This document shows, one piece after another, positions 1 to 64,000 of a stretch of 64,000 nt of DNA. The DNA is taken from positions 256,001 through 320,000 of the forward strand of contig CAWDKY010000015.1 in NCBI GenBank assembly GCA_963802945.1. The letters are read 5' to 3'. Each line of letters starts with the position of its first letter. Position 1 is the first letter of the stretch. The notes beneath the pieces were generated by a model that saw only the letters and a list, made by a program, of their open reading frames with translations, ran no database searches and was not told the origin of the DNA. The stretch comes from an uncultured delta proteobacterium (GTDB lineage: Bacteria > Desulfobacterota > RBG-13-43-22). Position numbers and translations under genes: made by a program.

Positions 1-1070
1 ACCTCTCCCAGATATTCGATACAGACCTCGGTCATCGCGCCCTGAATGATCTGAGACTGGAAAGCCCCCAATCGTTCGGCCAACACCAGATAGGGTTTGA
101 CCCGTTCCAGGAGATTGGCGCTGACCGAGGGGACATTGACCGCATTTTTAATGACCCCATGCAGTAGATAATCCACTATCTGCTCGGCCACAGCCACAGC
201 CACATTCTCCTGGGCTTCATCCGTCGAGGCACCCAGATGAGGGGTACAGACAAAGTTTTCCAGAGAAAACAACGGGCATGCTCCGGGAGGCTCGGTCTCA
301 AAGACATCTAAAGCCGCTCCCCCCACCTTGCCGCTCTTTAATCCCTCATAAAGGGCCTTTTCATCAACGATGCCCCCTCGGGAGGCGTTGACGATCATCA
401 CCCCGTCTTTCATCTTGGCAATAGCCTGGGCGTTGATCAGCCCCAGGGTATCCTTGGTCTTGGGCGTATGGATGGTGATGAAATCCGCCCGTTGAAAGAG
501 TTCTTCCAAGGTGACCGGTTCAATACCTTGGGTTAATAAAATTTCCGGCTGTATAAAGGGATCGTAGGCGATCACCTGCATTTTGAGTCCCTTGGCCCGG
601 TCGGCCACTATACTGCCGATTTTCCCCAAGCCGATGATCCCCAAGGTCTTGTTGAATATTTCCTTGCCCTGGAATTTTTTCTTTTCCCATTTCTGATCTT
701 TAAGGGAGGCTGTGGCCTGAGGGATCTTCCGGGCCAAGGCCAGAAGCAGCGAAATGGCATGTTCGGCCGTGGTTATGGTGTTGCCTTCCGGGGTGTTCAT
801 GACCACGATGCCCCGTTGGGAAGCAGCCGGGATATCCACATTATCCAGACCGATCCCGGCCCGGCCCACTACCTTAAGCTTATCGGCCGCCTTGATAATT
901 TCAGCCGTAACCTTGGTGGCGCTGCGAATGACCAGACCGTCATATTCCTTGATAGTAGCCTTCAATTCATCGGGGCTCAGGCCGGTTTTGACGTCCACTT
1001 GGATTCCTTTGGCTTTCTTAAAGATCTCCACTCCTTTTTCCGATAAATTATCACTGACCAGTATCTTCAT
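1..1070 (-). CDS. serA: D-3-phosphoglycerate dehydrogenase (runs off window start)
   Basis: Manual translation from ATG at 1070: MKILVSDNLSEKGVEIF...LVIRSATKVTAEII...GRAGIGLDNVD...NTPEGNTITTAEHA...KTLGIIGLGKIG. Confidence 0.93.
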   Translation of the reverse strand, partial: MKILVSDNLSEKGVEIFKKAKGIQVDVKTGLSPDELKATIKEYDGLVIRSATKVTAEIIKAADKLKVVGRAGIGLDNVDIPAASQRGIVVMNTPEGNTITTAEHAISLLLALARKIPQATASLKDQKWEKKKFQGKEIFNKTLGIIGLGKIGSIVADRAKGLKMQVIAYDPFIQPEILLTQGIEPVTLEELFQRADFITIHTPKTKDTLGLINAQAIAKMKDGVMIVNASRGGIVDEKALYEGLKSGKVGGAALDVFETEPPGACPLFSLENFVCTPHLGASTDEAQENVAVAVAEQIVDYLLHGVIKNAVNVPSVSANLLERVKPYLVLAERLGAFQSQIIQGAMTEVCIEYLGE

Positions 1071-1146
1071 GATGACCTCTTTTTAGCCGACTGCTTTAAA
1101 CTAGTGTATTTTGTCTCAATAACAGGTTTACAATTGTTCTCAGGCC

Positions 1147-1261
1147 GTCATTCCCGCGAAGCTTATCCTGGACCTGCTTGGGGAGCGGGAATCCGGGTTG
1201 AAAAGACCGGATTCAGGATTCAGCTTGTCCTCGAAGGTCGTAATCGGGTGTCCGGAATGAC
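1147..1261. repeat. REP/dRS3-like palindromic repeat (GTCATTCCCGCG...GCGGGAATCC ... CCGGAATGAC)
   Basis: Inverted termini GTCATTCC/GGAATGAC; related copies at 8712-8787 and 15877-15934. Confidence 0.7.
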
Positions 1262-1376
1262 AAGACTGCCAAGTAATTACCGATACCCTAACCTAATCAA
1301 CGTGATTGAAAAATGATTAGCCCATTTTTATCAAATGATGATTTTTTTGTCAACAGATTAAAGCCAATATGAAAAT

Positions 1377-1411
1377 AAAAAAACCCTGGAAGGTTGCCCC
1401 TCCAGGGTTTT
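1377..1411 (-). terminator. Rho-independent terminator of the porin gene
   Basis: Stem AAAACCCTGGA/TCCAGGGTTTT followed by a T-run on the minus strand. Confidence 0.8.
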
Positions 1412-1434
1412 GAGGTTGATTATTTTAAGTTGAA

Positions 1435-2805
1435 TTAGAAACTAAACTGGAACTCAATACCGCCCACCACGTCTTGTCCAAGTTCGAGTTTTGAGTTTAA
1501 CGGGTAGGGATAAGCCGCCGCAATGGGAAATCCCGGAGCATAACCCAAATCAGAGGCAAAAAGTTCCGGAATTATGGTAAAATTTTTGTTTATCTTGATA
1601 TAGCAGTTGATACCATAGATAGTCCTGGTGTTTGAGGTTTCCCCGGTTGTATATGCACCGGTTGGAGTCGTGGAAATATCTATGCCGCCAAAGATATGCG
1701 GAGTTACCATACCGAATGTCCAGGATAGATCAGCCCAAAACGCGGTGGTGTTGGCATTCTGGATCTTCCCCAAGGCGTTTCTTGTAAAGAGGGCAAATTC
1801 AGCTTCCCCTTGGCACATATTGACATCATATCCAGTTGAACCACCGAGGTTCTGGCCATACGTACCTTCCAACATACCTGTAAACGGTCCGACGTGTACC
1901 AAGACCGGTAAACGAACCAACCAGGAAGTCATAGAGGTATCCCAGCCGGCGGGCAATCCATCCCATTGGACTTGCTGAATTGCACCAGCCGGAAAGAGCA
2001 TGACAGGGCCGAAATTCAGTTCTAACTTGACGGCGAGCATGGGCAACGTGTAATAAGAATTTCTGCCATAGGTTGGCTGTGCCACATAAGCCCCCGCAAC
2101 ATAGGCCGGTGTGCCAAAAGCATCATAGGCTCCCGGTTCTACAAGAGAAATCTGGTAACCGAACATTTTGCTGATATGCTGTTCGAAACGTACTTGGGGA
2201 GCCTTTAGGTCATAAACACACCCGAAGCCAAGGCCGGCGACATGACCGGCCTGCAACACCATGGGCTCGTACCCAAGTCTTTGAGACATAGCCAAAGTAA
2301 TGGTGCTGCCTTCCATTTTACCGGCTGAAAGCACGCAGTTTCCGAATTTATAGCTTCCATACCATACATCTATACCAGCAAAATATTGTTCTTGCGTATA
2401 TAGAGTGGGTCCATAACCTCCTGATTGAACCCCAGGTGTGTTTATCGAATGGGGATTTTGTGAATTGTCACCAAAGGTGTAGAATCTCGCAAACATCGAG
2501 GCCGGACCAGCGTCCACTTTAAACCATAGGTTGGTCCAATATGGAACTGCATCGATCAACATGGTTTTGGAAGGGCCCGGCTTCCAAGGAAATACAGTCC
2601 CCCCACCAGTGTTATTGACCCCACTAGGAAAGGCAACGGTATTCGTCCATTGATCGGTATTATAGAAACCGATATCCCAATCCACTTCGCCGCCTACGGT
2701 CAGCCTTTCCCCTTTGGCGCCTTCAATACTAATGGCGAAGGCCGGCAGGGCAAGCGCTACCATCAAGAGCATCACAAAAGCAATCATCCCTAATTTTTTC
2801 ATCAT
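1435..2805 (-). CDS. Outer-membrane porin-like beta-barrel protein
   Basis: Signal peptide ending AFA, Gly/aromatic-rich beta pattern, C-terminal EFQFSF, SD AAGGAG, own terminator. Confidence 0.75.
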   Translation of the reverse strand: MMKKLGMIAFVMLLMVALALPAFAISIEGAKGERLTVGGEVDWDIGFYNTDQWTNTVAFPSGVNNTGGGTVFPWKPGPSKTMLIDAVPYWTNLWFKVDAGPASMFARFYTFGDNSQNPHSINTPGVQSGGYGPTLYTQEQYFAGIDVWYGSYKFGNCVLSAGKMEGSTITLAMSQRLGYEPMVLQAGHVAGLGFGCVYDLKAPQVRFEQHISKMFGYQISLVEPGAYDAFGTPAYVAGAYVAQPTYGRNSYYTLPMLAVKLELNFGPVMLFPAGAIQQVQWDGLPAGWDTSMTSWLVRLPVLVHVGPFTGMLEGTYGQNLGGSTGYDVNMCQGEAEFALFTRNALGKIQNANTTAFWADLSWTFGMVTPHIFGGIDISTTPTGAYTTGETSNTRTIYGINCYIKINKNFTIIPELFASDLGYAPGFPIAAAYPYPLNSKLELGQDVVGGIEFQFSF

Positions 2806-3000
2806 CTCTTTTTCTCCTTGTTGAAGTTGACGTTTTAAAATAGTCTTCTCTTCTACAAATCAAATCTCCTAACTTGTTTTTTTAATTATAAAATTCGCAA
2901 ACCACCCCCTTTTGTTTTCTAAGATTATTCCTATATTTCATTTTTTCATAACAGGTTAAATTTACGATGTCAAGGTTTTTTTATTGGAAAGCGATCCCCC

Positions 3001-4359
3001 TTAGGCCCTGGCCAGGTCCTTCAGGGCTTGAACCGTTTTCCAGGAAAAAGGATTCAAACCAGGGACCAGGGAATTGTTATGAAATATCGGATCATCCGCC
3101 AGAAGAAATCGGGAGGATTGGCAGGCCTCGGGCCAAAGTGCTGTTTGGGGTAAGGGGGAATATTCCGCCAGTCTGGGACGGATCCCCAGGGTCTTCACCT
3201 CCCGGATCGTCTGCTCGATTTCCGAAAGGGTCTGACCAGGCAGACCGATCAGCAGATAGGCCTCAATCTGATTAGGTGCAAATCCGGCTTTTCGTAACGA
3301 GGTTATGGCCCGCTGTAGATCCTCCTTATCCATCTTGCCTCCCCAGGCCTTTTGCCGCTCCCAATTGGTCGTTTCCAGGCCCAAATGCAAGGTTTTGAAC
3401 CCGGCCTTATAAAGGAGCCGTGCCCGTTCCAAATTAATTTCCCTAACATGAATGGCATTGGGGGTATGAAACCGGAAGCCCATATTTTGCTTAAGTACTT
3501 CCTCCAGTACCAGCCCCAGATGATTCTCAAAGCCGATCAACAAGGCGTCATCATAAAAAGCGAAATCCAAAATACCTTTCGTCCGCTGCCAATAAACAAT
3601 TTCATCGCTCACCCCTTCGGCCGACCGCCGGCGAACCCTGGTTGCAGGATGTTAGAGGCGCAATAAGGGCAGGAAAAAGGACACCCCCGGGAAGTCAGGA
3701 GACAGATATAATTAAGTGAGGGATACAAATCAAAGGCCGGTAAAGGATAGTTGTCCAAGTTATCAAGGTTCGGGATATTGGGCGAAGCATGTCCAGTAAT
3801 CGAGTCCACTAACTTTAAAATTGCCCCCTCTCCCGGTCCAATGATAAGATGATCCGGTCGTACCATCTTTCGGGCATGGTCAGGCATCAAGGTGGCGTAG
3901 ATACCGCCCAGAATAATAGGCACCTGCGGATACACGGATTTGACTAAACGTATTGTTTCCTGTAATCCCGGATACCAATAGGTCATGGAAGAAGTGACCA
4001 AAACGGCCTGGGGGCGGGGGAGTTCTCTCAAGGCTTGAAGGAAAACCGCCGGAGGAACTCCATACCAGTAATAATACCTGGCGATATCCTGTAAACCGGG
4101 CGGTTTGGAAAGACGCTGGCGGAAGTATTTGCCTTGGCCAAAGGCCCGACGGGGCGGTAAAGGGGACAGAACTGTCGCGCCTTTAAAATGGACATCCAGC
4201 AATCCAAAAGATGCACCTGATAACCATTGTTCCGGAGAATTCCGGCCAGATAGAGCAACCCCAGGGGTTTGGCCCAGAGGTCAAAAGCGGTAAAGTCCCA
4301 GATATAGGGATTTGGAATTTCGGGATCCGGGATATAAGATTTGATGATTCCCCTTGCAC
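3001..4359 (-). pseudogene. B12-binding radical SAM protein, interrupted by about 3 frameshifts (~4312, ~4202, ~3620)
   Basis: Pieces NPYIWDFTAFDLWAKPLGLLYLAGIL, TSSMTYWYPG..LGGIYATL, TSRGCPFSCPYC (CxxxCxxC), FAFYDDALL; lesions may be sequencing errors. Confidence 0.75.
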
Positions 4360-4404
4360 CCCTGACCTTGCTCCTTATACCCTAATTTTTTTATACCTGA
4401 ACCT

Positions 4405-5841
4405 ATGGAATCAGAGCAAATAAAAAAGCTGCGTCAGTGGGTGGTCGATCAACCCGAATTCAATCTTCTTCTTAACATTGCTCAGGAAGTCGGGGCGGAT
4501 ATCTTTCTGGTCGGAGGGCTGGTTCGCGACCGGCTGCTCAACATGGAAACCCAGGATTGGGACTTGACCCTTTCTCATCAAGCCCTGAAAGCAGCCGGAA
4601 TTTTTGCCGATCGAACAGGCGGGCATTTCGTTTTGTTTCGGGAAGAAGGGGAGATGGCCCGGGTAGTCCTACCTGACCGGACCTTCGATTTTGCTGTATT
4701 CCGAGGTCCTGACCTGAAAGCCGACCTGAGGGGCAGGGATTTTACGATTAACGCTATCAGTATTTCTCTAGCCCAGGCCTTTTCCCAAGGGGACTGGCTC
4801 CCCTATGATCCCTTAAACGGGATACAGGACCTGCAGGATAGGGTCCTGCGCATGACCTCCTCGGATTGTTTTCAACAGGACCCTTTGCGGATGCTTCGGA
4901 CCTTTCGATTATCGGCCCAACTGGGTTTGACTATCGATTCTGAGACAATGCTGGCCATTGAGGAATCAGCGCCAATCCTGATCCGAAGCGCCCCGGAACG
5001 CATCCATTATGAATGGATGACCTTGCTTTCTCAGCCTGTCAGTTTTCATGCTGTCCAGGCCATAGAAGAAGCCGGGTTGTTTAAAGTGTTTTTCCCGGAG
5101 ATGTATCCTTTAAAAGGAATCCTTCAAGATCGATATCATCACCTCGCTGTTTTTCAGCACAGTCTGCTGACCTTCCGATGTCTGGAAGAATTGATACAAA
5201 GGGAAATCCCCCTTCCGGGAGACCTGGCAGCAGAAACAGCTTCTTATTTAAAGCAGAACAGGAAAGCGGCCTGGCTGAAATGGGCGGCCCTGTTTCACGA
5301 TCTGGGAAAGGCGGCAACGGAAGGTGAAAAGGCAGGACACAAGACCTTTTATGGACATGCTGAGACCTCACAGAAGCAGTTCAGCCTAATAGCCAGGCGG
5401 TATCGGGTAAGTAACCGCGAAAAAAATTTTATTGAACAAATGATCGGATGGCACATGAAGCCCTTTTATCTGGTTCAAGAAGGATACAAGAAGGCCCTTA
5501 CCCATAGGGCCGTGATCCGATTCGTCCGAGAACTAGGGGACGAATTAAACGGGATCTTTTTACTAGCCCTGGCTGATAGCCTGGCGGCTCAGGGAAAAGA
5601 AAAATCAGAAGATCAAGAAGACCGACTTGTTGATTTGTGGCGTCAATCCATTTCCGTCAGAGACGAAATCATCCGTCCCTGGCAGGGGAATCCCCCTCTT
5701 GTTTCGGGAAACGATCTGATCGAACTGGGCTTGACCCCCAGCCCTTTGTTCAAAACCATCTTGTTGAAAATCCAGGAGGCGCAATGGGAAGGAAAGGTTT
5801 CAAGCCGGGAAGAGGCGTTGGAGTGGATTAAAAGAGATTAG
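4405..5841 (+). CDS. CCA tRNA nucleotidyltransferase / poly(A) polymerase family with HD domain
   Basis: VGGLVRD..DWD, DLRGRDFTINA, DPLRMLR, ERIHYE, HD motif LFHDLGK. Confidence 0.88.
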   Translation: MESEQIKKLRQWVVDQPEFNLLLNIAQEVGADIFLVGGLVRDRLLNMETQDWDLTLSHQALKAAGIFADRTGGHFVLFREEGEMARVVLPDRTFDFAVFRGPDLKADLRGRDFTINAISISLAQAFSQGDWLPYDPLNGIQDLQDRVLRMTSSDCFQQDPLRMLRTFRLSAQLGLTIDSETMLAIEESAPILIRSAPERIHYEWMTLLSQPVSFHAVQAIEEAGLFKVFFPEMYPLKGILQDRYHHLAVFQHSLLTFRCLEELIQREIPLPGDLAAETASYLKQNRKAAWLKWAALFHDLGKAATEGEKAGHKTFYGHAETSQKQFSLIARRYRVSNREKNFIEQMIGWHMKPFYLVQEGYKKALTHRAVIRFVRELGDELNGIFLLALADSLAAQGKEKSEDQEDRLVDLWRQSISVRDEIIRPWQGNPPLVSGNDLIELGLTPSPLFKTILLKIQEAQWEGKVSSREEALEWIKRD

Positions 5842-6154
5842 GCCTCTGATAAATATAGTTGGGGATGAATGGTCTTGTTTGAAAAATTATCCAAAAGTTG
5901 ATTATGAGTCTGCAATCCGGCCCAATGGCTAAGTTTGCTCAGGAGACGTATGCCTTCCTCTCAGCCTATTTCGGGCTTTGGGGTAGGCCTGCTTCTAAAA
6001 AATATTTTAAGTTTGGGCCTGTCAGATTGCTTTTGGCTTAAGGGTGGATAATTCCCCAAACAAGACCCCTCATCCCTGGGGTACAGAGCGTCTGTAAAAT
6101 TCTCAGTCCATAGGATGCTGAAATGGAACGTATATGAAATCCACAATCCGAAAT

Positions 6155-6298
6155 CTATGGTTTGATGGGGGAGGTATAATTGGGATTGACCAGATACCCG
6201 ATGGTGACGATCAAGACAAAGACAATCCAAAAGACAATGGAAATAATCATCCAATCCTGTGAGGTATCGGGTTTAGTTTTTTGATCTTGGTCTTCCAT
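6155..6298 (-). CDS. Putative 47-aa single-pass membrane protein (below ORF-track cutoff)
   Basis: MEDQDQKTKPDTSQDWMIISIVFWIVFVLIVTIGYLVNPNYTSPIKP; one clean hydrophobic helix, downstream of hemL on same strand. Confidence 0.5.
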   Translation of the reverse strand: MEDQDQKTKPDTSQDWMIISIVFWIVFVLIVTIGYLVNPNYTSPIKP

Positions 6299-6369
6299 TG
6301 GTAAAAATTTAGGGTATTTTGTTTCCCCTGTCAAGAAGATATTGGCACCCCTTCAGGTTGCCGACCCTT

Positions 6370-7677
6370 TTACAGCCAATCCCATTCTTTTAGTAGACCA
6401 AAGACCTCATCGGCCGCTGCCAAGGTTCTTTCCAGATCTTCCTGAGAATGGGCTGAAGAAATAAAAAGGGCCTCAAAGGCCGAAGGGGCCAGATAGACTC
6501 CTCTGGAACGCATTTCTCGGTAGAAGCGGGCATAGATTTCCGAAGAGGCCTTTTGAACCGTTTCATAGTCCCGAATTTCACCCTCGGTAAAAAAGAGGCT
6601 GCCCATGGACCCCATACGGGTCGTGACCAAAGGAATCCCTCTGGATCGAGCCAGGGCATTCAGTTTTTCAAAAAAGAAGGCGGCCTTTTCTTCCAATTGC
6701 GCATAGATCCCTTTTTGAGAAAGGACGTTCAAAGTGGCCAGTCCGGCGGCCGTGGCCAGAGGATTGCCGGAAAGGGTTCCGGCCTGATAGACCGGACCTT
6801 CCGGGGCAATGAAGGACATGATCTTTTTATTTCCGCCAAAAGCCCCGACCGGCAGACCGCCGCCGATGATCTTTCCCAGGCAGGTCAAATCAGGCATGAT
6901 TTGAAAGCGTTCCTGTGCTCCGCCGAGGGCCACCCGAAACCCGGTTATGACCTCATCAAAAATCAATAGAGATTGATACCGGCGGGTTTCTTCTCGCAGC
7001 CCTTCTAAAAAACCAGGTCTGGGTAAGACTACGCCCATATTGCCGGCCACCGGTTCCACAATCACTGCCGCCACTTGATCTCCCCTTGTCTTTAAGGTCT
7101 GACGAACTTTTTCCAAATCATTATAGGGCAGGGAAAGGGTCAAGGAGGCAATTGCTTTGGGGACGCCGGGACTGCCGGGAATGCCCAAGGTGGCTATCCC
7201 TGAACCGGCCTTGATCAAAAAACCGTCTCCATGTCCGTGATAACAGCCGTCGAACTTGATGATCAAAGAACGTTTGGTATAGGCCCGGGCCAGCCTGACG
7301 GCACTCATGGTCGCCTCAGTGCCGGAAGTGACCAATCGGACCATTTCTATGGAAGGGACACAAGCCACGATCCGTTCCGCCAGTTCGACTTCTGCCTCGG
7401 TCGGGGCCCCGAAGCTTGTTCCCTTATCGGCTGCCTGCTTGACGGCTTCCTTCACCTGAGGATGGGCATGACCCAGGATGAGTGGTCCCCAGGATCCTAC
7501 ATAATCAATATAAGAGCGTCCATCTACATCAAAGATCTTCGAGCCTTCGGCCCGGCTGATAAACAAAGGGATGGTGCCGACGGATTTAGCGGCCCGGACC
7601 GGACTGTTAACCCCACCGGGAATTACAGCTTGGCCCCGTGTAAACAGGGTTTCTGATTTCGGTGAGGGATTATTCAT
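6370..7677 (-). CDS. hemL: Glutamate-1-semialdehyde 2,1-aminomutase
   Basis: PGGVNSPVRA, DYVGSWGP, SGTEATMSA, GKIIGGGLPVGA, YQAGTLSGNP. Confidence 0.96.
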   Translation of the reverse strand: MNNPSPKSETLFTRGQAVIPGGVNSPVRAAKSVGTIPLFISRAEGSKIFDVDGRSYIDYVGSWGPLILGHAHPQVKEAVKQAADKGTSFGAPTEAEVELAERIVACVPSIEMVRLVTSGTEATMSAVRLARAYTKRSLIIKFDGCYHGHGDGFLIKAGSGIATLGIPGSPGVPKAIASLTLSLPYNDLEKVRQTLKTRGDQVAAVIVEPVAGNMGVVLPRPGFLEGLREETRRYQSLLIFDEVITGFRVALGGAQERFQIMPDLTCLGKIIGGGLPVGAFGGNKKIMSFIAPEGPVYQAGTLSGNPLATAAGLATLNVLSQKGIYAQLEEKAAFFFEKLNALARSRGIPLVTTRMGSMGSLFFTEGEIRDYETVQKASSEIYARFYREMRSRGVYLAPSAFEALFISSAHSQEDLERTLAAADEVFGLLKEWDWL

Positions 7678-8161
7678 TAAAATACCTCATAGTAGTTTTT
7701 TTCAGTTCTTTTCGGCTGAAGAGCAATTGATAGTCGTTCATGTCCGTGGCCCGTGAGATCTTTTCGGCTATCTGCCGACATTTTTCTTCGCTGGCCCCAT
7801 AGATCATGGTGAAGAGATTATACTTCCATTCGCCTTGAGCACGGCGATGATAACAATGGGTCACTTCTCTGTAAGAGGCCATGGTCCGGCCCACTTCATC
7901 TATTTTCCCCTCGGGAATCCTCCAGACCACCATAGCGTTGGCCGAAAATCCTGAATTCCTGTGCCTGAGCGTAGCCCCAAAACGGCGGATGAATCCTTCG
8001 TCCTTCAATTTTTTTATTATTTGCAAGAGGTGCTTTTGAGAAATCCCCAATTGTCGCGCGATTGGGGCAAAGGGTTGAGCGCTGGCAGGAAGATCCCCGG
8101 TGAGTTCCCGGATAATTCTTTTTTCCAGGTCCGACAGGCCGTTTCCCATCTTCTGCTTCAA
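7670..8161 (-). CDS. ahbB: Siroheme decarboxylase subunit (AhbB/NirDLGH, Lrp/AsnC-like)
   Basis: IRRFGATLRH, ANAMVVW, VTHCYHR, WKYNLFTMI, ELKKTTMRYF; coupled to hemL. Confidence 0.85.
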   Translation of the reverse strand: MKQKMGNGLSDLEKRIIRELTGDLPASAQPFAPIARQLGISQKHLLQIIKKLKDEGFIRRFGATLRHRNSGFSANAMVVWRIPEGKIDEVGRTMASYREVTHCYHRRAQGEWKYNLFTMIYGASEEKCRQIAEKISRATDMNDYQLLFSRKELKKTTMRYFNE

Positions 8162-8484
8162 AAATATTTCCGTTCCAATTCTCCCACCAGTGATTCCATG
8201 GACTGATGGATGTTTTTATATCGATCCAAGAGGGCCTTCCCTTGAGGGGTCAAACGCAGACCCCCCTTTTTCCCTTGTTCGGTATCCTTTTCAGCCAAGA
8301 GGAAGCCCAGTCGCTCCTCAGAGGCCTTTAACCGCCCCCAGGCCGCTCGATAGGACATATTCATCTTTTTGGCCGCCTGGGCCAGGGACCCATAGTCTTC
8401 AATAGCCTGGAGAAGCTGATTTCGACCTTCTCCAAAAAGAACCCGTTTATCCTTTTCCAACCAGATCTTGAATTGGATCTTCAT
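8158..8484 (-). CDS. ModE-family winged-helix regulator (DNA-binding domain only)
   Basis: KIWLE..LFGEGR..LLQAIEDYGSLAQAAKKMNMSYRAAWGRL. Confidence 0.85.
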   Translation of the reverse strand: MKIQFKIWLEKDKRVLFGEGRNQLLQAIEDYGSLAQAAKKMNMSYRAAWGRLKASEERLGFLLAEKDTEQGKKGGLRLTPQGKALLDRYKNIHQSMESLVGELERKYF

Positions 8485-8711
8485 TGGAAATTTTCTCCCG
8501 GTCAATAGGCCAAAATTGTATAAATTTTTTTAGGTTTTATAGCCTATCATGGCAGTTTTGAAAAAGAATTGCAAGCCCCCTCAATTCTCTTTTTATGGTC
8601 CTTGAATTCCATTTTCCTTGACCCTTGAAAGCCTTTTCTTATATTTTTCGAGGCAGGAAATACTTAAATATGATAAGCAATATGGGTTTCAAATATAAAT
8701 GGCTAAAGTCA

Positions 8712-8787
8712 CTGGATTCCGGGTCAAGCCCGGAATGACGACAGAAATTTTCCGAAAGTCAGTCACTCCGGCGAAAGCCGGGTCCAG
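8712..8787. repeat. REP/dRS3-like palindromic doublet
   Basis: CTGGATTCCGGGTCAAGCCCGGAATGAC ... GTCACTCCGGCGAAAGCCGGGTCCAG. Confidence 0.7.
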
Positions 8788-8845
8788 GAATAAGAATTAT
8801 TCAGATAAGGCAGAATGTTATTTCAATTATGAGACTCTTTATAAT

Positions 8846-9988
8846 ATGGCCCAATTAACTCAAAATGCCCCCTTTTTAAGCCTTATCAGAAAGCTCGAAG
8901 AGATCGCCTCCCAAGGCTATTCGGAAATCGCTTCTCATCTTCCTTTAGGTCGAATGCCTATTGGTTATTTCTGCCCATACGTCCCAGAAGAACTCCTTCA
9001 GGCCGGGGGGGCTATCCCCATCCGGCTGATGGACGTGCCGGTTAAAATATCCCACGCCCAGGCCCATCTGCCGGCCTTTTGCTGTCATCTGGTTAAATCC
9101 TCTTTGGAAAGCTACCTTCGAGGGGATTTGGATTTTTTGCAGGGGATCGTTTTCAGCCAGAGCTGCGATTCCATGAAGGGGTTGGCCGATATCTGGGCCC
9201 TTCAAGGACGCCTCTCCTTCCAATTCAACCTGATGGTCCCAACCCGTTTGGATTCTCCTTTAGCCAGGGACTATTTTAAAAAAGAATTGGAAGGCCTTAA
9301 AACGGCCCTGGAAAATAAACTGGGGAAGATTTCCCAGGAAAGCCTGCAAGGGGCCATCCGGCTTTTTAATCGCCTTCGGGGACAATGGCGGACCTTGTAT
9401 GGCAAAATGTGTCTTGAGCCCGTCCGAATTTCCGGAAAGGTTCTGGCCCAGATTGTTCGGGCCGGGTACCTGATGGATCGAGAGCAATATCTGCTGATGC
9501 TGACCCGATTGTTGGAAGTCTGGCCCGAACAGTCTGAGGGTAAATCCCAAGGGGTGCCTCTTTACTTGTCCGGGAACATAGTCCATTCTGGAGATTGGTT
9601 TTCTTTGATCGAAGAGGCTGGGGGCAGGATCGTTTATGATGACCTTTGCAGCGGAGGACGAACCCTGCGCCTGACCGTGCAGGAAGACGGCGACCCTTTA
9701 GACGCCCTGATCGACCGCTATTTTACTGCCTATTTCTGCCCAACGAAACACCAAGGCATCCTGGACCATCAAGAGATTCTTTATCAAGAGATCAAGGATT
9801 CAGGGGCCAAAGGGGTCATTTTCCTTTTCTATAAATACTGTGAACCCTATTATTTCGACTATCCGGATTTGAAAAAATTTCTGGAAGCTAAGGGTTATCC
9901 TACATTGCTATTAGAGATCGAAGATCCTTCCCAGGCCAGGGAACAAATGAAAATCAGGTTGCAGGCTTTTGTGGAAATGCTGACCTGA
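8846..9988 (+). CDS. 2-hydroxyacyl-CoA dehydratase / benzoyl-CoA reductase family subunit (HGD-D)
   Basis: IGYFCPYVPEELL, SCDSMK, DDLCSG, KYCEPYYFD, IRLQAFVEM; ORF-track extension from 8699 crosses a repeat so ATG 8846 preferred. Confidence 0.85.
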   Translation: MAQLTQNAPFLSLIRKLEEIASQGYSEIASHLPLGRMPIGYFCPYVPEELLQAGGAIPIRLMDVPVKISHAQAHLPAFCCHLVKSSLESYLRGDLDFLQGIVFSQSCDSMKGLADIWALQGRLSFQFNLMVPTRLDSPLARDYFKKELEGLKTALENKLGKISQESLQGAIRLFNRLRGQWRTLYGKMCLEPVRISGKVLAQIVRAGYLMDREQYLLMLTRLLEVWPEQSEGKSQGVPLYLSGNIVHSGDWFSLIEEAGGRIVYDDLCSGGRTLRLTVQEDGDPLDALIDRYFTAYFCPTKHQGILDHQEILYQEIKDSGAKGVIFLFYKYCEPYYFDYPDLKKFLEAKGYPTLLLEIEDPSQAREQMKIRLQAFVEMLT

Positions 9989-10033
9989 CAAACATAAGGC
10001 ATGAGGTAAGAGGCATAAGGTACAAGGGAAAGC

Positions 10034-11260
10034 ATGGCAGCAAAAGCAACAGCCCAAAAATCCTACCGGGGAATTGAGTCCGTCAATGCCTATCGTCGTC
10101 TGATGAAAGGCTATTATTTGATGGCCAAGAATCCCAAATGGTTTGGGAAGAAAGTGGCCTGGATCACCAGCGGTGGACCGGTGGAACCCCTCTATGCCAT
10201 GGGAGTCCTTCCTTTTTATCCAGAGAATTACGGAGCTATGTGCGGCGCCGGTAGAATGGCGGTATCTCTGTGTGAAACAGCCGAATCTCAGGGCTATTCC
10301 CGGGACCTCTGCTCTTATGCCCGTTTGGATATAGGAAGCTCTCTGAGCGGTAAAGGCCCTCTCGGTGTTCTGCCCAAACCCGATTTCCTGGTCTGCGGCA
10401 ATAACATTTGCGGGACGGTTATCAAGTGGTATGAAGTCCAGGCCAGAAATTTCCAGGTGCCGCTTTTTTTCATGGACACCCCTTTTATTTATGAAGAACT
10501 TACAGAGCACACCTTAAAATATGTCCGAAGGCAGATGGAAGAATATATCTCCTTCCTCGAAAGGATAATGAAACGTTCTTTTTCAGAAAAACGTTTTCTT
10601 AAAATTTCGGCCAGATCCGTAGAGGCCGTCGGTTTGTGGAAGGAGATCCTGAAACTTTCCCGCATCCACCCAGCTCCATTTGCCGCCTTTGATGCCTTTA
10701 TCCATATGGCCCCTATTGTCACCTTGCGAGGGACCGGCTGGGCCGTCCGGTATTATCGAAAACTGAAAAAAGAACTCGAAGAGAGGGTGAAAAAAGGGCA
10801 AGGGGCCTTTGCCCGGGAAGATATCCGGTTGATCTGGGATAATATCCCCATCTGGTACGACATCCGAAACCTATCCCAACTCCTGGCCAAACACGGGGCT
10901 GTCCTGGTGGCCGATACCTATACCTCTGCCTGGACCTTAAAGCCTTTGGATCTGGATAATCCTTTGGAAAGTCTTTCCCGCACCTATGCCAGTGTTCTCC
11001 TTAATTTGGGGTTTGAACACAAGGTAGCCAACATGGTGGATTTGATGAAACAGTATCAGGCCAATGGATTTATCATGCATTCCAACCGGAGCTGCAAGAC
11101 TTATTCCCTCGGTCAGTACGATCTTAAAAAAAAGGTTTCCGAGCTGACCGGCAAACCGGGCCTGATCATCGAGGCCGATCATACCGATTCCCGCAGCTAT
11201 GCCCCGAGTCAAGTTGAAAAACAGATTGAAGCCTTTGTGGAAATGGCCCGAAAGGGGTAA
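10034..11260 (+). CDS. 2-hydroxyacyl-CoA dehydratase / benzoyl-CoA reductase family subunit (HGD-D)
   Basis: YPENYGAMC, GYSRDLCSYAR, NNICGTVIKW, HSNRSCK, IEADHTD. Confidence 0.88.
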   Translation: MAAKATAQKSYRGIESVNAYRRLMKGYYLMAKNPKWFGKKVAWITSGGPVEPLYAMGVLPFYPENYGAMCGAGRMAVSLCETAESQGYSRDLCSYARLDIGSSLSGKGPLGVLPKPDFLVCGNNICGTVIKWYEVQARNFQVPLFFMDTPFIYEELTEHTLKYVRRQMEEYISFLERIMKRSFSEKRFLKISARSVEAVGLWKEILKLSRIHPAPFAAFDAFIHMAPIVTLRGTGWAVRYYRKLKKELEERVKKGQGAFAREDIRLIWDNIPIWYDIRNLSQLLAKHGAVLVADTYTSAWTLKPLDLDNPLESLSRTYASVLLNLGFEHKVANMVDLMKQYQANGFIMHSNRSCKTYSLGQYDLKKKVSELTGKPGLIIEADHTDSRSYAPSQVEKQIEAFVEMARKG

Positions 11261-11292
11261 AATTTTTTGGCTTCCCCAAAAAGGAGAAAAAT

Positions 11293-12075
11293 ATGGTTCG
11301 TTTTACGCGGCTTTTTATTATTCCTCTCGTTTCCATAACATTGACTTTATGGGGATGCTCAGCCTTCACTGCTTCGGTTTCGAGCCGATGTCCTCAGAAA
11401 GAAAAACTACAGCAGGGAATCCAGAAGACTTTTCCGAAATTACAGTTTGAGATCACCAAAATCAGTCCGAGTGAAGTGCCGGGTCTCTGTCAGTTTCAAG
11501 TAAAAATAGGGGCCCAGATGCACCTCCTTTATGCCGATTCACAGGGCGATTTCGTATTGACCGGCGATCTGCATGAATTAAAAACCGGGAGGAACTTGAC
11601 CCAGGAAACCGTTCAATATTTAAACCGGTTGACTCCCGAAGAACTTCTCCAAATAGAACCCCTGACAGCCTTCACTCTGGGCCAGGGGAAAAAGCTGATC
11701 TATCTGGTAACCGACCCTCAATGTCCTTATTGCAAGCGAGCTGAAATCCTTATAAATAAATTGTTGGTTGAAAAAGAGGATCTGCAGGTTCGTTTTTTAT
11801 TTTTCCCATTGGACTCACACCAAGGGGCCAAAGAACAATGTATCTCCATCCTCTGCGACAATAAAGGGATCGAAGGCTTTGACAACGGTTATCAATCGGG
11901 TAACCAATGCCCGGAGGGAATCAAAAAAGTGAATAATACGATAGCCTTCCTCCAGAAGAAAGGGATTGATTCTACCCCGAGTCTTATTTTTATGGATGGG
12001 ATTTATTTGGTTGGGCTGCCTTCTGAAGAGGTGTTACGAAGCAGACTGGGACTGTCAAGGCCCCTTCCCAAATAG
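11293..12075 (+). CDS. dsbC: DsbC-family thiol:disulfide isomerase
   Basis: Signal peptide, N-terminal dimerisation region, TDPQCPYC active site, GIDSTP cis-Pro loop. Confidence 0.85.
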   Translation: MVRFTRLFIIPLVSITLTLWGCSAFTASVSSRCPQKEKLQQGIQKTFPKLQFEITKISPSEVPGLCQFQVKIGAQMHLLYADSQGDFVLTGDLHELKTGRNLTQETVQYLNRLTPEELLQIEPLTAFTLGQGKKLIYLVTDPQCPYCKRAEILINKLLVEKEDLQVRFLFFPLDSHQGAKEQCISILCDNKGIEGFDNGYQSGNQCPEGIKKVNNTIAFLQKKGIDSTPSLIFMDGIYLVGLPSEEVLRSRLGLSRPLPK

Positions 12076-12293
12076 CCCTCATCTTCGAGAAACAATATGG
12101 ATGCATACAAAATGGGTTCAAGGGATCTTAAGTCCCGGGTTTAAGATTCAAGGTTCAAGAAAAAACCATATCCTTTTACCGTCAACTTCCTCCACCCCTT
12201 GAATCCTCGAATCCTATTTTCGTGACAGACTAACACCAACGAACTATCCTCGATTAATTTCCTTTTATAACACACTGGGATCAGAGAAAAAAG

Positions 12294-12334
12294 AAGAGGG
12301 GCAGGTTGAAGAAGTTCGACAAACTGCCCCTCTT
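12294..12334 (-). terminator. Rho-independent terminator
   Basis: Stem AAGAGGGGCAG/CTGCCCCTCTT, T-run on minus strand, downstream of small lipoprotein gene. Confidence 0.7.
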
Positions 12335-12361
12335 GATGAAAGATCCAATAAAGACAAGAAT

Positions 12362-12577
12362 TTATTTTTGTGCTGGAGCTGGAGCCGGGGCCGGAGCTGG
12401 GGCTTCAGGAGCCTTTTGCTCTGCACCAGGAGCTGGAGCCGGAGCTGGTTCCGGGGCTTTTTGTTCAGCCGCAGGCGGGGTGGCCGGTGGCGCCTCCTCC
12501 TTTTTCTTGCATCCCAAGGCAAAAGAAAAAACCACGAACAACATTACAACAAGCACCAAGGAAATTATTTTCCGCAT
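12362..12577 (-). CDS. Small Pro/Ala-rich lipoprotein
   Basis: SD AAGGAGGTG, lipobox ALGC, duplicated AEQKAPE(P/A)PAPAP unit, terminator. Confidence 0.8.
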   Translation of the reverse strand: MRKIISLVLVVMLFVVFSFALGCKKKEEAPPATPPAAEQKAPEPAPAPAPGAEQKAPEAPAPAPAPAPAQK

Positions 12578-12732
12578 ATTGATTCACCTCCTTTGCTTAA
12601 TTTAAAATGCTTAAGTCAGTCGAAGATTAATCAAAAAACTAAAAATCTATCTTTTTTCAAGAGGATAGATAACTTATGTTTTTATATAATGAGAGATAAT
12701 AGGCGATCTAAAAGCCCATGTCAAGATAATTT

Positions 12733-13005
12733 TTACTTAATTACTTCAAGGTCAATAAGCTTCAATTTCCCCTTTTCTCTAATAAATTCCCCCATGATCC
12801 AGTAACCCACTTGCAGGTCGGACAACTCAAAATCTGAGGCATCCAGGACTTGGTCGTTTATGGTAATGGTTCCTCGTTTTTCATTAATCTCGGTTATGCG
12901 TCCTTCAACGGGTTCAGGTTCTTTGGCCCAAACTTCAAGGCACAGGGAAGCCAAAAGCAATATGGAAATGAAAAGATAAAACGAATTTTTCTTTCTGGAA
13001 TTCAT
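12733..13005 (-). CDS. Small exported hypothetical protein (DUF5666-like beta domain)
   Basis: Signal peptide; VEGRITEI..GTITIN..LQVGYWI pattern; ATGA overlap with upstream remnant. Confidence 0.55.
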   Translation of the reverse strand: MNSRKKNSFYLFISILLLASLCLEVWAKEPEPVEGRITEINEKRGTITINDQVLDASDFELSDLQVGYWIMGEFIREKGKLKLIDLEVIK

Positions 13006-13412
13006 TTAGTCGATCCTTTCTTTTTTAGGATCTTTTGTAGAACCCCGGCCATCAAAACAGGCCAGGCAATCGTGGCATCGCACAAAACCTCGGCATAACA
13101 CCCTCCTTCCTCAAGGGAATTAAATTTCCCCCAGGAAGCCCCCTTCGAATAGGTACAACCGCTTAAGCCGTCCCAATGTGCAGGTTCGGGACAGATAAGA
13201 ATTCCACAAGAAAAACGTTTCAAGAGAAGGACTTCTTTTAATTGGTCTTGAAGAATTTCCAAAAAAGACCCGACCTGTTGGGCCCGATTTCTCGGCACCA
13301 CGCCGCCGATAGTAAAAATCCCCAGTTTGGAGGCCTTTAGAATACGTCGTGTATAAGAACCCAGCTCATTGTACGAGTTAAAATTCAAGGCCATTTTGTC
13401 AAGGGTTCCCAC
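13002..13412 (-). pseudogene. 3' remnant of a deoxyhypusine-synthase-family gene
   Basis: GIFTIGGVVPRNRAQQ, ICPEPAHWDGLSGCTYSKGASWGKF, AEVLCDATIAWP; the N-terminal part is missing and motifs are eroded. Confidence 0.8.
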
Positions 13413-13751
13413 CTTTAAGCAAGTACGCTATTTTTCATTAAGAAATGCTCTTTACCTTTAGGTTATGATAAAAACCCAGAAAAGTAAATAATTTCTTAAT
13501 AATTTATAGAAAAAATAAATAATCCCGTGGTTTCACACAATACATGATAATGAAATTTTAATAACCACCAAAGTTTTCCTCCCATTGTATCATAATTGGC
13601 CTGGATTTTCTACCCAAGCCTCATATGAAATCAAATCCTCAAAAAGTAATACCCGTATCCTCTCAATAGTTCCATGAGAGGAATTCAAAGTTTTTGATAT
13701 AAAATGTAAAAACAAAACAAATGCCAACTAAAAATGTCATGAATAAGTAAA

Positions 13752-13950
13752 ACTTAAAGAACATTTTAATAATACTTTATTTAAATTGTTGTTTTATGAA
13801 TTTAGGCTTTATTTCAGGTGGAAAAATTGAATTATTCCTAACTTATTGTTAAATAATATATAATAAAGTACTAAAAAAATAATTGACAAATAATAAAAAT
13901 GGTGATAATAAGCATTACTTAAAAAACGTTTTAATACTACTTTATATAAA
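13752..13950. promoter_or_regulatory. 34-bp direct repeat (13752-13785, 13917-13950), candidate operators of the XRE-cupin regulator
   Basis: ACTTAAAGAACATTTTAATAATACTTTATTTAAA vs ACTTAAAAAACGTTTTAATACTACTTTATATAAA (30/34); TTGACA at 13883 between them. Confidence 0.5.
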
Positions 13951-13959
13951 CGAGGTCGG

Positions 13960-14496
13960 GTGAATTTAGGAAAACGAATAAAAGAGCTCCGATTGGCCAA
14001 TCAGTTAACCCAAGATGAATTGGCCGCACGATCTGATCTTACCGCTGCTTTTATCTCTCTGTTAGAGAGTAATAAAAGTTCAGTATCCATTGAATATTTA
14101 ACAAAGGTCCTTGCTGTCTTTGGTGAAACTCTAAGCGATTTTTTTTCCACGGAGGATAAAAAACCATTTGTATTTGGTAAAAAAGATAGGGTGGAGATTA
14201 AAGAACAGGGGATTGATAAGTTTGAGCTTCTTAGTCCTCATTCAACAACAATGGCCATGGAGCCATCTAAACTGGTGATTGCGCAGAATCAAAAATTAGG
14301 GCCAATTAAACCTCATAGTGGTGAGGTAGTAGGTTACATATTAAAGGGAAGGCTAGTAATTTTCTTAGGTAAAAGAAAATGGATCGCAAAAGCAGGCTGC
14401 TGCTTTCAGTTTAAAGCAGACCAAGAGCATTCATTCGAAAATAATAGTAAATCTGATGCAGAGCTACTGTTAATTACTTGGCCTCCACAATTCTAA
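13960..14496 (+). CDS. XRE HTH + cupin transcriptional regulator (PuuR-like)
   Basis: LGKRIKELR..LTQDELAARSDLTAAFISLLE HTH; HSGEVVGYILKG..F.AD.EHSFEN cupin. Confidence 0.88.
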   Translation: MNLGKRIKELRLANQLTQDELAARSDLTAAFISLLESNKSSVSIEYLTKVLAVFGETLSDFFSTEDKKPFVFGKKDRVEIKEQGIDKFELLSPHSTTMAMEPSKLVIAQNQKLGPIKPHSGEVVGYILKGRLVIFLGKRKWIAKAGCCFQFKADQEHSFENNSKSDAELLLITWPPQF

Positions 14497-14563
14497 TAAT
14501 AGTTTTTATGAAAGAAAATTAGTTTGAGGACTACAAAAACAAAAAAGTGAGGTGTACCGAAAA

Positions 14564-15814
14564 ATGAAAAACAAAATAATTTCCTTCAAGTCAAGCCTTA
14601 CAAATAACTCTCTTGAGCAGCCGGTCATCAACTTTTCTCAAACAGAACACCTCTTGAAAAAATATCCAACTCCATTTTTAATATTTTCACCAATAAAAGT
14701 AATTAATAGCATTAATACCCTCAGGGAACATCTCCCTGGAGTTAAGATTTTCTATGCAATGAAATCAAATCCCAATAAGGCTCTTTTAAAGATAATAGCA
14801 AATCTTGTTGATGGTATAGACGTAGCTTCATGTGGAGAAATTTCTATTTGTCAAGAAATTGGGGTTTCTGCAGATAATATGATCCATACCAATCCCATAA
14901 AAAAAGAATCCGACATAGAAAGTTCGGTAAAACAAGGAATTAAATGGTTTGTTTTTGACAATAGGGAGGAAATAAAAAAGCTAAAAAGATTAGCGCCAGG
15001 CTCAAATTTGCTTCTTAGGGTAGCCATTACTAACCCACATTGTGTAGTAAACCTATCTTCTAAATTCGGAGCTCATGAGCCTGACATACTTCCCTTACTT
15101 AAAAAAGCCAGATCCGAGGGATTAAAAATACGAGGCATAGCGTTCCATGTTGGATCACAGTGTACTGATCCTATCATCTATTATAATGCAGTGAGATATG
15201 TCCGAAAAATATTTGATGAGGCTATTTCTGAAGGTTTCACTTTCGACACCCTAGATGTTGGAGGAGGTTTCCCTATATCCTACAAAGATGTTCTGCCGAG
15301 CTTATCTCAATATTGTACTGTTTTGAGAAATAGCCTTCGAGAATTTTTCCCTGATGACTTAAATATTATTGCAGAGCCGGGAAGATGTATTTCTGGAAGT
15401 TGTATCACTCTCGTCACTAAAGTCATAGGCCGTACCATACGAAATGGTGCTCCGTGGTATTATATTGATGATGGAGTTTATGGCGCTTTTTCAGGGAAAA
15501 TATTCGATAAGTGTGATTATAGATTAATTTCTAATCGTTCTGGATCGTTAGAAGAATGCGTTGTTGCTGGGCCGAGTTGTGATTCGATTGATATTGTCGC
15601 TCGTGACCAGAAACTCCCCCGACTTGCGGTTGGTGATTTGCTTCTTGTCCCTGGAATGGGGGCCTATACAAGCGCTAGCGCTACCTCTTTTAATGGCTTC
15701 GCACCTCCAAGCACAATTGTTGCCCCCGATGAAGAGCAAATTGTTGAGGAGGATATGAACAGCGAAATGTTAAATAGATACCCGAAGCGATATGCTTCGA
15801 TCCAGATGCAATAG
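14564..15814 (+). CDS. Fold-type III PLP ornithine/lysine decarboxylase
   Basis: FYAMKSNP (PLP Lys), SKFGA, FHVGSQ, DVGGGF, AEPGR, GPSCDSID, GAYT..FNGF. Confidence 0.9.
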   Translation: MKNKIISFKSSLTNNSLEQPVINFSQTEHLLKKYPTPFLIFSPIKVINSINTLREHLPGVKIFYAMKSNPNKALLKIIANLVDGIDVASCGEISICQEIGVSADNMIHTNPIKKESDIESSVKQGIKWFVFDNREEIKKLKRLAPGSNLLLRVAITNPHCVVNLSSKFGAHEPDILPLLKKARSEGLKIRGIAFHVGSQCTDPIIYYNAVRYVRKIFDEAISEGFTFDTLDVGGGFPISYKDVLPSLSQYCTVLRNSLREFFPDDLNIIAEPGRCISGSCITLVTKVIGRTIRNGAPWYYIDDGVYGAFSGKIFDKCDYRLISNRSGSLEECVVAGPSCDSIDIVARDQKLPRLAVGDLLLVPGMGAYTSASATSFNGFAPPSTIVAPDEEQIVEEDMNSEMLNRYPKRYASIQMQ

Positions 15815-15876
15815 GTTCCTATTAAGGGCCTCCTATTTGAAACGACATTCTTCCTTCTCTTAAAAGAAATTCATTT

Positions 15877-15934
15877 CTGGACCCCGATTTTCGACGGGGT
15901 GACGAGTACAGAGAAAATTCCCTTCGTCATTCCG
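15877..15934. repeat. Degenerate REP/dRS3-like repeat
   Basis: CTGGACCCCGATTTTCGACGGGGTGACG...CGTCATTCCG, similar to 8712 copy. Confidence 0.5.
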
Positions 15935-16078
15935 ATATGTTGATCTGGTTCGGATAGAGAACTCTTGGCCCTCTATGTGATACCATGTTTAATACGGCTT
16001 ATTCAGGTCAGAAATCATTAATTAGGCATAAGGGATAACTCACTCGGAATTTGTGCTTACGACACGGAGGTTATAAAT

Positions 16079-17593
16079 TTGTCCAACTTTAAAAGAACAT
16101 GTTTCGACGGTAAAATTCTTGTAATGGGTTGTGGTTCGGTTTCACAATGCACCCTCCCTCTTTTCGCGCGCCACTTAGATATGACGTTGGGAAAAATAAC
16201 CATAGTTGATTTTATTGATCAAAGAGAAAAAATTATAGAAATATTAAAGGCAGGGGCCAAGTTTGAGCAGGTCAAAGTCAGCCAAGAGAATATTATTGAT
16301 GTATTAAAGAAACAGGTTGGCCCTGGGGACCTAATTGTGGATTTAGCTTGGAATATAGAAACCCTGACACTACTTAGATGGTGCTATGAGAATGAAGTTA
16401 AGTATATCAATACATCTGTTGAAGAATGGGACCCATCCAAAGATATTGAACGTAAATCCCCTTATGAAAGAAGTTTGTATTTCCGTCAAATGCAGCTCAG
16501 GAAACTAAAAATAGAAATGGAATCGAAAAATAATTCGAGTCCTACCATGATAGTAGATCATGGAGCAAATCCAGGGCTTGTGAGTCATTTTACTAAACGC
16601 GCTCTCTTAGAAATTGGATCTGAAATGTTAAGGCGAAATATTCGCAGTGAATTAAAACTCGACATTAAAGAATTTGAAAGAATTATCGCGGATGCCGATG
16701 GGGGAGAAAAAGGGGCGTTTGCTCGACTTTCTTATGCAACAGGAACCAAAGTGATACATATTTCCGAGCGCGACACACAAATTACTGACAAACCAAAAGA
16801 GGTTGCTGAATTTGTAAATACATGGTCGATCGATGGCTTTTATGAGGAAGGGACTGCACCAGCGGAGCTTGGTTGGGGCACACATGAACGGCGAATGCCA
16901 AAATATGCCTATTCCCCGGACGGTGGGCCTGGAAATCAAATATTTATTGCTCAACCCGGTATAAGAACTTTTGTCCACTCGTGGGTACCATTAGGCGGGA
17001 AATTTATAGGCTGTCTTGTGCGTCATGCAGAGGCATTTACGATTAGTGACTATCTTACGGTATGGGAGGATGCTCCAGGGGAAATAAAGCGGCCCATTTA
17101 TAGGCCGACGGTTCATTATGCCTATATGCCATGCGATAATGCTATCCTCAGTCTCTATGAGCTTGCGATGCATAGTTACCAGCTCCAAAATAGATTGAGG
17201 ATAATGACAGATGAAATCACGGATGGAAGGGATGAGTTAGGCGTGCTCCTGTTGGGCCATGGCCTAAACGGTTGGTGGACCGGCTCGCAGTTAGATATTC
17301 ATGAGGCTCGCAAGCTTGTTCCAGGACAAAATGCGACCACGTTACAAGTGGCTGCCGCCGTACTGAGTGGAGTAATATGGATGATAAATAATCCTAATAA
17401 GGGTCTATTAGTACCCGATGATTTACCTTATCGTGAAATTCTCGAAACAGCTCTCCCTTATCTTGGACCATGCCCGTCTGTACAAACCGATTGGACCCCT
17501 TTAAAAAACAGATCTGTATTATTTGATATGTGGGGGAAACCGCTACCAAAGGAAGAAGATGTCTGGCAATTCAATAGTTTTCTTGTTGATTAG
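16079..17593 (+). CDS. hss: Bacterial homospermidine synthase
   Basis: GCGSVSQ Rossmann, HGANPGLVSHF, IHISERDTQ, EFVNTWSIDGF, PAELGWGTHE, YRPTVHYAY, DELGVLL, QNATTLQV, WQF; SD GGAGG + TTG. Confidence 0.93.
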   Translation: MSNFKRTCFDGKILVMGCGSVSQCTLPLFARHLDMTLGKITIVDFIDQREKIIEILKAGAKFEQVKVSQENIIDVLKKQVGPGDLIVDLAWNIETLTLLRWCYENEVKYINTSVEEWDPSKDIERKSPYERSLYFRQMQLRKLKIEMESKNNSSPTMIVDHGANPGLVSHFTKRALLEIGSEMLRRNIRSELKLDIKEFERIIADADGGEKGAFARLSYATGTKVIHISERDTQITDKPKEVAEFVNTWSIDGFYEEGTAPAELGWGTHERRMPKYAYSPDGGPGNQIFIAQPGIRTFVHSWVPLGGKFIGCLVRHAEAFTISDYLTVWEDAPGEIKRPIYRPTVHYAYMPCDNAILSLYELAMHSYQLQNRLRIMTDEITDGRDELGVLLLGHGLNGWWTGSQLDIHEARKLVPGQNATTLQVAAAVLSGVIWMINNPNKGLLVPDDLPYREILETALPYLGPCPSVQTDWTPLKNRSVLFDMWGKPLPKEEDVWQFNSFLVD

Positions 17594-17630
17594 TTTTTGC
17601 TTTAACTTTTTTTAGCAAATCGGGCACCTA

Positions 17631-18374
17631 TTAAAAACAGGATAAAAGTCTTTTTTTCATTTCCCTTGCGCTGAATTCCATTAAAGGTTTGAGCTGAACA
17701 ATATCCATAGTGTTGTATAAAATTAAGCGCCCCAAGGCCGTTTGATCCCCCCATTCATAAGCCTTCCAGAGAAGAACGGCGTCAAACCCATTCAACCCTT
17801 CTACCTGAGGGTCTCGGGGCATTCCCAACTGTTTTTCAATGGACTTTAACCCGCCATGAAGCCCCAGTTTTTTTAAGAGAAAACGCAGATCAATATGAGC
17901 CGGGGGAAGAGAAATATGTCTGAACCACCTCTTAATATAAGGCAGATCAAAACAAGATCCGTTAAAGGTGATGACCAGCGAATAAGAGGCGATGGCCTGT
18001 TCAAAATCGTCTAAATTGCGGCCATTGACAAAGGTTTGTACCTTTCGGCCATCAAAGAGGCCGATGAGCGTGATTTCGTCTAATCCTTGATACCCCCCGC
18101 TGGTTTCTATGTCCAGAAAAACAGCCTCTTCTTTGAAGGACTCAAAGACCCTCCAGAGATCAGACGGAGGAAGACGGTTGGCGAAAAAAAGAAGTTCTTT
18201 TCTGTTTTTAAGGGAAATCTCAAGTTCTCGGCGTATGACGGCATCCCTATCCGAGGAAAGGATTGGATCCTTATGATCCAGGAAGTCTTCCCAAGTCAAA
18301 ATCCCTCGCTTCCAAAGAAGCCGTTCGGTTTTTGTCCCGATCCCGGGAATATGGATAAAAGTATGTTCTAACAA
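17631..18374 (-). CDS. RNase H-like exonuclease (YprB/RNase_H_2 family)
   Basis: HIPGIG HhH-like start, FLDIET, TFNGSCFDLP, GGLKSIE, YNTMD. Confidence 0.85.
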   Translation of the reverse strand: MLEHTFIHIPGIGTKTERLLWKRGILTWEDFLDHKDPILSSDRDAVIRRELEISLKNRKELLFFANRLPPSDLWRVFESFKEEAVFLDIETSGGYQGLDEITLIGLFDGRKVQTFVNGRNLDDFEQAIASYSLVITFNGSCFDLPYIKRWFRHISLPPAHIDLRFLLKKLGLHGGLKSIEKQLGMPRDPQVEGLNGFDAVLLWKAYEWGDQTALGRLILYNTMDIVQLKPLMEFSAREMKKRLLSCF

Positions 18375-18581
18375 GAGGGATACTGCCTATCCATTAGTAC
18401 GAAAATACCGTTCATCGTTTAGAGTTCGTCGTTCAGAGAAACCTATTTTCATATTTCGTGGCTCTCCAGAGAGGCATGAGAGTTTATTAAAACAAGTAAG
18501 TTGAATTTGATAGCTGATAACTCAAAGTGAAAGCTTTTTCTTCCAGCTTTAAGCTATCAACCTTAAGACATTTCAGGTCTG

Positions 18582-18761
18582 TTGGACTCGTAAAAAGTCA
18601 TCAAATAAGACGGCACTATAAAAAGCTCTCCCGCCAAAAGCGGGACTAGGCGTGCATTAAAGGACGCCGCAATAAGCCTGCCCCGGCGAAGAAGGTCGGG
18701 GGAATGGTGCAGCGCAATCCCCGCGAAACGCGGGACTGATGGACTCTTTACGAAGCCGTCA
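18582..18761. mobile_element. MITE-like palindromic repeat, copy A
   Basis: Termini GACTCGTAAAAAGTC / GACTCTTTACGAAGCC; core homologous to 30161-30314 and 20090-20200. Confidence 0.65.
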
Positions 18762-20069
18762 GGCCTGTTGCTTTCCCTTTTCCATCAAGGCCTGAATCGG
18801 TTTTAATAGATAAGGGGTCCCCTCTTCAATGGCGGTCAGAACCGTTCCCCCACCGGTAAAAAAATAATATTGGAGGTTGTCAATAGCCTTCAGGTAAAGG
18901 CCGGGGTTCTGGTCCTTAAATTCCTGGAGGGTATCTCCTCCGCCAAACATTTTATAAGCGGCCTGGTTCATATCAATAGTCAGATCCAGGGCCTTGGTCC
19001 CTTCAGTAAAATAGGGGGAATACCCCATAACGGCATTGACAAAGATCGTTCTGGCCTGGTCAATGACCTCCTTGATCTGAGGGTCTTCAAAGGATTGAGG
19101 GGCAACATCTAAAAGGAAACCATAACGGTTCCCAGTCTTGAAATCCTTGATGCCGATGGTTCGAAATTTTCCTTCAAAGGGTTCATTCATGGTTTCTGAT
19201 TCAACCACACTGGGAAGTTCAACGATCTTTCTGGATTGCTGATCTCTGGCCACTAATTCTTTGGCTGCCAACACGTCACTTTCTGAAACGCCGGCGATTT
19301 CAATCCCCAATTTGGCGGCCAAGTATGCATTATACATGACCCCACCCAAAATCAGATGATCCACCTTTTCATAAATTTTATTCAGAGGACCGATCTTGGT
19401 GTCATATTTGGATCCGGCCACTATGGCCAGAAAAGGACGTTCTGGGTTTAAAACGCGGTCCAGATTGGCAAGTTCTTTTTGCATCAAGAAACCGGCATAG
19501 GAGGGCAAATATTTGGTAATGTCATAGGTGGAGGCATGGGGTTGCCAGGAACCAAAGGCATCGTTAACAAAGACGTCGGCCAAACCGGCCAGTTGTCTGG
19601 CAAAGACCTCCCGATCCGGTCCCTGGCTTTCCTCTCCTTGAAACCAGCGGGTATTGGGGAGATATATCCCTCCTATTTTACGCTGCCGTAGGTCGTTGAC
19701 GACCGTGTTGATTGAATCGTCGATTTGAGTGATCCCTTTGGAACCATCGGCAGGAAAATTAGGGACAAAAAAGTTAGTGTGAAGTTTCTGCTCTAGATAG
19801 CTGACAATGGGTTCCACTCCGCTTTTCGGATCGCAGTTAATGGCCCCCGTCTTTTTGTCTCGAGGACGGCCAACATGGGTCATTAGAATCGGGCGCCCTC
19901 CGCGTTCAACGATATTATAAAGGGTGCCGAAGGTCTGTTCAATTCGATAAGGGTCCTGAATGGCCCCCTTTTTAACCACATTATGGTCCACCCGGACCAG
20001 GACGATTTTGTCTTCCAGATCGGCTTCCTGGATGACCGGGAGGCCGGAGGCCAGGTTTTGCGTAGTCAT
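18759..20069 (-). CDS. pgk: Phosphoglycerate kinase
   Basis: VLVRVDHNV, THVGRP, VNDAFG..HAS, GSKYDTK, GGGDT, TGGG. Confidence 0.88.
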   Translation of the reverse strand: MTTQNLASGLPVIQEADLEDKIVLVRVDHNVVKKGAIQDPYRIEQTFGTLYNIVERGGRPILMTHVGRPRDKKTGAINCDPKSGVEPIVSYLEQKLHTNFFVPNFPADGSKGITQIDDSINTVVNDLRQRKIGGIYLPNTRWFQGEESQGPDREVFARQLAGLADVFVNDAFGSWQPHASTYDITKYLPSYAGFLMQKELANLDRVLNPERPFLAIVAGSKYDTKIGPLNKIYEKVDHLILGGVMYNAYLAAKLGIEIAGVSESDVLAAKELVARDQQSRKIVELPSVVESETMNEPFEGKFRTIGIKDFKTGNRYGFLLDVAPQSFEDPQIKEVIDQARTIFVNAVMGYSPYFTEGTKALDLTIDMNQAAYKMFGGGDTLQEFKDQNPGLYLKAIDNLQYYFFTGGGTVLTAIEEGTPYLLKPIQALMEKGKQQA

Positions 20070-20089
20070 ATTTTTCCTCCTTTGTTCCT

Positions 20090-20200
20090 TGTTCTCATCC
20101 CTCGTCTGCCCGGCGAACTTCTATATACGCCTCTACCCTCGGAATTTTGTACGCCTGGCATCTGAGGGTTTTTGGGCCTCTTGTAAAATGCAAATTTTAT
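20090..20200. repeat. Degenerate MITE-like repeat, copy C
   Basis: Reverse strand CAGATGCCAGGCGTACAAAATTCCGAGG...GCGTATATAGAAGTTCGCCG matches the core of copy B. Confidence 0.5.
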
Positions 20201-20224
20201 TCAACCCATTGTTTATGATTCTTT

Positions 20225-21288
20225 TCACATCCTCATGGCCCGGGTCAGCAAATTCATCTCATTGGGGTAGTTGAGGGCATCCCAGGGGAAAATTTCCCCT
20301 TCTTGCCATCGCTGCCAACGCCTAAGGTCCTCTTCAACCATAATCCGGACCAATTCTTTAAACCGCACCTCCGGGCTTCCATCCTAATTTTTTCCGGGCT
20401 TTGGTATAATCTCCATGCAAAAGACTCACATCAATAGGTCGGAAAAAGCGTTTATCTTTTTTGACATATTTTTTCCAGTTAAGGCCGACCACGTCAAAGG
20501 CCTGCTGAACAAATTCTTCCACCGAATGACATTCATTGAGTGGCCACTACATAATCGTCGGGTTTTGAATGTTGGAGCATCAACCACATGGATTTTACAT
20601 AATCCCGGGCATACCCCCAATCCCTTTTGGCCGACAGGTTACCCAGATGCAGTTCTTTTTCCAGACCCATGGCAATCTTGGCAACAGCATTGGTGATCTT
20701 CCGGGTAACAAACTCCAAACCCCGCAGAGGGGATTCATGATTGAAAAGGATGCCGTTGACGGCAAAAATACCATACCCTTCCCGATAAATCTTGGTTATC
20801 CAATAACCGTATATTTTGGCAGCGGCATAAGGGCTGGCCGGACAAAAAGGTGAAGTTTCATTGAGAAGCATTTGACCGTGATTACCGTATAATTCACTGG
20901 TTGAGGCTTGATAGAATTTGATTTTGGGATTGACCTGACGGATCACCTCCAGGATACGGGGCACGGCCAAACCTGAAACATTGGCCGTACCGATGGGTTC
21001 TTCAAAAGAGGCCCCCACAAAACTCTGGGCCGCCAGGTTATAAATCTCATCGGGCTTTGAGCTGATGATTGCTTCGGTAATGGAGGCGGTATCAATCAAT
21101 TCCACAGGGATCAGACTTATTTTATCAAAAATATTGAGATACTGAATTCTCCAAAAATTGGGAGTGGAAAGCCTTCGAAAAGTTCCAAATACCTGGTACC
21201 CTTTTTCCAAAAGAAATTGGGCCAGATAGGCCCCGTCCTGCCCGGTCACTCCGGTGATTAAGGCTCGTTTTTTTACAGTTTTAGCCAT
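20225..21288 (-). CDS. gmd: GDP-mannose 4,6-dehydratase (two single-base insertions near 20538 and ~20373, probably sequencing errors)
   Basis: [55 protein letters not shown]; continues HSVEEF..RPIDV..LGWKP..MVEEDL in shifted frames. Confidence 0.9.
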
Positions 21289-21373
21289 AACGAATACCTC
21301 TCTTTGTTGAAATAATTTTCCCTATCCGGCAGCTTTTTTGAATCCTTGGCCCCCTACTTTCATCCTAATATTT

Positions 21374-22075
21374 TCAGCTTCCAAATCGCAGGGCCAGCGT
21401 GGACTTAGCGTAACTCACCAAATATTTAACAAAGTCGGTCTTACTTTCTCCGCCCATGCGGAACTCATAGATTACCGGAACTTCCCGGATGACAAAGCCT
21501 GCCTTAAGGGCATAATGGATCAAGCGAATGCAATAATCGCCGTACCCATAAAAAATGGCCTTGTTTTTTACCTGATCCACTACCTTTCTTTTAAGGACTA
21601 AAAAGCCGCTCAGGTTGTCTTTTATCGGGGACCCCAAAACCAGACGAATAAAAATATTAAAGACCCAACTTCCCAGATAACGCAAGCAGGAGGTCTTCAT
21701 CCCCCCGCCGGAAATGTAACGGGACCCAATGACCATATCCGCTTCAGGAATTTGTTCCAGAAGCCTGGGTAGGTCCTTGGGGTGGTGGTTAAAATCCGTA
21801 TCCATAACGGCGATAATATCGGCTTGTGACTGCTCGATCCCTTTGGCTATGGCCGTGGCCAAACCCCGTTCTTCTTTTCTAAGAATTAGAAAGACCTCCG
21901 GTTGAGAAGAAAACCTTTTCCGTACTAGATCCGCCGTTCCATCCGGGCTGTTATCATCAACTACAATAATCTGTGATTTGACCGGCAAAGGGGCCAAAAC
22001 ATCCAAAATCGTCTGGATTAAATCTCCGATGTTTTCTTTTTCATTATAGGTCGGCAAAATAACTGAGAGTTTGAT
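21374..22075 (-). CDS. GT2 polyprenol-phosphate glycosyltransferase (Dpm1/ArnC-like); likely ATC start
   Basis: KLSVILPTYNEKENI, VVDDNSPDGT, RGLATA, MDTDFNH, GSRY. Confidence 0.88.
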   Translation of the reverse strand: MKLSVILPTYNEKENIGDLIQTILDVLAPLPVKSQIIVVDDNSPDGTADLVRKRFSSQPEVFLILRKEERGLATAIAKGIEQSQADIIAVMDTDFNHHPKDLPRLLEQIPEADMVIGSRYISGGGMKTSCLRYLGSWVFNIFIRLVLGSPIKDNLSGFLVLKRKVVDQVKNKAIFYGYGDYCIRLIHYALKAGFVIREVPVIYEFRMGGESKTDFVKYLVSYAKSTLALRFGS

Positions 22076-22087
22076 GGGTCGGTTCCT

Positions 22088-23182
22088 TTATTTATCTAAA
22101 AATATTTGGATCATCTCCGCGATATGGTCTTGTTCGGAGCGAGTCAGATTAAATCCCGATGGAAGGGAAATTCCACCTTTTGAAATTCGAGAGGCAACCG
22201 GGAAAGTCCCGTAATCCTGGTAGGGAGGCATGTCGGGTATCGGATAAAAAACAGGACGGCTTTCTACCTGGGCTTGAGCGAGAAAGTCTATCAGATCATC
22301 TCGATTCTTCTGTGTTTCAGGTTTTATTAATAGGCTATAGAGCCAAAAAATGGACTTGGCCCAGACCTCTTCAGATGGCAGGATCAGACCGGCATTTTTC
22401 TTAAGACCTTGAGTGTAATGGTTGGCTATTTCTCTTTTTCGTTCAATCAACCGATCCAGTTTAGTCATTTGCCCCATGCCGATTGCGGCCTGGATGTTGG
22501 TCATTCTGAAATTATAGCCCACTACCGGATGCCAATATTTCTTCTCTTTGGACATCCCATGATCGCGGAGCATACGGGCCTTTTCCACCCACTCGGAATT
22601 GTCGGTGGTGATCATCCCTCCTTCACCGGTGGAAATGATCTTGTTTCCATAAAAGCTGAAGCACCCCATATGCCCTAACGATCCCACTTTCTCCCCTTGA
22701 TATTCTGCGCCGTGGGCCTCGGCTGCATCCTCTATGACCCAAAGACGGTATTCCTCAGCCAATTTCATAATTGGCCCCATATCGGCTGGGTGTCCATAGA
22801 GATGGACCGGTATAATGGCCTTGGTATGCTCGGTGATCAAGGGCCTGATCAGAGAAGGATTTATGGTCCAGGTTTTTTCATCCACATCAGCGAAGACGGG
22901 CTTGGCCCCGACATAAACCACCACATTGGCGCTGGCAACAAAGCTTAAAGCCGGAACGATCACCTCATCGCCTGGACCGATCCCCAAGGTGAGTAAAGCC
23001 AAATGCAATGCTGTGGTTCCGTTTGAAGTGGCCACCCCGAATCGGGAGCCGCAAAAGCCGGAAAAGGCCTTTTCAAATTCGGCAATATATTTCCCCTGGG
23101 AGGAGATCCAGCCGGTTTTTAAACAATCCATGACTAAGTCGATCTCTTGCTGATCAAGCCAGGGCTCCATAATGGGAATCAT
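22088..23182 (-). CDS. GDP-perosamine synthase-like DegT/DnrJ aminotransferase
   Basis: WISSQG.YIAEFE, SNGTTALHLAL, IEDAAEAHG, FSFYGNKIISTGEGGM, GYNFRMTNIQAAIG; linked to gmd. Confidence 0.88.
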   Translation of the reverse strand: MIPIMEPWLDQQEIDLVMDCLKTGWISSQGKYIAEFEKAFSGFCGSRFGVATSNGTTALHLALLTLGIGPGDEVIVPALSFVASANVVVYVGAKPVFADVDEKTWTINPSLIRPLITEHTKAIIPVHLYGHPADMGPIMKLAEEYRLWVIEDAAEAHGAEYQGEKVGSLGHMGCFSFYGNKIISTGEGGMITTDNSEWVEKARMLRDHGMSKEKKYWHPVVGYNFRMTNIQAAIGMGQMTKLDRLIERKREIANHYTQGLKKNAGLILPSEEVWAKSIFWLYSLLIKPETQKNRDDLIDFLAQAQVESRPVFYPIPDMPPYQDYGTFPVASRISKGGISLPSGFNLTRSEQDHIAEMIQIFLDK

Positions 23183-23269
23183 AATAATCCTTTACTGAAC
23201 AGAAGCCATCGATAGCCTCAAAAAATAATATAGCTTAGTCTAACCAAAATGGGGGATAAAGTCAAAACG

Positions 23270-23329
23270 TTTCCTAGAAAGTCCCTTGAAGAAGGCATAA
23301 AAACTGCTATAGTCTGGCATTACGAAGAA
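23270..23329 (+). pseudogene. Tiny C-terminal remnant of an NAD-dependent epimerase/dehydratase
   Basis: Translates FPRKSLEEGIKTAIVWHYEE, matching the extended-SDR tail pattern SLEEGI...W. Confidence 0.45.
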
Positions 23330-23372
23330 ATCACTTTTCTTCACTCACAATGACTTTCTTGGAGACATTTTA

Positions 23373-24467
23373 CTAATGGATCATCTCTTGAAAAACCAAA
23401 TCATGGATGAAGGGCCTGAAGGATTTGATTTTTTCATTGGCCCGGGTGGGATGAATACGGTTAGCCAAAAGAATAACCAGAAAATCTCTTTCCAGATCCA
23501 GCCAAAAGGAAGTTCCTGTAAACCCAAGGTGACCTACACTTTTTTGAGAAAAATATCGGCCGGCACTGGAATCCGTCTCCGTTGGGGTATCAAAGCCGAG
23601 GGCCCTGGTTGTCCCTCTGGGCTCTTCCTGCCTTTGCCAAAAGATACGAACCCAATCCCCGTTAAAAAAATTCGGATTCTTGGGCTGGTCATAGGCCCTT
23701 TTTAAGGCTCTAATGAGTTGAAAAACTTCAAGGGCTGTTCCAAATAGACCAGCCTGTCCGGAAATCCCCCCCACTACATAGGTATTATCGTCATGGACTT
23801 CTCCCCGCAGGACTTTTTTACGCCACGGGCAGTCTTCGGTGGCGGCATAGGCCTCCGGATCAGGAACCCCGGACTGGGTTAATGGCCTGAATCCCAAATG
23901 GATTAGGCCCAGGGGAGTATAGACATTTTTTCGAATCCAGGCGTCCAATCCTTCTACGGCGGTCTCTTCAAAAATCCATTCCAGAAGAATAAAGCCAAGG
24001 TCGCTATAGAGGGTTTGGCTGCCAGATGGATATAATAAAGGTTCTTTTATAACCCAATTCCGAAGTATTGCTTTTTTGTCCCCCGATTGACGGATTAGAT
24101 CCAAATAATAGGGTTGATAAGCCGGGAATCCGGCCGAATGGGCCAAAAGGCGCCTAAGGGTGATCCCTTGTTTTTCGGGAGACTTGGTGCTGTCCCACCA
24201 AAATCCCAAGGGTTGATCCAATGATAACCGGCCTCTTTCGACCAGAGACATAATCCCCAAGGAAGTGGCCAAGGGTTTGGTCAAAGAGGCCAGGTCAAAA
24301 ATGGTTTCTGTGTTAAGGAGTTGCTTCTCTGGAATCACCGATGCATAACCATAAGCCTGATGAAGAAGTATTTCCTCTGCCCGGGCCGCCAATAAAACCG
24401 CCCCGGGGAATACTCCTTCCTTGACTGCGGAGTACATGACTTGGTGGATTTTTAAAAAAGATGACAT
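23373..24467 (-). CDS. Serine hydrolase, beta-lactamase/AmpC family
   Basis: FDLASLTK (SxxK), LLAHSAG, YSDLGF, GEVHDDN, GHLGFTGT. Confidence 0.9.
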   Translation of the reverse strand: MSSFLKIHQVMYSAVKEGVFPGAVLLAARAEEILLHQAYGYASVIPEKQLLNTETIFDLASLTKPLATSLGIMSLVERGRLSLDQPLGFWWDSTKSPEKQGITLRRLLAHSAGFPAYQPYYLDLIRQSGDKKAILRNWVIKEPLLYPSGSQTLYSDLGFILLEWIFEETAVEGLDAWIRKNVYTPLGLIHLGFRPLTQSGVPDPEAYAATEDCPWRKKVLRGEVHDDNTYVVGGISGQAGLFGTALEVFQLIRALKRAYDQPKNPNFFNGDWVRIFWQRQEEPRGTTRALGFDTPTETDSSAGRYFSQKSVGHLGFTGTSFWLDLERDFLVILLANRIHPTRANEKIKSFRPFIHDLVFQEMIH

Positions 24468-24564
24468 AACAGGACAAATAAAATCCGTTTTGCTGGCGAA
24501 AGTTCAAAGCTGAAAGCTGAAAGGGAAAGCTATTATTTTTGAACCTTGAGCTTTTAGGTTTCAG

Positions 24565-25473
24565 CTAAAAATGAATTGACAACAAACCTTTTTCGGCATC
24601 TAAGGCGGCAGGGGCTCCAATCGGAAAAGGGAAATTCCAGGAACCGTGGCCGATAGGTAATCCGGTCCAGACCGGAATATTCAGATCTCTTAAAATATCT
24701 TTGACCGCATCCTTGGGCAGTTCTTTTTGATTAGGCCCGGTAAACTTTCCCAGGAGGATGGCGGAAACCTTTCCCAAACAACCTCTTAATCTCAGATGGG
24801 TTAGAAGGCGATCCAGCCGGTAAGATTCTTCCCCGCAATCCTCAAGAAACAGGATGGCATCATCCCAGACAGGCTCGTAAGGGGTACCTATCAAGTGAAC
24901 CAGCAAGCTCAGGTTCCCGCCCATAAGTATACCCTTGGCGCTTCCCGGTAAAACAGCCCGATTTATGCTCAGGGGAAGTTGAATTTGGTAATGCCCCATC
25001 AACATTGCCTGTACTCTAACAAGGGTGGAATGATTTACTTTAGATAAGGTAGTCATCATAGGGCCGTGAAAAGTCATTAGATCGGCTTTTTTCCAAAAGG
25101 CCACCAGTAAGACGGTGACATCACTAAAGCCCATAAAGAGTTTTGGATGGGCTTTGATAATATTAAAATCCAGATAATCCAATATTCGCAGGGTCCCATA
25201 GCCGCCGCGAGAGCACAGAATGGCTTTTACTTCTGGATCGACAAAGAGTCGCATCAATTCTCCGGCCCGTTCCCGGTCGGTTCCGGCCAGATATCCTTTT
25301 CGGATGATCCTTTTCCTGCCCAAGGCCACCTGAAATCCCCATTGTTTTAAAAGATGAATCCCTTCCTCAAGGGCCTTGGCCTGATAAGGGCTGGCCGGAG
25401 TAGCAATTCCAATGGTATCTCCGGATTTAAGAAAAGGGGGGACGGTTAGCTTCTTTTTTTTTAGAGCTGACAT
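24565..25473 (-). CDS. ldcA: LD-carboxypeptidase (peptidase S66)
   Basis: SRGGYG, GFSDVT, HGPM, GGNLSL, LEDCGE, IGHG. Confidence 0.9.
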   Translation of the reverse strand: MSALKKKKLTVPPFLKSGDTIGIATPASPYQAKALEEGIHLLKQWGFQVALGRKRIIRKGYLAGTDRERAGELMRLFVDPEVKAILCSRGGYGTLRILDYLDFNIIKAHPKLFMGFSDVTVLLVAFWKKADLMTFHGPMMTTLSKVNHSTLVRVQAMLMGHYQIQLPLSINRAVLPGSAKGILMGGNLSLLVHLIGTPYEPVWDDAILFLEDCGEESYRLDRLLTHLRLRGCLGKVSAILLGKFTGPNQKELPKDAVKDILRDLNIPVWTGLPIGHGSWNFPFPIGAPAALDAEKGLLSIHF

Positions 25474-25487
25474 TTTACTGTTACTCT

Positions 25488-25970
25488 CTATAATTTGTAA
25501 CCGAATTTACGAAGGATATCCTTTCTCCAAAGCTGGCCTTCTTCCCCTTCCACACCCTGGGGAGAAAAGCCGTCTACAACACCCAGAACCCCTCGGCCTT
25601 GATCGGTTTGAGCCAGGACAACCTCTGTCGGATTGGCTGTGGCGCAATAGATGGAACAGACTTCCGGACAGTTTTTGACGGCATTCAAGACATTGATGGG
25701 AAAGGCCTGGCGAAGAAGGATATTGAAGGTATGGCCGGCCGCGATATTTCTGGCGTTGTTGACGGCCGCTGTCTCTAATTCCGGATCGTTGCCTATAGTT
25801 CGAACCAGGCAATCACCCGAGGCCTCACAAAAAGCCAATCCGAACTTGATCCCCGGCACGGATCCGATGAGGATTTCATAGAGGTCTTCCACGGTTTTAA
25901 TAAAATGGGTCTGCCCAAAAATAATATTGGCCCCTTCCGGGATTTCCAGCTTTTGAACAATCAATTCCAT
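25488..25970 (-). CDS. Adenosine-specific kinase family (DUF355)
   Basis: GQTHFIKTVEDL, FCEASG, AGHTF, FPINVLN, CATANP, GRGVLGVVDG, GYKL. Confidence 0.88.
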   Translation of the reverse strand: MELIVQKLEIPEGANIIFGQTHFIKTVEDLYEILIGSVPGIKFGLAFCEASGDCLVRTIGNDPELETAAVNNARNIAAGHTFNILLRQAFPINVLNAVKNCPEVCSIYCATANPTEVVLAQTDQGRGVLGVVDGFSPQGVEGEEGQLWRKDILRKFGYKL

Positions 25971-26049
25971 GGTCTCCCTCCTATTAGTCGCTCATAGTCT
26001 ATAGATCATAGAAAATGTCTTGCCTTGTCTCTTATCACCCTTCACCCCC

Positions 26050-26418
26050 ATTACGGCATCTCCAAGACTTCCTGACCTTTTTTGACAATTCAATAACCGG
26101 GTAAGGCTTTTGAATAAAGGCTTTACAACCTTTATCGATAAGTTGTGCAGCCTGCCCATCGATGATGTACCCGCTGGACAGGAGAACCTTCAGCTTGGAT
26201 TCAATTTCCTTAAGCTGCTCGTAGGTCTGACTTCCTTATAAGTCAGGATGGATCTTGTCCCGGATAAGCAAAGAGATTTCCTAATGTTTTTTCCGGAACA
26301 GGGAAATCGCCGCTTGACCGCTACTGGCCGGCAATACGATATACCCCAAGTTCTCCAGGATTTCCCTGGTTACTGTCAGGACCTCATCATCATCATCTAC
26401 TAAACTTATGTTCTCAAT
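26050..26418 (-). pseudogene. Degraded response-regulator receiver domain
   Basis: ISLVDDDEV..LENLGYIVLPASSGQAA..*..*..KVLLSSGY..FIQKPY with in-frame stops at 26281-83 and 26236-38. Confidence 0.75.
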
Positions 26419-26446
26419 CAGCTCCTTTTATTCCACTATTGCAAGG

Positions 26447-27049
26447 CTATTTTTCTTTGAACTCGATATTAGCCAGATATCGGGTGATGGCTCCATCATA
26501 ATGATGGGTCAGGGCATAGACCTTCTTGGCCAGATAAAACCGGGTCGCCTTGGAAGTATTCCCGCTGGATTTTATTTCCAAAAGGACCTGGGGATAATCA
26601 GCCGGATCGGTTAGAACCGTCACATCCTGAAAGTTTTTAGCAGCCGCCCGAAGCAAGGCCGGGCCGCCGATATCAATATTTTCTATGGCCTCTTCCAGGG
26701 TGCATCCGGGTTTGGCCACGGTTTTTTCGAAGGCATAGAGGTTGACGATCAACAGATCAATCGGTTCGATGCCCAGAGCGTTCATCTGTTCCTGGTGTTT
26801 GGGGTCGTTCCTGCGGCCTAAAAGTCCACCATGAATTTTGGGCTGAAGGGTTTTGACCCGGCCGTCCAAAATTTCCGGAAAACCCGTATAGGCTGAAACT
26901 TCGGTCACCGGTATGGCCGCTGCTTTTAAGGCCTTGGCTGTTCCGCCGGTGGATAAGATTTCAAAGCCGAGGTTTACTAACTCCTGGGCCAAGGGAACGA
27001 TTCCAGTCTTGTCCGTAACGCTGATCAAGGCACGTTTTTTTTTTGCCAT
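26447..27049 (-). CDS. purH: Stand-alone IMP cyclohydrolase (N-terminal PurH domain)
   Basis: [39 protein letters not shown]; clean stop at 200 aa. Confidence 0.9.
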
Positions 27050-27256
27050 ATTAAATCCCTCTTTCTTAAATTGAAGTGGAAGTGAAATACGTTTGGACTT
27101 CAGATTGGTGAATTTTTACACTAAATTCCAAACTCAAATCGTATTCAATCCTCATGTCTGCCTGGTTCGAGCACCACGAAACATGTAAATGATTTTAAAG
27201 GTTCAATCCCGCCAGAGGCGGGACAAGATCCTCGAACCCTATGTTCGTTTAAAATA

Positions 27257-27601
27257 TTAACTCTCCAAGGCCTGAGAGACTTCATTCAATAACGTATTGA
27301 AGGTTTCTAAGGCTTCCGACAACTCGACTTCCAGTTTTTGAATCCGCTCTTTGGAGTCGGTTAACTCAGACTGCATCCGGTCCATTTCTTGGGAGAGGGC
27401 CTCTTTTTCCTGATTGGCCTGCTCTAAATTTTCCCTCAAGTATTGAATCTTATCGATGACCTCTTTTTTCCATCGAACGACGGTTTCTTTTACCGGCGGG
27501 TTTTTCAACACAACTCCCACCTTAGAATCCTCCACAATGTCGGGCTGTTCTTTGGGGGTGGGGAACTTTATCGGGGCGTTAGTCTCATAAATATCATCCA
27601 T
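27257..27601 (-). CDS. Hypothetical coiled-coil protein, partner of ParA
   Basis: SD AAGGAG; Pro-rich N-terminus then about 65 aa of heptad pattern. Confidence 0.7.
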   Translation of the reverse strand: MDDIYETNAPIKFPTPKEQPDIVEDSKVGVVLKNPPVKETVVRWKKEVIDKIQYLRENLEQANQEKEALSQEMDRMQSELTDSKERIQKLEVELSEALETFNTLLNEVSQALES

Positions 27602-27616
27602 GAACGGTCTCCTTGA

Positions 27617-28405
27617 TTATTTACGCTTTAGGGTTTTAGACTGTAATAAGATACTTTCTAAAAATTGGACCACTTTCCTCAGGTCACGGGCCGCTGTCGA
27701 TTGGGGTGCAAGGGTCGTTACGGGCATCTGAAGTTTGATGGCCTGAGAAAATTTCTGGTCTTCTCGCACCATAACCGGCATCAAAAATTTATGATAATAC
27801 TTTTCTAAAGCAGCCCGGTTCTCCCGATCTAATGGGCGGTGGTTATTCAGCTTATTCATCAAGATCCAAATCATTTTTAAATTATACCGAAAATCTTTGC
27901 AGGTTTTTTCTAAAAAAGCAAAAAGGTTTTTCAGACTTAGGTATGAAAAGACATCAGGTAATACCGGTATAATAAGAGTCTGTGCAGCAAATAAGGCATT
28001 GTAGGTAATTAAATTCAAACTGGCCCCGACATCCATAATAACCAAATCATAAGGAAAGGGAACCATGGCCGATAAGGCGTCTTTTAATTTCCATTCCCTC
28101 CAGGGTTTGGACATCAAGGCATTATTTAAATATAGATGGTCCTCCGTGGCCGGAATCAAAGAAAGCCTTGGATGGGAGGTGGGGACTATCGACCCTGCCA
28201 GGGGGCGCTCATGGATCAAGGAATAATACAATGAAGTTTGATTTTTAGCGGGTTTGCCTTGGAGCGATTGGGTCAAATGACCTTGAGGATCCAGGTCGAT
28301 CATCAATACAAAATGCCCTTCTTCGGCCAGAAGCCAACCCAAAGAACTGCTTAGGGTTGTTTTCCCGGTTCCTCCTTTTAAACTAAAAAAGGTGATCGGA
28401 TTCAT
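27617..28405 (-). CDS. ParA/MinD-family ATPase (orphan)
   Basis: Deviant Walker A KGGTGKTT, IDLDPQGHLT, NALFAA..IIPV. Confidence 0.9.
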   Translation of the reverse strand: MNPITFFSLKGGTGKTTLSSSLGWLLAEEGHFVLMIDLDPQGHLTQSLQGKPAKNQTSLYYSLIHERPLAGSIVPTSHPRLSLIPATEDHLYLNNALMSKPWREWKLKDALSAMVPFPYDLVIMDVGASLNLITYNALFAAQTLIIPVLPDVFSYLSLKNLFAFLEKTCKDFRYNLKMIWILMNKLNNHRPLDRENRAALEKYYHKFLMPVMVREDQKFSQAIKLQMPVTTLAPQSTAARDLRKVVQFLESILLQSKTLKRK

Positions 28406-28513
28406 GGAGTTCCTATCCCCTTGGCCTGCTTTAAAGCCGCTCCGCGAACGGATTCCCTGGCCACCGCGGTTGCCTTCAAGGAGTTTCTTTTTAATCTATC
28501 GACCGCTGGAAGA

Positions 28514-29546
28514 TCAAGATCCTTCAAACAGACTTCCTTGGAATTCCTGGGGGACTTTTTTCCCAAAATGACCATAGGCCAAAGGGGTAGCCACCCTCCC
28601 CCTGGAGGTACGATTCAGGAATCCGCATTGAATCAAAAAAGGCTCATAGACATCCTCCAAGGTGTCTCTTTCCTCGCCCAAGGCCACGGAGAGAGCCTCG
28701 ACTCCTACCGGGCCTCCATTAAATTTTTCGATGATAGTCAGTAAAATTTTTCGGTCCATCTTGTCCAAACCCAATTGGTCCACTTCCAGCATCCTTAAGG
28801 CCTCCTGAGCAACTTTCAAGGTGATACAGCCGTTGGCCTTGACTTGGGCAAAATCCCTGACCCGCTTGAGGATCCGATTAGCCACCCGTGGGGTTCCCCT
28901 GGAGCGCTTGGCAATCTCCAAAATTCCACCCTCTTCTACCGGGATATCCAGAATCTCCGCCGACCGGAAGAGGATAATCTTTAACTCTTCTGCAGAGTAA
29001 AAATCAACCCTCAGGACCACCCCAAACCGGTCCCGCAATGGTGGGGTGAGCAGACCAGCCCGGGTCGTAGCCCCTATCAGAGTGAATTTGGGCAGATCCA
29101 ACTTGATGGAGCGGGCACTGGGCCCCTGTCCGATCATGATATCCAACTGAAAGTCTTCCATGGCTGGATAGAGGATTTCTTCCACGACATGATTTAGACG
29201 ATGGATTTCATCAATAAACAGACAATCATTATGAGATGAAATTGGTCAACAGGGCTGCCAAGTCCCCAGGTCTCTCGACCACCGGACCTGAAGTGCCCTT
29301 TAGGTTGACATTCAGCTCATGGGCAATAATATTAGCCAGAGTGGTCTTGCCCAGTCCTGGGAATCCGTAGAGAAGCACATGATCCAAGGCCTCTCCCCGT
29401 TCCAGGGTCGCCTGGATAAAGACCTTCAGATTGTTCTTGACCTCTTCCTGGCCGACAAATTCAGAAAGACCTTTAGGTCTCAGACCGACTTCCAAACGCC
29501 TTTCTTCTTCGGTAAGTTCAGGATTGATAATTCGTTCTGGCTTCAT
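28514..29546 (-). CDS. ruvB: Holliday junction helicase RuvB (one-base insertion near 29238)
   Basis: [46 protein letters not shown]. Confidence 0.95.
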
Positions 29547-30145
29547 CTCGACAATGACTTTAAGGCCTTTCGAAGGAGATCTTCAAGAGAAATCGGTCCA
29601 TCGGTTTCATTTTTTATCCGATCCAAGGTCTTCTCGGCAACGGCTCTGGGATATCCCAGGTTTACTAAGGCCGAAACAGCATCCTCGAACGGTATTCCTT
29701 CTTCAACTCCCCGGACCAAAGACGGCAAGGGGCCGGAACTCATTTTCTTGATCTTGTCTTTTAATTCCAAAACAATCCGTTCAGCGGTTTTCCTGCCCAC
29801 CCCTGGAATTCTTTGAATCCGACCACTGTCTTCCGTCAGCAGGGCCTGGCAGAATTCCTGGACAGAAATACCGGAAAGGATGTTCAAGGCCACCTTGGGG
29901 CCGATGCCGGAGACCCCAATAAGCAGCAGGAAAATCTCCTTTTCTTTAGGGGTCATAAAACCAAAGAGTTGAAAGGTATCCTGGCGGACATGGGTGTAAA
30001 TATGAAGCTGGACTGCTTGCTCTACGGAAGGCAGGTCATAAAAAGAAGAGAGAGGAACCGCCACCTGATAGCCGATCCCCTGGGCTAAGACGATGATCCC
30101 TTCAGGTGATTTGGATAATAGGCGGCCTTCGAGAAAAGCGATCAT
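29543..30145 (-). CDS. ruvA: Holliday junction DNA-binding protein RuvA
   Basis: [33 protein letters not shown]. Confidence 0.95.
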
Positions 30146-30160
30146 CCTTGTTCCTTACCA

Positions 30161-30314
30161 GGTTGATGAAAAATGCCCGTCAGTTCCGCATTTCGCGGGA
30201 TTGTGCTGCACCCTTCCCCGGCCTTAATCGGAGCAGGCTTATTGCAGCGAACTTTTATGTACACTTCATTCCTCAGGATTTGCACGCCTTGTATCTGGTC
30301 ATTTTTGATCAACC
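30161..30314. mobile_element. MITE-like element, copy B, between ruvC and ruvA
   Basis: 15-bp TIR GGTTGATGAAAAATG / CATTTTTGATCAACC (14/15); core homologous to copy A. Confidence 0.7.
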
Positions 30315-30320
30315 CATACT

Positions 30321-30833
30321 TCAAGACTTTTTCATTATTCGGTTAGCAGGATAAAACCAATTTAAATGACAAATTCCCGCGGCTAAGGCATCGGAAACAT
30401 CTTGATTTTGGATGGATGGGATCCCCAACAAGACCTTGACCATCTCCTGGACTTGCTTTTTCTCGGCCCGCCCGTATCCGGTGACCGCCTGTTTGATCTC
30501 CAGGGGGCTGTATTCAAAAATCTCCAACCCCGACTCTATCGCACTTAGCAGAACCACACCGCGAACATGGCCCAGGGTCAGGGCGCTCTGGACGTTCTTG
30601 GCAAAAAAGACCTTTTCTACCGCCAGATCGGTGGGCCGGTATTCTTCAATGACCTGTTTCAGGGTTTGATGCAAAAGCTTGAGCCGCAAAGAAAGTGAAG
30701 GGGAAGGGGTCAGGCGGACAAAACCGCTGTGTATATGACTGATCCTTGCCCCGTTTTTCTCTAAAATCCCAAATCCAGTTATTTGAGACCCCGGATCAAT
30801 CCCCAGGGTGCGGCCGGGCTGCCGATAGGCCAT
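30321..30833 (-). CDS. ruvC: Crossover junction endodeoxyribonuclease RuvC
   Basis: LGIDPG, AVEKVFF, IKQAVTGYGRAEK.QV, DVSDALA. Confidence 0.95.
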   Translation of the reverse strand: MAYRQPGRTLGIDPGSQITGFGILEKNGARISHIHSGFVRLTPSPSLSLRLKLLHQTLKQVIEEYRPTDLAVEKVFFAKNVQSALTLGHVRGVVLLSAIESGLEIFEYSPLEIKQAVTGYGRAEKKQVQEMVKVLLGIPSIQNQDVSDALAAGICHLNWFYPANRIMKKS

Positions 30834-30836
30834 TCC

Positions 30837-31583
30837 TTAACCCAGGGCCTCCATGACCTTATCCGGGATGTCGAAGTTGGCATAGACGTTCTGGACATCC
30901 TCATTTTCCTCCAGGGCTTCCATCATGCGGAGCATTTGCTCAGCGTTTTTTCCTTCGAGGGTAACCGTATTTTTCGGAAGCATGGTCAATTCCGCCACCT
31001 GCGGGATCCATTTTTTTTCCTCCAGGGCGGCCCGGATCTTTTCCAGGTTTTCCAGAGAGGTAATCACCTCCCATTCGTTTTCCTGTTCCCTAATATCATC
31101 TACGCCAGCCTCCAATCCCCACTCCATCAAGGCCCCTTCATCGATTTTGTTCTTTTCAAAGACAAGATACCCCTTCTTTTCAAACATCCAGGCCACACAT
31201 CCGGTCTCCCCCATGCTGCCCCCGTTCTTGGTAAAGATATGCCGGATGTCGGCGACGGTCCGATTTTTATTGTCAGTCAACACCTGGGCCAATATAGCCA
31301 CACCTCCCGGACCGTAACCTTCGTAAAAAATCTCTTCATAGGCTGCCCCATCCTGCCCCCCGGTCCCTTTTTTAATGGCCCGGTCAATATTATCCTTGGG
31401 CATGTTTTCACTCTTGGCCAGGGCAATCGCTGCCCGCAACCTTGGATTTCCCTCCGGGTCTCCTCCACCTGTTCGAGCAGCCACAGTAATCTCTTTGATG
31501 ACTTTTGAGAAGATCTTCCCCCGTTTGGCATCGGCTGCGCCTTTTTTTCGTTTTATGGTACTCCACTTGGAATGCCCGGACAT
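30837..31583 (-). CDS. yebC: YebC/PmpR family protein
   Basis: [29 protein letters not shown]. Confidence 0.96.
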
Positions 31584-31697
31584 ACCTTCCTCCTTATATC
31601 TTTTGTTAATCCCGTATTAAGCCTCAGGCCCGTCTGGTCTCGTCAAAATAAAAACTAATCAAAGGATTCAATCCCGCCAGAAGCGGGACTAGAATCC

Positions 31698-32303
31698 TCA
31701 AACCCTATTTTTTTTAAACCCTTGACCGACCAGATAGATCTCAGAGCTTTCCCGGCGCGAGCTTCCGGGTTTATGAATATGTACCTGCTTAAAACGACCA
31801 TTCATTTTTTTTATAAAATCCTTAGTCCCTTCCCCATCGAAAATCTTCAAGACCACAGCCCCTTCTTTTTTTAGAATAAGAAAAACGAGTTCAAGGGCCC
31901 TGAGATTTAAATCCAGAGAGCGCTGGTGATCCAGCCATTTTATACCGCTTGTTTTGGGGGAGAGGTCGCTTAAAACCAGTTCCACCTGACCGGCCCATTC
32001 TTTGACGGTTTCATCCGGGACCGTTGTTAGGTCGGCTTTAAAAAAAAAAGTGTTTGGGGACAAGCGAATGGTCGGATTTTTTAAGTCTATCCCCAATACC
32101 TGACCTTCAGGCCCCACGGTCTGAGAACAAAACTTGAGCCAGGAACCGGGATGACAACCTAAATCGATGATGCGCTGCCCTGGTCGAATCAGTTTAAACT
32201 CATCTTGGATCTCTTTTAATTTGTAAACCGACCGGGCGGGATATCCCTCTTCCTTGGCTTTGACCCTGAATGGGTCTTTTTGACCAGGATGGGCCATGTC
32301 CAT
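31698..32303 (-). CDS. rlmE: 23S rRNA Um2552 methyltransferase
   Basis: GYPARSVYKL, DLGCHPGSW, LSDLSPKTSG, SRRESSE.Y. Confidence 0.9.
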   Translation of the reverse strand: MDMAHPGQKDPFRVKAKEEGYPARSVYKLKEIQDEFKLIRPGQRIIDLGCHPGSWLKFCSQTVGPEGQVLGIDLKNPTIRLSPNTFFFKADLTTVPDETVKEWAGQVELVLSDLSPKTSGIKWLDHQRSLDLNLRALELVFLILKKEGAVVLKIFDGEGTKDFIKKMNGRFKQVHIHKPGSSRRESSEIYLVGQGFKKNRV

Positions 32304-32434
32304 AAATTCCAAAAACCAGGATATCTTTGAAAAACTCGTCAAGAATAAGACTCATTCTAATCACAAGTTTTTCTCTTTTGCAATCAGAAAAAATTCCGTA
32401 GAATATAATTGGAGGTAGAAAAAGGGGGAAAGAC

Positions 32435-32620
32435 TTAAGAGGTTTTCTTTTGCCAGTATTCCCTGAATTCATGGGCATACTTTTGAACCCAATCCCAAAC
32501 CGCTTTGTCACCCAGGTCGTATCCGGCCTTTTCCGATTCAATCCATTTGTGTTTTAAAATCTCTACCAATTCTTCACGTAAGATATCAACTTGATTCATT
32601 TTTTTATCTTCATCCTTCAT
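32435..32620 (-). CDS. Small DUF4032-like protein
   Basis: EILKHKWIESEKAGYDLG..AVWDWV..Y motif. Confidence 0.7.
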   Translation of the reverse strand: MKDEDKKMNQVDILREELVEILKHKWIESEKAGYDLGDKAVWDWVQKYAHEFREYWQKKTS

Positions 32621-32630
32621 GTGCGCTGTT

Positions 32631-33323
32631 TTATAAAAGATTATTTTCCAAAAAACTGAAGTGGCCTTCCCGCCCAATAATTAAATGATCGTGGACCTTA
32701 ATCTGAAAATTATTGGCAGCGCGGGCTAACGTACGGGTTAGTTCCCGATCCTCCGGAGAAGGACGGGGGGAGCCTCCGGGATGGTTGTGGACCAGAATCA
32801 GGGCCGTTGCTTTCAACCGTATAGCACTCTCCATGACCTTTCGGGGATAGACAACGGTTTGATCCACCGTTCCCTCTTGTAAAACTTCTTCTTCAATAAC
32901 TTGATTTCGGGTATTCAGGTAGATCATCCGAAACTGTTCGTCCTTCAGCCATCCCATCTTAGACTGACAATAGGTTATCAGATCTCCGGGAGAGGTGATA
33001 ACATTTTGAGAATTAAGGAAACGATCGCGAAGATACCGCTCTGAGGCGGCTTTAACTAATTTAAAGAGTAAGGCGCTATGCTTCCCTACTCCTTTGACTT
33101 CCTTTAATTCTTCCAGAGGGGCCTCTACGATCCCTCGTAACGAACCAAACCTCTTTATTAAATCCTTGGCCAGGGGTTTGGTATCCTTCCTGGCTTGGGC
33201 ATAGTTCAAAATAAATTCCACTACTTCGTAATCTTGAAATGAATCCAACCCCGCCCGCAGAAAGCGGTCTTTTACTCGCCTTCGATGACCCACATAATGG
33301 GGAACTTCTTCACCCTGAGGAAT
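32631..33323 (-). CDS. radC: RadC/JAB-domain protein; likely ATT start
   Basis: PHYVGHRRR, DTKPLAK.LI.RFG, GTVDQTVVYPR, HNHPGG.P.PS.ED, HDHLII. Confidence 0.92.
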   Translation of the reverse strand: MPQGEEVPHYVGHRRRVKDRFLRAGLDSFQDYEVVEFILNYAQARKDTKPLAKDLIKRFGSLRGIVEAPLEELKEVKGVGKHSALLFKLVKAASERYLRDRFLNSQNVITSPGDLITYCQSKMGWLKDEQFRMIYLNTRNQVIEEEVLQEGTVDQTVVYPRKVMESAIRLKATALILVHNHPGGSPRPSPEDRELTRTLARAANNFQIKVHDHLIIGREGHFSFLENNLL

Positions 33324-33675
33324 AAAAAACCCTCCTTGGCATGAAGTGCTATGCCCAAAGACTTAAGTTAATAAAAAGCGCTGCCGCAATCCAAGGTCTT
33401 ATAAAGTCTATTATTTTATCATAGCTGTTTTAAAAAAAACAATTATTTTTTTAGCGACACCAGACCTCTTTTTTCGTTCTAAACCCTCACACCCCAGAGG
33501 TGCACCAGGAAACATGAAAATTATTCTAAGGATTCAAGTCCCACCATCGGCGGGATCGAACTCTATTTTCGTGTTAACTTACTAAAGAGGTTAACCATCC
33601 ATTACCAAAATCCTTGTTTCCTTTTAAATACTTTGGTATATTTAATTATCTCGTAAACGGCAATCAGGGGGACTT

Positions 33676-34371
33676 ATGAAAGCTTCAAAAAAAGGAAAAG
33701 GTGCAGGCGGCCGGATAGAAACCTTGAAAGATTATGCCCACACAGCCGAGTCGGATTTCTTAGAGGGTATTTCCCGTATGGCCGCTCATGAGGAAGAGGC
33801 TTCCATGTCTCTTTCGGTGGGGGCTAGGATCAAAGCCGTCCGGGAAACAAAAGCCCTTTCTCTTAAAGATATTGCCCAGAGAACCGGTTTCCTGGAATCG
33901 ACCATCGCCCAAATTGAAACCGGCGAGATTCTGCCTCCCTTAGGGGATATGGTCAAATTGGCCAGAGCTTTGGAAATGAAAATGGGTTATTTGTTGGTCC
34001 AAGGCGAGTCCAAGCCCTATACCGTGGTCCATAAGAAAAATCGTAAAACGGTCTCCAGGTACGGTTTCCAGAAAACCCAGCGTTATGGATATACCTATGA
34101 AACCCTGGCCCCGGAAAAGAAGGATCGAAACATGGAGCCTTTTCTGGTCACTTTGGAGCCGACTTCCCAGGATGAACCAACTTCTACTCATGATGGGGAG
34201 GAATTTATTTTTGTGCTGGAAGGGGAGGTTGAGGTTGTCTTGGGGGAAAAAAGAGAAGTTCTTGCTCCGGAAGATTCCATTTACTACGATTCCACCGTGG
34301 CTCACCGGGTGCGGGCCCTGGGAGATCGAATGGCCAGGATAGTGGCTGTGCTTTACACCCAGGCAAAGTAG
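33676..34371 (+). CDS. XRE HTH + cupin regulator
   Basis: VGARIKAVRE..LSLKDIAQRTG; MEPFLVTL..HDGEEFIFVLEG..SIYYDSTVAH. Confidence 0.88.
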   Translation: MKASKKGKGAGGRIETLKDYAHTAESDFLEGISRMAAHEEEASMSLSVGARIKAVRETKALSLKDIAQRTGFLESTIAQIETGEILPPLGDMVKLARALEMKMGYLLVQGESKPYTVVHKKNRKTVSRYGFQKTQRYGYTYETLAPEKKDRNMEPFLVTLEPTSQDEPTSTHDGEEFIFVLEGEVEVVLGEKREVLAPEDSIYYDSTVAHRVRALGDRMARIVAVLYTQAK

Positions 34372-34526
34372 CGGAAAAAAGTCAAGGTCCAGGAAGGCCA
34401 CGGGAACCTTTGGGAAATCATCCTGGGGTAGAATTTTCCCTCCCCTTAGACCTTTATCAATAGCCGTAGATTTCCTTTAAAATAAAATATTAAAAAATCT
34501 CTTGACTGAAGAAGGAGGCCGAGATT

Positions 34527-34559
34527 ATAGTAGCACTTATTTTTTAAAGGTGCTACTAT
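34527..34559. promoter_or_regulatory. NikR operator 1 (autoregulatory)
   Basis: Perfect inverted repeat ATAGTAGCAC-N13-GTGCTACTAT overlapping -10 (TATAGT) and nikR ATG; TTGACT at 34502. Confidence 0.8.
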
Positions 34560-34974
34560 GGGAGTATTCAGGTTCGGCATATCACTTGAGAAAGCTTTGA
34601 TTGAGAGATTTGATCTTCTCATAAAGAAGAAAGGTTATGCCAACCGGAGCGAGGCGATCAGGGACCTAATCAGAGACAGTCTTGTTACTGAGGAATGGGA
34701 ATCGTTAAACACCGAAACCGCCGGAACCATAACCCTTGTTTATTCTCATGAGACCAGAGAGCTCACAGATAACCTTACCGAATTGCAGCATCATTACCAT
34801 AATTCGATCATCTCGGCAATGCATATACATCTCGACGAGCATAACTGCCTTGAGGTCGTTGTGGTGAAAGGCAAGGCCAAGGATATCAAGAAAATCGCCG
34901 ACAGGCTGATCGGGACAAAAGGAGTGAAACACGGAAAGCTCACGGTGACAACGACCGGTAAGTACTTAAAATAA
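34558..34974 (+). CDS. nikR: Nickel-responsive regulator
   Basis: [35 protein letters not shown]. Confidence 0.96.
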
Positions 34975-34990
34975 TTTTTTTTCTTCTTTA

Positions 34991-35017
34991 GTGGCACGAT
35001 TATGATAATGGTAACAC
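34991..35017. promoter_or_regulatory. NikR operator 2
   Basis: GTGGCAC-N13-GTAACAC, same half-site spacing as operator 1, just upstream of the transport genes. Confidence 0.65.
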
Positions 35018-35032
35018 CGCAAAGAAGGACAA

Positions 35033-35802
35033 GTGAGTTCGTATGAAAAATCTATTGCGCTGATGTTTTCTGTATTTATGATTTTGGTTTATTGTTCCAA
35101 GTCGTTTGCCGCCATTCCTCTCATCACTGATGATACGGGGACACAGGACAAGGGAAAGTTTCAATTGGAATTCTTAGGAGAATACGCCCATGACCGGGAA
35201 GAAATCGTCAATAATAAAGGGGCCTTTTCGTCCACTTTGACTTACGGGATTGCTGACCCGGTTGACATCGCTATCTCCATACCCTATCAGTTTTGGCGTT
35301 CGTCCGATTCAGGTTTGGAGTCGACAGGGAGCGGCCTTTCTGGTCTGGCGATCGAAATAAAGTGACGGTTTTATGAGAAGGAAGGATTAAGCCTTGCATT
35401 GGAGCCGGGCTTCACCATCCCCATGGGGGATGACAAAAAAGATCTCGGCGCAGGGATGATGCCTTATTATCTTTATTTTATAACTTCGAAAGAGATGGAT
35501 CCATGGTCTTTTCACCTTAATCTCGTCTATATCAGGAATAATAACACAGAGGATGATCGTACGGACCTATGGCATGCTTCTTTTGCTTCAACCGTAGATG
35601 TGCTAAAGAAACTGAAGCTTGTGGCCGATATCGGTGTGGAGTCCAACCCCGATCAGTCATCGAGCAACCCCCCGGCCTATATTCTTGGCGGGCTGATCTG
35701 GTCACCCAAAGAGAATCTCGATATTGCCTGGGTGTCAAGGGCGGATTAACCTATTACGAAACGGATATCGCCATACGTGGCAGCATAACCTGGAGGTTCT
35801 AA
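35033..35802 (+). pseudogene. Outer-membrane transporter (MetA/SphA-like beta-barrel), TGA at 35363 and a frameshift near 35725
   Basis: Signal peptide, PLITDDTGTQ.KGKFQLE, EIK*RFYEK, C-terminal ITWRF in another frame. Confidence 0.7.
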
Positions 35803-36489
35803 ATGCATATACCTGACGGCTACCTGAGTCCTCAAACCTATGTACCCCTCTACGGGGCGTCTTTCGTCTTCTGGTCTATCGCCCTTAGGAAGATGAAGAA
35901 AGAGCTTTCTATTAAACATATCCCCTATCTGGCTATGTCGGCGGCTTTTTCCTTTCTCATCATGATGTTTAATGTGCCTATTCCGGGAGGCACCACGGGC
36001 CATGCGGTCGGCGCCGGGATTATCGCCATTCTGCTTGGGCCGTGGACGGCAGTTATAGCCGTGTCCGTCAGCCTGATCATTCAGGCGATAGTTTTTGGCG
36101 ACGGCGGAATAACCACGATAGGTGCAAACTGTTTCAATATGGCGGTGGTGATGCCCTTCGTCTCTTATTGGATATTCAGACTTATAAGAGGAAATGCCAA
36201 TGGCGGAGTGAGATTATCCATCGCAGCCTTTCTCTCCGGTTATGTCGGTCTTTCTGTTGCCGCGGCCTTCACCGGAATTGAATTCGGGATCCAGCCTATG
36301 CTGGCGATCGGACCTGGCGGAAGACCTCTCTATGCGCCTTACCCGTTGTCTGTGGCTCTGCCGGCCATGGTATTGGAGCATATGCTGTTATTCAGCATTG
36401 TTGAGGGAATAGTCACCGTATTGTTATTCAGGTATTTTGCTAAGCACGAGCCCGATTTGATCTATGCCTTGAGGGCAAAGGAGGCATGA
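35803..36489 (+). CDS. cbiM: Ni/Co ECF substrate-binding component CbiM/NikM
   Basis: MHIPDGYL N-terminus, PGGTTGHAVG, GDGGIT. Confidence 0.93.
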   Translation: MHIPDGYLSPQTYVPLYGASFVFWSIALRKMKKELSIKHIPYLAMSAAFSFLIMMFNVPIPGGTTGHAVGAGIIAILLGPWTAVIAVSVSLIIQAIVFGDGGITTIGANCFNMAVVMPFVSYWIFRLIRGNANGGVRLSIAAFLSGYVGLSVAAAFTGIEFGIQPMLAIGPGGRPLYAPYPLSVALPAMVLEHMLLFSIVEGIVTVLLFRYFAKHEPDLIYALRAKEA

Positions 36490-36490
36490 A

Positions 36491-36826
36491 ATGACAAAAC
36501 TTCATAAGAAACTCTGGATAGGCCTGCTCATTCTGACACTACTTACCCCGTTGGGGGTCATCCTCCCCGAAAAATTCAAAGCCGAGGGAGCATGGGGTGA
36601 ATGGGGCCCGGAAGAACTCCAGAAACTTATTGGTTATGTGCCGGAAGGATTAAAGAGATTGGCCGATCTCTGGAAAGCCCCGGTCCCCGACTATAACTTC
36701 GGTGGAGAAGGGGCTTCCCTGACCGTTCAGGTTCTCTCCTATATCGTTTCAGGACTTATCGGAATCCTGGCCATCGGTCTTGTTATCTACGTAATTTCAA
36801 AGGTTATCGTGAGGAATGGAAAATAA
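36491..36826 (+). CDS. PDGLE-domain ECF accessory protein (NikN-like)
   Basis: Two TM helices, AWGEWG, APVPDY. Confidence 0.8.
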   Translation: MTKLHKKLWIGLLILTLLTPLGVILPEKFKAEGAWGEWGPEELQKLIGYVPEGLKRLADLWKAPVPDYNFGGEGASLTVQVLSYIVSGLIGILAIGLVIYVISKVIVRNGK

Positions 36827-37742
36827 AGTCCCCTCATTCCTGCTGGAAAGGCCATCCTCTAATTCTTTTATTCGGGGGAAGGGCTCACTGAAAAGTTCTT
36901 TTATCGACAAGGGCATTCATCAGCTGGCAGAGGTCGTCAAGACCGTGTATGTCCAGGGAGAAATGGTATCGAGCGATAATTTTTTTCAGAAGATCGATGC
37001 CAGGGTAAAAGTCCTCTTCCTCCTTTATTATATAATTATCGTGAGCCTAAAAAAAGACATTCCATCGGAATTTTTGATTGGCGTCTTTGTTTTCATGTTG
37101 ACGTTGCTATCAGGCCTGGATATTTTCAACCTTTATAAGCGCGTCCTCTTCTTTACTTTCCTCTTCGGTTTTTGCATCGCCTTTCCCTCTGCTCTCAGCA
37201 TCATTACCAAAGGCGAAATCGTTCTTCCGATACTGCACTTTACAAAAACCCATCGCTTATGGATATATCAGATACCTGAAGAAATCGGCCTTACCAGGGA
37301 AGGATTGTATGGCGTTCTGATGCTTACCTTGAGGGTTATGAACTCTCTAGCCCTTTCATTCTTTGTATTATATACAACGTCCTTCACCGAGATCATAAAA
37401 GCTCTTAAGGTGTTGAAGGTTCCAGACAGCTTTCTTATGATCTTGACCCTTTCTTATAAGTATGTGTTCATTTTCGCCAATACGATTGAAAATATGCACC
37501 TGGCCAAGAAAAGCAGATTGGCTGGGAAAGTGAGTAATGCAGAAGCCAGGGGATGGATCGCGGGAAGACTGGCCTTCCTGTTCAAAAAGAGTGCGCGGCG
37601 GGGTGAAGATATTTTCAAGGCCATGCTCGGCAGAGGCTATTCGAACCACATAAATATTTACGGGGTCAAGAAGCTCCAGGCACGTGATTGGATTGCGGGG
37701 GCTGTCCTTTTTCTGGTTGGGGTTCTATTTCTATGGATGTGA
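36816..37742 (+). CDS. cbiQ: ECF T component CbiQ/NikQ
   Basis: IDARVK, KALK.LKVP, AKKSR, AMLGRGY. Confidence 0.9.
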   Translation: MENKVPSFLLERPSSNSFIRGKGSLKSSFIDKGIHQLAEVVKTVYVQGEMVSSDNFFQKIDARVKVLFLLYYIIIVSLKKDIPSEFLIGVFVFMLTLLSGLDIFNLYKRVLFFTFLFGFCIAFPSALSIITKGEIVLPILHFTKTHRLWIYQIPEEIGLTREGLYGVLMLTLRVMNSLALSFFVLYTTSFTEIIKALKVLKVPDSFLMILTLSYKYVFIFANTIENMHLAKKSRLAGKVSNAEARGWIAGRLAFLFKKSARRGEDIFKAMLGRGYSNHINIYGVKKLQARDWIAGAVLFLVGVLFLWM

Positions 37743-37749
37743 GGTGATT

Positions 37750-38559
37750 GTGAAAGACATTATATGCCTTGAAGGGATAAGTTACAGCTATTACGACAGG
37801 ATTCCGGCCGTATGTGATATCGGTCTTTCAATTGGCGAGGGAGAAAGATTTGCTATTATCGGCGCGAACGGGAGCGGAAAGTCAACCCTTTTGCAGATCA
37901 TGAACGGCCTCATAAATCAATCAAGGGGAAAATATTTTTTCAGAGGAAATGAGGTATCAGAAGAGACATTAAAAAATAAAAGATTTTTGCGGTTTTTCAG
38001 GGAGCGGGTGGGCTATGTTTTCCAGGATTCTGACGTGCAATTGTTCTGTCCGACCGTTCTGGATGAGCTTCTTTATGGTCCTCTCCAGTTGGGAATCGAA
38101 GAAAAAGAGGCAGTGAATAGGGCTTTCGAGGTGATGCAGATTCTGAACATCGAGAATCTGAAGGACAGGCCTTCCTACATGCTTTCCGGGGGGGAGAAAA
38201 AAAGGGTCACCATTGGTTCGATTCTCACGATGAATCCGGAGATATTGCTTCTTGATGAGCCGACAACCGGCCTTGACCCGAGGACTCAGGTTTTTCTCGT
38301 CGAGTTGATGCTGGCCCTAAGCGATGCCGGTAAGACTCTGGTGATGGCCACACATGACCTTTCATTGGTCGATGAATTGCATATGCAGGTCGCCCTTCTG
38401 TCTGAAGAACACAGGATGGTGAAGATCGGCTCTTCTGACGAAATACTGAAAGATGAAGATTTACTGCTAAATGCAAACCTCATTCACGAACATGTTCACT
38501 ATCATGGTCAAGCAATCCATAAACACAGACATTCTCATTTCTTATTTCACAAGCATTGA
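37750..38559 (+). CDS. cbiO: ECF ATPase CbiO/NikO with His-rich tail
   Basis: GANGSGKST, LSGGEKKR, LLDEPT, HEHVHYH..HKHRHSH. Confidence 0.92.
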   Translation: MKDIICLEGISYSYYDRIPAVCDIGLSIGEGERFAIIGANGSGKSTLLQIMNGLINQSRGKYFFRGNEVSEETLKNKRFLRFFRERVGYVFQDSDVQLFCPTVLDELLYGPLQLGIEEKEAVNRAFEVMQILNIENLKDRPSYMLSGGEKKRVTIGSILTMNPEILLLDEPTTGLDPRTQVFLVELMLALSDAGKTLVMATHDLSLVDELHMQVALLSEEHRMVKIGSSDEILKDEDLLLNANLIHEHVHYHGQAIHKHRHSHFLFHKH

Positions 38560-38971
38560 GAAAGGAATTTCGCCTTCCGCACCTCTCTTTTGGGAAATGG
38601 GATTTATCCCTTCTTCCTGCTTCCACAAACAAAAATATCGATTACGGTTCGAACTCTTTTGATTTTTTCAAAATGAAACGATGCCAAGAAAATTATGGGT
38701 TCAGGGTGGAAGCTATTCAATCTGTACTGTTTTTTTCTCCTCGCTCTTCAAGAATAAATTGGGTCCGGGTTCCAATCTTTCCGGGGCCAGAAAATAGGAG
38801 CCGAACTCGATTTTATCAATTATTTCTGGCTTCCGCCCTGCCCTTTTCATTTCGAACCTTCTCCCTAATAATTTTTCATTTTTCTCCTTTTCATTTTTCT
38901 CCTTTACTCTGACTATCTCTTGTGTTATATAAATTCATTTACTCATTTTCGAGGAGTCATTTAATTTCATT

Positions 38972-40033
38972 ATGCCGAATTCGATAATCACCGGGACGGG
39001 CAGTTATATTCCGACTCGAAATATTGAAAATACTTATTTCCTGGACCATGAATTCCTGGGGGCCGACGGGAAAAAGAATCCAAAATCCAATGCGGATATT
39101 GTCCAAAAATTCAAGGAAATTACTTGTATCAATGAAAGAAGATATGTGACCGATGAACTTAACACATCGGATATAGCCTCCATGGCCGCCGAACGGGCGC
39201 TGGAAGGTAGGGACCGGGAAAGTCTGGATTACATCATCGTCGGGCATAATTTTGGCGAGTTGAGGTCCGATAACCCCAGATGCGATATGGTCCCTTCGAT
39301 CGCTGCCAGGGTAAAGCATAACCTGAGGATAAAGAATCCTTATACTGTGGTCTACGATATCCTCTTCGGCTGTCCCGGCTGGCTGCAAGGGATGATCCAG
39401 TCCGATTATTATATCAAATCGGGTGAGGCTAAAAAGATACTGGTGATTGGAGCGGAGACCCTGTCAAGGATTTCAGATCCCCACGACATAGACAGTATGA
39501 TCTATTCCGATGGGGCCGGTGCCGTCTTGGTTGAAGCCACCAATCAAGAGGTGGGCATTATTTCCCATATCACCCGTTCCGACACTTTTAACGAAGCTTA
39601 TCTTTTGCGGCTTGGGCAAGCCTATGGACCTGATTCTTACGGCGGCCGGCTGTTTCTCAAGATGGACGGTCACGAGATCTTTAAATATGCCGTCCGAACC
39701 GTGGCCGAAGTCGTAAAACAAAGTCTTGATAAAGCCGGCCTTTCCTTGTCCGACGTTAAGAAGGTTTTGATTCACCAGGCCAACCAGAAGATGGATGAAG
39801 CGATTTTAAAAAGACTATTTAACTTATATCAAACAGAAAAAAAACTGGAAGACTTAATGCCCATGACGATTTCCTGGCTGGGTAACAGCTCGGTGGCTAC
39901 TTTGCCCACCCTGTTTGATCTTTTGCAGAGAGGAACGCTGAACAACCACATACTTCATTCTGGAGACATTGCTGTTTTTTCATCGGTAGGCGCGGGTATG
40001 AACAGTAATGCTATGGTCTACAAAATGCCTTAA
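38972..40033 (+). CDS. fabH: 3-oxoacyl-ACP synthase III family
   Basis: ITGTGSYIP, FGCPGW (Cys), IHQAN (His), LGNSSVAT (Asn). Confidence 0.88.
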   Translation: MPNSIITGTGSYIPTRNIENTYFLDHEFLGADGKKNPKSNADIVQKFKEITCINERRYVTDELNTSDIASMAAERALEGRDRESLDYIIVGHNFGELRSDNPRCDMVPSIAARVKHNLRIKNPYTVVYDILFGCPGWLQGMIQSDYYIKSGEAKKILVIGAETLSRISDPHDIDSMIYSDGAGAVLVEATNQEVGIISHITRSDTFNEAYLLRLGQAYGPDSYGGRLFLKMDGHEIFKYAVRTVAEVVKQSLDKAGLSLSDVKKVLIHQANQKMDEAILKRLFNLYQTEKKLEDLMPMTISWLGNSSVATLPTLFDLLQRGTLNNHILHSGDIAVFSSVGAGMNSNAMVYKMP

Positions 40034-40052
40034 AGTGAAAAGGAATTAATCA

Positions 40053-40265
40053 ATGACTAATAAATCAAAAGCCACTTTCAGGAAAATGGAAAAGGAAAAG
40101 GCCCGACAGGCCAAGCAAAGAGATAAAGAAGCCCGCCGCCATCAATCCAAAACAACGAACTCCGGCCCATCTCTGAAAACAGGCGATGAAGACCCGGACA
40201 TTGCGGGTATCATTCCGGGTCCTCAACCCTTGCCCGAGCAGTGGGATGATGTGAAGAAAGAATAA
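40053..40265 (+). CDS. Small basic hypothetical protein
   Basis: SD AAGGA; TFRKMEKEKARQAKQRDK basic helix and EDPDIAGIIPGPQP tail. Confidence 0.7.
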   Translation: MTNKSKATFRKMEKEKARQAKQRDKEARRHQSKTTNSGPSLKTGDEDPDIAGIIPGPQPLPEQWDDVKKE

Positions 40266-40276
40266 AGGTATTAATT

Positions 40277-40594
40277 TTATTCGGTTCGGGATATTTCCTC
40301 TTTTTCTTTTTTCATGGCCTCCTTGCCGGCATCAAAGGCGGAGGAAAGCATACCCCTTTTTTGTTCTACAAATTCTTTCCCTTTTTCAATAAAAGTAGCG
40401 GCCTTTTCTTTCCATTCTTCGGACAGGGTACCTGATTTTTCCTTCATATCTTCGGTCAAGTCCTTCAGCTTTCCCCGGGCCTGCGTTCCTTCCCAGGGGG
40501 CATAAAGGATGGCCAGGGCGGCTCCCACCGCTCCGCCTAAGATAAAAGATAGAACTACAGCACTTCCGGCAAAACCTCTGTTTCCTTCTGACAT
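40277..40594 (-). CDS. YtxH-domain protein
   Basis: FILGGAVGAALAILYAP..G...R followed by amphipathic helices. Confidence 0.85.
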   Translation of the reverse strand: MSEGNRGFAGSAVVLSFILGGAVGAALAILYAPWEGTQARGKLKDLTEDMKEKSGTLSEEWKEKAATFIEKGKEFVEQKRGMLSSAFDAGKEAMKKEKEEISRTE

Positions 40595-40595
40595 A

Positions 40596-40985
40596 TTATT
40601 TCCCTCCTTTTGCTTTTCGTCTAATTAGAAATTTCCCGGCGGTTTTAGCTCCAATCGCCAAACCAGCCAGATTCACCAAGGTTGGATTGATCCCTCTGCT
40701 CATGATCCGATTAATAACGGAAAAGACTTTTGCTGATTCCTTTAAAGTTTGAAACAGGCCCTCTAATTGATTTAACCGTTCCTGGGTCTGAGACAGGATA
40801 CGATTGGTACTTTCCGAGGTTTCTTTAAGGTTTCGGACCATGGGGGTAATTTCCTTTTCCAGGGAATTCAAAAAGGCTTCCAGGTTACGTACTGTTCGGG
40901 AAATCTGTATCAGGGTCCTGATGAGAAAAAAGGCAACCGCCGCTGTCACAACTAAGAATCCCAAACTGATCCAATGCCAATCCAA
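40596..40985 (-). CDS. DUF948/YoxC-family protein
   Basis: N-terminal TM then coiled coil; adjacent to YtxH gene; TTG start after AAGGGGGG. Confidence 0.75.
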   Translation of the reverse strand: MDWHWISLGFLVVTAAVAFFLIRTLIQISRTVRNLEAFLNSLEKEITPMVRNLKETSESTNRILSQTQERLNQLEGLFQTLKESAKVFSVINRIMSRGINPTLVNLAGLAIGAKTAGKFLIRRKAKGGK

Positions 40986-41442
40986 AAGGAATCCCCCCTT
41001 CCAAAAAAGAATATTTATAAGCAATTTATCATTTTTTATTGCGAAAAGCAATGGATTTAACAAGTTAATGAAATGAAGAAAGTAGCGAAGCGATTATTAT
41101 CTCCTTGGGTGAGGCTTATTTGTTTTTATCTCTTTAGCTTACGGTTTCTCAATAAATCTCGCTATAGCTATGCGATTCTTGTGCTCTCAAATCTGGAAAT
41201 TCTCTCCGGCATTGATGGACTGGACAGCCGGGCCTATCTGTCTCTTTCCTGCATAAAAATAAAAGATTGGAAATTTCATTTTAAAAATCATACCCACTAG
41301 TTCAGGCGTAATAGACCAAAGATTTCTCCATCTGCCAAGGATAAAAATAGATTGATTTATCCTTATTAGAAAGATAAATTAGGATTGACGGAAATTAAAA
41401 ACTTATAAAGGAATATTTTTATATCAGCCTTGGTAAAAATTC

Positions 41443-42192
41443 TTGAGCAACTTAATAAAAAATTGGATCTTATCTGTTACCATCACTCTGGGGTTGATTT
41501 TGTTTGGCACATTTGGATTCGGAGCCGATCACCAGGGCCTGAAGGCCGATGGAAAGACCAATGTCATGCCGATTCGCTGGGATCAGGCCTTTTTAAGACT
41601 CATTTCCCCACCTGACAAGGCCAAGCTCGAACAGGGAGAAATCCTGTGTGAAATTAAAAAATGGGATAGCAACACCATAACCGCTCAAAGCATGGGCTTG
41701 ATTAAAGCCAAGGCCGAAGATTGCTTCAAGGTGGTCCGGAACTATAATCAATATATCAACCTGATGCCTTATACGAAGGAAAACAAGGTGGTCAGGTCTT
41801 TTCAATTGGAGGGAGAGCCTACCGGGGTCGAGGCAGTGGATTTTTGGACCCGGGTCAGGGTGCTGGGCATCAGCACCCGCTATCTGCTTCGTATCGCCCA
41901 CCTTCCAGAGCCTGCAAAACAGCGGTTTCGCAGTTTCTGGACCCTGGTGGACAAACCGGAACACCTGCCGGCCTGCCAGGATTCTGAAAGAAGGCCTTGC
42001 CAAAACGATCTGGCCGTTAATTTGGGCTCGCACCAGTTCGAGTCTTTTCCAGGAAATTCAAATTATACCTTGCACACCTATACCTTGACGGTTTCAGGAA
42101 AAAGCTGGCTTCAACAACCAGCCTTCCAGCTTGGAGGGACAAAATCCATGGGCGAGGTAACCCAGGCTATTCGAAATGTTTTAGAAAAATAG
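41443..42192 (+). CDS. Exported protein with START/SRPBCC-like lipid-binding fold
   Basis: Signal peptide; IKA.AEDCFKVV.NY.QY..LMP and WTLV..N.GS patterns typical of the family (inferred). Confidence 0.55.
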   Translation: MSNLIKNWILSVTITLGLILFGTFGFGADHQGLKADGKTNVMPIRWDQAFLRLISPPDKAKLEQGEILCEIKKWDSNTITAQSMGLIKAKAEDCFKVVRNYNQYINLMPYTKENKVVRSFQLEGEPTGVEAVDFWTRVRVLGISTRYLLRIAHLPEPAKQRFRSFWTLVDKPEHLPACQDSERRPCQNDLAVNLGSHQFESFPGNSNYTLHTYTLTVSGKSWLQQPAFQLGGTKSMGEVTQAIRNVLEK

Positions 42193-42928
42193 GAACGTCC
42201 CGCCAGCGGAATAAGAGAAGAAATTCATTAGGCGGTTTAAAAGCCCGCACTTCGACTACCCGCGTTGCTGTATCAATGGACACGTAAGGCATATAATCAC
42301 CGGAACAGGCCCCGGAGTTGACGTAAATCCCTTTTCCGAATGGGCGGCAGGCCATCTGGTGGGAGTGGCCCATGACGATAATATTACTTTTCCCATGGAG
42401 TAAGGCCTGTCGGGCGGCCTTATCCAGCCTTTCAAAGATCCGCTGCCCAAAGTCATAAAAAGGCCCTTCCAAAAAATCAGCTAGCCGGCTCAAGCCCTTC
42501 CGCCGCATGCCGCCGACTATCCAGGTGATGAGATAAGGTACCTGCCCTTTCTCACCGATGAAGGGATCGAATTGATGACCGTGGATAAACCACAACCGCC
42601 AGCCGTCCTTTTTCAGACGGATCTGTTTCAAGGTGCCTAAAATTTTTTGGGTGATCTGATCGTGATTTCCAAAAATACTTTCGTAGTGAGAAGAATTCCA
42701 GCGTTGGACAATCCGTGAATAGCGTTTCAGGATGGCTTCCAGCACATCCGATCTGGAGCCGGGATATGGCCCATAATCGGTTTGAAAAATATCCCCCATG
42801 AGAATAATCCGGTCATGGGTCCGTGAAAGATGGTCATCAAACCTAAGCAGACCTTCTTCTTTTCCCCGGAATTTATCCAAAACCGGGATATGGCCCAGAT
42901 GGAGATCACCAAAACTTGCAATGCGCAT
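42167..42928 (-). CDS. Calcineurin-like metallophosphoesterase (LpxH-like)
   Basis: DLHLG, GDIF, GNHD, HGHQFD, GHSH, YVNSG. Confidence 0.85.
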   Translation of the reverse strand: MRIASFGDLHLGHIPVLDKFRGKEEGLLRFDDHLSRTHDRIILMGDIFQTDYGPYPGSRSDVLEAILKRYSRIVQRWNSSHYESIFGNHDQITQKILGTLKQIRLKKDGWRLWFIHGHQFDPFIGEKGQVPYLITWIVGGMRRKGLSRLADFLEGPFYDFGQRIFERLDKAARQALLHGKSNIIVMGHSHQMACRPFGKGIYVNSGACSGDYMPYVSIDTATRVVEVRAFKPPNEFLLLFRWRDVPIFLKHFE

Positions 42929-43120
42929 TAGTTGATTTCAGCTTGGGTTTTTAGACGTAACACCAACTATCTTAAGTAGGTACGGTTTTTATCACAATGC
43001 TTAGAATTCAGGAGTCAGGAGCCGGAATCCAGAATAAGAAGCCCATCAAGCATAACGGAATTATAGCATTAAATTTATTTTTTCTTCTGAATTCTGACTC
43101 CTGGATTCTGAATTCTCTTC

Positions 43121-44410
43121 TTAATGTTTAAACGCCCTCTGACCGGTAAAGACCATGGTGGCCAGCGGAACGGCCTGGTTGCAGGCCTCAATCACCTCAA
43201 AATCCCTTATGGATCCTCCGGGCTGAACAACAGCGATTACCCCCTGGCGCAGTCCTACATCCACTCCGTCACGGAAAGGGAAGAAGGCATCGGAAATCAT
43301 CACCGATCCGGGCAGACCGGCCTTATCTCCTTTGGTCTTTTGATCGATCTCCTCCTTTTCCCCAGCCTCCCTCTTGCCCTGCTCGACTTCTAATTCCAAT
43401 TCATTATAGGAAATCCCATGCTGATCAAAGCAAAGGGCATCGGCATATTTGGTGTAAGCCTTATAAACCGCGATCTCGGCCACACCCACCCGATCCTGTT
43501 CTCCTGTGCCGATACCTACCGTGCATTCATCCTTGACATAAAGGACGGAATTGGAGGTGACCCCCTGTTCCACGGACCAGCCGAAGTACATGTCCTCCAA
43601 TTCCTTTTGCGTTGGTTGCCGAGAAATTCGGTACTCACGCCCTTGATAGGTACAGGCCGCCGGCATAAAATCTTCTTTTTTTTGTATAGCATTGATCGGT
43701 GACTGCTGGAGAACCAGACCCCCGTCCTGTAGACTTTTAAAGTCTATGAACCGAACCTGACGAAGGTTTTCCAAAAGATCCATTCGGGGCACCTTTAGAA
43801 TCCTTAGATTCCCGCGTGTGGCCAAAATGGGGATTGAACTTTCTTCAAAATCCGGGGCAGCCACGACTTCCAGATAATTTTGGGAAATGAGTTCAGCCGT
43901 GGTTTTGTCCATAGGGCGATTGAAAACAGCTGCGCCACCAAAGGCGGCGATCCGGTCGGCCCGGTTGGCCCGAAAGTAGGCCTCCGATAATCCGGCCCCA
44001 TAAGCGACCCCGCAAGGGTTATTGTGCTTGACGATCACGGCCGCTGGTTTGGCTGAAAGGAATTTGAGAATGTTCAAGGCATTATCCACATCGGTCAGAT
44101 TGGTCTTGCCGGGATGTTTTCCTTCTTGAATCATTTCGGCCTCGGTTATGGCTGAAACCATCCCCAGTCCCGTCCGAATGAATTGACATTCCCCCAGGAT
44201 GAGATTTCCATTGACTAATTCATACAGAGCCGCTTCCTGTCCTGGGTTTTCCCCGTAGCGCAGTCCTTTTTCTTCTAGGACCCCATCAGCTTGGGGCAGC
44301 TTCCAGGTCCTTTTGCGGTACGTCAGGGCTTGATCCCCCAGGGTGATGGTTAAGGTCAAAGGAAAATGATCGGCCATAACTGTTCGGTACATTTTTTTTA
44401 GGTCGTCCAT
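43121..44410 (-). CDS. purH: Stand-alone AICAR transformylase-like protein (C-terminal PurH domain)
   Basis: LRYGENPGQ.AALY, VKHNNPCG, AFGG, SDAFFPFRDG, QPGGS.RD, FTGQRAFKH. Confidence 0.88.
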   Translation of the reverse strand: MDDLKKMYRTVMADHFPLTLTITLGDQALTYRKRTWKLPQADGVLEEKGLRYGENPGQEAALYELVNGNLILGECQFIRTGLGMVSAITEAEMIQEGKHPGKTNLTDVDNALNILKFLSAKPAAVIVKHNNPCGVAYGAGLSEAYFRANRADRIAAFGGAAVFNRPMDKTTAELISQNYLEVVAAPDFEESSIPILATRGNLRILKVPRMDLLENLRQVRFIDFKSLQDGGLVLQQSPINAIQKKEDFMPAACTYQGREYRISRQPTQKELEDMYFGWSVEQGVTSNSVLYVKDECTVGIGTGEQDRVGVAEIAVYKAYTKYADALCFDQHGISYNELELEVEQGKREAGEKEEIDQKTKGDKAGLPGSVMISDAFFPFRDGVDVGLRQGVIAVVQPGGSIRDFEVIEACNQAVPLATMVFTGQRAFKH

Positions 44411-44508
44411 AGAACCTCCAGGTGTAAGGTGCAAGGCATAAGGGGTAAGGTTTATCCGTGGGTATTTTGCGTGTAGGCTTTATTGCCGTGAACCGTGAAT
44501 CGTAAACC

Positions 44509-45285
44509 TTAGATTTTTTCTCTTTCAATAAAAGCATAAGCGCTGTGGTTGTGAATGGATTCGAAATTTTCTGTATCCACGGAAAACCAGGTGATATTAG
44601 GATCGGACTCCAGTTTCCTGGCAACCTCCCGGACCACGTCTTCAACAAACATGGGATTCTCGTAACTTTTTTCAGTCACGAATTTTTCATCTTCGCGCTT
44701 CAAAACAGAAAAGACTTCCGAAGAGGCAGACTCTTCAACCAAACGGATAATATCCTCAATCCAAATAAATTTTTTAAACCGCAGGTTGACCCGAACTTCA
44801 CCTCTTTGGTTATGAGCACCGTGGGCACTGATTTCTTTGGAACAAGGACAGACCGTGGCGATGGGAATTTTTAATTCAAGGACCAAGTCCCGAGCTTTTA
44901 CCTGACTGGTAGATCCCTTTATCGTACAGATATATTCCATGAGACCTTCGGCCTGGGTGACCGGGGCCTTTTTAGTTATGAAATAGGGAAAAGTGACTTC
45001 TAGATGGGCTGATTCGGCATTTAGCCTGGTTTTAAGGGCCTCCAATATGGAACCAATATTTTCCATGGTGATCTGACGACGGTATTCACTCAAGACCTCG
45101 ATAAAGCGGCTCATATGAGTCCCTTTGTGATCATGGGGAAGATTGACGTACATATTGATGCTAGCTACTGTTTGTTGGTGGCCGTTCTCTTTATCCCGGA
45201 CTGTTATCGGGTATCGAATATTTTTTACCCCAACCTTATCGATCGGAATGTGCCGGTCGTCTTTTTGATCTTGAATATCTATCAT
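44509..45285 (-). CDS. folE2: GTP cyclohydrolase IB
   Basis: KGTHMSRF, CPCSKEIS..GAHNQR, LKREDEK, ESIHNHSA. Confidence 0.95.
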   Translation of the reverse strand: MIDIQDQKDDRHIPIDKVGVKNIRYPITVRDKENGHQQTVASINMYVNLPHDHKGTHMSRFIEVLSEYRRQITMENIGSILEALKTRLNAESAHLEVTFPYFITKKAPVTQAEGLMEYICTIKGSTSQVKARDLVLELKIPIATVCPCSKEISAHGAHNQRGEVRVNLRFKKFIWIEDIIRLVEESASSEVFSVLKREDEKFVTEKSYENPMFVEDVVREVARKLESDPNITWFSVDTENFESIHNHSAYAFIEREKI

Positions 45286-45364
45286 AAGAGTTGCGAGTTG
45301 CGAATTGCGGGTTGCGGGTTAAAACCATTTCAACACGCAACCCGAAACCCGTAACAGGTTTTTC

Positions 45365-46777
45365 TCACCATCCTATCATCAAATACTCATGAATGGAGTT
45401 GGCGGCGATACGTCCGGCCCCCATGGCCAGGATGACCGTAGCCGAGCCGGTTACGATATCCCCTCCGGCCCAGACCCCTTTCTTATAGGTTTTCCCGGTC
45501 TTGGGATCGGCCACGATATAGCCCCTCTTGTTAGTTTGCAATCCTGGGGTCGTTGCCGTTATTAAAGGATTTGCCCCGGCCCCGATGGCTATGACCACCA
45601 GATCGGTCTGCATGGTGAATTCCGACCCTTTGATGGGAATGGGTCTTCTTCGACCTGAATCATCGGGCTCGCCCAGTTCCATTTTAATACATTCCATGGA
45701 TGTCACCCGGCCTTTATCATTTCCAATAAAGCGGGTGGGATTGGTCAGAAGGTGTAATTCTACCCCTTCTTCTTCTGCATGGTGAATTTCTTCCTTCCGG
45801 GCGGGCATTTCATCCCGGGAACGACGATAAACGATCTTTACACTGTCTGCGCCCAGCCGCAAGGCGGTCCGGGCCGAATCCATAGCCACATTGCCTGCTC
45901 CCAAGACAACCACATCTTTCCCGAGAACAATTGGGGTGTCGTATTCGGGAAACTTATAGGCCTTCATCAAATTGGACCTGGTCAGATATTCATTGGCCGA
46001 ATAAATACCGATCAAATTCTCCCCTGGGATATTCATAAATATCGGCAGTCCGGCCCCGACCCCGATGTAGACGGCATCAAAACCCTCGGCGAAAAGTTCG
46101 TCAATGGTCGAGGTCCGGCCGATGACGGCATTGCAGACGATCTTGGCCCCCAGTTTTTCCAGGATATCCACTTCGGCTTGAACAATGGCCTTGGGGAGAC
46201 GGAATTCCGGAATCCCATAGATCAAGACCCCGCCGGTTTTATGAAAGGCCTCGAAGATGGTCACCTCATGTCCTTTAAGGATCAAGTCTCCGGCCACCGT
46301 AAGACCGGATGGCCCGGAGCCTATCACAGCTACCTTTTTCCCTGTTGGCGCTGCTTTTTGTGGGAGCTTGAATTCCCCTTGGGTCCGCTGCCGATCGGCG
46401 GCGAAGCGTTCCAGACGTCCGACAGCCACCGGTTCTTCCCTTTTGCCCAGGATACACAAGGACTCACATTGACTTTCCTGGGGACAGACCCGACCACAGA
46501 CGGCCGGCAGACTGGTCTTTTCCCAAAGTTTCATAATGGCCCCGGGAAAATCCCCTTCTTTGATAAGCTTGACAAATCCCGGGATGTCGATTCCAACCGG
46601 GCATCCTTCCACACAGGAAGGCTTCTTACACTGCAGACATCGACTCGCTTCCAACTGAGCCGTCTCCGGGGAATACCCCAAAGGGACCTCATTAAAATTC
46701 CTGGCCCTGACCTTTGGATCTTGTTCCGGCATTTTCTGCCTGGATATTTTTTCTTTCTTCTTTATTTCTTCGACCAC
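45365..46777 (-). CDS. NADPH-dependent glutamate synthase beta-like / NfnB large subunit
   Basis: RCLQCKKP.CV.GCPV, CGRVCPQE.QCE, GSGPSGL, GAGNVAMD, GGDIVTG.ATVILAMGAG. Confidence 0.9.
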   Translation of the reverse strand: MVEEIKKKEKISRQKMPEQDPKVRARNFNEVPLGYSPETAQLEASRCLQCKKPSCVEGCPVGIDIPGFVKLIKEGDFPGAIMKLWEKTSLPAVCGRVCPQESQCESLCILGKREEPVAVGRLERFAADRQRTQGEFKLPQKAAPTGKKVAVIGSGPSGLTVAGDLILKGHEVTIFEAFHKTGGVLIYGIPEFRLPKAIVQAEVDILEKLGAKIVCNAVIGRTSTIDELFAEGFDAVYIGVGAGLPIFMNIPGENLIGIYSANEYLTRSNLMKAYKFPEYDTPIVLGKDVVVLGAGNVAMDSARTALRLGADSVKIVYRRSRDEMPARKEEIHHAEEEGVELHLLTNPTRFIGNDKGRVTSMECIKMELGEPDDSGRRRPIPIKGSEFTMQTDLVVIAIGAGANPLITATTPGLQTNKRGYIVADPKTGKTYKKGVWAGGDIVTGSATVILAMGAGRIAANSIHEYLMIGW

Positions 46778-46873
46778 GTTAATTCCTCCGTATAAGTTCG
46801 GAGTTCAGAGTTCAGAGTTCGGAGTAAAAATACTTACCGTTGTTTGACTCTGAACTCTTAACTCTTAACTCGG

Positions 46874-47720
46874 TTATTTACTGCATTGACAGCCTGATTT
46901 TTCAAACCTTTCCATGGCCTGTTTTTCCTGTTCCAAATAGGCCTGCTGTCTTTGAATCAGTTCATCAAAATTGACCTTGTGGCCGTCAAATTCCGGCCCG
47001 TCGACACAGGCAAAGCGGGGCACACCATCGACAGTCACCCGGCAGCAGCCGCACATCCCGGTTCCATCCACCATGATGGGATTCAAGCTGACCATGGTTT
47101 TCACGCCATATCCAGCGGTCAGTTTGCTGGTGAATTTCATCATCGGAACCGGTCCGATGGCCACAATTAAAGCAATAGAATCTTTTTTATCCAAATATTC
47201 TTTTACAACATCAGTCACAAATCCATGATGACCGTAAGAGCCGTCATCGGTACAGACCCGAAGTTCATGGGAAGCCCGGGCCATCTGGTCTTCGAGGATC
47301 AAGCAGGTCCTTGGTCCTGGCACCGATGATGGCCACTACCTGGTTCCCGGCCTCTTTCATGCCCTTAGTAATGGGATGCAAAACCGCCACCCCGGTTCCT
47401 CCCCCCACACAGATCACGGTCCCCAATTTTTCGATGTGGGTCGGTTGACCCAAGGGACCGCAAATATCTTGAAAGGCATCCCCGGGATTAAGGCTCTTCA
47501 TCAAAGCGGTCGACTTTCCAACCACTTGATAAATTAAAGTAATGGTGCCCTTCTCAGGATCCGTATCGGCCATCGTCAAAGGAATCCGTTCCCCAGTTTC
47601 ATTGACCCGAATGATGACAAACTGGCCGGGTCTGGCTTTTCGGGCAATTAAGGGGGCCTTGATTACATTACTGATAACAGTACCTTGAGCCAGTTCCTCT
47701 TTTTCTAAGATCTCAAACAC
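46874..47720 (-). CDS. NfnA/SudB FAD-[2Fe-2S] subunit (one-base insertion near 47302)
   Basis: PGQFVI, GERIPLT, GPLG, GGGTG, TDDGSYG, MVDGTGMCGCCR..CVDGPEF. Confidence 0.9.
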
Positions 47721-47975
47721 GATTGCCACTCCTTCTTATATTGTATTTTGGAGAATTTTTTAAAAATAAGATTTAAATTATTAACATAATAACTCCTCTT
47801 CTGTCAAAAAAATGTTGGGATTTTTTAAGGCTTGTCGATAGTTACTCGCTACAGTTAGAGGGGGTGTCTGGAATATAAAATTTCAAACCCTAAAACCGCT
47901 AATGGAAACGAGAAGATAATTTCATTAAAGGCCGAATATCGCCTGACACTCTAAAGAAAAAAATCTTATTTATCC

Positions 47976-48197
47976 TTATAAAGATCCGAAACGATGAAAA
48001 GAAGCGGCGGGTAAAAATAGGCAGAGCAAGAAACCCATAATGGGCATGAACGTCATGGTCTGCAAGGCTGTCGGTACTCCCCAGTTATCGGCCACCAGAT
48101 CCAACAGGGTTACCCCTAATCCACCGGTCCCCATGGCAAACCCGATCATCAAACCCGAGGCCACCCCCAGCTTGCCGGGCAAAAGATCCTAGGCCAT
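47976..48197 (-). pseudogene. Duplicated 3' end of the MFS gene
   Basis: 47992-48197 matches 49198-49403 (about 22 mismatches in 206 bp by manual count); CAG->TAG in third codon. Confidence 0.9.
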
Positions 48198-48204
48198 AGG
48201 AAAA

Positions 48205-48309
48205 AGGTGCGGGTCTTGCAATTATACATTTTCATACATGCTCCACCCGATTTATTGCTCGACACACATCAGCATAGTTGAAACCCAGATATTCGGCAAT
48301 TTTCTTTAA
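48205..48309 (-). mobile_element. 3' remnant of REP-associated tyrosine transposase (HTH tail plus end motif)
   Basis: LKKIAEYLGFNYADVCRAINRVEHV* then ATGTATAATTGCAAGACC. Confidence 0.5.
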
Positions 48310-48480
48310 TGCGCTGTTGCAAAACCCCAACAACCATTCAGACAGATAGGCATTTCTAAATCAAGAGTAGGGTCTGAGGGAGAGGCGAGCCCTATAAATC
48401 TTAACCTATAAAAAACAGTAACTGATTCGAACACCCGAATCTTACCTGCTTTTACTTAAGCTCTTCCTCAATAGGCACGG

Positions 48481-48879
48481 TTAACGGGTATAGGTGGCTG
48501 TTCCCCCAGTAGAAGTGGTCAAAAGCATAGGACTTACCACCGTACCGACCATAGGTGCGGTGAGCCAAAAAAGTGGCGTCGTGGATGTGCTGCTGTGGTA
48601 GAAATATAACGTGGTACCCTGATAGACCCAGTAAAAAGTGGGGTCCGCAGTCGCATAGACACCGGAACCTCCCGAGGCACTTCCAGATGAGTTTGCATTG
48701 AAAGTCAATTGTTCCGGCAAAGCCGTACCGTCTCCTGTAGAAAGACTATCAGACTTGGTCCAGGTACTACCCGTAATTGTTAAATAAGTGGGATTCCCAC
48801 CGTAAGTCCCGCCACATCCCATAAGAAAGACAAAAAGCAATCCAATGACTACCAGGAAAGAAACTTTTGATTTCATCAA
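48481..48879 (-). CDS. Thr/Ser/Gly-rich lipoprotein
   Basis: SD AAGGAG, lipobox LMGC, beta-rich mature part. Confidence 0.75.
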   Translation of the reverse strand: MMKSKVSFLVVIGLLFVFLMGCGGTYGGNPTYLTITGSTWTKSDSLSTGDGTALPEQLTFNANSSGSASGGSGVYATADPTFYWVYQGTTLYFYHSSTSTTPLFWLTAPMVGTVVSPMLLTTSTGGTATYTR

Positions 48880-49088
48880 TCTTCTCCTTTACGAAAAAGA
48901 AAATGTGCGTGCTTAGACATGAACGCCCACACATAACAGATTGTCTGCGTTTCAGTACATAGAGTCTCAAGTCGTTCGATAAAATTTTCACGATCTTTAT
49001 CAATACGGAATATCTTCCTGCGTTCTATTCCCCGAATCATAACATGGTGCAAAATGCCGGGAGCATCAAGTCGTGTTGTTCTGGGCAT
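48876..49088 (-). mobile_element. 5' fragment of REP-associated tyrosine transposase (RAYT/Y1)
   Basis: MPRTTRLDAPGILHHVMIRGIERRKIF..DRENF..WAFMSKHAHFL (HUH motif), truncated before catalytic Tyr. Confidence 0.85.
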
Positions 49089-49175
49089 TTTTCTTTATTA
49101 TTATCACCAGACTACAATGTCAATTGAATTATTATAGAGAGTCCCGCCTGCCATGATTGTTGACTTTAAAAAGGA

Positions 49176-50345
49176 TTACCCCGGCGACCCTTTAGACCGA
49201 TGAAAAGAAGCGGAGGTTAAAAATAAACAGAGTAAGAAACCCATAATGGGCATGACAGTTATGGTTTTCAAGGCTGTCGGTACCCCCCAGGTATCGGCCA
49301 ACAGACCCAACAGGGTTACCCCCATGCCACCGGTCCCGATGGCAAACCCGACCATCAACCCCGAGGCCATCCCCAGCTTGCCGGGCAAAAGATCCTGGGC
49401 CATGACCACCGTGACGGAAAAACTGGCGATCAAAACAAATCCCGAAAGGGCCAGGACGACAAAGGCCCCCCATCCTTGGACTTGAAGAAAGAGGATAAGC
49501 AGGGGAATCATCAGGAGCATGGTCAAGGTTAGGAAGAACTTGTGCCCCCATCGGTCAGCCAGGCGGGCTCCCAAAAGGGTTCCTATCGTTCCTGAGATCA
49601 GAAAAGTGGTAACCATCTTGCCGGCCAGCAAGGGATCTCCTTTTAAGTAATTGATATAATAAAAAGGAATAAAGGTTACCAGTCCCATTTGTATCCAAGA
49701 TCTCATGGTGACAATCAGGATCAGTAGGGTCAATTTACCGTAAGAGGCGATGGATTTGGGGTTGATGGAGGCGGTCTCTTTTTGCTTCATAGGGGCAGGA
49801 TAGCGTAAGGCCGGCAAAAGGAAGAGGAGGAAACAGGCCATAAAGAAGCCCGGTAAGCAATAAAAAAGGGTTCCAGCCAGGGAAAAATGGGTAACCACAA
49901 GGGCAAGCGTAAATGGCCCTAAAGCAAATCCCAGGTTTCCTCCAACGGCAAATATGGACATTCCCGAGGCCTTCTTTTGGCCGATAAAAAAATGGGCGGT
50001 TTTAAATCCTTCTGGATGAAAAGCAGCCACCCCTAAACCTCCCAGAACGACCAATAAAAGAAGGATCCAATAGTTCGGAGATAAGCCGGAGAGACCGATG
50101 CCCAATCCGGCCACCAAAACCCCCATGGGAATCAACCAGACTTTGGGTCGAAGGTCCGAAAAAAAACCGAATATCGGCTGAATAATCGAAGAAGTCAGAT
50201 TTGAGGCCAGGAGTATTATCCCCGCGGAGGTGTAAGATAGGCCCAAAGATTCTTTCATAAAAGGCAGGAGGGCGGGGACGGCCCCCTGATTGATATCAGT
50301 TATCAGGTGGGTCAAACTCAACAGGAATAATATTTTAAGATCCAT
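49176..50345 (-). CDS. MFS transporter, Fsr (fosmidomycin-resistance)-like
   Basis: HLITDINQG, QPIFG..SD, AAFHPEG, GGNLGFALGP, many TM helices. Confidence 0.9.
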   Translation of the reverse strand: MDLKILFLLSLTHLITDINQGAVPALLPFMKESLGLSYTSAGIILLASNLTSSIIQPIFGFFSDLRPKVWLIPMGVLVAGLGIGLSGLSPNYWILLLLVVLGGLGVAAFHPEGFKTAHFFIGQKKASGMSIFAVGGNLGFALGPFTLALVVTHFSLAGTLFYCLPGFFMACFLLFLLPALRYPAPMKQKETASINPKSIASYGKLTLLILIVTMRSWIQMGLVTFIPFYYINYLKGDPLLAGKMVTTFLISGTIGTLLGARLADRWGHKFFLTLTMLLMIPLLILFLQVQGWGAFVVLALSGFVLIASFSVTVVMAQDLLPGKLGMASGLMVGFAIGTGGMGVTLLGLLADTWGVPTALKTITVMPIMGFLLCLFLTSASFHRSKGSPG

Positions 50346-50480
50346 GGGCGGTTGTTCATTCCCTTAAAAATGATCAGGGGTTTACCCTTGACTAATTATG
50401 GAAAATAATTTAATATTTAATATTTATTTTCTTGTCCCCTGATTTTTGGATGATAGTAACGAATTTATAGGGCTTAGTCA

Positions 50481-51977
<1,497 letters not shown>

Positions 51978-52073
51978 TACTGGATACTGGATAAAAACAA
52001 AAAGTTTTTTTAAAGATCAACCTGGAATTTTTTCCAGCATCCAGTATCCAGCATCGGGTGTTTAAGGGTAAGA

Positions 52074-53322
52074 ATGTCTTTTGAATTATTTGTCAGTTAC
52101 ACGCTATCTCAAGGCCAAAAGGAAACAGACCTTTATTTCCATCATCACTTTTATCTCCATAGGCGGAGTCACTCTGGGGGTTATGGCCCTGATTGTTGTT
52201 ATAGCGGTAATGAGCGGTTTTGAAAATGACTTGAAAAATAAAATCCTGGGGCTGAATTCCCATGCCCTGGTTTTAAGCTGGGACAATGCCATAGAAAATT
52301 ATGCTCAGGTGGCCCGGCGGGTCGAATCGGTTTCCGGGGTAACCGCGGCCACTCCATTCATCCTGACCCAGGTCATGGTAAGCACCGGGAGTCAGGTGAC
52401 CGGGGCCGTTCTTCGAGGGATCGATATCCATAGCGCTCCAAAGGTGATTTCCCTGGATCGCATATTAAAGAAAGGGACCTGGCAGGCCTTGGAAGACCCT
52501 TCTCTGACTGAAGGACAAAAAGGTCAAGAATTGCGGGGTATCATTTTAGGCCAGGAGTTGGCCAAGAGCCTAGGCCTTTCTTTAAACGATACCTTGTCCC
52601 TCATTTCCCCTCTGGGGGAAATGACGCCCTTAGGGAGAATCCCCAAGATGAGACCTTTCAGGCTGGTAGGGATTTTTGAGTCAGGGATGTTTGAATACGA
52701 CTCCACCATAGCCTTTGTTTCCCTTTCTCAAGCCCAGTCTTTTTTGGGACTGGGCAGTAAAGTGACCGGTCTGGAACTCAAAACCCGGGATGTCTATAAA
52801 GCGGCTGAGATCGCCCGGGACATTCAGACCAAACTGGGTTTTCCCTTTTGGACCAAAGACTGGATGCGGATGAACAAAAATCTGTTCTCGGCTTTAAAAT
52901 TGGAAAAACTGGTCATGTTTATCATCCTGACCCTGATTATCCTGGTGGCGGCCTTTAATATCGTGGCCTCTTTAATCATGGTGGTCATGGAAAAAACCAA
53001 GGATATCGCCATCCTCAAATCCATGGGGGCAACGTCCGGAAGCATCATGAAGATCTTTATGCTGGAAGGGATGATTATTGGAACAGTGGGCACGGCTCTG
53101 GGACTGCTGGGCGGCGTGGGTTTATGCTGGATTCTTGAAAAATATCAGTTTATCAAATTACCCAGTGACGTTTATTATATCTCCTCCTTGCCGGTATTGA
53201 TGAAGGGGTGGGATATATTGATAATCGTGGCTTCCGCTTTGGGGATCAGCTTGCTGGCTACCCTGTATCCGGCCTGGCAGGCCTCCCGTCTTGATCCGGC
53301 CGAAGCCATAAGGTATGAATAA
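52074..53322 (+). CDS. lolE: Lipoprotein-releasing ABC permease LolC/E (indel near 52098)
   Basis: MSFELFVS then RYLKAKRK, VMSGF, LVAAFNI, IAILKSMGA, LYPAWQA.RLDPAEAIRYE. Confidence 0.92.
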
Positions 53323-53328
53323 AGAAAT

Positions 53329-54018
53329 ATGTCTCAACCATTGATCACGATCAAAAATTTGGAAAAATATTTTATCAACAACCAGCATCGAGTGGAGGTA
53401 CTTAAAGGACTTGACCTTGAGCTTCACAGCCTGGATACCCTGGCTGTGGTAGGGGCCTCGGGAACCGGGAAATCCACTTTATTACATATCATGGGGACCC
53501 TGGACCGACCATCCGCAGGGCAGGTCCTGTTTGAAGGACAAAATATCTTTGAACAATCTGAAAAGGATCAGGCCCGGTTCCGCAATCAGAAAATCGGTTT
53601 TGTTTTCCAGTTTCATCATTTACTGCCGGAATTCACGGCCCTGGAAAACACCATGATGCCTCAATTGATCGCCGGTGAAAGCAAACCGGAAGCGCGGGAA
53701 AGAGCCAAAGAAATTCTGACCCAACTGGGTCTGAAAGAGCGTTTGTTCCACCGGATCGGAGAGCTTTCGGGCGGTGAACAGCAACGAGTGGCTATTGCCC
53801 GATCTTTAATTCGATCTCCCCAGCTAATCCTGGCCGATGAACCGACGGGAAATCTGGATCGAAAAACCGGGACCCAGATCATCGAACTGTTCAATCAACT
53901 CAATCAAGAAAAAGGGATAACCTTTTTGATGGTTACTCATAATCAGGATTTATCCAGACGATTCAAAAGAAATGTGAAAATCGTGGACGGCAAGGCCATA
54001 GAAGTGGCTATTAACTAG
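53329..54018 (+). CDS. lolD: Lipoprotein-releasing ABC ATPase
   Basis: [41 protein letters not shown]. Confidence 0.93.
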
Positions 54019-54067
54019 CTAAGCTGTCGGAACTATCTCTAATGAAAGGATCTATAGGGAATCTCCT

Positions 54068-56722
54068 ATGCCGAAGAAAATCATTTTCATCTTGATGGTT
54101 TTTTCAATGATTCAATTTCTGAATAGGCCAAACGTCCAGGCTGCTTCAGAGGGCACAGTGGCCCTGATGCCTTTTACCATATACAGCCAGATCAACTTGG
54201 ACTATCTGCAACAAAATATTTTGGAGGCCCTTTCCAACGGATTAAGCCAACAAAATATCCCCGTCCTGCCCCTTTCCAAAACCCAACCTTGGCTGACCAA
54301 AAAGATCCCCAGTGACCGGAAAGAACTGCGGGCCATAGGAAAACAACTGGAAGCGGATTTCCTGATCTATGGCAGCCTGACCAAGATCGGTCAACGACTG
54401 ACCCTGAACGGAAATCTCCTGGAGATTAAGACCGAAAAACCCCCTCTGACCTTTTCCTTGACGGAAGAAGGATTGGAAAATATTCTGAAGTTAATGGAGA
54501 GATTTTCAAAAGAATTAGGGTTAAGGATTTTAGGTCAGGAAAAGATTGCCGGGATCTCCATTAAGGGGAATCAAAGGATTGAGGCCCAAGCCATAGAGAA
54601 AGAACTCAAATCAAAAATCGGTGAGGCCTATAGGCCGGAACTCCTGGATCAGGACCTTCGGGCCATTTTCAAAATGGGTTATTTTTCCGATGTAAAATTG
54701 GAGGTGAATCAAACCCCACAGGGGAAAGCGATCACCTTTGTGGTTGAGGAACGTCCTTTTGTTAAAAGAATCGATTTCAAAGGATACAAAGAAATCAAAG
54801 AGGATGACCTCAAAGAGCAGCTGACCATCAAGCCTTATACTATTTTAAATTTAAACACGGTTAATGAAACTTTGGAGAAGCTGACGGTCTATTACCAGTC
54901 AAAAGGATATTATAATGTCCAGATTACTTATTCGGTTACTTACGAGGAAAAAGGGCAAGGTGCTGTAATCGTCTATACTATCGTGGAAGGGAAAAAAGTC
55001 TATATCAAAACTATTGCCTTCCAAGGGAACAAAAGTTTTTCTGAAAAAAAACTGAAAGCCATCATGGAAACCAATGAGAAGGGGATTTTTTCCTGGATCA
55101 CATCCTCCGGTGTTTATAAAAAGGAGTTGCTGGAACAGGACCTGGAAAAATTATCTTCCTTTTATTACAACCATGGATACTTAAAGGCCAAAGTGGGGGA
55201 ACCAACCGTCCGGCACGAAGGAAACTGGTTGTATTTAACCATCCCTATCGAGGAAGGGCAGCCTTATCACATGGGTCAGGTGGGCGTCAGCGGGGATTTG
55301 ATTCAACCTCAAGACAAATTAATGACCTCCTTGGCCATTACCAAAGAAAATTTTTATAATCGAGAGGTGATCCGCAAGGATATTTTGATGCTTAATGATC
55401 TTTATGCCTCTGAAGGGTATGCCTTTGTCGAAATCAACCCTCAAATCAAGGAAGATCCGTCCGGTTTCAAGGTTGATCTCGTTTATGATATCAAAAAAGG
55501 GTCCAAGGTTTATTTCGAACACATTGACATTGTCGGAAACGTAAAAACCCGGGATAAAGTCATTCGAAGGGAATTCAAGATGTCAGAAAAAGACCTTTTT
55601 GATCCCACGGCCCTCAGGAAAACCAATGAAAACCTACACCGCTTGGATTTTTTCGAAGAGATCAATCTTTCGACTTCTCCGGGCAGCCAGGAAGATCGCA
55701 TGAAATTGAAGGTGGAAGTCAAGGAAAAGATGACCGGCTCCTTTTCCGTGGGGGCGGGATACAGTGCCGTAGAACAGGTTTTGCTTATGGGGCAGATTGC
55801 TGAAAAGAATCTTTTTGGGACCGGAAACCGTATAAGCCTGGATGCCCAACTCGGGGCCGTGACCACCCTTTATAGACTGAGTTTTTTCCAGCCCTACCTA
55901 TTTGATACCCAGATTTCATGTGATAGCAGTATTTATAAATGGATCTATCTCTATGATCAATACGAGAAAGACAGTTACGGAGGATCGTTGACTTTCGGCT
56001 ATCCTATCCCGATAGAATACACCAGGGCGTTTCTTACCTATGCTTACGAGGACGCCAGCGTGACTCAGGTTCATGATGACGCCGCTCAGGTTATCAAGGA
56101 TATGGCCGGCGAACATCAAACCAGCAGTGTTACTTTAACCCTTAAAAGGGATACGAGGGATTCGATCTTTAATACCACCAAGGGTTCGATTAATAGTGTT
56201 TCTGTGACATATGCCGGCGGCCCTCTCGGAGGAAGCAATTATTTTACCAGGTATGTCGCCACTTCAGGTTGGTATTTCCCCCTTTTTTGGGACACTACTT
56301 TTTTTGTTGGCGGCAAAGGGGGGTATATTACCCAAAATTCCGGGGGAGATTTGCCCCTGTATGAAAAATTTTATTTAGGCGGCATCAATTCGCTTCGGGG
56401 ATTTAAAGTTTTCTCCGTCAGCCCTTTGGATCCAAGAACTTACGACCCGATCGGCGGCGAGCAGATGGTGCAATTTAATGTGGAATATATATTTCCCTTG
56501 GTTCCAAAGATCGGGATTAAGGGACTTGTTTTCTTTGATGCTGGCAATGTTTTTAGCAAAGACCAGACGTTTGATTTAGGGTCCTTACGACAAAGCGTGG
56601 GGGTGGGAATCCGTTGGTACTCCCCGATGGGGCCTCTGCGCCTGGAATTTGGCTGGGATTTTAATCCCCAGCCCCACGATCAGACCGACCCCATAGAATT
56701 CAGTATAGGGGGATCTTTTTAA
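54068..56722 (+). CDS. bamA: Outer membrane protein assembly factor BamA with extra N-terminal domain
   Basis: POTRA repeats, GNVKTRDKVIRRE, LRGF, SPMGPLRL, C-terminal F. Confidence 0.95.
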   Translation: MPKKIIFILMVFSMIQFLNRPNVQAASEGTVALMPFTIYSQINLDYLQQNILEALSNGLSQQNIPVLPLSKTQPWLTKKIPSDRKELRAIGKQLEADFLIYGSLTKIGQRLTLNGNLLEIKTEKPPLTFSLTEEGLENILKLMERFSKELGLRILGQEKIAGISIKGNQRIEAQAIEKELKSKIGEAYRPELLDQDLRAIFKMGYFSDVKLEVNQTPQGKAITFVVEERPFVKRIDFKGYKEIKEDDLKEQLTIKPYTILNLNTVNETLEKLTVYYQSKGYYNVQITYSVTYEEKGQGAVIVYTIVEGKKVYIKTIAFQGNKSFSEKKLKAIMETNEKGIFSWITSSGVYKKELLEQDLEKLSSFYYNHGYLKAKVGEPTVRHEGNWLYLTIPIEEGQPYHMGQVGVSGDLIQPQDKLMTSLAITKENFYNREVIRKDILMLNDLYASEGYAFVEINPQIKEDPSGFKVDLVYDIKKGSKVYFEHIDIVGNVKTRDKVIRREFKMSEKDLFDPTALRKTNENLHRLDFFEEINLSTSPGSQEDRMKLKVEVKEKMTGSFSVGAGYSAVEQVLLMGQIAEKNLFGTGNRISLDAQLGAVTTLYRLSFFQPYLFDTQISCDSSIYKWIYLYDQYEKDSYGGSLTFGYPIPIEYTRAFLTYAYEDASVTQVHDDAAQVIKDMAGEHQTSSVTLTLKRDTRDSIFNTTKGSINSVSVTYAGGPLGGSNYFTRYVATSGWYFPLFWDTTFFVGGKGGYITQNSGGDLPLYEKFYLGGINSLRGFKVFSVSPLDPRTYDPIGGEQMVQFNVEYIFPLVPKIGIKGLVFFDAGNVFSKDQTFDLGSLRQSVGVGIRWYSPMGPLRLEFGWDFNPQPHDQTDPIEFSIGGSF

Positions 56723-56828
56723 CACGAAAGTAGGGTTCGAGGATTCCAGGATTCGAGTCCCGTCTGTGGCGGGATTGGCCCCGGGACCCCAGGAATCCTT
56801 TTAATTAATATCAGTCAGGAGACCAAAT

Positions 56829-57374
56829 ATGATCAAATTTTTTTTAAAAAGTACTGTTTTTGTGTCTGGTATTATTCTTCTATGGGTTGCCGTTCCTTCC
56901 TGGGCCGCCGAGTCTGTTAAAGTCGGAATTATTGATTTACAGAAATGCATCCAGCAATCCGAGGCCGGCAAAAGGGCTTCGAAAATTCTGCAAGACAAAG
57001 CGGATCACATCAAAAAGGATTTGGAAGCCAAACGGGAAGAATTGAAGAAACTGAGCGAGGATTTCAATAAAAAAAGCCAAGTCCTGAGTGCAGATGCCAA
57101 GAGAGAAAGAGAACAGGAACTGATCCAGAAAGATGCAGATTTAAGGGAACTGGTTCGTAAAAAAGAAGAAGAAATGCACAAAGATGAATATAACGCCATG
57201 CAGCCTCTTTTAAATGAGTTGTTTGAGATTACCAAAAAAATGGCCAAAGATGAAGGTTTTACCCTGATCCTGGAGTCCAAAACCGGGGTGGTTTATTTCA
57301 ATAAACCCGTCGAGGAAATAACCGATAAAGTCATCAAAATCGCCAACGAAACCAAAAAGGAAAAAAAGAAATAA
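56829..57374 (+). CDS. skp: Skp/OmpH chaperone
   Basis: KVGIIDLQK..S.AGK, coiled coil, position after bamA. Confidence 0.88.
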   Translation: MIKFFLKSTVFVSGIILLWVAVPSWAAESVKVGIIDLQKCIQQSEAGKRASKILQDKADHIKKDLEAKREELKKLSEDFNKKSQVLSADAKREREQELIQKDADLRELVRKKEEEMHKDEYNAMQPLLNELFEITKKMAKDEGFTLILESKTGVVYFNKPVEEITDKVIKIANETKKEKKK

Positions 57375-57376
57375 GC

Positions 57377-58463
57377 ATGAAGACGCCGGCGGCATCCCCT
57401 TCTGGGGTATCTTTGGAGCAACTGGCCCGGCTGGTTGGAGGAGAGGTCCGAGGGGTCTGTGAGAATTTGGTTGTCGGTATTACCGGGATCCGGGAGGCCC
57501 AAAAGGGTCAGATCACTTTTTTGAGTAATCCCAAATACGGCAAAGACCTGGAAACGACCCAGGCTTCGGCCGTTATTGTGGGATCGCCAATTTCCTCAAA
57601 CCTCCAAAGCCTTTATTAATAACCTCCAATCCTTATCTGGCCTATGCCAGGATCGCCCAGTTTTTTGCCCCCAACCCGATCACCCATGGGCATCAGTTCC
57701 TTGGCCCATTGCGGTGAGGATTGCCGAATCGGGGAAAAGGTCTCCATTTATCCCTTTGTCTATCTGGGAAACCGGGTGGAGATTGAAGACGGTGTTATTC
57801 TTTATCCCGGGGTTTATGTGGGGGATTCGGTCCGGATCGGGAAGGATTCCATTATTTATCCCAACGTTTCCATCCTTTCGGGAACCATCATCGGGCAACG
57901 GGTTATCATTCACAGCGGGACGGTGATCGGTAGTGACGGTTTTGGTTTTGCCCAGGACGGGATGATCCATGTCAAGATTCCTCAAACGGGCATCGTCCAG
58001 ATTGACGATGACTGCGAAATCGGGGCCAATAATACCATCGACCGGGCGGCCTTGGGCAAGACCTGGATCAAGACCGGGGTTAAAACAGACAACTTGGTTC
58101 ATGTGGCCCATAATGTGGTGGTCGGTGAACACTCTCTTCTGATCGCCCAGGTGGGTATCTCTGGGAGTACCACCTTGGGTAAAGGGGTCATTCTGGCCGG
58201 CCAGGTCGGTGTGGTCGGGCATATCACCATCGGGGATGGGGTTATGGTGGGGGCCAAATCGGGGGTGGCTAAATCCATTCCAGCCGGTGAAGTGGTTTCG
58301 GGAATACCGACAATGCCACATCAGACCTTTTTACGCACCCGATTTCTCATTCAACGATTGCCTAAGATGGACAAAATAAATACGGGCCTTGGAAGATCGG
58401 GTTCGTCTCTTGGAGGCTGAGATCACAAAAGAGAGAAAGAAAGACTATGGAAATAAGTCATGA
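57377..58463 (+). CDS. lpxD: UDP-3-O-acylglucosamine N-acyltransferase (several small indels near 57600, 57670, 58376)
   Basis: [51 protein letters not shown]. Confidence 0.92.
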
Positions 58464-58911
58464 GGAAATCCAAAAGATTCTGCCCCATCGATATCCCTTT
58501 TTACTGCTGGATCGGATATTGGAATTCACTCTAAATGAGAAGGTGATCGGTTTGAAAAATGTGACGATCAATGAACCTTTTTTCCAGGGTCATTTCCCGG
58601 GAAAACCGATCATGCCCGGAGTATTGATTATTGAGGCTATGGCCCAGGCCGGAGGGATCCTGGCTGTTAAATCCAACTTCCAACAACTGGGAAACAAACT
58701 AGCCTATTTCCTGGCCATCGATAAAGTTAAGTTCAGAAAACCGGTGGTTCCGGGAGATCAACTAATTTTGGAATTGACGGCCTTACGCCGGGGGCAAAAG
58801 GTCTGGAAGATGCAGGGCAAGGCCTTTGTCCGGGAAAGTTTAGTGGCTGAGGCGGAACTAACCGCCTCTTTTTCTGATGATAAAGATACGCCGCCCGGTG
58901 AGGAGGTTTAA
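58447..58911 (+). CDS. fabZ: 3-hydroxyacyl-ACP dehydratase
   Basis: [31 protein letters not shown]. Confidence 0.96.
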
Positions 58912-59693
58912 TGTCTAAATATGCCATTCATCCAACAGCTATCATAGGCCCTCAAACCAAACTGGGAGAAAATGTCTCTATCGGACCGTACTCGATAATC
59001 GAAGAAGAAGTTTTTATTGATTCCGGGACTCAAATCGGGGCTCATGTATTTATCGATCGCTACACCCGAATCGGAAAGAATTGCCTGATTTCCCCTTTTG
59101 CCTCTATCGGCGGCCCGCCTCAGGATTTAAAATTCAAAGGGGAAAAAACCAACTTGATTATTGGCGATGAAAACAACATTCGCGAATATGTCACGATCAA
59201 CCGAGGAACTGCAGGAGGAGGAGGTTCAACCACCATAGGTAATCAGAACCTGTTAATGGCCTATTGTCATGTGGGGCATGATTGCCAATTGGGTAATGGA
59301 ATTATTATGGGTAATTTAACCACGTTGGCCGGTCATGTGGTCCTCGAAGATTATTCCCGTCTTTATGCCCTGGTAGCTGTCCAACAATTCGTCCGGGTGG
59401 GTGCCTATGCCATGGTAGGAGGAAAAACAGGGGTATTAAAGGATATTCCTCCTTATGTTATTGTCTCTGGGGATAGGGCCAAATTATTCGGCCTGAACAC
59501 CATTGGATTGAAACGCCATAATTTTTCCAATGAAACGATTGAGGCGCTTAAAAAGGCTTACCAGATTATGATTCGCTCCCATTTGATCCTCAAAGAGGCC
59601 CTGAAGCGGGTTGAAAAGGAGGTCCCTGCCTTTCCGGAGGTAACCCGGTTTTTGGACTTTATTAGAAATTCACAACAAGGAATAACCCGCTGA
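58911..59693 (+). CDS. lpxA: UDP-N-acetylglucosamine acyltransferase
   Basis: Hexapeptide repeats, PQDLKF, IREYVTINRGT, HVGHDC, LAGHV. Confidence 0.95.
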   Translation: MSKYAIHPTAIIGPQTKLGENVSIGPYSIIEEEVFIDSGTQIGAHVFIDRYTRIGKNCLISPFASIGGPPQDLKFKGEKTNLIIGDENNIREYVTINRGTAGGGGSTTIGNQNLLMAYCHVGHDCQLGNGIIMGNLTTLAGHVVLEDYSRLYALVAVQQFVRVGAYAMVGGKTGVLKDIPPYVIVSGDRAKLFGLNTIGLKRHNFSNETIEALKKAYQIMIRSHLILKEALKRVEKEVPAFPEVTRFLDFIRNSQQGITR

Positions 59694-60505
59694 TGATGAA
59701 ACAAGCTCCCATTGGGCTTATCGCCGGTAATGGAAATTTCCCCCTGTTGATCGCCAAAGCGGCCCGGCAGGAAGGAAAAAAAATTGTGGCCATAGCTCAT
59801 GTGGGAGAAACGCTTCCGGAACTGGAGCCCCTGGTGGATAAAATTTTTTGGATCCGTCTCGGGGAATTCGGGAAATTAGTCCGCACACTGCAAAAGGAAG
59901 GGGTTAAAGAAGTCCTGATGGCTGGCCGGGTGGATAAAAAAAAGATGTTTTCCAAAGCCCAACCAGATACGGAAGGGCGAGATCTCCTTAGTAGGCTGGT
60001 GCATCGGAAGGACGACTTAGTCTTGCGAATGGTTGCCGCCGAATTAGAAAAAAAAGGATTTCACGTTTGTTCTTCTACTGCATTTCTACCCTCTTTATTG
60101 GCCCCTCAGGGGGTCTTGACCAGGCGTCATCCTACTGCCGAGGAAGAAAAGGACATTGAATTCGGGTGGCCCCTGGCCAAGGAACTCGGTAAGCTCGATA
60201 TCGGACAGTGCTTGGTGGTTCGAAACAGGGCTGTAGTGTCTGTGGAAGCCATTGAAGGAACCGATGAGACCATAAGGAGAGGGGGTAAACTGGCCCAAGA
60301 AAAGGCAGTGGTCATTAAGGTCAGTAAGCCGATACAAGACCTTCGCTTTGATCTGCCGGCTGTTGGAGAGAAGACCATTCTGACTATGCATGAAGTCCAA
60401 GCCGGGGTTTTGGCCATAGAGGCTCATAAAACTATTATCTTTAACCGGGAGGAGACTGTTCGATTGGCAAATAGGTATAGGATGGTAATTGTTTCGAGGG
60501 AGTAA
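59693..60505 (+). CDS. lpxI: UDP-2,3-diacylglucosamine pyrophosphatase LpxI
   Basis: GLIAGNG.FP, LDIGQ, EAIEGTD, QDLRFDLP.VG. Confidence 0.92.
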   Translation: MMKQAPIGLIAGNGNFPLLIAKAARQEGKKIVAIAHVGETLPELEPLVDKIFWIRLGEFGKLVRTLQKEGVKEVLMAGRVDKKKMFSKAQPDTEGRDLLSRLVHRKDDLVLRMVAAELEKKGFHVCSSTAFLPSLLAPQGVLTRRHPTAEEEKDIEFGWPLAKELGKLDIGQCLVVRNRAVVSVEAIEGTDETIRRGGKLAQEKAVVIKVSKPIQDLRFDLPAVGEKTILTMHEVQAGVLAIEAHKTIIFNREETVRLANRYRMVIVSRE

Positions 60506-60592
60506 AAATAAAAAACGTTCGTCGTTCGGCGACCCCAGTTTTTATGGTTTTACTGTTCGCCGCAAGCAGGCATGAGAGCTTACTAAAAACGA

Positions 60593-60943
60593 ATGAATAA
60601 AGTCAAAGTCGGCATAGCCGGGGTCGGACACCTAGGGAAATACCATTGGGAAAAATCTGCCCAAATGCCGGATGTGGCATTGGTGGGTATGGCCGAGATT
60701 CTCCTAGAGCGACGGAAAGCCATTTCAAGGCAATATGATATCTCCTGGTATGAAGATTATCATCGACTGATTCCCAAAATTGCAGCTGTCAGTATCGTTG
60801 TGCCGACCATCCTACACGCCCGGGTGGCTAAGGATTTTTTACACCACCGAATCGATGCCTTGATTGAAAAGCCCATCAGTCGATCCCCAGTTGAGGCGGA
60901 AGAATTGATTTCTCTGGCCAAAACGAAGGAGCTAAGCGATTAA
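60593..60943 (+). pseudogene. Truncated Gfo/Idh/MocA oxidoreductase (GnnA-like), Rossmann domain only
   Basis: GVGHLGKYH, VSIVVPT..H, LIEKP; stops at 116 aa directly at lpxB. Confidence 0.75.
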
Positions 60944-62076
60944 AAAAATATGTGTCATCGCCGGGGAAGCCTCTGGAGACCTCCATGGGGCTTCACTAGT
61001 TAAGGCCTTAATCCAATTGGGCGATCCCGTTTCCTTTTTCGGGTTAGGGGGCCCGCTCATGAAGGAGATGGGGGTCAAGATGGTCTATCCCCCCCCCTTT
61101 GAATGTAATAGGTTTTACCGAGGTGATTTTTAAGATTTCTCATTTATTCAAGGCCTATCAAAAGATCAAGGGGGTATTGCGGAAAACAAAACCTGATTTA
61201 CTGATACTGATCGATTATCCCGACATGAATCTTCGACTGGCCAAAGCGGCTCACAAGGAAAAGATACCGGTTTTGTATTATATCAGTCCCCAGGTCTGGG
61301 CTTGGCGGTCCAGGCGAGTCAAAAGCATTGCTCGTTTTGTCGATCGGTTGGCGGTTATCCTCCCCTTTGAAGTGGAGTTTTATAAATCCTTTGGCGTCGA
61401 TGTTGAATTTGTAGGTCACCCGCTTTTGGATAGGATGAAAATAGGGACCCGGCAAGAAGGGGCACCTTCGCCGGGTCATTTTCAGGATCAAACCCTGATC
61501 GGCCTCTTTCCCGGAAGCCGGCCTACGGAAATAAAGGCCATACTACCCTTGCTGTTAGAGACTGCCGCTCGATTGACCAGGAAATACGGACACAGGATTC
61601 GATTTGTCCTCCCGGTAGCCAGCACCCTGGATTCCAAACCTATCCGAGAAAAAATTCGGCCGTATCAGGACAAAGGGGTTTTGCTGGAATTGGCCTCTGA
61701 GGATTCTCAGAAGACCATGGGCCAGTGCCAGCTGGCCATAATGGCTTCCGGCACGGTTACCCTGGAGGCGGCTATCTTAGGTATCCCGATGCTTATTGTT
61801 TATAAGACCTCTCCGGTCAATTACTGGATTGCCCGGCAGCTGATTGATGTGCCTTATGTGGGACTGGTCAATTGGGTGGCCGGGAAAAAAATTATCCCCG
61901 AATATATTCAAAATGAGGCCTCGCCGGAAGCGCTTACGGAGGGGGCCAAGTGTTATCTGGAGGACCCTAGGTATTATCAAAATATTCGCAGTGCCCTTTT
62001 AAGGGTGAGAGAGAAATTAGGCAAGCCCGGGGCATCTATGCGGGTAGCCCAACTGGCCAGGGAGATGATGAAGTGA
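60939..62076 (+). CDS. lpxB: Lipid-A-disaccharide synthase; likely ATT start, extra base in poly-C near 61090
   Basis: IKKICVIAGEASGDLHGA, IDYPDMN, YYISPQVWAWR, FVGHPL, PGSR..E, ASGTVTLE. Confidence 0.92.
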
Positions 62077-62186
62077 AAGCAATGCAGGGTTCAAGGACTC
62101 AAGGGGTCCAGGATTCGAGGGAATGGCTAAGAAACAAATTTTTGAACCCTCGCATTCTTGAATCCTGATTTATAACAACGGTTACT

Positions 62187-63917
62187 ATGATTACCCAACG
62201 AATTATTCAACTCATTAAACCTTACTGGCTCCGGTTAGCGGCCGCCATGTTCTGCATGCTGGTGGTGGCCGGGGCCACCTCTTTGATGGCCTATATGCTT
62301 AAACCGGTTATTGATGAGATCTTTATTCAAAAGAACATATCGAGACTTTCTTTTTTACCTCCTTTTATTATCCTTCTATTTTTTATTAAAGGCTTCTTTA
62401 ATTACTGGCAGTCTTTTCTGATGAGTTTTGTGGGAGAAAAGATTATTGCCAATTTGAGGGAGGGGCTCTATGCCCACTTGCAAAAACTTTCCCTGTCCTA
62501 TTTTGACCGCACCGCAACCGGTCTGCTCATGTCCCGAATTACCAACGATGTCACCTTAATTCAGGGGGCGGTTTCCAGTGCAGTAACTGGCATCCTCAAA
62601 GATTCCTTTACCATCCTGGGTCTGATCGGGGTTATCTTTTATCAGGATTGGCAGTTGGCCATCCTGGCCATGTTGGTGTTCCCGATTGCAGTGTTCCCTA
62701 TTGTTAAATTCGGCCGGATGCTTCGGAAGATCAGTACCCAAAGTCAAAAGACTATGGCCGATATTTCCATTCACCTGCATGAAACCTTGTTTGGAAATCG
62801 GATCATCAAGGCCTTCAATACCGAAAACCATGAGATTGAACGCTTCAATCAGAAGGTCCGGAAATATTTTCAATTAACCATGAAGGATGTTTCCATCAAG
62901 TCCATAACTCCTCCGATTATGGAATTTCTAGGAGGTATCGGTATTGCTGCCATTATCTGGTATGGGGGATACCAGGTCATTAAAGGTTATTCCACCCCGG
63001 GAACTTTCTTTTCATTTTTAACGGCCCTGTTGATGCTCTATGAGCCGATAAAACATTTAAGCGGGGTCAACAGTACGATTCAACAAGGGATGGCAGCAGG
63101 CATCAGGGTTTTTGAAGTCATGGACATCCCCGAGGAAATTCGTGATCATGAGGGGGCCAAAGCCATCAATGGAATCCGAGAGGGAATTATTTTTAATAAC
63201 GTGTCTTTTGGATATGGAAACGATTGGGTACTCAAAGGAATTGATCTTGAAGTAAAGGTCGGGGAAATTATTGCTATAGTCGGCACCAGCGGCGGCGGCA
63301 AAACAACCCTGGTCAACCTGATCCCCAGGTTTTATGAGGCCAGTGAAGGTGACATTTTAATTGACAACCGGTCCATTAAAGCCATCACTCAGGCCTCTTT
63401 GCGCCGGCAGATCGGCATGGTTACCCAGCAGACCATCCTGTTTAACGATACGGTCCATAACAATATCGCCTATGGCTCTCCGGAGAAAACGGAAGACGAA
63501 ATCATCCGAGCGGCTCAAGCCGCTTATGCCTATGATTTCATCCAGCGGCTTCCGGAAAAAATAGACACGATGATCGGTGAACATGGGGTTCGCCTTTCCG
63601 GAGGGGAAAGGCAGCGTATTGCTATCGCCCGGGCATTACTCAAGGATGCCCCCATCTTGATCCTGGATGAAGCCACTTCTTCCCTGGATTCGGATTCGGA
63701 AGCGGAAGTCCAGCGGGCCCTGGAAAACCTGATGAAAGGACGGACTACATTTATTATAGCTCACCGCTTTTCCACCATTCGGAATGTGGATCGGATTATC
63801 GTCCTGGCCGATGGAAGGATTGTTGAGGAGGGCAACCACGACCGTCTGATGGCCTTAAACGGAGAATACAAAAGACTCTATGAAATCCAGTTTAGGGAAA
63901 ATGGAACTATGGAGTGA
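62187..63917 (+). CDS. msbA: Lipid A flippase ABC transporter
   Basis: TM domain plus GTSGGGKTT, LSGGERQR, LDEATSSLD; follows lpxB. Confidence 0.92.
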   Translation: MITQRIIQLIKPYWLRLAAAMFCMLVVAGATSLMAYMLKPVIDEIFIQKNISRLSFLPPFIILLFFIKGFFNYWQSFLMSFVGEKIIANLREGLYAHLQKLSLSYFDRTATGLLMSRITNDVTLIQGAVSSAVTGILKDSFTILGLIGVIFYQDWQLAILAMLVFPIAVFPIVKFGRMLRKISTQSQKTMADISIHLHETLFGNRIIKAFNTENHEIERFNQKVRKYFQLTMKDVSIKSITPPIMEFLGGIGIAAIIWYGGYQVIKGYSTPGTFFSFLTALLMLYEPIKHLSGVNSTIQQGMAAGIRVFEVMDIPEEIRDHEGAKAINGIREGIIFNNVSFGYGNDWVLKGIDLEVKVGEIIAIVGTSGGGKTTLVNLIPRFYEASEGDILIDNRSIKAITQASLRRQIGMVTQQTILFNDTVHNNIAYGSPEKTEDEIIRAAQAAYAYDFIQRLPEKIDTMIGEHGVRLSGGERQRIAIARALLKDAPILILDEATSSLDSDSEAEVQRALENLMKGRTTFIIAHRFSTIRNVDRIIVLADGRIVEEGNHDRLMALNGEYKRLYEIQFRENGTME

Positions 63918-64000
63918 TTGAGGATTTCAGGTTATCTGATTCTTATTAGTGATGAAGACGACATTGATTATAGTTCCGGCTTTTCAGGAAGAAGCCAATA

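What the first reader, a model, noticed from the sequence alone, without database searches (positions are those of the whole stretch)
22075..60941. Three unrelated genes appear to start at non-canonical ATT/ATC codons behind good Shine-Dalgarno sequences
Seen in sequence: radC (-) AAGGAGG-7nt-ATT(33323) CCT CAG GGT..PHYVGHR; lpxB (+) AAGGAG-7nt-ATT(60939) AAA AAA ATA TGT..IAGEASGD; GT2 (-) AAGGA-8nt-ATC(22075) AAA CTC TCA..KLSVILPTYNE. In each case an in-frame stop lies upstream and no ATG/GTG/TTG precedes the conserved N-terminal motif. Established: AUU starts are rare (infC, pcnB) because IF3 discriminates against them. Inference: three cases in 64 kb could mean relaxed initiation fidelity (variant IF3 or anti-SD) or a translational regulon tied to IF3 level. 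The other apparent errors here are mostly indels, not substitutions, which argues weakly against artefact.
Basis: partly seen in the sequence, partly recalled or inferred. Interest (0 to 1): 0.72.

Follow-up and report, generated by a model that had tools for sequence, protein, structure and literature searches.

The report
Conserved ATT/ATC start codons, three genes
Three ordinary genes (radC, lpxB and a family-2 glycosyltransferase) of an uncultured sulfate-reducer-type bacterium most likely begin at the weak start codons ATT or ATC, and related species keep these codons, so this is a maintained way of keeping protein output low rather than a sequencing error or a sign of sloppy translation.

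Summary

They are not errors.
- radC keeps ATT in 12 of 12 same-genus loci and in 4 of 4 loci of another genus.
- The GT2 gene keeps ATC in 16 of 16 orthologues.
- lpxB has ATT (6) or ATC (9) in 15 of 17 family loci, and never ATG, GTG or TTG at that column.
- The downstream GTG and TTG codons are not conserved.

Two more conserved ATT starts turned up: an acyl-CoA ligase and an HflX-type GTPase. infC has a conserved ATA.

- SD-anchored ATT/ATC/ATA counts across the genome are near background.
- Only 3 of 948 orthologue pairs with one relative show such a start.
- The anti-SD, the initiator tRNA and the IF3 residues R25, Q33, R66 and Y75 are canonical.

One caveat concerns radC. Related strains have T5 where this assembly has T6, which puts an SD-less ATG in frame.

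This is a new member of a known kind (infC, pcnB, S. aureus ccpN and cvfC1). The scan has reported the same class on other DNA.

The parts
33321..33323 (-). radC proposed ATT initiation codon
   Evidence: ATT CCT CAG is present in 12 of 12 same-genus loci, and ATT ATT in 4 of 4 loci of another genus of the family.
33331..33337 (-). radC Shine-Dalgarno AAGGAGG, 7 nt before the ATT
   Evidence: A GGAGG-type motif followed by a T-rich spacer is conserved in relatives.
33324..33329 (-). T6 run between SD and ATT. Its length decides whether the upstream ATG (33342-33340) is in frame.
   Evidence: contigs of 4 of 4 runs have one T fewer at 33324. L002 also has T5, which reads MPRRVFIPQ....
32631..33323 (-). 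radC coding region (230 aa plus stop)
   Evidence: NCBIfam NF000642 scores 216 bits (cut-off 180) and Pfam RadC scores 146.5 bits.
60939..60941 (+). lpxB proposed ATT initiation codon. It overlaps by one base the TAA (60941-60943) of the truncated upstream ORF.
   Evidence: ATT (6) or ATC (9) in 15 of 17 family loci.
60926..60931 (+). lpxB Shine-Dalgarno AAGGAG, 7 nt before the ATT
   Evidence: TAAGGAG is conserved in same-genus loci.
60939..62076 (+). lpxB coding region. In this assembly it is split by a frameshift in a C9 run (61089-61097).
   Evidence: Pfam LpxB model positions 1-47 match residues 4-50. The nearest relative has an intact 379-aa frame.
22073..22075 (-). GT2 proposed ATC initiation codon
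   Evidence: ATC in 16 of 16 orthologous loci.
22084..22090 (-). TAA stop of the upstream DegT-type aminotransferase gene, running straight into the SD (TAAAGGA)
   Evidence: the arrangement TAA-AGGAG-N7/8-ATC is kept in the same-genus loci.
21374..22075 (-). GT2 glycosyltransferase coding region (233 aa plus stop)
   Evidence: Pfam Glycos_transf_2 scores 105.8 bits, with model positions 1-166 on residues 4-168.

Best explanation
radC, lpxB and the GT2 glycosyltransferase are translated from genuine near-cognate initiation codons (AUU, AUU, AUC). Each is positioned by a good Shine-Dalgarno site 7-8 nt upstream. The standard initiator tRNA would pair imperfectly at the third codon position, so initiation is inefficient and IF3 discriminates against it. 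The result would be low protein output that is sensitive to IF3 level, as described for infC, pcnB and the S. aureus genes ccpN and cvfC1. The codons were fixed before the family of this Thermodesulfobacteriota lineage diversified and have been kept since. They belong to a small set in this genome, at least five genes plus infC, and not to a genome-wide habit. Shown here: the sequence layout, the conservation, the lack of a conserved alternative start, and a canonical translation apparatus. Inferred: that ribosomes initiate there, and that the purpose is low or IF3-sensitive expression.
For: - Layout is as described.
- radC: ATT in 12 of 12 same-genus loci. Codon 11 is a canonical start codon in only 3 of 11 in-register loci (GTG, GTG, TTG); the rest are GTA, GCA, ATA or TTA. 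ATT ATT sits behind an AAGG-type SD in 4 of 4 loci of another genus. In 7 of the 9 listed more distant loci an in-frame ATG lies just upstream of the conserved motif.
- GT2: ATC in 16 of 16 orthologues. Codon 7 is TTG in 5 of 16 and TTA, CTA or CTG in the others. All 7 paralogue or distant rows start at ATG, GTG or TTG.
- lpxB: ATT 6, ATC 9, GCC 1 and GTC 1 among 17 family loci. All 7 loci outside the family have ATG or GTG nearby.
- The start codon is more constrained than ordinary Ile codons. GT2 column 1 uses one codon, against 0 of 5 other invariant-Ile columns. In radC, 0 of 6 invariant-Ile columns use a single codon.
- Pfam domains begin at residue 4 of GT2 and LpxB.
- Further conserved cases: acyl-CoA ligase ATT in 5 of 5 relatives; HflX-type GTPase ATT in 4 and ATC in 1 of 5.
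- infC has ATA behind AGGAGGTGAT, and one relative has the same.
- Published precedent: conserved AUU/AUA starts behind extended SD sites give about 10% of AUG reporter output in S. aureus (PMC13009471, passages read).
Against: - There is no direct evidence of initiation: no proteomics, Ribo-seq or reporter data.
- radC in this genome has an in-frame GTG at codon 11. Family models start only at residue 8-18, so a shorter protein is conceivable.
- If the T6 run is really T5, as in 4 of 4 runs and the nearest relative, an SD-less ATG six codons upstream is in frame.
- For lpxB, the two loci of genus g2 also have an in-frame GTG three codons upstream, and the two loci of genus g3 have GCC or GTC at the column.
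- lpxB in this assembly is frameshifted, and its upstream neighbour is truncated by a 560-bp deletion that ends beside the SD.
- The public runs gave no cover at the GT2 start.
Confidence: 0.78

Rival explanations
1. In this genome the real starts are canonical codons: GTG at radC codon 11 or the upstream ATG if the T run is T5, TTG at GT2 codon 7, and a later TTG in lpxB. On this view the ATT/ATC codons are untranslated or ordinary Ile codons.
For: The in-frame GTG and TTG exist. RadC family models begin at residue 8-18. T5 in 4 of 4 runs and in L002 puts the ATG in frame.
Against: These codons have no SD and are not conserved. radC codon 11 is canonical in 3 of 11 loci and GT2 codon 7 is TTG in 5 of 16. 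A TTG start would remove Pfam GT2 model positions 1-3. A later lpxB start would remove the conserved GEASGD stretch that all 24 loci share. The upstream radC ATG is seen only in this genome and L002.
Confidence: 0.1
2. The lineage has relaxed start-codon fidelity (a variant IF3, anti-SD or initiator tRNA), so ATT/ATC starts are common genome-wide.
For: Three cases lie in 64 kb. At least five conserved ATT/ATC genes plus infC are in one genome. SD-anchored ATT and ATC are 1.40x and 1.69x expectation before duplicates are removed.
Against: After removing 14 rows from 7 copies of one repeated ORF and 2 rows from duplicate copies, ATT is 24 against about 23.6 expected and ATC is 25 against about 19. 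ATA is 20 against about 20.7. Other codons reach similar ratios (TCG 1.77). Only 3 of 948 orthologue pairs show a credible shared ATT/ATC/ATA start, and shared Ile columns (8) are no more frequent than Lys (10) or Ser (8) columns. The anti-SD, initiator tRNA and IF3 residues R25, Q33, R66 and Y75 are canonical. infC keeps a non-AUG start, which only makes sense if IF3 still discriminates.
Confidence: 0.06
3. For the operon-internal genes (GT2, lpxB, HflX-type), initiation at ATT/ATC depends on ribosomes that terminate at the upstream gene's stop 11-15 nt away. On this view translational coupling by re-initiation, and not de novo 30S binding, is what makes the weak codon usable.
For: The upstream stop abuts or overlaps the SD in GT2 (TAAAGGA), in most same-genus lpxB loci (TAAGGAG) and in the HflX-type gene. 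Re-initiation in E. coli is known to respond to IF2 and IF3 levels (PMC2268962, abstract read).
Against: radC and the acyl-CoA ligase gene have intergenic upstream regions with no adjacent stop of an upstream gene, so coupling cannot be the general explanation. This is a refinement of the best explanation rather than an exclusive rival.
Confidence: 0.2
4. The ATT/ATC codons are sequencing or assembly errors of ATG in an indel-prone assembly.
For: The assembly has homopolymer frameshifts.
Against: The same codons occur in 11-16 independent assemblies of other species. No difference at 33321-33323 appears among the 40 rows shown for four public runs, though 377 rows were not shown.
Confidence: 0.01

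Closest known systems
E. coli infC and pcnB AUU start codons
   Same: A near-cognate AUU behind an SD site limits translation and is discriminated against by IF3. These are the only two confirmed non-canonical starts in E. coli (bioRxiv 10.1101/063800, passages read). This genome's own infC has a conserved ATA.
   Different: The genes differ (radC, lpxB, GT2, acyl-CoA ligase, HflX-type GTPase). AUC is used as well as AUU. No experimental proof exists, and conservation is shown only within one uncultured family.
S. aureus ccpN (AUA), cvfC1 (AUU) and infC (AUA): conserved non-canonical starts behind extended SD sites
   Same: A handful of genes per genome have a non-AUG codon and a strong SD that are both conserved among relatives, giving reduced output of about 10% of AUG (PMC13009471, passages read).
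   Different: The S. aureus starts were mapped by retapamulin ribosome profiling and reporters, whereas here there is only comparative evidence. The SD sites here are 5-7 nt and not unusually extended.
Earlier reports of this scan on other DNA (conserved ATT/ATC/ATA starts, for example manC in an Omnitrophota genome)
   Same: Same pattern: SD, then an ATT/ATC start kept by relatives, and gene callers likely to cut the protein short (AI notes, unchecked).
   Different: Different genes and lineages. I did not test those claims.

Membership tests
SD-led near-cognate (AUU/AUC) initiation codons of the infC/pcnB type | No in-frame ATG/GTG/TTG between the upstream stop and the conserved N-terminus | tested here: met
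   Caveat for radC: an upstream ATG comes into frame if the T run is T5.
SD-led near-cognate (AUU/AUC) initiation codons of the infC/pcnB type | SD site at a working distance from the codon | tested here: met
   Spacers are 7, 7 and 8 nt. In this genome, SD sites of ATG genes peak at an aligned spacing of 4-9.
SD-led near-cognate (AUU/AUC) initiation codons of the infC/pcnB type | The non-canonical codon is conserved among orthologues while alternative starts are not | tested here: met
   radC 12 of 12 plus 4 of 4; GT2 16 of 16; lpxB 15 of 17.
SD-led near-cognate (AUU/AUC) initiation codons of the infC/pcnB type | Initiation shown at the codon (N-terminal peptide, toeprint, ribosome profiling or reporter) | not testable with these tools
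   The organism is uncultured. Only DNA contigs of related strains were available.
SD-led near-cognate (AUU/AUC) initiation codons of the infC/pcnB type | Expression responds to IF3 level | not testable with these tools
Relaxed-fidelity initiation apparatus | Altered 16S anti-SD | tested here: not met
   The 16S 3' end is GGATCACCTCCTTTCT.
Relaxed-fidelity initiation apparatus | Initiator tRNA lacking the three G-C pairs, or an extra initiator-like tRNA that reads AUY | tested here: not met
   Of 50 tRNAs, 3 are CAT and 1 is GAT. The initiator has a mismatched first acceptor pair and three G-C pairs next to the anticodon loop.
Relaxed-fidelity initiation apparatus | IF3 changed at residues tied to start-codon fidelity (R25, Q33, R66, Y75 in E. 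coli numbering) | tested here: not met
   All four are identical in the alignment to E. coli IF3. Their roles are taken from PMC9723500 and PMC7145577 (passages read).
Relaxed-fidelity initiation apparatus | Genome-wide excess of SD-anchored ATT/ATC/ATA starts | tested here: not met
RadC family (NCBIfam NF000642) | Score above the curated cut-off | tested here: met
   216 bits against a cut-off of 180.
LpxB (Pfam PF02684) | Score above the gathering cut-off, with the N-terminus of the model covered | tested here: met
   The 52-aa N-terminal piece scores 34.4 bits against 22.6, on model positions 1-47. This piece alone does not reach the TIGR00215 cut-off (22.6 against 190).
Glycosyltransferase family 2 (Pfam PF00535) | Score above the gathering cut-off | tested here: met
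   105.8 bits against 23.3. No NCBIfam equivalog cut-off is reached, so the substrate is unknown.

The most novel reading that the evidence does not exclude
The AUU/AUC-started genes of this family (radC, lpxB, an envelope glycosyltransferase, an acyl-CoA ligase, an HflX-type ribosome GTPase, and infC itself) form a small, anciently fixed translational regulon. Its output would rise and fall together with IF3 availability, for example during slow growth or stress. That would link envelope synthesis, DNA repair and ribosome rescue to the state of the translation machinery.
Probability: 0.1. Interest if true: 0.6.

Novelty: new member of a known kind. Interest (0 to 1): 0.3.

Why it matters
Automatic gene callers that allow only ATG, GTG and TTG will probably cut these proteins short or shift their starts. 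For LpxB and GT2 that removes the first strand of the nucleotide-binding fold. The case adds well-conserved examples, including lpxB and an HflX-type GTPase, to the short list of bacterial genes kept on weak AUU/AUC start codons. It shows that such codons can stay fixed across a whole family. It also shows that a local cluster of such starts need not mean an altered translation apparatus.

Tried and rejected
- Crude SD-anchored codon counts over all long ORFs were too noisy. The filter even excluded two of the three focal genes.
- The list of orthologue pairs with no shared canonical start near the alignment start was uninformative. It mostly flagged normal ATG or TTG starts behind conserved leaders; the FtsH-like gene, for example, turned out to start at TTG.
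- One search did pick up prfB and two TGA (selenocysteine) genes, which are ORFs that lack a canonical start.
- The stand-alone LigD-phosphoesterase ORFs with ATT (3 copies) are not supported by relatives. In 3 of 3 matches the domain lies inside longer ORFs, and 2 of 5 genomes had no match.
- The GltX (ATA), ADP-forming acetyl-CoA synthetase-like (ATA) and other candidates were not followed up. By eye, several clearly have ATG starts a few codons further on.
- No extra initiator-like tRNA was found.
- Public runs hold only related strains, with at most 0.25 of the sampled words.
- Literature: a search for lpxB + 'start codon' + ATT found 0 papers. A search for conserved AUU/AUC starts among orthologues listed nothing relevant among the 12 shown.
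Full report
**What is there.**
The window is G000:C15:256001-320000 of a 4.37-Mb, 72-contig, 47% G+C assembly. Titles of related records place it among uncultured Thermodesulfobacteriota.

| gene (strand) | SD | spacer | start codon | in-frame stop upstream |
|---|---|---|---|---|
| radC (-) | AAGGAGG 33337-33331 | GTTTTTT (7 nt) | ATT 33323-33321 | TAA, 13 codons, no ATG/GTG/TTG between |
| lpxB (+) | AAGGAG 60926-60931 | 7 nt | ATT 60939-60941 | TAA, 2 codons |
| GT2 (-) | AAGGA 22088-22084 | 8 nt | ATC 22075-22073 | TAA of the upstream aminotransferase gene, 4 codons |

The family assignments hold.
- RadC scores 216 bits on NF000642 (cut-off 180).
- Pfam Glycos_transf_2 scores 105.8 bits, with model position 1 at residue 4.
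- Pfam LpxB model positions 1-47 fall on residues 4-50.

**Not an artefact.**
I fetched the orthologous loci from 30 relatives.

radC:
- All 12 same-genus loci carry ATT CCT CAG (ATT CAT CCG in one) behind a GGAGG-type SD and a T-rich spacer. One of the 12 is out of register because of a downstream indel.
- The in-frame codon 11, GTG here, is a possible start in only 3 of 11 in-register loci. Elsewhere it is GTA, GCA, ATA or TTA.
- Four loci of another genus of the family have ATT ATT behind an AAGG-type SD.
- Of the 9 more distant loci listed, 7 show an in-frame ATG just before the conserved PHY..GHR motif and 2 were unclear.

GT2:
- All 16 orthologues, down to 58% identity and spanning three genera, have ATC.
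- Codon 7 is TTG in 5 of 16 and TTA, CTA or CTG in the rest.
- All 7 paralogue or distant rows use ATG, GTG or TTG.

lpxB:
- The 17 family loci have ATT (6), ATC (9), GCC (1) and GTC (1) at the column.
- The 7 loci outside the family have ATG or GTG nearby.

The start codon is also held more tightly than an ordinary isoleucine codon. In GT2 it is one codon in 16 of 16 loci, while all 5 other invariant-Ile columns use two or three codons. In radC all 6 invariant-Ile columns vary, whereas ATT at the start does not. lpxB toggles between ATT and ATC but never shows G or A at the third position.

**How common it is.**
Within the genome I counted codons that lie 4-9 nt (aligned spacing) behind an exact SD of at least 5 nt. 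I required them to lie within 30 codons of the upstream stop of a coding-like ORF, with no earlier canonical codon.

| codon | observed | expected | after removing repeats |
|---|---|---|---|
| ATT | 33 | about 23.6 | 24 |
| ATC | 32 | about 19 | 25 |
| ATA | 20 | about 20.7 | not recounted |

Fourteen of the ATT/ATC rows are seven copies of one repeated ORF, and two more are duplicate copies. Other codons show ratios as high (TCG 1.77). There is therefore no genome-wide signal.

I then compared the genome with 2.4 Mb of one same-genus relative, G008.
- This gave 948 reciprocal-best ORF pairs at 60% identity or more, of which 323 have a shared canonical start with a shared SD.
- Columns with Ile codons in both genomes behind an SD in both numbered 8, no more than Lys (10) or Ser (8).
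- By inspection, 3 of the 8 are credible starts: GT2, an HflX-type GTPase and infC. That is about 0.3%.
- lpxB is missed by this screen because its first ORF piece is only 65 aa.
- The looser screen did pick up prfB (programmed frameshift) and two TGA (selenocysteine) genes, so the approach detects ORFs without canonical starts.

**Further members.**
- An acyl-CoA ligase-like gene (G000:C16:259532) has ATT behind GGAGG in this genome and in 5 of 5 relatives searched, including another genus.
- An HflX-type GTPase with a long N-terminal extension (G000:C15:525008) has ATT in 4 of 5 relatives and ATC in 1. The SD follows the upstream gene's stop directly.
- infC has ATA 8 nt (aligned spacing) behind AGGAGGTGAT, identical in G008.

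This makes at least five conserved ATT/ATC genes plus infC in the genome, and three of them happen to lie in this window.

**The translation apparatus is ordinary.**
- The 16S 3' end is GGATCACCTCCTTTCT.
- There are three tRNA(CAT) and one tRNA-Ile(GAT). The initiator has the mismatched first pair and three G-C pairs.
- IF3 scores 220 bits (cut-off 60). Aligned to E. coli IF3 it keeps R25, Q33, R66 and Y75. These residues are tied to start-codon fidelity in PMC9723500 and PMC7145577 (passages read).
- A conserved non-AUG start on infC is what one expects if IF3 still discriminates.

**Most likely mechanism.**
The SD places the 30S subunit so that AUU or AUC sits in the P site. The normal initiator tRNA pairs with a third-position mismatch, so IF3 rejects most such complexes and output is low and dependent on IF3 level. 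This step is inferred from E. coli and S. aureus work (10.1101/063800, passages; PMC13009471, passages).

For GT2, for lpxB in most relatives, and for the HflX-type gene, the upstream stop codon abuts the SD. Terminating ribosomes may therefore contribute. radC and the ligase gene have intergenic leaders, so coupling is not general.

**Caveats.**
1. Nothing shows initiation directly.
2. In radC, contigs of 4 of 4 public runs (related strains, about 95% alike) and the nearest relative have T5 where this assembly has T6. This assembly demonstrably has homopolymer indels. With T5, an ATG six codons upstream that has no SD and is absent from the other species comes into frame.
3. lpxB here is split by a C9 run, and its upstream Gfo/Idh/MocA-type ORF is cut to 118 aa by a 560-bp deletion ending beside the SD. 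The overlap ATTAA is therefore specific to this genome.
4. The census rests on one relative and on exact SD motifs.

**Comparison and novelty.**
This is the infC/pcnB and ccpN/cvfC1 kind of weak start, found in new genes and a new lineage. Two literature searches found no report for these genes. The library lacks most subscription journals, and I saw no supplements. The scan has reported the same class several times on other DNA. Verdict: a real, conserved and ordinary mechanism.

Noticed in passing
window 61089-61097: A C9 homopolymer splits lpxB into 65-aa and 337-aa ORFs. The nearest relative reads on in frame to 379 aa, so this is an assembly indel or a recent pseudogene.
   Followed up: partly
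window 60587-60943: A Gfo/Idh/MocA-type ORF is only 118 aa long. About 560 bp present in the nearest relative (G005, locus L034) are missing here, with the junction beside the lpxB SD. The relative's copy is itself in several frames.
   Followed up: partly
window 20358-21321 (- strand): A GDP-mannose 4,6-dehydratase-like gene (identified by eye) is split into two ORFs near 20533-20546, probably by another indel.
   Followed up: no
window about 52071-52110 (+ strand; G000:C15:308071): A membrane permease-like gene (LolE-like by eye) loses its ATG frame through a one-base difference from the G008 orthologue, which starts MSFEFFVSYRYLK.
   Followed up: no
G000:C15:525008-526624 (+ strand; outside the window): An HflX-type GTPase with a roughly 200-aa N-terminal extension starts at ATT directly after the upstream gene's stop and SD. 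Relatives have ATT in 4 and ATC in 1 of 5.
   Followed up: yes
G000:C16:259532-261109 (+ strand; outside the window): An acyl-CoA ligase-like gene has a conserved ATT start behind GGAGG (5 of 5 relatives).
   Followed up: yes
G000:C17:80360-80863 (- strand): infC most likely starts at ATA behind a 10-nt SD (AGGAGGTGAT). An ATG lies inside the SD itself. The arrangement is identical in G008.
   Followed up: partly
G000:C27 (- strand, reverse-complement offsets 35886-37113) and G000:C15:184992-185367 (+ strand): Two ORFs begin right after a conserved in-frame TGA in both genomes (..SA-TGA-SLPYYIG, which by eye resembles a CoA-disulfide-reductase, and TGA-PVCHQTV). They are probably selenoproteins, and a tRNA-Sec is present.
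   Followed up: no
G000:C16, C26, C27 (2 copies), C28, C30, C33: Seven copies of an ORF beginning IILFEDESGFSLHPRLG lie behind AAGGAAGAAGA. By eye this looks like the second frame of a transposase. They inflate ATT/ATC counts.
   Followed up: no
G000:C22:4438, C23:4422, C30:2338 (- strand): Three copies of a stand-alone LigD-phosphoesterase-like ORF (identified by eye) could start at ATT behind GGAGG. In relatives the domain sits inside longer ORFs.
   Followed up: partly
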